From positions 159,051 to 223,050 of the forward strand of contig DF237033.1 of the NCBI GenBank assembly GCA_000708835.1: a stretch of DNA of 64,000 nucleotides. Direction: 5' to 3'. Source of the DNA: Klebsormidium nitens (taxonomy: Eukaryota; Plantae; Klebsormidiophyceae). Positions 1-64,000 of this stretch are shown here, piece after piece (position 1 is the first letter of the stretch; every line of letters starts with the position of its first letter). A program made the translations under genes and the position numbers. Under the pieces are notes generated by a model. The model saw only the letters and a program-made list of their open reading frames with translations. It was not told the DNA's origin and made no database searches.

Positions 1-210
1 AATCTCGAAGGGTCTGAAGTCACCGACTTTGATACGGAAAGATCTCAATTCACCAACTTACACAAAGGTTTCGCATTACCAGCTCCACAGTTTGCTAGGC
101 ACAATGCACATACGCTCACACACAAAGCGCACGTCACCACCCACGTGCGAACCACGCCTTGTCATCATTACCAACACATCATCATTGCTTACGTCACATC
201 CACTTTTCCC

Positions 211-3200
211 CTACTCCTCGAGGTGGGGCAGCCCCGTCCCTTGCGGCGGCGCGATCCCGTCCCGCTTCCACATCTGATACACACTAGGCGCCCAATGGGA
301 CCCGTACTGTTCCCACATGGTTTTGTTCAAATAGTCGTCCTTCCGCAGGAGCTTGCGGCACCGCTTCGTCCCGCACAAGCATGGCATCACTTTGACGTCA
401 CTCAGGTACGTGATAGGGGACGAGTTGGCTGCCGTGCTATAGTCGAGGAGAATGAGGTCCCCGGGGTGTAGGTCGCGGCGCGCGAGCATGGTCCAGTCGT
501 TGGGGTGGAACCTGGGAGAGGAATGTTGAATGAATTTGGGCTAAGGTTTTTTGCAGGGAAAAACCAAAGATAGAAGGAAGAGGTAATTTGATGCTCGGAA
601 CGCACATTTAGGCTAAACCGGCCGGAAACCCAGAGATCCTGTTGGAGTCCGGGAGTTTTCTGGTGGCACGGAACTTGGAGAACCTCCCAAGTTCGGCTGG
701 AGATTGACCCATAGATCTTTCTTGTCGAGGAGGATAAGGTCCCAGGGTACAAGCCGCGGCGACCGACTACCGTACCAGCGTTTAATTTCGTCGGTCTGGG
801 TGCCAAATAATTAATTATGAATCGATCTGACATTTCGGCGGAGTATTTTATATTTTTCTGACATTTCGTAAAAGTAGCATTCCCCTGCTAAAACCAACCA
901 TTACCAGCCTTTACCACCCGTACAATCAATCCGACCTTTTCGTCATCGAAGAAAAACACTTTCCAAAATATTTGGCAGCCCAATTAACTATTTAATTGAA
1001 AACGAAATTAAACGCTGGTACGGTATGTATCAGTCGTTTGGAAAAACCTGATTTGGCACCCCTCGAGATGGAAACAAGAACGACAAAGAGATGAGGCGAA
1101 TCGCGGTAGTGATCTGAGAGCGCCGCATACTGAAATGCGCACGCCCAAAACCCTTATGTTCCGACAATCGAGAAGAAAGAGCTATCCGTGAGAAAGAATT
1201 GTGAAGATCGACTCCGTTCGCTCAATTGATGACGCGAAGGCTGGGTTCAATCCGCTTCAACAACTACGCAAAAGCTGGGTTCAAGAGGTTTCCAATTAAA
1301 GTTTCCAGAACCACGACGACCTTAAAAACCAAATCCGAGGTATCAGGGCGAAAGGAGCTAAGGAGTGGGCGGTTGTTCCCTTGCTCATTAGATGACCGCG
1401 TTCGTAATGGTGGCTTACGAGGATTGTAGAGGCCCGTGAAGGCGCCTCGTTGCTGAGCGTCCGAACGCCCTGAACTTTGCGATCTAAACTTGTGAATGCA
1501 AAGTAAAGTACTGGAAGTGTTACAGAAAAAAGGCGCTCGAGATCCTGATGGCCGCTCTTACCAGATGGTTGGGTCGCAGCTGTATCGATGAACCCGGCTT
1601 GCATTTATACAAGCAACCGCAAACTAGAGTTGGCATCGTCAAAGGAATCGTCAACAGAACACCTTGCGGCAGTTCTTACCAGATGGTCGGGTCGCAGCTG
1701 TGGTTCATGAACGCCGCAAAGTCCTCTGGCACTCCGTCCTCACGGACCGTCGCCGCTTGAAACTCGTGGTCCGAGATCTGCAAAAAGGTGGCCTTTGGAT
1801 TTACTTTTCGAAGTCGAAAACGGGAGGGTCTTAACATCTTAAGGTTTGGGGTTTTCGAACTCGAAGCGCACTTCCCATTGAACTCGAGGTCCGAGATTTA
1901 AAGAGATTGGGGGTCTTTCACATTTGGGTTTGAAGACCTGAGGTGCATCCCTGCTTGGGATTTGTGCAAGACCCGGGCACACAGCACGTAAAAACCGAAT
2001 CAAAGAATTGATGGATGGAATCGCAAGATCCAAGATTTATGGTCTGGGTCGAAGGATCTGAAGCGCAGTGCCACCACCAGCAATTAGTGTTCCGAGATTT
2101 CAAAATAGAAAGCAAAGGAGGTCAGGCTTTTGCGAAGTTCGTGGTGAGGGACTTCGCCTGCGCCCCAGAAGCGGGTCTCTCTCACTTCGACCAGAAAGGT
2201 TTCCCCAGCTGATCATGGTTGACATTTGCAGGATGAGAATCCTACTAGGTCTCAAGGATCGTAGGCTTCATTAAGGTGTCTGTCTGTTTTGATCTGCATC
2301 GGTCATGCGTGTCAGTAACGCAAAGAAGGAAAGCTTATGTCGGATTTACGGCACGCCACTGAACCATTGAACGGGAGAAGGAGCGAACTATCACTTACAA
2401 GAGACAAAGAAGAAGTGGAGGTAGAGGAATCGAGCACTTGCCTGCACCGCCCAATGTAGAAACTCTTCCCGCTTCTCCAGGGGGAGCGCTTCCAGTTGAT
2501 CGACGGTCAGGATCGTTCCCTTGCGGTCCCGGAGATAGTGCCCGGTAAACACAATCTCCCCCTTGGGAATGAGAGCCTTCACAACCAGTTCCTTCTCCCC
2601 TGGGAACTGCGTACTCTCTTGGATCCAGACATCTGGGTTAAGGCCCTCGTAACCAGGGTCTCGGTCGTCATTCTGCAGGGTCAGTTAAGCAGGTGGTTAC
2701 TGGCATCGTAGAGCAAGACCCGCTACTTGATAACCTAGCTGATACCTCAGAGAGTCGTTTGTCATGACCAGACTTTTCCTCCAAGGTTGAGTCGCTGCCT
2801 TAGGTCTAGACACCTGGGTTAGCTATCTCGTAAGCTGGGTTCCGATCATCATTCTGCATTTGTCCCTTTCAACAGTTTGGGGGGGAAATGTGGTTCTGAG
2901 ATAAGGCCCTTGCAAACAAAGACTGGGCACTAAAGTGAGGCACCAAGAAGCGGGAAGTTTTAGCATAGGGACCAAGGCACATGACAACCGGCATATTGCA
3001 AGATGAGGGGAAAGGCAACGGCAATCTGGTGCGCCATGTTCTTAAGATGAGCAAGTGGAAGAGATGGACATAGAAGAAGCGCACACAGCAGGATGTACAA
3101 GTGCAAGATGGGATGGGGGGGGAAATTTCCAAAGTTCCATGGAGTTTTCTGTCCAGCAAGGTAAGAAATGGCCGCTGAAAGTGCCGAACGAGATAGCAGA

Positions 3201-3275
3201 CTTTAAAAAGCATGTAAGCGGGTGTTGCGGTGGTTGCAACTGGGTAACTTACCCTGGACCAATCGATGACATAGT
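211..3275 (-). CDS. SET-domain protein with post-SET cysteine cluster (putative lysine methyltransferase); 5' exons unresolved
   Basis: Phase-compatible exons 3253-3275, 2442-2672, 1680-1777 and 211-511 splice to ..DYVIDWSR|NDDRDPGYEGLNPDVWIQESTQFPGEKELVVKALIPKGEIVF..EEFLHWAVQ|ISDHEFQ..FAAFMNHSCDPTIW|FHPNDWTMLARRDLHPGDLILLDYS..MPCLCGTKRCRK..*. These contain the SET NHSCxP and ELxxDY-like motifs and the post-SET CxCGxxxCR motif. The intron after 2442 has a GC donor. Further exons probably lie upstream (about 3300-4300). Confidence 0.88.
770..1023. mobile_element. Tc1/mariner-type MITE (non-autonomous) in the last intron of the SET gene
   Basis: Perfect 22-bp terminal inverted repeats CCGTACCAGCGTTTAATTTCGT (770-791) and ACGAAATTAAACGCTGGTACGG (1002-1023), flanked by TA on both sides (768-769, 1024-1025). 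The interior is AT-rich and non-coding. Confidence 0.8.
1200..2120 (-). repeat. Degenerate tandem copies of both junctions of SET exon 1680-1777
   Basis: Donor copy at about 1556-1600 (minus: CAGCTGCGACCCAACCATCTG|GTAAG versus true CAGCTGCGACCCGACCATCTG|GTAAG). Acceptor-side copies ATCTCGGACC/ATCTCGGAAC at about 1885-1900 and 2085-2105. Confidence 0.7.
2790..2870 (-). repeat. Intronic copy of the acceptor and 5' end of SET exon 2442-2672
   Basis: Minus strand GCAG|AATGATGATCGGAACCCAGCTTACGAGATAGCTAACCCAG versus true GCAG|AATGACGACCGAGACCCTGGTTACGAGGGCCTTAACCCAG; offset about 180 bp. Confidence 0.8.
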
Positions 3276-4970
3276 CTGCAGCTGCAGGAGGAGAAGAGGC
3301 TGATGTCAGCGAGACCATGATGTCAGCAACATCATCTGGCATTGGGGGCACTGACATCAGCAAAAGCTGAAGTAACATCTGGGAAGGATTCATCCTGTCG
3401 GGATTGTGGCGCAATGGAGTGGTCAGCTTGGCAAGAATCTGATAGACACTCGTTGTGGCAATCCAAGTGAGTGCAATTCTTACATGTTATCATGAGACAT
3501 AAGAGACTGGCTTTCCTCAAGGGCTACGTTAAAATCAGCATGATACCTAAGATCACATGGAATGGTCAGGGCTCTACAAAAGCACAGCAAAGTTGGTAAG
3601 AACCACACTTCTCTTGAGAAGCCTGGGTGAAGCATTGTATCAGAGCACAGCATAGAAACTTGCTCATTTCGGCGGATGGTTTTTCCGCTTTGCAAGGGTG
3701 GTGCGATGAAATGATTTCTTCATCTGAGCGCATTTCTTCGAGGCAATCTGTCAATTTGTCAGCGATTCTTACCCCCGTTTGTTGCCATATCTTTCTTGCC
3801 CTTAATGCAGCGTAGCTAAGGGGATCCGGACTTCTTCCTGCAGGCAAAAGGGAGCATTTCAAGGAAGATCTGTGAATGCTGACAGAGCAGGAGAGATATG
3901 AGGGACAGTCCGACTGCATATCTCCTGGAGACATGACCAGATGCTTAGGTCCCTGCGTGCGCATCAGCCGACCGGTGGCATTGGAGCAGAAACGCAAAAG
4001 GAACAAGAGAGTGACAGCTGGCAAACGACACTACAGCTGAACTCACTTTCCAATGAGTTGAACCGGAAACAAGAAAATGACAGCTGGCAAAAGCTCCCTT
4101 CGCTCAAGCCGGTCCCTTCCAAGTTGGAGGTTTTAGCAATTTGCAGTTGACCGTTGTGTTCCAATGGCATTGCATTGGCAAGTAAACGGCGGATAGTATA
4201 ACACAAATGCTCCACAAAGCAAAGACTTCAAGAATGCTCAAGCTTCATCGGAGCGTCTTGTTAAAGTTTCTGCAACAGCGCATGAGGTCTTTGCGCTGTG
4301 GATTATACAGGTGAGATATTTAGGCCAATGCTGGTTCCAAGAGTTGTATCAGTGAACCACCAAAGTCAAGTCTGGAAACAAAGAAACAATTTGATGACAG
4401 AGAGTCCTGGTCCCGGTCACATGAACTAAGCTCAAAGTTACAGATCTTTGTCTCAATTCATTATGAAATTCTCTTGCTGAAAGTGACAGGCAAAGTCCTT
4501 GACATTTTTTCAGGCTTTCCGTCTTTCTTCATATTCCATCAAATGCCTCCAAACCCCAGCTCACTTAGTATTTTGGCCATAATGTTTGGCAAACCTCACC
4601 ACCAAATGCAATGCTGACAATATGAGGGAAAACAACACGCCTTATTGGGCTGAAAAGCAGCCACGCTTGCACTCACCACTGTAAGCTGCCTCAAAGGGAC
4701 AGAAGGACCTCTTCGCACACCTTGCTTTGGCCGCGCTTCGCAGTTGGATGGAGCAACTCGGGTTGAGCAAGCCGTTCAATGGACAGAAGAAGTTCAGTAG
4801 AAGAGCAACGTAGTGCTTTCTGATTCAGAAAGAGAACGAAACAGATACGGTAGGTGCATTGGTAACTGTATTTTACTCCTGGTGGACCGTGGAACGCCAG
4901 CTGGAGCTGGAGCCTGAATTGGACGTGCAAGAAGAACCAGTGAACATTGCCCGGGTTTGCCGGTCTCCAA

Positions 4971-5320
4971 GTACCTACTACCGTTACTACCGTATCTTGC
5001 TGGCAGTGTCAGAGTACAGTACCATATGCTGCAGATTCCAGCTGTGAAGCCAGCTACGGACTAGGTACCGGATACCTAGGTACGGTAGTACCGGTAGTAC
5101 GGTGTACCTACTACAGTACTGGTCACTACTACCTACCTAGTAGGTAGTACAGCGGTGTATGTTCAGTAGTATTGCTGTACGGTTCCATTTCACGGACGGC
5201 CATGCTTCCGACAATTACCGTTACTGTGTTAGCATAGCGTATGGGTCGGGGTACTTAGGGACCTCACTTAATGACACCTACTTGCTTATACCAGCCCGGT
5301 ACCTACCAGGTATCAAACTC
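4971..5320. repeat. GTAC/TAC/TAG-rich low-complexity, palindrome-rich tract
   Basis: Dense GTAC, TACTAC and TAGTAG motifs. Inverted repeat 4976-4994 / 5081-5099 matches at 18 of 19 positions. Confidence 0.7.
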
Positions 5321-5329
5321 GAGACAAAT

Positions 5330-5510
5330 AAGACAAAATAAGCCGAGAGAATACAAGGTAGCCGTTCCGGGACGGGTAGGGTTAATCTGGTGGTTAGGGT
5401 GCGTAGACGGGGAGAGTAGGTTCAAGTTCTTTTTGGGTTATGTTTTTAGTGTTCCCGGTGATCGGGATATAACATCTTATTCTTCGCTTATAAATTATCT
5501 CGCTTAATTC
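5330..5510 (+). repeat. Diverged copy of dispersed GGGTTA-rich small element family
   Basis: GGGACGGGTAGGGTTA core is shared with 61178-61193. Imperfect flanking inverted repeats (ATAAGCCGAGAGAATA / TTATTCTTCGCTTAT). Confidence 0.5.
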
Positions 5511-6945
5511 TTAGCCACCCTGCTACCACGGTCCGCAATGCGCATGACAAAATGTTATTACTACCTAATTAGGCTGCAGGCACGTCCCAGAAAAGTATGC
5601 CTGTTGCCCGGTCGTACCGATGTTCTGATGCCCTGGCCCTGGGGCCCTTCAATAGGTAGGTGACAAGGTGAATTTGAAGCGTACTGAGCATGATGTTGGA
5701 TATTGACAAGCTGAGTCATCCATCATGCTTATTGTCAACTTGTCAAATCATAACTTAAGGTTACGGTGCCGTGCACTCTTGAATCTTGAGACTAACCACG
5801 CGTCCTTTTTCCACGACGAGTAGATCGGCCGCCACAAGCGGCCACCCCGCGGCCACCATTGTGGCGATATGCGCCACATCAATGCATAAAAAGTCACCAA
5901 ACACCTTGCTTTGTGATCAAAAATTCTTACCAGCCGACCGTCGCGATCGGGCGGCACCTTTTGCCTTGCGACTTGCAATAGCCACACATGCGGTGAAGCC
6001 GATATATGCATTGTCGTTGAGCTGGGCAATCCAACGGGGTACAATCCGCTCACTGATTTTCAAGGTTACCAATTGATGCTAAGCCATTTAGTACGTCATG
6101 CAAGAGTCTTCGTGGGCCTTGCATGAAATCTAGCTTTTCGTGGCCCCAGCAAGTTCCTAGCTTGACTGTGTCATAAAGTGACCGTACTTTGAGATTTGGC
6201 GAACCGTCGCGCTCACTGACGGAGGTATTGTCGACGTTCTTGTTGCAGATGTCAGTAGACTGAGTACGAATCGACGGCCATACGCCCACCCCGGCCCTAA
6301 TAACCCAAGTCGGAGCTCGCGGGCACCGACTGTATGACGTACTCGGAATCGATCGGTCACCATACATTTCTGAGCCGCCATGCTTGAGTGCTGGCGGCGT
6401 GGCGACCAGTGCCACATAGACGGTGTGACTTCCTATTTCTTTGCCTGAAAGTTGCATGAAAGAATGACTCGAGAAAAAGTTGCGGCCATTGAACAACATT
6501 TGTGGAAGGCTTGTTCATGACCCGGTAGGCTGGCCAAACCAAACCGTCAGGCTGTTGTCGTGGATTCTGATTAAACAGCAGAGTCAGACAATTGACCAAT
6601 GTGCAGTCTGTGGGTGACTACTTGTAATACCCTGCATTCGATAGAGCACTTTATTGCATGCTTCTCACACGTCTCGAGGTAAGATTCATTGAATCGGTAG
6701 ACGCCCTACGCCTTATGTATCTCTAGATGGGAGCCCACCGGTAACAAAAATCAAGCGCAGACCACGCAGAGCCTAGCCGAACTTAGATTCGAGTCAGCCA
6801 GCAATAAGCTGCTTGACATGTCTTAGGAAGATATCGTACCATATCATTCGACAGCCCATTGAGAATGCCATTAGCGAGACCGAAAACCCCTCAATTCTGA
6901 TATAGGAAAACATAGGACCACTGTTATTAACGACTGCGGCCGGTC

Positions 6946-9900
6946 CTACATGAACAGCAGAGGCCTTGATCTCACGGGTACCTTTCCACCTGATTTCAGT
7001 CGTCGAAGAGCCTCGCGTATGTGCGTGGGTCGGATCGGCCCGGTCTCGTTCCATTCGGTCATGACCTCCCTAGCTGCATAATAGAGAACGGGATAATCAG
7101 ACAATGCATAAGTCTTAATACCCTCTTCCCTATCTTGGAAAACGATGATGCATTGATGCACGGAACAGTTATTGATAGGGGCTCAACGTGGACCCCACTG
7201 ATCGTGCCACGTGTCTCGCCGTACTGAAGCTCATTAGATGATAAATTAAAACAGAAAGCACTGGCATACGGAAAACTCGAAAAAACGGGACCGGACAGTC
7301 TGCACGTCTCTTGCTTGGAAGTGATCATAGTTCGAAGGCTCAACTATAAATCCTTGATGGTGAAGCCTTTCCTTGAAAGTACTGAACAAAGTTCGTCGAA
7401 CAGAGTCAAGACGCGACAAAAGGCCAAGAACCGAGCACGGGAGAAAGATGAGGCAGTCATATTATCATATCTTCGAACTGAGTGCAAATTGAGATTGCTC
7501 GAAAGACAAATGGTTCAGCCAAACCACCGTATTATCCAGTAAGTGCATCCAAAAGAATCTACGAGAAACATGGTTCAGATAGATCATCGTGTCTTCAAAG
7601 CGAGTGCACGCAGAAGAATCCTTAAGAAAGATGTTTCGCCAAGAGCACTGCAGACGGGCAAATGGGACCTTAATCGAAGACAGGGACCAAGTCTCAAATC
7701 AGGAACACAAAAATACGCACTATTCTTGACCAGATCATCAACCCGGATGACTAGAACAGTAAATCGCGAGTCTAAAAACCGTAAATCTAAGTAAGAAGAA
7801 AGTTCGAGGGTTTCCGCTCACCAGTTTCGACTAAGTCGCCGACAAACATTTTCGAGAGACCCCCCATGACGATACTCATTGGGATCGAGACGTTGCTCCC
7901 AGACACGCTCTGCATCAACTGCACAAAACGAACGGAATCAATTAAGGTGCAATCAACATCAAATCCAGATCAAACTGCAGGAAAGAATCTTACGGAAATC
8001 GGGGAAGACAAGCGAAGCTTATTTGAGAGATTGCAAAGCTTCAAGAATGCTGATCCGATACAGATCCGTCGCTGCTAGGTCACTCATATCCTCGCCTCCC
8101 ATCAAGGCCTATATATTGGGTTGGGTTTAGTCTAAGAACCGATAGCAGGTTCGAAGCCTAAGGCAAATGCGTTAATGGATCGACGGCTAAAGAAGGAGAG
8201 AAGACTTGCAAAGTCCAGATCAAATGATCACGAGAACGTCTGACAGGCGCCTTTCCGGAGATTGTTTCTGTCCTTTTTCTAGAAAAGGAGTCAGCATGGT
8301 TTCGGGAGATGTATGAAAGCAGTGACTACAAGCCAACAATGAGAGTCCCCCACTGCTTTGCTCAACCGTAACTCCACGGAAAGGACACATCGGAAAAAGC
8401 AGAAACGAAAAGGGAGAGCTAACCCGTTTTAGGTTCGGCCGCGACAGCCCTGATCGTCGAAAGCACTCATACCGCCGCATCTGCTCTTCAGTCATAGACG
8501 CGAAGATTTGCCTGCATAGAAAGAAAGTAACGGATCTTCCTGACGGTTGTAATCTTTGGAGGTATTTGCTGACGTCATGATTCTCAGGTATATGACCAAT
8601 ACCGCCGAATCTGCTCTTCAGTCATCGACGCAATTATCTGCCTGCATAAAGAGAAAGCTGTGGGTTCTTCTGACGGTGTATCTTCGAAGATATCTAATGA
8701 CGTCATGATCCGTCAGGTATCGTCATGATCGTCAGGTGTGTAACCACTTAAAGCACTAATACCAACGCATCTATTCCTCGGTCATTGACGCAAATATCTG
8801 CCTGCATAGAAAGAAAGTAGTGGATCCTTGTGACGGTGTATCTTTCGGAACCCGTATCTGCTGACGTCATGATTCCGTCAGGTGTATGACCATAAAAGCA
8901 CTCATACCGGCGCATCTGCTGTTCAGTTATTGACGCGCATATCTGCCTGAATGAAGAGAAAGTAGCAGAGCTTTCTGAAGGTGTTTGATTCAAACCATCT
9001 GCTGACGTCAGAGTTCGTCACGTATATGACCATTCGAAGCACTTGTAGAACTTGTAGCCTGCTCATGAGCCGTTGTTCCAATCATCTGCTGTTTACCTGC
9101 TCACACGGTATGTAACAAGCCTGAGCTGAAAAGCCTGTCGTCATCTGTCTATGGAAAGCCTTGTCAAGAACATCATAATCATAGTCAAGAGGAAGCCAAC
9201 TATGCTGACGTCATTGCTCCAAACTGTTGATCTCGCTGACATATTTCCTCTAAGAGCTGTGTTGTTCTGGCGACATCATCAGAAACTCAGCAACGACGAA
9301 GTCACTTGCTTGCGAGTGCAAAAACATACTTTCCAAAAGACAGGTGAGTAATGACGGCAATCAAGATTTTTGTGAAATCGATCTCATTACCCAAAACCAG
9401 GGCATCGATCGATTGCACAGCAGGGTTGGCGAACCTTTTTCACCCAAGGACTTCTGAAGAGCATACCAACCGACTTCCTAGGCGCATAGTCTCCCCTTTC
9501 CCTTTGACGGTGGTTGCATCGGTCAGTGGCTGCCCAGACCTAACGACCTTCCAATCTGAGCCTCACTTCAGAAGTACGACGCGGAATCATTATTGCCCTT
9601 CGCTTTAAAACGACCTTTGACTACAAGGCAGCATACATAGAACATCCCGGCTCGCAATCTCCAGGGGCTAAGGACCTTGGTAACACAATCATTCTCGACT
9701 GCGAAAAGAAGAGGCCATTTAAATGGAAAGGCCGTTCTACCTGGCAGAAACAACCCAAAATCCTAAATCAGCTACTCATGCGCTCCGCACCCAACCCACC
9801 CTAACCCCCAAGCTAACCCAACACATCGCCCGGGGTTGACCCTATCATTCATGCGGCTCTTCATACTTCATGAATGAATACTTTTATGACAGAAAAAATT

Positions 9901-11796
9901 TGAAGACTCACTGCATTCGCTCCGGGTCTTCCTTCTGGTACGTGTCCCGGCCAAACCCAAAGTCCGCCTCCTCTTCATCGTCCTCTGGGTCGTCGTCCGT
10001 TCGGAGGTTTGGGGCTTTACTGCCCAGCCTCGATGGCCCTGGAAAAGGCACCACACCGGCTTTCAGAGGGCGTCAGACCTCAAAGCGATGTCTTCTGGGT
10101 CAATTCCGTAAAGTTCTTTAGGTCTTCGACTATGTTCCATGGCAATGTGTTCGGATAATGGAACCAAAATTCTTAACAAATGCTACGACTATATTTATTT
10201 CCATCCTGGGATGACGAATCCCCGGTTGCACCTTTCTAACAAATTACTAGGGAGTGATTAGATCTGTAAACGCCTCAGAGCGAAGACGTTGATATTACTT
10301 ACTGCTGGCATCTGAATTCGAGGAAATCTCATTGAACGAACAATATCGCATCTTGAGATCTTGCCTCAGCAACCAATCTGCCCATTTTTGCGGATTCTGG
10401 TCGCGAAGGCTTTACGGGGCATGGGACGCCCTCAGTGAGAAATTCAGCAGGAACTGAGACACTTGTCAAGGCCGAAAGAGCGATCCGATGTTTTCCCCGG
10501 CGATATCACTTGTTTCTCGAGCACTGTAACCATGGAGGCGTGTGTATTCTCGCCCACTATCGAAGGCCTTGAGCGAGGCAAGGAGATGGTTCGATGAGAT
10601 TGCATAAGATTCATGCAGACTATCTTATGAGCATAATTGGGAGATTAAAATCTGTGCCTAGATGCTCTGGTAGGAAAAAGTTTGCCAGCTACGCTCTGAA
10701 GCATCAAGCACACACTCATCGAGTTTGGCGCAATATCAGAAATTCCCAAGGTTACCAACCAAATATTCAGCTCTCAAAGAAGCAGATTTTAGGATCTTAT
10801 CCCCCTTGTCGTTTGCATGCGGACTTCTCCAGAGTGTTAGAGAGTCTATGCCAGAAACAAAATACCCAAGCCCCCGCCCGAATTGTACACTTTTGAAAGC
10901 CCCTGCCAGCAACGAGCCGCCAGATTCAAACAGTCCCGCATCTGAGTCCAAAGTGCACAAGGGAGGCAGTTTGCCAACAAGCCAAGCAGACTACGTGCTT
11001 TCATTCGTTTTTGAAAGCGCAACACCAACAAAAGGATGGGCAAGAGCCAATGCAGGACGACCGATGGAACGTCCTCAACTCTGTCCAAAAGGCCCCACTC
11101 AAAAGCAAGGCTTCGCAACTTCACATGTTCTGTAGACGATGCAGTCGGCGGCTGCTTATTGTGAAACAAGACCCACCCAAATATTGCACCAAAGAGTGTT
11201 GCCTGATTCCACAGCTTGATTGAACGTTCACCCTACAACAGACTCTTGCGGCTATTTTGGCTCCTCTATTAACACCCTTGAATCAAGGACTTCTACAGGG
11301 ATTGAGTGGCCTTAAAGTGAAACTTTAAAATGGAGTGGGTGCGATCCTTTAGAACCCCAAGACTGTATAGAAAAAGCCCAGTCACTTCCACAGGAAGTTG
11401 GAAATCCACAATAAAAAGACCAAATCATTGCAAGCATGCTGACATTACGCAATGCACACCTGCGCTGCTCTTTTCCATTGGCCGACTTGCCCCACCGTCC
11501 CTGGTTCCATCCCCCTCACTCTCCCCCCCTTGCTTCGACTTCTTCCCGTCAGCAGCCCCCTTCCCTCCCCCTTTCCCTTTGGCACTCTTGACACCGCTCG
11601 CCTTCTCTCCAGCCGCAGCGCCTGGCTGAGCTGACGCGGCGTCAGCACCTCCCCAGACCACTTCCATCAATGACGAGGCAGGGACCTCGGAACTAGGCGC
11701 GGGAGCCGTTGCGGCCGGAGGTTTTGGTTTTCGAATGTACTTGCGCTTCTCTTTCTTCTGGCCGTCATCCGGTGAACCAGTCGCCTCCCGCTTCAT
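6946..11796 (-). CDS. TAF11: TFIID subunit TAF11 (histone-fold, TAFII28 family), about 258 aa
   Basis: Exons 11460-11796, 9912-10038, 8424-8511, 7822-7918 and 6946-7073 are all GT-AG and phase-compatible, totalling 777 nt. Protein contains ..EDPERMQQIFASMTEEQMRRYECFRRSGLSRPNLKRLMQSVSGSNVSIPMSIVMGGLSKMFVGDLVETAREVMTEWNETGPIRPTHIREALRRL.., the canonical TAF11 core. Confidence 0.95.
8512..9060 (-). repeat. Tandem echo array of TAF11 exon-3 acceptor and 5' half
   Basis: Three degenerate copies of [TGACGTCA..polypyrimidine..CAG|GCA(A/G)AT..ATGACTGAAGAGCAGAT] with acceptors near 8641, 8801 and 8946 (true acceptor 8512). The copy near 8900-8940 still reads ITEQQMRRYECF. Confidence 0.9.
9745..9840 (-). 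repeat. Copy of dispersed GGGTGCGGAGCG-core element in TAF11 intron 2
   Basis: Reverse complement GGGTTAGCTTGGGGGTTAGGGTGGGTTGGGTGCGGAGCG matches the cores at 61180-61225 and 63350-63405. Confidence 0.65.
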
Positions 11797-12356
11797 CTTG
11801 ATGCTTGGGGGCTGTTCGCTGCGATCTTCCCTTCTTTCTTCACAACAACCTTGCGGCTTCCGGCGTTCTTTTAAAAACAATGAAGTCCACTAATACAGAG
11901 CCTGGTTGCTTGACTACCAAAGTGGCAGAAGCTGTGCTGTGTGCAGCTGTGTGCAGCCGCCTGCCTTCTTTCTCAGAAGCTGGGAAACTTTCGAAGAGAA
12001 ACTTTGTAGCGCCAAAGTGAGCGCGCACCCAGCTAGGCAAAACTACAGCCAGGCTAGCTAGGCGCATCAACGTCTACGCGCGCACGGCGGCTTCTTAGGC
12101 GGCCGCGGGTTTGGGCGGCCGCCCGTTTGAGGCGGCCATGTGGACTCGAATTGGTGCGCGAGCGGCAACTTTGTTTTGATGGTTGGCAAATGACAGCTAC
12201 AAGTGGAAGAGCCTACAACAGCACAAATGTACGCTTGGAGGGACGTAAGTGGGTACTTCTTGTCCCCCTTGAAATTCCTTCCAGGTACGTGGGTACTTCT
12301 TGTCCGGACTCTGAAGACTACGGTAGTCGCCATGGTGTCGCCATGGTGTCAGAGCC

Positions 12357-24653: not shown

Positions 24654-27600
24654 TCAAGTCTGACAGAATTCCTCGGCCTCCCCCTCGTCGATGTCGTGGG
24701 CGGCGTTCGGTTCCAGATGGCACAGCCGCACAGTGCCAATCGGTACCTCAGGCAACTCGTCCTCCGTGCTCCCCTGCAGATAGAACGGTGTTTTCCCTTG
24801 ATTTGAATGGATTCTCTAGGCTTCGGTGCACAACATTTAGGAATCCGGCAGTGAGCGCAGGGTCGGGAAGGATATACCACAGAATTGGATGAGATCTTGA
24901 GCTCATGCGCAGGTGTGTTTACAGGATCAAGGACGGAATTCAGAAGAGACTGGCGTCCGCTTACGACAACAGTTTCAGTCCTGTGACAATTGTGTAGGCA
25001 TGCAGTCAGGACCAAGCAAGTAGGAACGAATCAAGACTCACATTCCTGCACAACCTGGTAGTGTTTACACTTCTCCAACCGCCCTTTCCTCAAGAACGGG
25101 TGAAAACAAAGAAATATGGTTCTCGACAAGACCGGACACGAGTTTTGGGCCTCTAACCATGGCTGATTATGGGCTGGTTTAAAATCTATTTACTTGTCCA
25201 TGACCAGACTTGGGGGCGGTAACCAGCCTAAAACCAAGGTTAGGGCATGGTTAATAGTCCATTATCCTGGAAAACGGGTCTGGTAAAACCCTGGTTAGCA
25301 ACAAAACTTTCCTCTTAGTATTAACTCACCTGCACTAGGAAGGCCATGTCGATGACCAGACTTCGCACGTACCCCAGCACGAACCGCACCACTCCGTTCG
25401 CGACCGTCGACGACCCAATATCGATATCAATCTCCAAATAGTTCTCCGCCTTGTGATAGTCCACTTTCAGCGCACTCGCCACGATCAGCGGCTTCGTGCC
25501 GACAGACCGTTTCACAACCCACGCGCCTTTCGCGATACTCGGAATGAGCTTGAAGCGCGAGTTTCGGAAGGAGTCGGTGCCGTAGACGAAGCGGCCCAGG
25601 AGGGAGTCCTTTTCGGGGGAGTCCACGCAGGCGTAGTAGAAGCACATGGAGTACTGCTGGGTGGCGGGGACCTGCGAAATAGGGGGTAAAATCTGAACCG
25701 GTAGGAGGAGGGGGGGGTGTTAGAACATACGGGGGAGTTCCTTTTGGGGGGGTCCTCGCAGGCGTAGTAGAAGCACATGGAGTACTGCTGGGTGGCGGGG
25801 ACCTGTGAAACGGGGGCGAATCCAAGTTAGAGAGGGGGGGCATCCCGAGGAATCTCAAAGAGGGGGGGTGTTGTAGAAGCACACGCTGGGTGGCGGGCAG
25901 CTACGATATGGGGGTTGGTTCCTTATCGTCGTAGGAAAGGGGGGGCCTGTTCAAGAATGAAGTCGCTCCCGGGGAGGTGGTAAAAGCACATGTTACGGAG
26001 CAGAAAGCCGTAGGCGTTCAGCACGTCGTACGTGTCTGCTGCCAAATCGGACAACTTTTAGAAATTACGAGTCTGCAGTGAGCTTGTGCGAGGCCGTCCG
26101 CCTTGGAAGTCGAAGAAGAGGAACGAGACGACTTCGCGACTAGGGCCGTTACGGTTTCCCGTTGGGATGATTGGACCAACCAACATTCTTGCGTGTGCTC
26201 CCGAACCCTTAGTCCAGCGTCAAGGCCGATGAACAATCTGAGAAGGATTACTCATTGATTGGATTGAGCCGGCGGGTTACTGAAGGTTGACGATAGTTGG
26301 GATACTTTTCAGTGTCATTGGACAGACCAGAATTTGTGGTCACGTTTCAGATTGTTCTAATCAGTCTCAGACCGGATGCATCATCTAAGACTTATTACCT
26401 TGGCAAAGGGAAAACCCGAGTCTGCAGTTTTACCTGGAGGTTGACAATCAAGAAGAAGGGCATTGGATTCTCGGGATCCTTCCGCGCCTTCTGGATGGCG
26501 AACTGCACACACGAGTCGGGGCGCGCTGCCACGTGGTCGATGCGCTCCCGCGAGGTGAGCCAATCGGTGGCCACGAGATGCATGTGGCACGAGTTGGCGG
26601 GGATCTGTAATGCAAATAGAAGACTACATGGACTTGATCCAAACAAGTCCAAAGACAAGAACTACCGGTGGCCGGAACGAAGGTACTATTGGTTGGATTC
26701 AATGCAAGGAGACTTCCAATCAAGGCACGGAAAGAGCTACCGGCTGATTCGGAAGCGAAGACTGCACTTGATAGAGCTAAAGAGACCACCGCTGAACCCG
26801 AAAGCGACTACTGGTTAGAATCCAAGTGATGACAGGTTAGTCGAAGGAGCAGATAACCGGTCAAGGCCAAAGATAGAGTCTACCGTCTGACCCGAAAAAG
26901 GGCACTTTCGCTCAAAAGGGGAGGTCAAAGCACCGCTTTTCTCGTAAATAGAGACTAACGAGAAAAGTAAAAGAAGACAAAACCGGTCAACCCGAAGAAA
27001 GAAACCACCGGTGAACCCCAAAGAGAGGGACCACCAGTAGCTGGAAGACTACCGCTTCTTCCAAAGGAGAAGACCAGTTGGTTAACTGCAACAACGAGAT
27101 CACCGGTTACGCCAGGGAAAGAAAGATGACCAACAGGGCGATACGATTGAACGCCCCACCTTGCGCTTGTCGCTGAGATACGTCTTGCTCCGCACCGGAA
27201 AGTGGTGCGGTTCCGGTTCCGCCCAGCTGTTCACTCCGTCCTCCATCGGCCCATACGACAGCGTACCGGAAAACTGCGACGGGTCCAGCGTGCTTGGGCG
27301 CGGAACCGAAGGGATCCCTGTGGAGGGAACATACGCGGACGGGGCCGGGGCATAAGCGGGCTCGGCGGGCTGATAAGCGGCCGAGTCGGGTCCATAACCG
27401 GAGGAGAGGAGCCGGGAACTGAACGATGGGGGCGAGCGTCGGAGATACGAATCGTCGAGGGACGGGCGGCGCTTGAGGGAGGTGAGACCTGAGGTCAACG
27501 AACCGAGCGAACGGCCATCAGAAAGCGCGTTGTATCTTGACTCTTTGTCAGACCCTCGACTCTGTTCTTTTTGTGTAGTGGAAGACGAACGGGGGATCAC

Positions 27601-30600
27601 GAATGGAGCAAACCGGTATCAGAAAACGCAAAGTGGCTTAGCTGTTTGTCGAAGTTTGTTTGCGTTCGCTTTTCACATTCCATTGACGAGAGAGGTGAAG
27701 GCCTGGATTTCGAGCAAGCAAACGCCCTCCATCAGAAAGGGCCTTGTGTGTCGTTTCTGCCTGTCCGACCCTGTCTCTGAACTACGTTCCCTCATCTGAC
27801 AGGAGCGAAAATGGGGCTACTTGACAATCAAGCAAATGCCAATCCAAAAGCGCCAAGGCCTTCCGACTTACGCGCGCAGAAAAGTCTCGCGACTAACGTG
27901 CAATATAAGAAGCTTCTTGCGGTGCGCAGGGAAAAGAGCCTTTGAACTTAAGAAGCACCAAACAGAAGCCCTTCTTCTTACGTTCAGAAGCTCTCAATCA
28001 GAGCGTAGTAAAATTGTCCTCTAGCGTTCTAACTTCAAAAGCTCCCTAAGCATCTCGGGATTCGGCAGATATGAGCCCCCAAACAAAGTGATAAATAACT
28101 CATGTGATAACAAGCAATTGAACTTACGCAGGGAACGCGGATCGAAGGGCGTCGATTCGTAGCTGGAGACAGACGGCGTCGACAGTGAGGACGTCGAAAT
28201 GGAGAAGGAGGCGCTTCGAGGCACGGGCTTAGTGACAATGGGTATCTGCGCAAAAGCGGGGTCTGTGTATTTAAAAATTCCATAACTTTTAGGGTTTAGG
28301 GTATAAAGGATTCACGGATTGCGGTTTGAATTACAGCTTCGAAGGCACGGCGGTTGTCGAAAAGGAGAAGAAGGCGCTTCGGGGGGCGGACTTGGAGACA
28401 GTGGGGGTCTGCGTGGAAAGCGGAGGGCCTTTGTTTGCGTTTTCGAACGTCGGAGATTTTGGAACTTAGGACTTCGAAGTTGGACGTTCAGGCGTAGGGG
28501 ACGTTGTTGCTTCAAACGGGCGTTTCAGAGAAAAACACGGCGACAATCTCAGGGCCTGCTTGAGTGAGACACGTTCATCGATTTCATGCTTCAGCATTCA
28601 GTGTAATCTTTTCGGACTGGGGTTCCTGACTTCAAGGTCAGGGGTTTTTGACACTTTGTGTTAAGGACGGACGGAGTGCCATCCGTTCCGTCGAAGCAGA
28701 GGCGCTTCGGGTTACTAACAAGGATGCTTTTAAAGCCAACCAGCCACCGATTGTCAACGACAAGTCTTGAAACAATCTTCTAGGCACTCGACTCTCCCCC
28801 AAGTGGGTTTGCTTCTGCGCTTATGTTCGGGCTTGGTCGCAACGTTTCTGGCGCCACGATGACGGCGGGCTCGCTCTTCGTCTATCAACTAGAACTCACC
28901 ATACAGAAGAAAAAGAACACATATGAATGCACAACACAAAAGAAGACGAAAAACATACAACACTTGTCATTCAGAATGTTCACAGCGGTTCGTGAACTTT
29001 GCGGTCGGTCGTCGCGTTTCTGGCGCCTCGATGACGGCAGGCTCGCTTTTCGGCTAGCCACAAGTACTCAGTACGGAACACAAGAACAGAAACAGGAAAC
29101 AGGACCCACAACGGAACATAACAGAAACAGGACTCACAACATACAACAACATAAGAGAACAACCAAGATTCTAAATTAGAACGTTGGCAGCAGTTCGCGA
29201 GGCTTACTTTTGCGCTCGGTCGCGGCGTTTCCGGCGCCACAATGACGGCGGGCTCGCTTTCCAGGCTGGCCGGAACCTGTAGCAGAGTGGTCACGGCTTC
29301 CCGCGACGTCTGCTGGAACAACTCGCGGATGCCTGCAGAAAATGGCGAAGAAGGTTTGCAACAAATTCGCTTCTTGGTGCTCTTCTTCTTATTAGTTCTT
29401 TGAACAGCTTAGTAAATACACAGCGTGCAAACCCGTTTCCAGAAAACAGAGAAAAGGGACCTAGTACGTCAACACGTCAACGCCGACTTTGGAAGCATGC
29501 TTGTTCGGTAATGCAGGATCGGAGATTGCGCGCAACATCAGCGGAGCGGCCTTTCTGACAATGAGTCACAGAAGCCTGCAGGAAAGGGACGACCAAATCT
29601 GAAGGTGGCTACGTATTTTGTGTAACGCTTTACATTACCGCGTTCCCCGCGCAACCTGCCAGATTTGGTGGCGAAGTTAGTGACGGTAACTGGATTCGTT
29701 TCCAATCAGAGTCAGCAACCTTAAGACGACCTTAGAACCGGTAGCATGCTCAATGTTCTCCTTCCAATAGCCTTAGGTCCAGGAAGTGCCGAAGGTATTG
29801 GCTAACAGGGTGCACGTCGAAATAGGGCCCCTCGCGAATCTGAGCCCTCATCCCTGACGGAACCCCTGACGTCACCAGATCTCTCCAAGGTCACGGCAAC
29901 CTCTTTAAAGAGCCCTCCTATCTTAATAAAAACAGGGATAGTGGCGTCCAAAAGAGCAGCAAAATGGCAGTTGTGCCAGAATACGTCCTTGCCGCCGTCC
30001 TCGCCAGTCTCGTTGCCATCTCTGTTACGCGATTGGGAATCATGACCGTTTGCTAAAAGAGGAAAGAGAACCTCAGAGGCACGAGAAGGAGGGACAGACC
30101 CAGCAATGATCTCAAGAGACAGCCCGGCAATTTCATACCGTCAATTTTGCCCATTTCTGAGGAAGATTAGCAGCATTCGTAGGGCCATTGTAAGCGACTT
30201 TACAGGGCAACAGGTCTCTGGCAATCAGAATCGAAAGCAACCTATGCCATAAAAGCCTTTCGGCACACTCTCCCTCTTCCTCGCCAGACATCTTGACACC
30301 GCAACATGGGTCTGAAGCCAGACTCTTCAGCCTCAAAGCACAACACTCCATAGAACAATTATACCCGAAAAAGACAATCGGCAATGCCAAAATGAAATGC
30401 AGCTCGTGAATCATCTACCCTCGCCAAGTCTCCTGACCTTAAAGAACACTTCAATTGGCTTGGCAAAACAGTAACATTCTGCAAAAAAGAGGGGGCGCTT
30501 TCAAACACGGTGAGAGCCACAACTGCATGCCACCGACGCTGCCTGGGTAAGATCCACGTCATCTTCAGAACAATTCCGCTGACAATCACGAGCAATCCAC

Positions 30601-33600
30601 ACGCCTCGAAAACACACCTTCGCTAGCACACTTGGCTGTCAATGCAGGCCAGGGGCGACTAGAAAGCATGGACGGGGTTGACTGAAGGTGGACACTTGGG
30701 GTTCAAGATGCCCTCATCCCCGCCACGTGTAGAAAGCTCATGTGTTCCACGTCATGCTTATATACACCATAGAAGTCAAGCTTGGTGGCACTCTGGGCAA
30801 ACTGCAATCCCAACAGCAAGCGGTGCAGTTTCAAAGAATCCAGCACTTCGGTGCCCTCATCCTGGCCAATTGTCCCACCAGGTCGAACAAAGTTCCAAAG
30901 AGAGTGCAGGACGCCTAAGCAAAATAAAGACTTTATATAGGACAACCTGAGGCCAGGAACCAGCGTTCCCAAATCATGTTTTTGCACTTGGGTTCCTTCA
31001 CGTGGCCCCGAGTGTAGATAGAACAAAGCAAATTCGTATTTCCCGCAAGTAGCGATTGGATAGGGTCTCCTCATTGCTGTTACTTTGATGAAAATGTGGG
31101 GACTGATGATGGGCACTCTATTGCCTCGCATCTCGTTGCAAAACGCACAACACATTTCGCCTGTATCAAGGAACCCTCTTACGCCAAACATGGCACCTGT
31201 GGCAATCAGAGTACTTGGAGGGTTAGCGCCAAATCAAAACTGCAGCACTCCATGCCTTCATCCCCGCCACAGCTTATGTCAATGCTAGGGACTCCGCGAC
31301 TGTACGTCCGTTTAACTTTGTCCTCCGAACACTTTAACGGTCAATAACAACTTTGAATGATTGCAAACAGCATTCCTGTCACAAGAAACGATGAAAGGAC
31401 TGTGCTCAATGAAAGCACGCCTCGTTTGGAACTGGAGCGGCCACCACTTTCGACTAATGGCACAGTCCATCTTTGTGAGAGGCTTAGGCACATCGGAAAC
31501 GAATGACAAGATTTTCGGGCAAGGAGGAGATATGGTCGCAACACCCCGACAGAGGCTGCGGCCGGTTGAACGGCTCGCAATAGCATGCTTGGGAAAAGAC
31601 GATTGGCACCTTGGGTCGGTGTTCGCTGGCCGAAATCAGGTGATGGACCAGATGGCAGCTGTGCTTTTCAAGAACCTGCGGAGTTACGGCATATTGTACA
31701 GTACTTGAAAAACTTAGTCCCAGCGTTGCCAAAATACTCAATAATGGGGTCTTCGGATCTGCCTGTGATTGCTAAATTGAGTGTCCAGTGACGATCTTAC
31801 GAAAACTCGATTAGCACCGCACTTGGAATGTTGGCATCATGGCAGCACAGACGGAAATGGCCTCCGCCACCTCCGCAAACGCCCATGCCTCCCTGCTTTC
31901 GAAACGCAAACCCCTCAAACTTTCTGAACGAAGGCACGAAGCAGAACACCAAGAACTCCGCGAAAACAACAACGCCAGAATTCGGAATATAAACCGCAGC
32001 AGACAGCATCATGGCATCAGGGCAGTTGATGTGGCGCAGTAGCTTCCGCCAGCTCCACAGACCCTCGTCCTCGCCTGGTTCGCATTGCCAGTCCGTAGAC
32101 TCTCAACATAAGAAAACCAAAAAGGAGAAGCGAATGTGCGGAACATAGGACACAGCCCACGGGTTGGGGTTGGGCGGCTGCCCGCACGCAAAACCCAAGC
32201 ACTGAGGTAAGAAGAAGAAATCCAACGAGCGGAATATGGGGGACAGCTTTGGAACCGGGATCGGGTGAGATGCTTGCAGGTAGAGCACTCAAGGGGCAGT
32301 AGGCGGGATTCTGACAGTAAGGAACGGCGCTCTTGATCCCTTTCGATTCGGTCTTGAAAGGCTCAGCAAGCACAACGGTCGATTGTACAGTTTGGCGGCC
32401 TCCTTGGAGGAGCTTTAGGGCCCCCGCTTTCCCAAGCCTTGAAAATCTACGTGTTGCACACTCCCGCTCAGCAAAGTAATAAATGGTCGCGTCCTTTGTT
32501 TTAACACGTTTACACAGATTGATGGATGGCATCTTTGGTAAAACACGCCTCTCATTTATTTCCGAAGAAAGTTGCTCGGGGACTTCATCAGGCCATTTGC
32601 CGGAAAGAGCAAGCGACCGAGTCTCGAAATTTCACGACCGTTGATGACTTCATTGAATGAGCTAGAATGTCAAGCAGGGGTTTCAGGCTCTGGCCCTCAC
32701 AATGGCGGCAGAGTTCCGAACACAACGTTTCTCGTGGAAGCGAGACTCAAAAATCTGGCAGTCAGGTGCACACCAGCGTGCCCTGATCTTCCTTGAGCAG
32801 GCAACTAATGCTTCTCCTCCTTGCCCTTTGTCTTCATTTCCAAAAGTACACAGCTGACTCTGTAAACTACGTTTTCCAACTGCTGCAGCCGTGTCGCTTG
32901 ATGTCGAGCGGCTGGAAGAAGATTCACCTCAGACTTCAAACGCTCAGACTCGAGAATTACGACAGAGTAAATGACAACCAATTTGCCGTGACGAAAATAG
33001 CATCGGCCACTGGCTAATAGAGGCAATCTGAGAAGTCCTGTGGGTAAACGTCGGGAAAGGGTACCCGCACATTCCTGCTCTCATCACCACCAAGCATCAT
33101 TGACAACGGCAGAATCATTCCAGGGACGTCAAGTGCCAACGTTTTGTTCGAGAAAGTGTGAGCACGGCTCTCAGGTTGGGGGATAATTGGTGGCAACAAT
33201 GAGCGCTGCCAAGCCCCCATGGGCCAAAGACGCATGGGCACCCGAAGCGCACGTCCACACAACCAATGTCAAACTAAGTACGTCAGCCTGTTGCATGCAA
33301 GTAAAACCCTGTTGCAACCAAGACGGCTCAGTCTACACAAGACGACGGCGGTCAAGTAACATTCGTGAGAATGAAAACGCTGGATGCTCATTTCCCCGGA
33401 CCCGAATAGCCAAAAGGACCGTTCAATACCCTTCATCGTCAGTGGGGGAAAAGAAGCAAAGATCACATGCTAACGATTAGTGGCTGTCAACGGTTTAATG
33501 CCGCAGTTGTCAGATGGCACTCGGACTCATCCTTGCCACAGAATACTCCAACCGTACTACTTTAGGCTCGTTTGTTGAAGACAGTTGACTACTTTGGCGT

Positions 33601-36600
33601 ACTTTGCCTTCAGAACAAGATGTCAACCGGCTGTGCCCGATCGATGTTCAGGCGCTCGTATGGCCTCGTCATTGGCTAACATCTTCAAAATCGAGGCTAA
33701 ATCAAGACCATCGATTGCAACACTACGTGTGGAGTTAGAAGGAGACCACTGATCTGAATTTCACTTTCTCAGACAGTGGCAATCAAGAACATCGAAGACG
33801 ACTTTGCCTGGGAGGGCAAGTAGCGCATAATGTTTCCATCCTAGCCGGGAGTATCACTCGCAGGTACGATACATCTGCTTATGCCCACCAATAAGAGCGA
33901 CAATGGTCGGGGGCAAGCACTGAAGAACAAGACAACCAGGGGTGCAACAATCAACCCAAACGCCATCAGGATAATTTCCCTGCAACGATTACAGCCAAAC
34001 ACAGGTGGTATTGTGCAGATAGATTTCGACAGTTGCTTTCTGATCGCTTACTGGACAGGCGCAGACACGGCAAACATGCACCAGAAGTGACAAGAGAAGA
34101 ACACCCAACGGACCGAACATAAGAACACAGTATTGAAAACAAGATTTGGATCCGAAGGTTGCATGGTGAGCAAGACACGACGCTCCAAACAGCAAGGAAC
34201 GTGCTAGGTGCCTTTGGGACACTCATAGGTCCTCGGAGCAAGTCAGCCGCAGTACCGGAGCCTAAGATTTTGGTCGCCTAGATCCTGGGGAGAAAATTTA
34301 GGGCCCTGCCTCCACCGATTTTTATACACTCTCTATGAAAAGCGTACATTCCCGCTCAACTGGGAAAATATGGCGCTTTCCACACCCCCAAACAAAAAGC
34401 ACTGCCTGATGGGAATCGTTCAGAGCATCCTGAAGAGACAAGGGCTATACGTTTTTGAAGGGGGTCCCTCCGATTCCATTCAGCTCCATTGCCTTGAGGA
34501 ACAAGCGACTGAGCTCCAGATCTTTGCGACTATTGACACTTTCTTTTTCGCAAACTTAAGCAAGGTCTCGAGGTTCAGGCCCTTACAGCAGCGGATAAGC
34601 TCCGGAAAGAGAAGTTCTCGTGGGAAAGGGTAAACCACCGGCAGTCAGAAGAGGGCGATGGATCGTGCTCCAATCTCCTTCGAGCAGGCACACAGTCTGT
34701 CATTGCCGTCCGTCTAAGCTATACCGCTGACTCTACAGACTACGCTTATACAACGGCCGAAACCGTTCTCTCTTATCTTCGAGCGCTTCAGAGCCCGCCC
34801 TTCTTCTTCGACTTTGGGTCCTTGGATCTGTTTGGTCAAATGGATTGAGAAACAATCCTCCAAAACAATGAACATTGGCAACAGTCACTTTAGGGCAGTC
34901 TGAAGCTGGATGTTACGCAACCATGCGGAAAAAGGGCCCCGCACTTTCTCGTTCCAATCATCGCCAGAGGCTACTTAAAAGAGGCGAAAATCGTTGCTAT
35001 CAACAAGGTCAGATGGACCGTTTGTGAAAATGTGGCTGTGCATGGCAATCGAACACGTGGCAAATCAGCAAGCAGCGGTAAATTGATGCCAAATTTGGCG
35101 ACGGCCAACGATGCGCTGGCGTCGCATGTGCTCATCCTCACCACATGAACAAAGTGAAACCAAGACAGCCCATCACGCAGATCAAAAAAGACATTGGGAT
35201 GCCGATCTCAAACCTCCCACCACGGAAAACGCACCAAAAACAGCAACAGAAAGTGACAAGTCACATGTTTTCCGGGGAAATATTCGTTTCAATTGCCGCT
35301 AAAAGCGAACGAAAATGGAATAATACGCTTTCTGACGCACCGATCGAGCACTAGCAGCCGATGAACGACGCAAACCACTCACAACGGGAGGCTCTCATGT
35401 CCAGACTTGCTCAAGTGGCACTCTGGTGGCAGGTCGAACGCGTTGAAAGGAGCAATCGAGTTGCAGATCTTCGTGATCGTAAGTATTTTCTCCTACAGCA
35501 AAGATCTAGCAGGGGCCTCAATACCGGCGACGCCAGACCTCCAATAGGGAGAGGTCTCGAGAGCAAGAGAACTATTGGCAGTCAGTAAGCGGTCACCAAG
35601 CTTGCCCCAACACCCCCTGAGCAGGCACGCCTTTCCTCCTTGCCGTCCTCCTTCATGCTCCAAAACGTTCAATTTATGACTCCGTACCAGATTCATCGAA
35701 TTACACAGCAATGGCTGCTTGTTCTCAAGCGGCGTCGAAAGCCCACACCTCTTCTCTGTGTTTGAGCCCTCACATTCGTTCACCAGATCCGCCCGTTTAT
35801 GCATTATACACTTCTCTGAAGCTTAAAAGCACCGGCAAAACAAAGACTTTGATCAGGGCAGTCTGAAGCAACTTTTGGAGGCATGCGAAATGAGATTTTC
35901 GCACATCTTCGCTCCCATCATCGCCAAAGTTTGTTGAAACAGGCGCCATACTTCTCATTGGACTAAAAGTCAAAGCATTTGTCGCAGAGAGGGCCCTTGG
36001 GCACTCAAAAGGGTGGCAATTAGTGAGCAGAAGGAGAACCGAGACCGAGATTGCGACTTCCGTTGTTTTCCTTGGCACCGCATGAGCTCGTCCTCACCAC
36101 AGAAATATCAAGGAAGCTGCCTGAGCCCATGCACACTACCTGAAAACGCCCACGATGCAGCGCACATCATGTCTGCTGCAAGACAGTCTCAGAAGCAACT
36201 GTCACAAGAACATTGAAACGAAGCTCTGAGTCACGTTCCTTTTTTGGTCAATCTCCTGCTGGTCCTAGGTTGCGACCTGATTGTTGTACCAAGCTTCGTG
36301 GCACGAACAACCAGGACAAGCGCCGCTGAAACCGACATTATTGTTGTATCATAAGCAACATGCAGAACTGTTACGGTCGTCTCATTTCGTGTCTCCAACC
36401 ATTCAGTACAGGCTTACACCAGACGAGATTTGATAGCAGCCCAAACCAACAAAGGATTAGACGCTTGGCTCAACGTCGCAAATCTTGTCCGTGGCAAATG
36501 GACAACCACTTGCGGCAGACTCTCTTTGCCACCTGGCCGGGCACAGTGCTGAGTAGTCAGACGAATGGCACATCGAGGAATTACAGAAGACGCAAACAGC

Positions 36601-39600
36601 CGCCTCTCAAAAGTGACAGCTAAGTAGAGCTGATGCCCCTTTATGATAGGTCAGTGTCAAGTACGAGTAATAGCGAAAAGAACCTTGATCCAGCAGTCCG
36701 AACATACAGTGTACGAGCATATCCAGCCAAAAATCTGATATCCTTGCCGGTTGCAATCACTCCAGCGGGCGTCAAAGTGAAACAGCGGATTGTCGGAGCA
36801 AGCGGCCCTGCTACATGTGGCGAGGAACCGCACTAGTCGACACGATAAGTCCGCCCTTTGGTCATTCAGTCTTTTCCCGTATGACACACAAAGGTGTTGC
36901 ATGTAAGCGGCAGGCAGGAGTACAGCCGCAATGAAACAAGCAAGGAAGTCAAGACCTTCGTGTTGTCACCAGCAGAACAGTGCAGAAACATGCAGGAGCC
37001 GAAGCGAAACTCCGGACATCAACAAAGTGTACCGTTGCCTTTTCCCACCACTGCGTGACAAACTGACATCGTGTCCATTCTGAGCAACTCTACAATCTAT
37101 TGGACCACAAGGAATTCGTGACAGGTGTCTATCCATCCAAATCGTAGCACGGCTCTCCGAGGAACCCACAGCGTGTACTCTGGTTTTTCTTGAGCAAACA
37201 AACAGCCTTGTCATTGCCACCTTATTACGTTGCCAAGGAGTTATTCGACCAAGTTCGTCACAAGGTCCTCCCGATTGCTGCCCCACGCCAGGCAGAGGCG
37301 AGCTTGTTTCTCCAGTCAAGGTGTCAGGATTACAGTTTTTCTACGGTCAAGATGGAAGGAATACTCGAGGGCTTCTTCCGAGCAACTTGAAAGATTGCAC
37401 TGTCATCTCCATCAGCCATGATTCCCAGTGACAAAAGACTTCGACTGTACTGTCAAAGCAAGTAGGTGCTGCTTGCAATTGAAGCACGCAAACCGCAGAA
37501 CAAACATGACCGTCAAAGCTAGACTGAGAAAGATGTGAGACCGAAATTCCGACACTTTCTCGCCCCTATCATGGCCTTCGGATCAAAGCCACCAAGTATC
37601 TCTCAAACCTAAGGAACACAAGTGCTGAAAAGACGTGCTTGCAATGCACACAGGACGGGGGTCAATAAAAGGCACGAAATCTGCACTGCCAGATTCGGAA
37701 CTTTGGGCACTTTCTTGCCCTTATCATGTCCGAACATCAGCAAAACGGGGTCAAAGAATTCTTGAACTTCTTTTGAGCGCTTAGCGCAGAGTCGGTCTTG
37801 AAAGCGAGGCGCAAGAAGGTTTGTCTGTCCCATCAAAGAAAGTTTGCACTGCCAATCAAGTGGAGTATGGCAACCAAGGAAGGGGTCAAATAGAAAAGCA
37901 GCATGTCAAGTCTCCAGAAGCGACCACCGGGTTCATATGACGCATGCCTGGTTCCTCAAACCGTGATTACTCGACCGACAGGGACCTCAAATACCACGGC
38001 CGACTTCAATCGTACGCATTTCCTGACAGATCAAGAAGGTACGATAATGTGTAGAAGGGCTTTGTATCGTGTTAAGGTTGACTCAACGGCTACACGAGCC
38101 ATACTGTCAGAGAATACTGGAACAGAGCTTCGCAGTCTTGGCAGCAGCAGACGTCCCTGGCAGTCTTGAAGGCACCAAATTCCCTGCCTAACGTAAGCAG
38201 GTATCTTTGTCATCCTTGCCATACGTCCCTGATTCCAAAAAGGCCCAAAAGCATCCAGTCGCCCGATTGGCCAGTGACACGGTCAAAGGAAGAAAGCTGT
38301 TCACATGGCCGAAAAGCCGGGTCATTCGAGTTAAGCGAAGCCATGATGACGTCAGCAGCTCAACAGCCATTTGCGTGAGGAGCAAAAGGTGGAAGGCGGA
38401 CGGGATGCGAAACACATGGCGCAACTTTCTTTCCCCCCAAAGCTGTTTGCTTAAACTCTCAGGCCAAACCTTCGAAGCTGGTATTACGACGACGTCAGCT
38501 CACCTGCGACACGCATCAGCAGTGGGAGGTGGAAGGCGGCAGTTATGCCATTCACGTAGCGCAACCCCATGCGTTCGCCAAACAAGCTGGCCCAAGTATA
38601 GAACTCGAAGCGTCTCGTTAAGAGAGTTGCAAGGGATCACGTCACGATGACGTCAGCTCACCTGCAACTCGCATCAGCATCGGGAGGTGGAAGGCCGCGG
38701 GGATGCCGAACATGTGGGGCAGCCAACCGCAAGGGTCCAGCTCCAGGAGGTGGATCACCAGAGATTGGGGCGTCGCTGACTCCCGACTGGACTCCGTATT
38801 AAGCGGAGAGATGATAAAGCTTCCCGCTGCAAGAAGAGGAGGTAAGATTACTCTTTGCTTACCAGAAACTCGGAATTGAAGAAAGATGTCCTCGAAGAGA
38901 AAGGTTTGTGTCCAGAAGATGGATCACCAGAGACTGGGGCGTCGCTGACTCACGACTGGACTCCGTGTTGAGTGGAGAGATGATGAAGCTCCCCGCTGCA
39001 AATAAGAGCCAACCGGTTCATGATCGTTGAAGGTTATCCTGGTTTGAGAGAGATTCCTCCGTGAAAGGGTCCAACTCCAGGAGGTGAAACTTAGTGTTTG
39101 GGGGCGTCACCGATTCCCGACTGGACTCCGTGTTGAGTGGAGAGATAATGAAGCTCCCCGCTGCAAGAAGTATCGTTCGTTTCACATTTTGATCACGGAA
39201 GTCTTGGGTTTAGAATAGTTCTGAAGTGGAAAGTGGAAACGGCAGGTGAATCACCAGAGACTGGGGCGTCGCGCATTTCCAACTAAATTCCGTGTTGAGC
39301 AGAGAGATAATGAAGCTCCCCGCTGCAACGAGAAAGCCGGATCTCATTCGATTACAACAGATCCGGACTCGAAGAAAGATGGCCTGTGCAGGAAAGTTGA
39401 GGCTCCGGAATATCACCAGAGACTGGGCAGTCATCAAATCTCGGCTGGACTTTGTGTTTGAGCGGAGAGATGATAGAGCTTCCCGCTGCAGAAAGAGTGG
39501 TCACAAGTCGATCACGGAAGTCTTGGGTTTAGAATAACTCCGAAAGTGGAAAGCACCAGTAACGGCAGGTGAGTCACTCAGAGACTGGGCCGTCGCTGAT

Positions 39601-42600
39601 TCCCGACTGGACTTTCTTTTGAGTGAAGAGATACTGAAGCTTCCCGCTGCAAGAAGGAGTCGGTCAACCTAGCATCCACTTGAATAGTCTACCATTCCCG
39701 ATTCCGGCATGCCTCTTTGTTGAGCGGAGAAATAATACAGCTCCCCCGATGCAATAGGAGCCAGTCGAATCAGCACGAAGTCACGGCGGTCTTCAACTGA
39801 AGCGTGTGTCGATATCAGGAGGGTCCACTTCAAACATGTGGTGACCAGCAGTGGGGGAACTAAAGTTCCGACTGGACTCTGTGTTGAGTTGAAAGATGAG
39901 GAAGTTCTTCGCTGCGAAAGCAGAAAAGTCAGATTGGGCAATCAGTCGCGATTGAGTCGGAATACTTTTTGATGTCGAAGAGGTCCACATCGGCGAGTAA
40001 TTAGCAAGTGGTACGTGTCCGAAAGGATGCGGCCTGAATCTTCTTGAGAGGAGAGATGACTCGCTCTCGCGAGGAAACAGACATAAGGTAAGAAATCTGA
40101 ACGGGAAAGGCCTACAATTTGTTTCAAACAAACAGCAAGCGGCCAGACGAATATTAGTTGGCCAGACTCACATACGAGGTTGGCTCGCACGTAGCCCGAC
40201 TCCAGTGGGCAGTCCTTATGGATCGTGGACCGGAAGAGGATGACTGCAAGAAACAAGACTCGCTGTCAGTCGTGGAACATTTGGCTCTTATAAAAGCTTG
40301 AAATTTGCCGCTCCCCTGTTCCAGATCGTTTTCTCAATCACGGAGTCCGCATTGGCTTCACCTCTCAGATAACATTCCAAGTCCAGCATTGCCACGTGGC
40401 TTTATATAGGCAGCTCTTCCATCTGAATCTTAAGGCTTGGCTTTTAACAACTGTATGAGTCCTAAGCACGGTTACGTCTTGATAGCATTGAGAAATTGGA
40501 AGGCCTTTGTGAGACATTCGGGCATGGCAGCTTTTGCAGCCAGATGGAGCTTACCCCAAAATCGAAGCACCTTTTGTCAGGACGATGTTGGAGTTTGGAA
40601 CGACTCTTAGACCAATCTCCGACATACATGGCCCATATCGACGTGTCATCAAGCAGTAACTAGACAACCTGGGTGCCAACAGATTATAAAGCCAAAGCAA
40701 ACGTCTACCCAACGAACTAGCCAACTTGCATGAGGAAAAAGAAACAATGATGAGTCAGTACGATTGCACGCTCACCATACGCCCCCGACTCCTCGCGCAT
40801 CCAGTACCGCGCCATGCACAGATCACGTGGCCATACCAGCCTGTGAACACGTTAGACGAGTGACGTCACAATGACGCAGCTTCATGATCTCAGGCAGCCG
40901 GTCACGATGTCAAAATAAGAGGGAGTAGCGGGAGGAGCGATGAAAGGGCGGAAGCGAGCAGCAGAAGTCGAAGGCCGTAACCGAACAAATCAAGGTCTCA
41001 ATTCTCTACAACGCGGAGTCCTTAAACAGCAGTTTCCAGACCCTGGACCCCGAGTGGACCCAATTGTCAATGCCAAGCTTTTTCGTCAAACAGTTTCGCT
41101 GCAACAGCGGTATGTTACAGGCTGCGACTATGCACAGGCGTAGCTTTAAGTGCACGTTGAGCACAACGTCGTCCAAGCGATACGTACTAGTCTCAATCTG
41201 ACAAAAAACGGTGCCTGCTGACCTGGGCCAGAGGGGTTTGAATCCTCAATCTCTTCGACCACTGATGACAAAACTTTCAGATAAGGACTCAAGAAGATCT
41301 CGCGCGGGGCACTCGCCAGGGCGGGAAGTCGCAGGGGCGTGACTTGAAGCGATTTGACAAACAGAACCCTCTCAAGCCGGAAGGTACCAATCACAAGTCA
41401 GCAGGGGAGAGTGCGTACTAACTTTGGCCCCGACTGTTTGTTCTGGCGGATCCTTCATGAATCAATCTTTCAGATTAACCTCGAGAACCCTTTGTAGTAG
41501 GGATTGCTCACCACGGCGGGAAGACGGACGGGCGCAGCTTGTGGTGCACGATGTCTGTGTGGCCGTCCTCGCGCTCTACGACGCGGACGTCCGCACAGGT
41601 GTGGTCCCACCTGCAGGCAGAATAGACGTTTGCAGGCGTTCAGATTCAGAATTTTGAGGCTATGCCTTGTTTGTACCTTGTCGAAGTCAGAGATGATCCA
41701 AGGCGAATGGCCGGTTCCTGTGGTTGAATTGTCAGGTTGTCCCCTTTTGACAGGGCTGTAGGTGGTCTAATCAGCACTTTAGAGCAAAGTACACAAGTTT
41801 TTCGTTGGGAACCCGCGCTTTGGGTATCGGCACTTCGAACAGGGACTCTGGAACGAAACTGCAATCCGCACATGTCCAGCGCTCCTGTCAACCTCTCGTT
41901 CCAAGCATTAAGGCCTAAGGGTGCGCGTCGACCAAAAACTTACTTGGCCTCCAGTGTCGCCATTGCAGTACGGACAAGGAGGAACGTTATTTTTCAGGCC
42001 ATAGCACTCCTTTGCTATGTACCTCCGACTACCACGTGGATCTGACAAGCCATCCGCTTCACCAAAAACCCGGAAGGTTTTTTGCAGCTTTTCGGTCGAC
42101 GTGAAGCCTAGAACGAAGGGGAAGTTGGAAATACGACCAAAGTCGGCGGTCGGTTGAGTCCTTACTCGTGTCGCGAGCTACCGACGTCCATCAGCAGCTT
42201 GAAGATCTCGTTGCACGGGGCGTCTACTACGCCCATGGATTTCATCGTCGTGAGGCCAGCGTGCGCGTTGCTGACCTGCATATCAAGGTTCGATCCAATT
42301 CGCAGTTGGAGAAAATATGGTTGGATGATTGTCTGGGGCAGGAGCAGACGAACGTCTGACCAGAAAAAATAAACACTTGCTGACCTGCATATGATTTACT
42401 CCAATTCGCAGTCTGGAGAAGGCATGGGTGATGATTGTCTGGGGCAGGAGCAGACAAACGTCTGACCAGAGAAAGAGAAACACTAGATTTACACCAAATG
42501 CGCAAGAAGTAGATTTTTGTGGCGCCTCCTCGTGCCTCCAATTCACAACAGGCCTAATAGGAGACAAAAGTAGGAAGAACAAAGCCGTCTCCTTGAAATC

Positions 42601-45600
42601 CTAAGAACCCACATGCATCATCTTAAGCGACTGTGCACCATTTTTAGAAAGGTGGGCTGTCCTTACCTTTTCCTCCCGTATTTCTTCGTAGAAACGAAGA
42701 CCTGCAACCGAAGGAAAGAACGGTTTAAAATCAAGCATATCTCCGGCGCAAAGTAAAGTAACAGTCTTTCCAAGGGATGATAGAAGTACCACCAGTTGAA
42801 TTCGCGTGCGAAGCTCGCTACTTTGACACAAATATTGCACTTACCTGGATCAAAAGACCAGGCGGGGCAGATCCTTCACCTTCCGAACAGATACTGAAAT
42901 ACTGCTTCGAAGCTTCAATTTCTACAGCCCCTTTACATACTACCGCCCCTTGTTGTGGGTGACTCAGAAGCAAGTACTCAGTAAATGTTACTTCGGCGCC
43001 TGCCTCGAGCCCTGAAATCAAAACCAAAATGCACCTAACTCCCAAAACCCCAGAGTAAATGGTGAGCCGCATTTTTCGATCATCATCAGGCGCTGGCTCG
43101 GCTCCGGATAACTTCCCGCCACGTCATTCAATCAGTTCCCTGTCAAAGAGCCCCAAAAAAATCAACGGACAACGACGAGGCCAAGTGTCAAAGCTCTGCT
43201 GAGATGAAGAAAGGGGGATTAGTTTCTCAAACCCACCGTTTTCGAGCTCGACCAACCCCCATCGCTGGCTCGGTTCTGAGAGCAGCCCAGCCACGGGGCC
43301 AGCCGCAAACCCTAAACTCTTACTACCTTTCATCCAAAGTTTCAGAAGCCTTTCCAGAATACAAGCCAACTTTCCTCGCAAGACGCCACAGACGGCTCAG
43401 CTCTGAATGGGGCCATGCCACGTCTTATACATGACTGGATTCTGTAACCTAACAGCACAGTCTTGAAACCACCACGAAGGGTATATGAAAATCAAAAATT
43501 CCAGAAAGCGCAGACCTGACTAGCCGCCACCGCTGACTCGGCTCTTGAGTGCAGCCCCGCCACAACATACCCCGAAGTACCTTCTTGAAGAACCTCGAAA
43601 CCTGGGGAAGTACTTCACGAGGCCTAGTATTAAGAATCTACTGCGGTAGATTTCCCCTCCTGGGGGGAGAAAGACAAAGGAAGAAATTCAACCCACCGTT
43701 TTCGAGCCTGACTAGCCGCCACCGCTGGCTTGGCTCCGAGTGCAGCCCCGCCACGTCATACACGGAGGGGCCCGCCGCAAACGCCTGCTTGCGCCGCAGC
43801 TCCATGACGTCAGGAGGGTCGTCGAAGTCCGGCGGAAGTCCGGGAACCTTTGACACTTGGTGCTCCAGGCGCGTGAACGGCTTCCCGCCGGAGTCGAGGA
43901 AGCTGGGTTCGGGGGAGTGCGTCGGGATGTCGTCCATCGACGCGCTGAAAGGATTGCAGAGTGGACTGTATAGATCGGAGTTTACTTAACTCGTCCATTG
44001 AATGACACAAGAAGCACGAAACTGGTTCCCTTGAAGAGTTGGCGGTCCAGGCTCGTGAACGGCTGTCCGCCAGCTTCGTGGAAGTGGGCTCAAGGGAGTG
44101 GATCGGGAGGTCGTTCATTGACGCCCTGAATGGAAACTGTAGTGGCTTGTTTTCAGTTCGACATCCTTTTAATACGTCCATCGAATCACAGAGAAAGTGC
44201 GGAATATCCGCTGATGTACCGGTTTCTCTGAAGACTTGCTGCTCCCGGCGGGGTCAACTGCTTTCCGCCGATGGAGGAAGCTGGGTTCGGGGGAGTGGGT
44301 CGGAATGTCGTCCATCGATGCCCTGAATAAAGAGGGTGTTGAATTGTTCCAGCTCGATCCTTAATAACCAAGCTATCGCAGGTAATCAGTCGGGAAGTCT
44401 GGTTCTCTTGAGGATTTGGTGCTCCAGGCGAATGGACGGCTTCCCATCGACGCCCTGGGAGAGAGAGTCTTTCGAAGCTTCAGCTCAAAGCTTATGTGCG
44501 ATATGTTATGTGTAGGACAAGACATCTTCCAACGTCTTCTTGAAGTCTTGGTCACCAGGCGCGTGAAACGCTCACCACAGGAAAAGGCTACCGCCTTGTT
44601 GAGAAAGATCGGCTCGAAGGAGTTGGTCGGGAGCTCCTTATTCCAAAAGCTGCCTTCTGTGATTCCAGAGTTTGTGCTTTCTTACTGAGAGTCATCAGTG
44701 TACTCAGGTGAAGGAAGGCATGAACAGGGCTTTCGGAACGAAGTTGGCTCTCTCTCGGCCTAAAAGCGTTCTGTTGTGATCCCAATCGTCAGGCCAGAAT
44801 GGGTAAATAAGAACCACAGCAAACAAGGTGGTAAAACAAAACAGCATACGTAGATACAAGAATTACCCAGTTCGTTGTAAGCAAAACCTTTAAACCGAAC
44901 AGCAGCAAACAACTCTCTGAACGAAAGTCTGCTTGGCAGCTTACGTGCGTCTGTGTTGCTGCGCGGCTCCGGTGTCGGACCCAGACTTCCGCTTGCCGGG
45001 CAAATCCTCGGGGAAAAACGTGCTGCCAAATACTCAAACCCCAAGAAAGAATGAAACAACTTGAAAGGAGAATGTCACAGGATCTGATCAGACTTTCTAC
45101 TCACGTGCGCCGGTGTTGCTGCGCGGCTTCGGTGTCGGACCCAAACTTCCGCTTGCCAGGCAAGTCCACGTCATCCTCGTTGTGCTATTGGGTTACCCGA
45201 TTCGTCGTAAGCAGAAACTTTCTCCAAAGAGCAGCAAAAAAGTGACGGACAGGAAAGTTGCTTGGCAACTTACGTGCGCCGATGTCTCTGGGCCGCTTCG
45301 GTGTCGGACCCATACTTCCGCTTGCCGGGCAAGTCGTCCCCGTCGTCCTCATCCGACAGCGTGTTCGACAGCGTGCTGCTGCTCAGGCCCAGGCTGCGGC
45401 CGTATGGCAAGTGTATCCGCATCGAGTTGCCGGGGGGCTGTAGGAGTGGTGAGAGTAGGCACATGGTCAGTCCGAAGAATTTCCAGCTCAGTTGATTCGA
45501 TGCTCTGTCCCAGGCTGCGGCAGGTGTATCCGCATCGGGTGAGAATAGGCACACGATCAGTTTCGGTATCTTGGGCTTCGTCGGCTATTGACCATGTTGA

Positions 45601-48376
45601 GACCGAACGGCAAGTGTATCGCATCGAGTTGCCAGGTGGCTGTAAATGAGTGGTGAGAAGAGGCACCCGGTTATCCTGCGGTCCGGATACTCTCAGCATC
45701 TTTGGTATGCTTGATCTGCGCGTTGACTAGTAAGGGAATGCACTTGCGTACAGAGAGGTGGGAAAAGCACATGATTGATTACAATGTTCTCAGTTTCATT
45801 ACATTATTGCCCTGTCCCAGGCTGTGACCGATGAGCAGGTAAGTCGCATCGAATTGCAGGGGGCTGTCAGAGAATGGTGGGAACACGCACATGGTCAGTC
45901 CGAAATCGAATCATCGTAAGGAACTATCTTTTCTTATACAGACGAGATCAACCACGACACAAGAACAGCGAGCATGACAGGAACAGGGAATGAGCAAACG
46001 GGGCAAACGGCACACCTCTATGATCCGGTCCTTCAGTGCCTGGTACCACTGCTCAACGTCCTCCGGGTCCCTCCCGCCCAACTGCGGGTTAGAAAACGGG
46101 GTGTCAGATCCGAAGGCACAGTAGCGCCTCACGTCTACGGTTAGCAATTGAACAATATGCTTCACGCTTTTAGAGAGGGGTGAACAAGTTTTACGATTAT
46201 CCAACACTTCACGAGACTGGTGGACGGGCATGGCATCGGTTATAGACTCGTTTTATGCAGGAGCTCGAATCTCTTGGACAGCAGATTTTGAAGAAGCAGG
46301 TGGAGCCCCTGTGCACCTACCAGGAGAAGAGCGTTCAGGGCTGTCGATTTCAAATACAGATTTTGAGAGAAAGAGAAGTGCCTGATGCGTGCTCAAATCC
46401 AAAAAAAGTGGTTCCGCAATACTCTCACAGCTTCGGCTAGTCAACTAGATGCCGCGACCCCGTACCTCCTATGAGAGGCTACTCGAGCGTTATCTCCATC
46501 AAAATTGAACGGTTTGAGACGGACAATAGCAGAGCACCTGCTGATACAGAAGCTCGTGAGACGTTCAATTCCAGAAGAATCGAAACGCGGGCTTACCTGT
46601 AAGGGTCTGATCTCCTTCCCATTGGGCCGCAGCCCAAAGTAGAGCTTAAGGCAGAAGATATCCTGCGGAACCAGAAGGTCAACGTCAGGTTCCAAAAGCA
46701 TCAGGAAAACAGGGCGGAGTCCAGTCCTTGAGCGACCGGATAGCCGAAGCTCCGGTCTGGTTGTCGTTCGAGGAGGCACCTGCTGACAGAACCCGCAGTC
46801 ATGCGATCAAAGGTTTGACTTCGGACTTCGGGTGCCGCCAGAGAGCCGCGTTGAGAGACGCCTCCTTGAGAGTCGAATGAATAGTCCGCCGACATTCCAG
46901 GACGGTGAGCCAGAGGAGGTCTTGACCCAAAAACGGCCTAAGCTTTCGCTGAACGGATGAGAGTAGCACGACGGGTGCCGATTCCCTCAAGCTACTATGA
47001 AGCACGAAAGAGGACGAGAAACGAAATGATCGTCTGCACGCTGACCCGAACCAGATGACAAAATTCCATCTTCTACATGACCAGGCTCAACGGCCTTATG
47101 ACTGGCGTTGTCAGTGTTGGTGGCCCGAAGGATGAGGGTAGCTTTTCGTTCTCTTGACCTGACTGAAAGCTGTTCTGTGATCAGTAAGGAACAGGCGTAA
47201 GATCGGAAGGCCTTTGACGAAACGATACGCGTGACGTTTGACAGAAAGAGCGAGAGAAGGACGAAAAGCCAGATTCAACCACACCGACGATGAAGTTCAT
47301 TGCAGTGACGGGGTGAGAAAGAGAGAAGGATGCGCACCTTCCCAGAGGAGTTGTCGATTCCCAGATTGTCGACTCTGCAGTCGTGACCCAGGTACCATAC
47401 TTTCGCCGGAGTCTGCATGGAATCGTTGGAAAGTTCAGAGTGCAAAGAGTGCCAAAACCTTTTGCCAAAGCAACTGTCTCCTTCGCTCCGAGCGAAAACG
47501 CGATGCTTCTTTTCATCTTGAGAAGGACTGCTGGAGTGGAAAGGACAGTGAAGCAGTCCATCGCAGAGACGGGTCCTCGCGTAAGTGCTAATGGCCATGA
47601 TCTTGCCATGATCTTGACAAACTTCGACTATACAGGATTGCTACGGAAACTGAAGGATCATATTGCATTTTACGCACCCGTAGGTACGCCATCAAAATGT
47701 ATTAAAGCAAAGACTGATTTCGCAAATGGAATTAGAATGGACGAATGGATCTCACTGTCGAAGCAAAGGTTTGTATGACATCGAAGAAAGATCGTTTGAC
47801 CTGAGATCAAACCGAATCAAATTAGAACAGTCACTTTCCTCTTAAGCGCGCCACCAGCCAGAGCATAGTGCTCAGAACCAGCAAACCAGAAGTCGCAAGT
47901 TCGAGAACACGCGCAAGAAAAGCAAAGTCTTCGCACCTGGTTGGCTGCAGCAATTCTTGGGAGTAGCACTGCTTCCTGTTTGCCCGACCGGCGGCCGATA
48001 CACAACAGCCGAAGCCAAGCAACCCAAATTGTCTTTACGGGACAATGTAAGGAACCAGAAGCCAAGTCTTCCAACTTGAGGCAAGCCCTGGATAAAGCTG
48101 GGCTGTGTCTCGCGCCCCAACAACAGAACCTAACAGTTGAAAACAAGTAGATGAAGACAACTTCAACTACTTTTCAAAGGCCGTAAAGATGGAAATGTTG
48201 AAGCAAAAGCGGAGTCTTCGCACCTGGTTGGACTGGGGAAGGCCCCGGAAGTAGCACAGCTGGTGTCCGTTGAGCATGAAGTAGCGCTTGTGCCACTGGA
48301 ACGAGGACCAGCTGTGGCGCCCCAGTTTGTACAACCAGCCCTGCCGGCTTTCTGACATCAGCGACGGAGACACCAT
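24654..48376 (-). CDS. EDR2: EDR2-like PH-START-DUF1336 lipid-binding protein, 18 exons, about 840 aa
   Basis: Exons 48224-48376, 47338-47412, 46597-46662, 46016-46081, 45274-45437, 43697-43944, 42667-42701, 42166-42275, 41512-41610, 40776-40840, 40172-40243, 38662-38826, 29208-29332, 28128-28245, 27160-27488, 26434-26604, 25330-25671 and 24654-24773 are all GT-AG and phase-compatible (2523 nt). PH: QGWLYKLGRH..WHKRYFML. START: WRLVRLENGLRFYEE, GVVDAPCNEIF, WPRDLCMARYW, GYVRA, MRVAGIRELF. DUF1336: FRNSRFKLIP, YLEIDIDIGSS, DMAFLVQGSTEDELPE. Confidence 0.92.
25672..26000 (-). repeat. Echo copies of EDR2 exon-17 acceptor
   Basis: 49 nt identical between 25626-25674 and 25757-25805 (offset 131), with intact CAG|GTC. 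Weaker copies at about 25870-25900 and 25960-26000. Confidence 0.9.
28246..29207 (-). repeat. Echo copies of EDR2 exon-14 acceptor and exon-13 3' end
   Basis: About 28340-28420 copies CAG|ATACCC..CGAAGCGCC(T/C)TCTTCTCC. About 28820-28880 and 29000-29060 copy GAGCCCGCCGTCAT(T/C)GTGGCGCC(G/A)GAAACG; spacing about 190 bp. Confidence 0.8.
34870..36140. repeat. Old duplication with about 960-bp offset inside the 9.3-kb EDR2 intron
   Basis: AGGGCAGTCTGAAGC at 34892 and 35855; CTC(A/G)TCCTCACCACA at 35131 and 36087. A third partial match (CACTTTCTCG..ATCAT) lies near 37550-37575. Confidence 0.6.
38340..38661 (-). repeat. Echo copies of EDR2 exon-12 donor
   Basis: Minus CCTTCCACCTCCCACTGCTGATGCGTGTCGCAG|GTGAGCTGACGTC (about 38508-38550) versus true CCTTCCACCTCCCGATGCTGATGCGAGTTGCAG|GTGAGCTGACGTCA; a weaker copy at about 38345-38420. 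Confidence 0.85.
38827..39920 (-). repeat. Seven-unit echo array of EDR2 exon-12 acceptor, period about 161-169 bp
   Basis: Acceptor copies at 38996, 39161, 39323, 39486, 39647, about 39749 (AG lost) and 39912 versus true 38827. Each carries up to about 70 nt of exon start (ATCATCTCTCC..GGAGTCCAGTCG..GACGCCCCA..TCTGGTGAT). Confidence 0.93.
43200..44470 (-). repeat. Echo arrays on both sides of EDR2 exon 6
   Basis: Acceptor copies at 44126, 44323 and 44455 (true 43945). Donor-side copies at about 43230-43300 (intact CTCGAAAACG|GTGGG), 43385-43430 and 43520-43570. Confidence 0.85.
44930..45900 (-). repeat. Echo arrays on both sides of EDR2 exon 5
   Basis: GTGTCGGACCCA(G/A/T)ACTTCCGCTTGCC at about 44975, 45133 and 45302 (true). 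CGCATCGA(G/A)TTGC..GGGGCTG at 45420 (true), about 45620 and 45845. Confidence 0.85.
47900..48223 (-). repeat. Echo of EDR2 exon-1 donor
   Basis: AGTCTTCGCACCTGGTTGG is identical at about 47926-47944 and 48213-48231; a weaker copy at about 48062-48110. Confidence 0.75.
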
Positions 48377-51242
48377 CTGGAAATTTTGGTAACTCCTTTT
48401 TAAACCCTTAGTATGCCCTCGCTAAACCCTCAACGACCCTCCGCACGCGCCCAGAGCTACCTTCTCCACAACCCTTTGGTTTCCTTCACAAGCCTTGAAG
48501 CTTTCTAGACGAGTAGCGCGGGCGCCGCCGTCATGATCGGCAAAATCCTCACCGCCTGACTTCTCTGTCACCCTTTTGAAAATCGAAAATTTGACCTCTC
48601 AATTGGATGTTCACAGGTTTCTGAGGAGCAGGGCAGAGGGCGCCACCAAAGAGTATACAAGGTACTCCCATTTAGGAGTACCTGCTTAAGGCCAGGGCGC
48701 TTTCACAGCTGTTGGAAGTTCTGGAAAGCCTACAGTGATTGTCGAGCGGCTCTAAGAGAGTCGAACAGCGTGGGTAAGAGGAGCTCCCCTGAAGGTAGTC
48801 TGAGAAAAAGGGCTGCTGTGGGAGTGTTTCGGGCCTGTCTGCAAAGCTTTTGCAAGGTTTGGAACCCTGTAACTGCACTCTTTTACACTAGCTGTCCCTA
48901 GGTGGGGGCCGCTTTAAGTCTACGGTTCTGACCACAGTGCTTTAATGTAGGTCGATTGCTGCTCCAGTCTTTTATAGAGCACCAAACTGTTTTGACTCTC
49001 CCAATTGCGCACAGTAACCACTGTCACGGCACCACCTGGCAGCAGTCGCTTGATCCTATATAATGGCATCGACTTGTAAGCGAGGCCTGCAGAAGGAATG
49101 AAAAGCTTTGTGCAACAGAACAGGTATGTTGGACGTTGGAGAGAGGACTGACATTAAAACACAGTCAGTGATCTATGGATATTCTGTGGCACGTAGATGG
49201 AGTTTGTTTTGTTGAACCTGCACAAGAATGGTCGGTGTGATCCTCCAAATGAACGAAATGCGCATGCTTTGAATAAACTAAAGTACCTAAGCACAAATGA
49301 CGGATCAAACAAACGTGCATTGACATGGGGTCAAAAGAAACTGAAAGGCGTTTGTTGTAAAAAGATCTCTCTGTGGGTAGCTCTATGTGCAGGACAATGA
49401 ACCGTGTCAGCATTGTTTCCTCCGTCCGGTTCGATTGTGGTGTGTATATGCCGTGCATTTAAACCTACATTGGTGCAAAGCCTGAGTGCTGAACCTTTCA
49501 GGTTGCAGAGAAGACTTTACCTGAGTTGCCTGGACCCCTCTAAGCTGATTGGTTACATTTGTTTATTCCTAGCTGGGGGACATGTTAGCCACGTGCAGAA
49601 GAAGAGGGTAAAAGGGGGCAGTCAGTGGAGCAGACTTTGGAAAAAAAAGTGGTCCATTATTCCGCCGAGTCTTGAGGCCATGTTTTACAATAGCTGGACT
49701 GGCAGAAGCGTTTGACTGACCAAAAATTAGACAGTAATTGCAGGTACGGAAGTAAGAGACCGTGTCTGCAAGCGCAATCTGGCCCAGGCCAAATCTGATG
49801 AACAAATGTAGCTCCTTTGTTTCAAATTCCACTTGTGCTTCAACAATCCAAGCACGCAAGCAGACAGCAGAGAAAATATCACACTTATCATTGGAGAACG
49901 ATCTGGTAAAACCTTAAAAGTTATACCGAACATGCATGAACAGGCATACACAAGATATAGTAGTGCTTCCTAGCATTGCGGCTTCTTTACTTTGTCTCAA
50001 ACAAACTTCCTTCAATATAGATTCCAAAATTCCAAATGGAGTATTGAGTAAATGCGTTCGCACACTTGCTGATGCAAAACAGCTTACCTCTTTTCTGGAT
50101 TTTTGCACATCCACAAACTCATGACCAGGTCCTCCCCCAGCTTTTCCGAGTGTCGCCAGGATCAAAAAGTATTAAAGGCAACAGAATGCTGCAAGCTTTT
50201 ATGCAGAGCTTTGAATGTGGTGCTCGGACACAACCCGCACCATCCTGATGTGGATTGAAGGCCTAAAGAACCGCACCCTATCGGGCTAATGTAAGCTAGC
50301 GCTTGAACTTGAAGATTACAGACGTCCCTGATGCCATTGCGCTGTTTGGAGCAGCTAAAGAAGCTCAGCGGGGCACCATTGCAATGACATCAGCATGATG
50401 TGGTACATGCGCGCCAATTCCACAAACTCCAGCTCAGACTTTGCTGACGGGGGGGATGATTTCGGGCAAAACTGTCCCATTGCTTTTGTGCGTTTGCTAT
50501 GTTGAAACTTGAGCGCCATGCTGACGGTTATCAGAAAGAGTGCTCAGTCTAGATCCTTGATGTCATACGTGGCAAGCATCGAGCTGGCAGGCCGCAGTGG
50601 AAGCCAACAACTCTGGAAGTCATATGCAAGTGGATTCGTCGTAAGTTCCGAGGTCAGAAAGCGACGTGGCATTTGTTGCACGTACTTCTTGACGTGGCGA
50701 TGATGTTTCCAGATGCACTCTTCATAATGGGATCCCCCTGCATGGCCAAGCCCAGGGCCAGGGCCACAGACTTTGAAACTGTTCAGTCTACAGCTTCAGC
50801 TGGGGCGCAGAGGACGACGTCACCACATCTGTGTGTCAGTCCATGGAAGGCAGCTGAAGACGACAAGTTATAAGTGGCAGAAACTGCTAAGTGGCAGAAA
50901 CTGCGCAGTTCTCCCTGTAAGCGTTGAATGTTTCTACGCAACTGTGCTAGCAGAGGGTGGAAGCGCTGCAGGCTGGCGCGAAGCCCCTTTATCAACATCA
51001 AACGTACGGAGGCACTCGCTTGCATTTGTTTCCGGAGTTGCTCAGAAAGAACTGCAAGCCTCACAGATCGTTACAGCCGGACAGACCAGCAATAACAACA
51101 GCGCTATAGCAAGAGCAAAGTCAGAAGCTGGAAACGCGAAGACCCTGGGCAGATACAGACAAGAGAACAGTCCGAATAACCCCAAATTTGAGATCTGCCG
51201 CCAGTCCTGTTGCGTCTTTATAGACCGTCAACTGCTGTAAGC

Positions 51243-54200
51243 ATGACATCGGCAACTGCTGCAAGTATGAAAGCGCCTGTGCCAAACACCCTGAACGCCC
51301 TCTTCCCTCCCCTCTCGCGACCCCCACCGGACAAACCCCTTCCTATTGACCCAAGCGAGCGGCCGGCAATCTGTCAAGAGGAGTATGTGCACAACTTTGC
51401 GTTTGGGTCCAATATGGGGCCTGAGAAGGTCAAAGCGCGGGCAGGTATGGAACTGCTATGAAGGAAAGTTAGCTTGTTATTCTGAGATCGATAAGGACTC
51501 TCGCTTCCTGGTTCGAGTTTCCTGACAATCTTGGAAGTTGTTTCGCTGACTAAATCTAACCACCAGCATTCCCCAAAACTTATAGCGTTGTTGTAGTTCT
51601 GCACGGTCTACACTCAAGGATATAGCAGCTTTGTCATCTCTCTCGGCAGGGTTTCCTTGGTCGGAGTTTGTTTGGCGCCACTAGTTGACTATCCATTGGC
51701 CAATGCTGAGAATCCCCTGACAGCGCCACATCTAGTTTCCTCCTCCGCCCTCTAGGCCACTGCGATTTGCGACCCTAACAGGCTCTGAACAGCTCATCAA
51801 GTTTAGCGTTTGGTACTCTGTGCTCTTAAAAGCTGGCTCCAGACATGAGTCTCTCATTTCTTTGTTGACGCCCCTCTACTCTGACTACTTGATCAGGCTT
51901 TAGGCAGAAGCCTTTAAACAAGGACACAACATCCTTGAAAAGTTCCTGCGGGTAAGCTTCAGTAAGAATTGTCATCGGGAAAATTGCCACTAAGTCGAGT
52001 TTCTTTTTGTTGATAAGGCCCCTTCTGCCAGTCCATGGATGCGGCTTTGGGTTCAAAATTCCGGAAGGCTAAGGGCATAAATGGTGAAGAAGGAGTTTGC
52101 ATCACGAACAGAGGTGTGCTCTCCTTTTTTACAGGGGGCATCGAGTTTGTCTCTGCAGAGCCCGGGTTGGTCCGCGATTACCGGTTGGCATTCAACCTGG
52201 GTGGTGTCCCTCCTATTGAGCCGGTCATGGCTGGCATTGAACCGGAACAGGGATCGGTGATACATGGTACCCTCATCAAGCTCCCCAGGTCAGTTCTATT
52301 TGTGTGAAGCAGTCCCTTTCATTGAGACTCTGTTTTTGTACTGAGTTAGATTGCTCTTCTGCTTGCACTCACTTGGGTATTGAAGATGGATGAAAGCGCC
52401 TTGTATGCAAGCATATCGCTCGCTGGTTTTTGGGTTGACCCTAAACAGATCCAGTGCCGTTTGATGAGGAGGGGATCAGTGACATATTCTGAAATGTTGG
52501 TCGTCAGTTCGTTGGGGCAAAGGAGAAGCTGGCAAGCTTTTACCTTAGTCGGGGGGCAAGCTATCCATGACAGCGGACAGGCTTTCAATCATTGGGGAAC
52601 AGGCTCTCGGTTGGAGCTTCCTGTGAGATGAGGGCATAAGCAGAAGGCTTCACTTTTCGTGTGATCTATTGTCTGAAGAAACCTGTTTTCAGGAGGCGGC
52701 TTTTGGAAGGAATTGTTCAACCCAACACAGTTGCCACATATGTTGCTTTACTGTTCTGCTCTTCTCCAGTCTGGAGAGTCCCCGTGTCTTCCTTTTAATG
52801 TTTTCCAATCTCTGATCTTACCAGTTAACCGACGCTTGTCCACTCTTCTTTTTCTAATCGCATTTTCAAGTAACCTAAAAAGAACGGGCCAAATGTTCCA
52901 TCTTCGACCCCAGCCTAATGTACCGTCTACTAAATTAGGCTCCTCAATAAGATCCGGCCATTTTCTTATGCAGAGCACAGTACGAAAAGCTGTACAAAAG
53001 CGAGGGGGGCGGAGCGGGCAAGAAGCGCGCATACCTCGAGGAAGAGGTGACGGTGGAGACTTACAGCGGCAAGCAAGTGCAGGTGAAGTTATACTCTGGT
53101 TTGTTTTCTGGATTACTATTTGATGTATTGTCCGGGGTATCCTTGTTCAGGCGAATATGGAGCTTCTGGTTGCTTGACTTCGCAGCACTAACATTCCGTC
53201 CTTTGAGCATCAAAAACCTCGAACTGCGGTTTTTACTCTGGCATTTGCAGACGGTGGCAGGACAGGTTTTCGTGCCTGGTCACTGATAACCCACAGGCAA
53301 AGAAGTTTTCAAAGCCTTCATCTATGTCAAAAAAGAATTGAATTCGGAGGAAGCGCTGCGAGTCTTGATTGTCCCCCAGCCACCTCTTATGCTGGGGTCC
53401 GCCTGGGTGCAGTTCCTCTCGAACCGAAGAAGATATCGATTGGCTCTGAGTTCCGGACTGCTTTAGACGGCCGGATCATTTTTCTGCTGGTTCCGATCCC
53501 CGAACTTGACTCTTCGCTTAGGAAGACGGTGTTGCGAGTTTGCCCAGGTTGTCTTGCGTCGTGTAGTAAGAACATCTCAGGTCACGTACGCTCTGTATCG
53601 AAGTCCGCCTCAGCAAACGTTCATGTCGCGCAACTTGAAAGGTGCGCAGCGTCATGCACTCGGTTGCACGATAGTAACGCCAGCCAGCTGCAGTAGATAA
53701 CTCAAATTGCAGCGCTTCCTTTGAAAAGTGCTTCCTTTGAACGGACCGTGATCGCAAAACCTGCGGATCTGGGCGAAGCACTTTCGTATACACTAGGCGC
53801 ACAGTTACGCGCGATGCTCTTCTGAAGCGTAAGACATGATGGAGGGAGACCTCACACTCTGAGTTACCTGTTGTTGCTTCGCGTTGTCTACCCTGTGCCC
53901 TGCCACGTCGCCTCTCACAGATGCCGAACCAAGCTGAGAGCTTTTTTACTCGCCGGTCGACCGTCATTTCTACGCACTTGCAGGCTTGCAGGCTGCTGCA
54001 GCCCTGGCCATGCCTTGCCCCGTCATCACAAATCCCTCTCGCCCTTGTCATCTGCTCGTGGTTTCCGTGCTTGCATTCACGTGCCGTCCGCTGTTACCCC
54101 GTTTCGTTTCCTTATACTGCCTGCAGGCCGTCCTCTCAGCACGTACCCCGTGCCACCCTTCGTGTCCCCTCGCGACCCCTCTGTTTGCCGCCAGGCACCT

Positions 54201-55637
54201 TAAGGTCCCAGTTCTTTGAAGCAAATAGTTGAAGTTTTGTTCTACTTACTCGCTCTCCGCTCTCTTCCTCGATCCCGTTGATTTGCAGGTTGACAGCAAA
54301 ACAATTGACAGTTGCTTTCCGACCCGCCCCCTGCATCGTGCCGCCATGTCACCCAAAGGTTTCCGCTTCCAAGCGCTGCACCCACTTACCCGTTTCAGTC
54401 CGTTCGGGCCACTCGCTTTCCATTTCGCCACTCTGTCGATTCCGTTTGATTTGCAGGCTGTCACGTTCCGCACCCCCCTTGCGTCGCGCTACCACGTCAT
54501 CTCGAGGTCCCCGCTTCAGAGCGCTACCTAGACCTACTCCGTCTTGAGTCCCGTTCCGTTCACTCTCTCCGTTCCGCTCACTTCCTGCCTTCCGCTTACT
54601 TTCAGGCTGTCGCGTTCCGCACGGCTCCCCGCATCGCGTTGCCACGTCACCTCGAAGTTCCCGCCTCCAAGCGCTACCTAGACCTTCTTGTGGAGGGCGC
54701 AAAAGCGATTGGGTTGGACAAAGATTACGTCAGGAGGCTTGAGGAGCTGCCACGTGCCCCTCCCGCCAATGGGATCGAGAAATGGATCAGCCGCTCGTTC
54801 GCGATGTTCTTCTTCTTCTGGGCGGTCCGCCAGGTGCGTCTCACGTTCCTTCACAGTTTGTTGTGTTTCGTGTCCAAGTGGCTGTTTGAAGGGTCTCCCT
54901 GGGAGAAACTTTTTCTCCCACTTGGAAGCGGGATGCGTTTGGCCTATTCGGTGAGAGATGTTTTGGTTTGTTTACGACGTTAGACAAAATAAACAACATA
55001 GTTTGTCACCTTTGCAGGGTCTAGATACGAGATCGGTGTGGGGTGCTCTCGATACAATGCTTTATCGTATCGTTTTAGCTGCCGTCCGGCTTCTATTGAG
55101 TCTTGCAAGTTGGTGGAATCCGCCACCGTTTCGTTCTTGCAATTTATGGGTTCCGTAAATGCAGGGACAGGATGTTGCAGCTGCAGTACGGTGTCAATAC
55201 TTCAAGCTTCGGCCTCCGACTATCTACTCGATCTTGGCCACTATGTAAGAGAATCAACACTTCATCGAAAACACTTACATCTGGAATCTGCGTTCTTGAG
55301 CCCCCACTCACTGTCCGAGATGAGCTCTCAACAAGTCCACGAACTGACGTGACTGTCTGTCCTGCAGCTACCCGGGATGTCCGCCGTTTACTTTGTCAAG
55401 CTCGTAGCGTTTTTTGTGTACCATTACAGGGAGGTCTGTCGGCAGTCGACGTCCCCAGCGTTGCAACTGCTCGCCTACCCGTTGCTATTTATCATGTTGC
55501 TCATTATGTTGCCCGGGAGTTTCATCGGGGTGGGGATAAGATTAGCCCGCACTTGCAGCTCCTATGTAGACAAGGGTTGGAAGAGGATCAAGGTGGTTGT
55601 TCCGGAACGGGAAGCAAAGGAGCTCAAAGTGAACTGA
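51243..55637 (+). CDS. Gamma-glutamylcyclotransferase-like (GGCT/AIG2-like fold) protein with C-terminal hydrophobic segments, about 320 aa
   Basis: Exons 51243-51444, 52135-52288, 52974-53082, 54606-54833 and 55368-55637 are phase-compatible (963 nt). Motifs: NFAFGSNM, YRLAFN, VIHGTL, LYKSEG, PASKRYLDLLVEGAKAIGLDKDYVRRL. An acceptor at about 51222 means an upstream exon is possible. Confidence 0.85.
53860..54605 (+). repeat. Echo array of GGCT-like exon-4 acceptor
   Basis: CAG|G copies ending at 54456, 54288, 54126 and 53983 (true 54605); spacings 149, 168, 162 and 143. The nearest copy retains GCTGTCACGTTCCGCAC..GCGCTACCTAGACCT. Confidence 0.88.
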
Positions 55638-56976
55638 CTGATTGATGCAGTGTGGTTCGTACGTACAGCTAGCTTCGACGACAATTATGGGTCTACGCAC
55701 ATATGCGCGTGCACGAGTTGATTTAGGGTGAGAGATTGCTGATATCGGTCACTGCCTTGAGGGGGCGCTGGTATTCTCCATTCACACTAGAGTCGAACAT
55801 TTCGTAGGACAATTCCTCAATTAAACGGTCGAACTGCATGGCCGAATCCTCGTCAGATCCTTGTCAGGTTCCAAGTTTGTCAAATATTTGAGCAATTCCC
55901 GTTTTCTCGGAGGAGCGACTTTGGGGTTCACACCAGTTGTTTGGGTTCGCCTGATTCTTTAGTGTCGGACTTGGCTTATACGCGTAGTCCAATCTCTGCA
56001 ACATCCAATTGCATCAGGTCCAGTCCGCTGCTGCTTAGTGTCGGCTGTCGTGCCGCTGCTAGTCCGACGCCCTTAGTCGCTGTCGGTCGCTAATCGACGG
56101 TTCGAGGGCCGCCGAGTGCTGCCATTTGCACCATCTTGCAAATATTCTATCATCATTGGTCTCCTTATCCATTTCCGCCGTTGTAGTTATTTAAAGGGCG
56201 TATGCATGGGTGTACAAGCTTTTGAATATGATGGCATACACGGACCGGTACTTGCGATGGGCCGCCCTGTACGATTGGGGTACGTGTGTTACAGCATGAC
56301 CGACTAGCAAACATTGGATGTCGGCTGGGGCGTGGCGTATTTTGAAACGTGTTTTGTTGGTCAGTAACTTAGTTCGGGCCCGCGCGGGGCCCCACGGGCC
56401 CCGCGGCCTGGGCGGCCGCCCATCATGTCGCGCGGCCGCATGGTTGTGTACGGTAAAAGACCGTCGGTAGCCTTGGTACTTCCTGCACTATCCATCGCCT
56501 CTAGTTCGGTTGAGGCCTGTTGACGTCAACATTCGCTAAAGATTCTCCTGCAACCAATCACACGGCGAGCATTTTGGGCTGCATTTGAAAGTGACGTCAA
56601 AGGCGGGAGCTAGAGCTAGCGCCCATGCAGGCCGCGCTTCTCTGCCCTCCATTCTCGCCTGGTCCAGCTGGATTGTGAGAGCTTTCCAAGTTTCTTCTCC
56701 CTCAAGTTTCTTCAAGTTCAATTGCAGCAGAGCAGGTCGGGCGGATCTGATTGGGGCTCGAAGGCCCGGGGCGTCTTCGTCCAGGATTTGACGGGCAATT
56801 GATCAGACTGTATTCCGAAGTGCGAGCAAGTTGTTTGGGTTCGTGAGCTTTTGGGACTGGCTGTTTCTCGCGGAGGTGAAGACTTTGCTGCGTAGAAGGA
56901 GAAGTTGCTTCTGATCAAGCTGCAGCGGATCTTTTCCAATTTGTTGTTTTAGAGAAGGGGACGTAGTGCAGCCATC

Positions 56977-59900
56977 ATGTCGAACGGGTTGGAGACCTCG
57001 TTCAGATTCAACAACCAGGATAATGGACTTGTAATCCATGCAAAGGAAAACTTCGTCAACAACAATTGGGGGGCGCTGCTATTGGTAAGTATCGACTGTG
57101 GATTATCGCTATCTTCTTGCCAATAGGCTGACCTGCTGATGCCATCGGCACGGCTGTCGGGTTGCCAGCAGGCTGAGAATGTGCTGATGGAGTCTTTCCT
57201 GAAAGTCTGTCTTGTGACTGTATTTTGCAGTAGTGATTGCATGCTTAGGCACACAAGGTTGCCATATGTGCACCTCAATGTTCGCCAAGTGAGTGCCAGG
57301 TTGTCAATAACCAGCTTTCTTTGAGGAATTCCACCACCTAGAAGTCTTGAGAATGTACCCTCTTCTCGGTAAGGCCACTTTTAAGATATCATTGCTTCAT
57401 TTGCCTCAGGTTGATTGAAGTGTCAGTAATTTTGGCTTGCTCCGACAGTCTTTGACGATCACAGGTAGGTGGAAGCAACGCATGTATCTGCTGCTTACTT
57501 TCAAACTCGGCGGTCGCTTGATTGTTTGCAATGCTGACTGGTAATGGTTTCAATGCACGGTATGGCTGCTTCTGTGTTGGAAAATTTGGCGTAAGTCCTT
57601 GACTGAGCTCCTTCTGCGTTACGGTAGAACAAACGGGCTCACACCATATTGGAAACATAAGAGGTTCAGACTTGGTGAAGCGCTTATGTCCAGTCTGCCT
57701 GCCAAACTGTTGTAATAATCACGGTGACTGTCACGATCTGCTTATGCTCTGGACAGACAGCAACAATCTGCATTGCTGACCTGTTCACAAAGTTGCATTC
57801 ATTCTCCAGCTTCATGCAGCAAGTGGGTAAATTGTGAGCTTTATCAGTATTGTTTGCTCGGGAATGTTTACAATCGTTTTGGTGCTCTGCTTCCGAATTG
57901 TTAAGCTTAATCTTGATTCGAGACTGAGTATGTAATTCGCTCGCTGATGAAGTTTGGAGGTGTAGACGCCGCTCCTCGACTAGAGATGCAGGCTGGATAG
58001 TGTCAAACAGCTTGCGTGAGCTAGTTTTCCATTCTAAGCCGGTTGATGTCGCCATGTGCCAATTGACCCGGTTACACTAGAATTTGCCAATCTGTTCAAT
58101 TCAAAGGAGGCCGTGGACTTTCACACTCGTGCAAATGCATATGGTTTGGGTTCCTCTTTTACGGGTAAATGTCTTGCTTTTTCTTGCTGCGGTGATGCAT
58201 TTGCGAGAACGCTAGGACTTCCACCTCGACCAGCTCTCTTTGTTGTTGCTTGGACGTGTCGATTCGCTGTCCAGTAGGTTCTGTTTTAGCTTCTCTTCCC
58301 GCATCATTTGTTTGCGGGGAAGACACTTGCCGTTTACAGCGGTTCGCTTCTTTGGTGATCAAGTTGCTGTGGCATGTGTGGCAGGCTCCGGGGTTGCATG
58401 GAGCATGATGTCTGTCCTGATCATGTGTTTGCGTTCTTACGTGTCCAAGTTGAGCGGTTCTTCATTTTCCGCTTTTCCGCTCTTCTTTGAACGTGCCGGG
58501 TCAAGTCGCAAAAGCGAGCGGCAGCGACTGCATGACCTGTTCAGAGCGCCTTCATACGAAGTTCGCAAACATGAAACTGGCGCACATTCAGAGAGTGTCT
58601 GTCTCCGGCTATGCATTTTGTTCGTCTTCTTCGTTGTAAGGAGAACATATGTTGCCTGGTAGTCAAGCTCATATGTCCTGGTACATTCCTGGTTCTACGC
58701 ACCTTCGAACGAGTCAGCAGGATTACCTGACTGCATTTTCACAGCTTGTCAGGACCCTGTTTTGTCTGTATGTTTAGCCAAGGGTTGTAAACCTTGGCGT
58801 GTAGCAAAGTCAGGTCTGTCAGTAACTTCCGGTTTGCTTGCAACAGAGTGCTTGGTGTGTAATGTGCTCTTGATGTCCTGTTGTCAGCATGCTGGAGTTC
58901 AGTTTGTAATTGCTCTTATTCACCACTTCCTCTCCCTCTGTTTCGCATTTGCTAGATATATCACATGTAGTTTATGTAATTTTCCTTGGAACCTTATCAG
59001 ATCAAACCTCAGCAACTGATCTTGTATCGACAAAAGGTTGTACTGCATCCCGGAAAACGATCTGCGCAGATAAGGAACTCAAGTCTGTCGAGAACTGACA
59101 AACATACATGTACTCTTTGCAGGTTGATGGAGCGTTGGACACAAAAGAGGGCACAATTCGGGCTAAGATTACGGGCAAGAAGAAGTTTTTCCCAGATGTG
59201 AGCATCCACAATGCCTACTCAGACCCTCAAGCCCGCTTCTTCTGTTGAATTTGGCACTTCATCTGTGGGAGCCAATAGTTGAGATTTCAAGTGATTGCTT
59301 GTGGCTCTTCTTGACCAAACATACAAACTGGTTTGCCGAGACCCCCTTCTTGATCTTCTCATTAAGCATGGCAAAGACAGTATCATTGCACATCACTAAG
59401 TTTGGCAAAGTAGGGGTCATGCTTGAGCGAATCACAATGGAAATTACGAGCAACGCAGCTGGAACAAGGACCTAGGTTCGGCAACCGGCCCGCTTTGTAC
59501 AAGCTAACCACCCTTCTATGTTGTCCGTAAACCGGCTTTGCCGAGGCTATTCGATACGAAAAGCAAGTTGAGTTCCACCCTGAAGATGGTCACAAAACGG
59601 GCTATGGTCACGAAACGGGCTACATCTTTCTCGGCCGAAAAGTGGACATGTGCGGTTCTCACTAACCAGTCTTGTAAACCAAGTGCTAACCCGTCCGCTG
59701 TTTGTCCGATTTTTGCAGAGGCTGTTTCTAACGTCCGGCAAGATAGTGGGCACGCTGAAATCCGACATGAAGCGGATTACGAGGCAGGCAGGAGATTTCT
59801 GATACTTGATAACCCTCCACTTAACCATCTTCTAACCGGTTGATTATTTGGCTGGCTTTTGCAGAGGCCGTTCCTGACGTCCGGCGAGGTTGGTGCCACG

Positions 59901-62302
59901 CTCGAGACGGACACGAAGCAGGTTACGTACTACGCGGCCGGGAAGAAGACGTTCGATCTGTGGAACGGCGGCCTTACGAGCCTTGACCTCAAGGCATCGG
60001 CGTTCTACCACGTAAACACGGAAAAGGAGGGGCTGGTGCGTCCTCTGCTTTACAGGGCTCTGTGGCTTGTTCTGTTGTTGCTGGCCAAATTTTAAGCTGT
60101 GGGGGATGGGCGGTCTTGGCTATGGAAGAACGGCCTTGGTGCTCTGTCATGTTATCCTTCTACAGTGCTCGTGTACTACGCTTTTGTGGGGTACTTCCCT
60201 GGAGTTCCGACTCTGATTGCCAAATATGTAGCAGTACTTTCTGCTGGCTCGCGCCTCGCTTAAATGCTGACAGCTCGGAAGTCTTGTACGAAACCGGTTT
60301 TGTGATTGTGGTGGGGTTGGTGATTCAAGTTTTCCGTAAAAATTCAAGGGGGTGCTGGTGGTTTAAACTTTCCGTTAGTTACAGTCTTCCCTGGCTTGTT
60401 TATTGCCAGCTTGCTGTTTTTTCTCGTACTGGAATTGTGCCCATCATTGTTGTGGATGTCCTTATCTACCTCTTGGATCAGAAACTGATTGCTTTTGTCT
60501 TGATGTCTGTCACACAAGCAAAGTGGAAACGAGTCTAGTTGTGCTTCGTTTGCTACCGCTTCTGAGATTGCGATGGCTCATGCTAACGTCGCTGTGTTGG
60601 TGACAAGCAACTGCATACCTCGTTTTGAGCATTGTCCTCACGTTCAGTGGAGCGAGATCCCCGAGTTTGGTAAACTCGTTTGGTGAGCTTTTCTTCGTGA
60701 ACCGAGAGCGTCGAGATTCCTCTTTCACCATGAGCCGCCACGAGTATGGAAAACCACTCGGCTGTGCGCAAACCAAGGTGGCAGCATAGATATAAGCAAA
60801 TCAGATTACGCTGGACATTTTTCAGGCGCTCTCTCTACGAAATTGGCCGAAGTGGACTGAAAGCTCATTGAAAGTCCAGGTAGGGGAAGCCTCGCAATAG
60901 TGATCCCGTGCGCGCAGATCAAGAAGAAGGCCAAGGTCGAGTTGTGCCAGAAGATCTTCAACTTCACGGAGGAGCAGGACCTCAAGCTCAAGCTCGGCTA
61001 CGATCTCCTCGAGAAGGTAAGTGTTCGTTGTATCACTGATTGAGTCACGACTTTGAAGACGGGTAGTTAGTGGCCTCAGCCTGTTATTACTCAAGCTCAA
61101 CTTTGGCTGTGGTCTCTATGAGAAGGTGGGTTCTGATCGGAGCCGACACAGTTTAGGAATAGTAAGCTCACCAGCCTGGGACGGGTAGGGTTAGTTTGGG
61201 GTGGGTACGGGTGCGGAGCGGGTGGTTTTTATAGGTTGGGTTTTTAGTGTTTGGTTTGAGCTTACCGGTACTATTCCTACGGCTTACTATTCCTAAACTG
61301 TGCCGTCATTTCTGGTAGTAGCTCCGGATGTCAGGGGTCAAGTAAATGACAAAAGCATCCTTGTACGATTCGCTTCTTAGACTGCTGAAGCTCAAGCTTG
61401 GTTATGGTCCCTCAAAAGGTAACTCAATCCGAGGTCAGGGTTTCGAAGTACAGGGTTTCGGGGTTTTGTTTTGTAAGGGGTATTGTTTTGAAATCTCCGG
61501 ATGACTACCTCATCGAGGCGGTGAGATCTGCATGCGGTTCGCAGAGGTCTGAGTTCTTAGGCTTAGGAGTTTACTTGAAGACTTTTGGTGTCTAAGCTGA
61601 GGTTACGACAGGTCAACAGACACAGTGAGTCGCGAGTCGCAACATGCTGTTGCGTTGGATGATAGCGCTTTTTAGAACTCAAGGTTTTTTGAGGCGTTGG
61701 CAAATGCTTCGAGAGCCGAGCCCAAAAGAGGTCAAAGCACTGTTGGCTTGTTGCATACATTTTGACGCACCACGTTCAGCTTAGTATTGGCTGTGTGGCC
61801 GAGTCTGCCATATCCAACGTCGATCCTGGAGGCAGTTGGTATTTCACGTCATCCTGTTCTCTGCGCCACTTCTGTCATGGCTTGTTTGCGGGTTTGCCTG
61901 AATTGCCCTCAGATTTCCGATTTCAGAGAGGAACTGCTAAAGGCTGTACAGACTTATGCATACCTATGTGGCGTCGTTGCAAGGTTCTATAGCAGAGTGG
62001 CACCGCACGCTGGCGCCTCTGTGAGGTTCTATGATTGGGTCGCACCATTTGCTTGGAAAGGGCGTTCTATGTCAACTCTTTTAGATAGAGTTGCCAACCC
62101 CTTATGGGGTTCTTAACCCTACGCTTCCTACCTCCTGGACTTGACGTTCTGCAATGAGCATTGGGAGCCGTGGCGCTCTTGGCTGCCCACTGAGGCTTTC
62201 CTCTTCTATGCCCTGCAGACCCCATATGCTTCCCTCCGAGAAAACCGGTGGATCCTTCACAGCAATCTGAAGGACAAGTGGACGGTTGAGTACGAGCTTT
62301 AG
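56977..62302 (+). CDS. OEP21: Chloroplast outer envelope pore protein 21-like, about 178 aa
   Basis: Exons 56977-57084, 59123-59197, 59865-60035, 60918-61016 and 62219-62302 are all phase 0 (537 nt). They give MSNGLETSFRFNNQDNGLVIHAKENF..|VDGALDTKEG..FFPD|..|..KIFNFTEEQDLKLKLGYDLLEK|TPYASLRENRWILHSNLKDKWTVEYEL*, matching the OEP21 hallmarks ETSxRY..IHAKE, GELDT, QDxxxKxGY, PYxQIRENNW and KWxxxYDL. Confidence 0.9.
59530..59864 (+). repeat. Echo copies of OEP21 exon-3 acceptor
   Basis: TTTTGCAG|AGGCTGTTTCTAACGTCCGGC (acceptor about 59718) versus true TTTTGCAG|AGGCCGTTCCTGACGTCCGGC; a weaker copy at about 59545-59600. Confidence 0.8.
61017..61430 (+). repeat. Echo copies of OEP21 exon-4 donor, interrupted by a small inverted-repeat element
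   Basis: CTCAAGCTCAACTTTGGCTGTGGTCTCTATGAGAAG|GT (ends about 61125) and CTGAAGCTCAAGCTTGGTTATGGTCCCTCAAAAG|GTAA (ends about 61418) versus true CTCAAGCTCAAGCTCGGCTACGATCTCCTCGAGAAG|GTAA. Confidence 0.8.
61147..61302. mobile_element. MITE-like element, GGGTGCGGAGCG-core family
   Basis: Perfect 21-bp inverted repeat CACAGTTTAGGAATAGTAAGC (61147-61167) / GCTTACTATTCCTAAACTGTG (61282-61302) around a GT-rich core. No clean target-site duplication. Confidence 0.7.
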
Positions 62303-63291
62303 ATTAGGCACGGTCTGTACTCGCAAGCAGGGAGTCTAGCCTTATCTACCTAAAGAAAGAAGCCTGCTTGCTATGCATTGTAGCAAGCTGTTGGGATGGC
62401 CTTAAGATATGAGTGGCAGTTTGGGGACGGTCCTTCGCAGCTGGAAACAGCTGACGAGCTCGGCTTCCGCAAAGCAGCGGAGCGTTTATTGATGACCAAA
62501 AAGAAGAACGGACTAAATTGTCGACCTATCGTTCTTTTGAGTGTAATTTTAAACCAACGATACCAATGGCCTTGGCTCTCCTTATGCAGCATCTGCCAGT
62601 CAAAACAGCTCACCATGTCTCTTGCACAAGTTGACAAGGTTGGTTCTGAGTGTTGTTGCCTTGCGGAAGTCCCAATTGTGGATCTTCAAAACCTTACTCC
62701 AGGCTGGCCTTGCGTCACATAGAGCCTGCGGGTTCAATGTTTGGATTGGCACCCCATCATCAACCTCTTTCAGTCTCAGAAGGCAAACATGTAATCGTAT
62801 ATGTAACTGCATTTCCCGTTCAATGATCGCAACGAATGGTACGGATAGGCAGGCTTAAGCGGCAGCCGCGCCAACTACTGAGTAGTTGGTGGGACGCGGG
62901 CGGCCATCATGCAATGCGGCAACTCAAGCAGAGGCCCGTGGCCTATCTAGGCTAGGCCCGCCGTCTGCAATCAACTTCAATCGAAGCCCAATTCGCAGTC
63001 TGGAAACGAAATGTTAAGTGTAAAAGTCAAGGGAGACTCGCACGATTCCAAATTCAAGTGATATGACCGCCCGCGCGCCCTAGTCTTGATTGGCTTCAAC
63101 TTGCTGGTGCTGGGATCGGATAGGTCTAACATGGGGACGTCATCAGGCTGCATGTGATGTTTGATGAGGAGTAACCACGTGGATGGCAGTGCTTCCACTT
63201 TTTATAACTGATATAGTAATAACAGATTGAGGACTGCACTATGCGCGCGGCACTGGCCGCCGGCCCCCAAGGCCATGGCCAATTGATAAGA

Positions 63292-63482
63292 CTTCAATTT
63301 AGGTAAAGTAAGCTTCAGGTAAAGTAAGCCAAGCAGTCTGGGATCGACGGGTGGGGTTAGTTTGGGGGTTAGGGTGTGGTTAGGGTGTGTTCGGGTGCGG
63401 AGCGGGTGATTTTGAGGGTTAGGTTTTTTACTTTTAGGCTGAGAGCTTACTTTACCTGGAGCTTACTTTACCTAAATTGAAG
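63292..63482. mobile_element. MITE-like element, GGGTGCGGAGCG-core family
   Basis: 38-bp inverted repeat with one mismatch, CTTCAATTTAGGTAAAGTAAGCT(T/C)CAGGTAAAGTAAGC (63292-63329 / 63445-63482). AGA immediately flanks both sides, and CATGGCCAATTG is repeated at 63274-63285 and 63486-63497. Confidence 0.75.
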
Positions 63483-64000
63483 AGACATGGCCAATTGCAT
63501 GAATGTCGGAACTTCACTTTTGACATGGGCATGGCATGGAATGACTTGTCTATTAAGGTATCTCAGGCTCAGCCAATATATCACAGTACCGAGTCTGGAC
63601 TCTGCAGGGCGGCCGCGCGCGGCGCCGCGCGCCGCGCAGAGCTTCATGTGATTGCGTCAATCATTGATGTTCAAGCGAGCTATGTATTCTCTAGAGAACA
63701 CCCCCCTCCGGCCACTGCCCACTCTCGGGGTTTAGGCGCCACGTGGCAGGGGCGATCGAGTTTCGGCGCACTAGCGCGCGCGGAGCGACGCGGCCAGCTT
63801 AAGGCCTGCGCGCTCAGCGGCAGCAAGTCGCCTGCGCAGCGGAATTTGTATGCGTAGCGTGCCTTTCAGGCCACAGCTCTCCGGAACCTAGTAGCTCTGA
63901 GCAAATGCACAAGTGTCCCATACCACTTGCTCTTAGCAGCTTTTAGGCTGCAATTACATATGCGAAGCTTTCATTCATCATCCATTCATTCAATCAATAC

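Follow-up and report, generated by a model that had tools for sequence, protein, structure and literature searches.

In a 64,000-nucleotide stretch of the alga Klebsormidium nitens (contig DF237033.1, positions 159,051 to 223,050; hereafter the window), introns are lengthened by tandem copies of their own splice junctions. We identified 20 arrays anchored on splice junctions of six genes. Each array begins in an exon and extends into the adjoining intron, and we term the additional junction-spanning copies echoes. Comparison with a related alga suggests that arrays arose independently at the same junctions in two lineages, mostly at the flanks of long exons. Since the same boundaries would have been duplicated independently in a related species, this recurrence points to a junction-linked duplication process that is undescribed at such a scale.

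Results

Local direct repeats were scored by an offset scan with thresholds of 40/60 or 32/50 identity. Offsets of 40-260 yielded about 24 clusters in the window, whereas offsets of 5000-5980, which serve as far-offset null, gave 0 matches at the same thresholds. Self-similarity in the array segments exceeds this null 30-100x, and the approximately 37 kb of array-free DNA, old conserved noncoding intervals included, lies at the level of the null without any repeat excess. Self-BLAST of the window returned 48 local direct HSPs against 3 inverted ones and no dispersed repeat families, and junction segments compared with all introns matched only their own adjacent intron. Introners or transposon-derived intron sequence are ruled out by these two results. 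A TRF run on the window missed nearly all junction arrays because the copies are only 65-90% alike.

The arrays comprise 12 acceptor and 8 donor cases with 1-7 echo copies each (Table 1). For seven of the 20, RNA contigs from four studies prove the junction. The other anchoring junctions are supported by Pfam, by canonical sites read in sense orientation or by position-conserved orthologous junctions in the relative, and gene models were curated by hand except in the gene verified by RNA or orthologs. The first period per array ranges from 101 to 210 bp with a median of 160; the 110-200 bp range takes in 82% of all 39 adjacent periods, and the 145-170 bp range 49%. Overall, periods spread across 101-225 bp and units are 65-95% alike, which rules out a minisatellite-size unit (around 10-100 bp, with high similarity between units). 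In the window the exon part measures 3-95 nt (median 60), and across both species 3-154 nt, an exon share of 0.03-0.72; the junction is not tightly centred. Units carry a single junction and their exon part is shorter than the whole exon. With one junction per unit and no alternative joints in RNA, tandem exon duplication or mutually exclusive exons are ruled out. Exon-derived parts of the copies are better conserved than intron-derived parts.

An earlier note on this DNA, made from the letters alone, had described tandem echoes at many exons, acceptors and donors alike, in 1-7 copies with spacings of mostly 110-200 bp and a cluster at about 145-170 bp, and the arrays bear this out. Its statement that similarity falls with distance holds only loosely: decay is greatest in the outermost copies, yet some far units resemble the real junction more than units that lie nearer to it. 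The functional copy is indeed the exon-proximal one, although this is a logical necessity rather than a finding. Six unrelated genes do carry arrays, but the OEP21 label is without Pfam match and SET relies on a weak match plus an NHSC motif. Two repeats drop out: the repeat of 126 bp at 22410-23140 codes for WD40 and is not an echo array, and the array at 16480-16841 follows directly on a stop codon, with no coding splice junction.

Without the arrays, the ancestral introns come out short, at roughly 150-550 nt. The proposal of a recurrent, gene-independent local duplication that expands introns holds. Intron 38827-40171, where about 1090 of 1345 nt are echo copies, illustrates it, and the arrays of the relative at the same junctions strengthen the case for recurrence. 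Unit trees reveal array-internal and multi-unit duplications, with multi-unit offsets in a 7-copy array. Two short-period arrays in the window are not junction-linked, and arrays are lacking at some long exons (26434-26604; the blocks at 48.2, 51.3 and 52.1 kb).

Table 1. Arrays and related features (coordinates in the window)
Feature	Position	Strand	Remarks
SET-domain exon, donor echo	1550..1701	-	real donor after 1680; one echo at 1562, period 118; decoy GT intact
Acceptor echo	2609..2865	-	real acceptor before 2672; echo 2853, period 181; decoy AG intact
Short-period (61 nt) array	7436..7652	.	no recognised junction
TAF11-like exon, acceptor 8511, three echoes (8641/8801/8946)	8460..9043	-	periods 130/160/145; every decoy AG intact; TAFII28 Pfam match begins at the acceptor
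Exception: array of 104-118 nt units with perfect 63-bp duplication (16564-16689)	16480..16841	-	just past SMP stop codon (~16855); 3' UTR or downstream
SMP-like exon, donor 17616, two echoes	17302..17711	-	exon part 95 nt, period ~180; SMP Pfam match
Same SMP-like exon, acceptor 17820, up to seven echoes	17752..18870	-	over ~1 kb; periods 118-167
EDR2_C exon, acceptor 25671, one young echo	25602..25816	-	94% identical, period 131, exon part 69 nt; EDR2_C E=6.5e-38
101-bp duplication abutting acceptor 27488	27484..27657	-	nearly all intronic, exon part 0-5 nt; copy's AG lost
Acceptor echo, 28245 to 28408	28193..28423	-	period 163; AG intact
Exon 29208-29331, donor echo x2	28819..29281	-	periods 210, 173; junction conserved in relative
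9.3 kb intron of EDR2-like gene	29332..38661	-	orthologous intron ~1.4 kb in relative; no coding content, no interior arrays
Exon 38662-38826, donor echo x2	38342..38724	-	RNA junction; periods 158, 140; exon part ~60 nt
Exon 38662-38826, acceptor echo x7	38742..39918	-	RNA junction; periods 169, 165, 162, 163, 161, 102, 164; 5/5 mapped decoy AG intact, unused
Exon 41512-41610, weak donor echo	41297..41546	-	RNA junction; period 195; decoy GT changed to GC
Exon 42166-42275, acceptor echo	42268..42484	-	RNA junction; period 107-109; only ~7 nt of exon in unit
Exon 43697-43944, donor echo, up to 4 copies	43065..43763	-	RNA junction; exon part 64 nt, periods 139-192
Exon 43697-43944, acceptor echo x4	43855..44654	-	RNA junction; exon part 89 nt, periods 150-197
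Exon 45274-45437, donor echo x2	44863..45338	-	RNA junction; periods 169, 160; both decoy GT intact
Exon 45274-45437, acceptor echo x2	45380..45904	-	period ~202-216; acceptor validated by orthologous junction
AIG2/GGCT-like exon, acceptor 54606, two upstream echoes	54311..54688	+	periods 149, ~150; exon part 82 nt
Acceptor 59865 of exon labelled OEP21 in the earlier note	59386..59927	+	clear echo 59719, period 146; two weaker echoes
Donor echo, real donor after 61016	60973..61143	+	copy 109 bp downstream; decoy GT intact

Splicing ignores the intact decoys, as had been supposed. Mapped copies keep an intact decoy AG in 19 of 22 cases (0.71 expected if neutral, p = 0.08) and an intact decoy GT in 6 of 10, a loss at the neutral rate; taken together, retention is close to the neutral expectation. 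The EDR2-like gene has a single isoform in the RNA contigs of four studies and uses the exon-contiguous splice site only. Neither decoy use nor alternative joints occur in these Logan contigs, which represent dominant isoforms only. The pseudo-sites keep their consensus yet are silent in dominant isoforms, as in a junction-spanning minisatellite of the F7 IVS7 type. Exon definition would fit the choice of acceptor, since a decoy acceptor has no donor downstream, while 5'-to-3' scanning, in which the most upstream donor wins as in human F7 intron 7, would fit the choice of donor. Exon-chain prediction picked echo pseudo-exons, for example 43237-43275 and 38954-38995, and the echoes are hence an annotation hazard.

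A 28 kb orthologous stretch of a related alga, taken from an independently assembled metagenome contig, allowed the comparison of orthologous introns that the earlier note had proposed. Only the exons align with the window; the introns are unalignable. All 28 tested junctions are conserved in the relative. Echo arrays are present at 6 of its 28 junctions, and all six are among the 10 that bear echoes here (p = 5.6e-4). The echoes group with the exon of their own species (support 0.985 and 0.998), and unit boundaries differ: the exon part measures 89, 64, 57 and 69 nt in the window versus 111, 94, 98 and 154 nt in the relative. At the junctions with exon parts of 89 versus 111 and 64 versus 94 nt, the periods are about 185 versus 155 bp. 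At the EDR2_C acceptor 25671 the relative also has an echo with other boundaries and a period of 218 instead of 131 bp. Because the boundaries differ and the copies group by species, the arrays probably have independent origins. The median periods are alike, 160 bp here and 165 in the relative. Arrays favour long exons in both species (Fisher 0.024 and 0.0025), and in the combined data 14 of 24 long-exon junctions have arrays versus 4 of 34 short-exon junctions, about 2x the geometric expectation. All affected introns are position-conserved in this diverged relative and the copies lie inside pre-existing introns, which rules out intron gain of the AGGT type and agrees with the distinction drawn earlier; no new intron was created.

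Discussion

Our preferred reading, which we hold tentatively, is that decaying tandem duplications of 100-225 bp (mode around 160) straddle existing exon-intron junctions, that they are recurrent and site-biased, and that they derive from nucleosome-spaced breaks. In each event the exon would stay intact while the intron side gains a copy that consists of exon edge plus intron edge. Through further rounds, some of them multi-unit, an array would reach as many as seven copies and add as much as about 1.1 kb to its intron. Each of the two lineages would independently undergo such events, time after time, beside the same exons, most of them long, and intron interiors and the remaining noncoding DNA would see few or none. 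Copies beyond the first may be ordinary intron-internal duplications of echo units, in which case the junction-spanning events would number no more than the roughly 20 that initiated arrays. Selection would remove any duplication that takes in a whole exon, which could explain in part why short exons lack arrays. As origin we envisage staggered breaks or nicks whose spacing is about that of one nucleosome repeat, with a nucleosome positioned on the exon boundary, followed by fill-in and rejoining. That nucleosome-spaced breaks at exon boundaries are the mechanism is our leading guess, drawn from unit length; the mode of around 160 bp is compatible with a nucleosome repeat and does not prove it. 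In a single case, the perfect young 63-bp duplication (16564-16689), there is zero microhomology, as expected for staggered-break fill-in. Also possible, and held with less confidence, is a junction-targeted mutational process in which features of the exon boundary, for example a positioned nucleosome, paused polymerase or spliceosome-linked damage, would repeatedly provoke tandem duplications of about nucleosome length at the edges of long exons.

The explanation might instead lie in filters that act on uniform mutation. Duplications of about 160 bp would then arise everywhere, exonic and whole-exon ones would be purged, ancestral introns would be short so that the majority of surviving duplications inevitably cross a junction, arrays would propagate by unequal exchange, and exon-derived parts would stay recognisable longer since the real exon is constrained. 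Much of what we see agrees with this: the short ancestral introns, the lack of arrays at short exons that such a filter predicts, the better conservation of exon-derived parts, the array-internal and multi-unit duplications in the unit trees, and the broad rather than fixed exon share. Selection against whole-exon duplication does account for part of the pattern. Still, uniform duplication filtered by selection fits poorly. The noncoding intervals of the syntenic block at 38.3-52.3 kb are old, since conserved exon blocks shared with the relative flank them on both sides. For unique noncoding DNA in this block, uniform initiation predicts about 9-16 unanchored arrays (about 9 after the detection penalty), figures that depend on assumed target sizes and a 1.8x detection correction, and 0 were seen (p about 2e-4). 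The comparison of junctions with other DNA that the earlier note had suggested thus came out, within the window, in favour of junctions, the 37 kb of other DNA being equally without excess. The contrast between long and short exons is also about twice what geometry provides, and extra site-specific tolerance would be needed for both lineages to hit the same six junctions independently. We regard this explanation as less likely than our preferred reading.

Less probable again is that ancient arrays of the common ancestor were kept young by concerted evolution, through unequal crossing-over or gene conversion with the real unit. Grouping of echoes by species is its classic signature, the same junctions are occupied in both species, and the multi-unit offsets of the 7-copy array would agree with it. 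However, turnover of inherited arrays would leave exon-side breakpoints and periods unchanged, and both differ between the species at comparable junctions; moreover, most copies are 70-85% alike and hence a poor substrate for homologous exchange. We consider very improbable a selected function in which decoys or exon-edge copies tune splicing, be it as intron retention decoy exons, U1/U2AF landing sites or spacers. The decoy AG is retained slightly above neutral and the same exons recur across species, but the copies decay steadily with no conserved core beyond the inherited part, the loss of donor decoys matches the neutral rate, the two species differ freely in unit boundaries, periods and copy numbers, and the RNA contigs of four studies hold no alternative isoform. 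Mis-assembled or expanded repeats can practically be dismissed even though the DNA runs holding the stretch derive from the assembly's own sample, since the copies differ by 10-35% and are each unique at read length, unspliced low-depth RNA-library contigs from other studies match 38889-39121 and 38340-38500 with 0 differences, and the relative's independently assembled contig has the same architecture.

If the junction bias holds, introns here expand from their splice sites, and gene structure is linked to local chromatin or transcription-coupled DNA damage. Under a junction-targeted process introns would grow outward from their junctions, and their DNA would consist for the most part of relics of earlier exon edges. 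For the study of splice-site choice the arrays also amount to dozens of natural experiments, in which the spliceosome ignores intact decoy acceptors and donors spaced about 160 bp apart, and they could give a sequence-only readout of nucleosome spacing.

Comparison with known systems

Satellite DNA has monomers of nucleosome length, around 150-180 bp, in long, homogenised and usually non-genic arrays. The arrays described here share the head-to-tail order and a unit near one nucleosome repeat; unlike satellites, they have 2-8 units and are strongly diverged, junction-specific and intragenic. Plant tandem duplications are said to arise from staggered breaks or paired nicks (Vaughn and Bennetzen in 2014, Schiml et al. 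in 2016). This is a plausible route to a clean tandem duplication without microhomology, which our one perfect young case matches, but the reported plant events are mostly shorter and have no tie to splice junctions. Internal gene duplications that cover partial exons and introns were reportedly described by Gao and Lynch in 2009 as sporadic events that create new introns or exons. They too are local, tandem and intragenic, can take an exon edge with an intron edge and leave extra splice sites. In our case existing introns are expanded serially with no new intron, in a narrow size mode and at recurrent sites. Duplications of this kind are treated in reviews, for example PMC3443670. In the Rogers model of intron gain by tandem duplication of exonic AGGT, with the potato RdRp case as example (PMC4974935), splice signals are likewise doubled by tandem duplication. 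In that model an exonic segment is duplicated and the intron arises anew between its copies; here the segment already includes a junction, and its copies sit within an intron that is old.

We found no published description of junction echo arrays as seen here. The earlier note's view that no named mechanism matches is correct for their pervasiveness, which is new, but not for the kind of repeat, which is already named from single-gene precedents (F7, PMC1557585). In human F7 intron 7, the first unit of a 37-bp VNTR minisatellite spans the exon 7 / intron 7 boundary, the pseudo-donors are silent but functional, and the exon-contiguous, most upstream donor is chosen (PMC1557585). As in F7, our 20 arrays run head to tail and the terminal unit holds the authentic splice site. 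The F7 case concerns one locus, where units of 37 bp occur on the donor side alone; the units here measure 100-225 bp, acceptors are hit as often as donors, and dozens of junctions are affected, in unrelated genes and in a second species.

Results

The earlier note had claimed that introns in the window carry tandem copies, here termed echoes, of a unit spanning their own exon-intron junctions, and these arrays are real. An alignment-free scan that paired each position with the one lying d bases further along found about 24 clusters at local offsets versus 0 matches at far offsets (5000-5980, about 1000 offsets) with thresholds of 40/60 or 32/50. The fundamental periods are 101-225 bp, with a few arrays at 61-66 bp, and between about 226 and 400 bp the scan of the window found only multiples. 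Self-BLAST of the window gave 48 direct HSPs, with offsets nearly all below 1 kb, versus 3 inverted HSPs, and no dispersed repeat families. The repeats are thus genuine: they are local and direct and keep to a restricted size. At default settings Tandem Repeats Finder detected almost none of the echo arrays in the window, because the copies are too diverged (65-95% alike in a seed-and-extend search and self-BLAST); the exceptions were a perfect 63-bp duplication and a 126-bp repeat. The latter is WD40 coding sequence and has nothing to do with the echo arrays. It lies in a HeLo-WD40 open reading frame whose N-terminal helical domain precedes the WD40 repeats and whose exact 429-aa product has no record in the gene-position index. 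A direct repeat with an offset far beyond the usual period and a short inverted repeat are listed in the table.

Each junction was compared with its first echo in sense orientation, and the local-alignment table of the window contains 20 junction-anchored arrays with 1-7 echoes each. Both acceptors (12) and donors (8) are affected, as had been proposed. The first period per array is 101-210 bp (median 160) and the exon part of the unit 3-95 nt (median 60). All anchors, the real junctions at the exon ends of the arrays, have canonical splice sites, and the site itself is usually repeated in the echo. One exceptional array starts a few bases past the SMP stop codon, and two short-period arrays and a 30-nt match have no recognised junction. 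The perfect 63-bp duplication has exactly 2.0 copies, which are 100% identical, and borders with zero microhomology; it is nested within the older 3' UTR array, the one past the SMP stop codon, and is the youngest duplication event of the window.

RNA contigs over 38340-44339, taken from four runs of four studies, were concordant and revealed one spliced form of the EDR2-like gene. From their overhanging ends, the adjoining exon boundaries lie at 45274 and, surprisingly, 29331. The gene thus contains an intron of 9.3 kb, across which contigs of all four studies join 38662 to 29331. This intron has no Pfam-recognisable coding content and no internal repeats; its + strand is strongly skewed (A>T). 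The RNA-proven exons translate into a START-domain protein, and Pfam finds EDR2_C in downstream exons (E = 6.5e-38), so that the label EDR2-like is correct and the gene extends from <24.8 kb to >46.6 kb. Throughout the RNA-covered stretch all arrays start within an exon and extend into the adjoining intron, and the junction segments are similar to their own adjacent intron only and to no other intron.

For the other genes, open frames were listed at each array and tested against Pfam; self-written gene finders were kept out of the evidence because their use would be circular. The labels given earlier held for TAF11, where the TAFII28 match begins precisely at the predicted acceptor, and for SMP and the GGCT-like (AIG2-like) gene, both matched in Pfam. 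The SET exon has a weak match and an NHSC motif, and the exons labelled OEP21 have no Pfam match. The genes present (EDR2, SMP, AIG2-like) and a GC content of about 50% accord with Klebsormidium nitens.

Features of the window and of the relative's contig (window positions unless L001 is given)
Feature	Position	Strand	Remark
EDR2-like exon	43697-43944	-	RNA contigs, GT..AG adjusted
EDR2-like exon	42667-42701	-	RNA contigs, GT..AG adjusted
EDR2-like exon	42166-42275	-	RNA contigs, GT..AG adjusted
EDR2-like exon	41512-41610	-	RNA contigs, GT..AG adjusted
EDR2-like exon	40776-40840	-	RNA contigs, GT..AG adjusted
EDR2-like exon	40172-40243	-	RNA contigs, GT..AG adjusted
EDR2-like exon	38662-38826	-	RNA contigs, GT..AG adjusted
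EDR2-like intron	29332-38661		9.3 kb
Conserved block	47353-47410	-	collinear with relative
Conserved block	48216-48352	-	collinear with relative
Conserved block	51336-51449	-	collinear with relative
Conserved block	52130-52294	-	collinear with relative
TAF11 acceptor	8511		predicted
Array past SMP stop codon	16480-16841
Perfect 63-bp duplication	16564-16689
Short-period array	7436-7652
Short-period array	3975-4117
30-nt match	37527
126-bp repeat	22410-23140		WD40 coding
HeLo-WD40 ORF	21866-23155		single long ORF
Direct repeat	61152-61300 / 63314-63479		offset 2.16-2.18 kb, 71-78% over ~120 nt
Inverted repeat	63292-63329 / 63445-63482		38 nt, 97%
Echo copy chosen as exon	43237-43275
Echo copy chosen as exon	38954-38995
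Echo copy chosen as exon	44945-45022
Intronic duplication in relative	L001 12435-12657		weak, ~172 bp
Intronic duplication in relative	L001 18134-18378		weak, ~172 bp

A search of the representative library with an 82-aa exon gave three weak matches, two of which (P0001 and P0002) do not map to the window. The sole useful match, the 59-aa fragment P0003, leads to the 58.8 kb metagenome contig Ga0590115_0002444 (JGI sample 3300060285) of a related species, which is clearly eukaryotic (algal) DNA. Its gene calls are prokaryote-style: exons and introns are chopped into short ORFs, and the resulting public protein predictions, P0003 among them, are read-throughs of exon plus intron. Over the 28 kb compared (L001 and L002), the relative carries an ortholog with exons in the same order at 74-91% nucleotide identity, and the introns of the two do not align at all. 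All 28 tested junctions have canonical sites at conserved positions in the relative, which validates several predicted exons of the window. The minus-strand conserved blocks (75-84% nucleotide identity) are probably 5' exons of the EDR2-like gene and a neighbouring gene; they bear no echo arrays in either species.

The relative has arrays of its own, with periods of 151-218 bp (median 165). Of the 28 junctions tested, 6 bear echoes in the relative, and each of these belongs to the 10 orthologous junctions with echoes in the window (hypergeometric p = 5.6e-4). The shared junctions lie beside four of the longest exons (164, 248, 165 and 342 nt), and long exons are favoured over short ones in both species (Fisher 0.024 and 0.0025). 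Where echoes are well preserved, they share 79-89% identity with the exon edge of their own species versus 63-76% with that of the other, and echo trees group by species (support 0.985 and 0.998). Unit boundaries differ as well: the exon parts in window and relative measure 89 and 111 nt at one shared junction (periods about 185 and 155 bp), 64 and 94 nt at another, 57 and 98 nt at a third, and 69 and 154 nt at a fourth (131 and 218 bp). An upper limit of about 95 nt for the exon part is thus true in the window and refuted as a general rule by the 111 and 154 nt of the relative. Judged from these sequence comparisons, the species-wise grouping and the differing boundaries argue that the arrays formed independently at the same junctions after the lineages split. 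This strengthens the recurrence of the gene-independent duplication process that had been proposed. An assembly artefact is ruled out by the independently formed arrays, and also by exact echo-copy matches in unspliced RNA-library contigs of other studies. Two weak intronic duplications in the relative have no mapped junction and are possible unanchored events.

Similarity had been said to fall with distance from the exon. In unit-by-unit matrices and trees the outermost units are indeed those that have decayed furthest, but the third echo of two arrays is more like the real unit than either the first or the second, and a simple ladder with the newest copy beside the exon is unsupported. The seven-copy array aligns best with itself at a two-unit offset in self-BLAST, and some of the distal units form pairs among themselves. 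Growth therefore proceeded by repeated events including multi-unit duplications, and junction spanning is required of the initiating event only, so that about 20 events, rather than about 55 copies, have to be counted.

Discussion

The duplications described here are recurrent and local and straddle exon-intron junctions, with sizes that peak near 160 bp in each of two lineages and a bias to the flanks of long exons. They have substantially lengthened introns, and the splice sites used are the exon-contiguous ones only. The size mode and the location at exon boundaries suggest that the duplications may stem from breaks or nicks that are spaced by roughly one nucleosome repeat around a boundary-positioned nucleosome, and whose repair through fill-in and joining would yield a tandem duplication. 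The zero microhomology of the perfect young duplication fits fill-in repair, as a single case away from a junction. The exon share of the unit varies between 0.03 and 0.72, so that the junction has no tight central position, and any phasing is therefore loose.

The most serious rival holds that duplications of about 160 bp occur everywhere, and that those within an exon or containing a whole exon are removed by selection, leaving survivors that span junctions. Short ancestral introns would force many surviving duplications across a junction, and exon-derived parts stay recognisable longer since the real exon is constrained, for which we allowed a 1.8-fold detection advantage. Against uniform duplication stands the comparison of junctions with other DNA proposed in the earlier note, which within the window gave no excess outside the arrays: array segments have a 30-100-fold excess of self-similarity, whereas about 37 kb of other window DNA has none over the far-offset null at 95-235 bp, at any threshold. 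In the block 38.3-52.3 kb, where the exons are established from RNA or from conservation with the relative and unique noncoding DNA amounts to about 8 kb, about 16 unanchored arrays would be expected under uniform initiation, or about 9 with the detection penalty applied, and 0 were seen (p ~2e-4). The 9.3 kb intron is a weakened control, because its ortholog measures only about 1.4 kb; about 8 kb was therefore gained in the window's lineage, and this expansion is possibly young. A better control is offered by the array-free noncoding intervals that separate conserved exon blocks at 46.0-52.3 kb. Recurrence at orthologous junctions across species also speaks against a selective filter. Ancient arrays kept young by concerted evolution rank below this rival, and a selected splicing function ranks last.

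Splicing ignores many of the decoys, the AG and GT sites repeated in the echoes, as had been supposed. An intact AG is still present in 19 of 22 mapped acceptor copies and an intact GT in 6 of 10 donor copies; retention equals or exceeds the neutral expectation (about 71% at about 84% per-site identity), and we therefore reject a purging of decoys by selection. No joint in the RNA contigs of the four studies uses a decoy, although these contigs show dominant forms only and rare use is possible. The site used is always that contiguous with the rest of the exon, hence the most upstream donor and the most downstream acceptor of a series. Donor choice is thus like that in the human F7 intron 7 minisatellite, where selection of the most upstream donor was shown experimentally (PMC1557585). 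We attribute acceptor choice to exon definition, because only the real acceptor has a downstream donor at native distance. A self-written exon-chain predictor merged genes and took echo copies as exons (see table), which shows that the decoys are exon-like. Pseudo-exons from echo arrays are likely contaminants of automatic gene models in this genome.

Internal gene duplications over partial exons and introns are a known class, and nucleosome-length monomers are well known in satellites. Neither introns nor repeats are mentioned in the main text of the Klebsormidium genome paper, and our literature search, incomplete in coverage so that a description elsewhere is possible, found no published account of the combination seen here. 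Junction-spanning tandem repeats with silent pseudo-sites have been described at single loci such as F7 intron 7, and the kind of repeat described here therefore has precedents. The combination for which no account was found comprises units of 100-225 bp at acceptors and donors, at dozens of junctions in unrelated genes, and their independent recurrence at orthologous junctions in two species.
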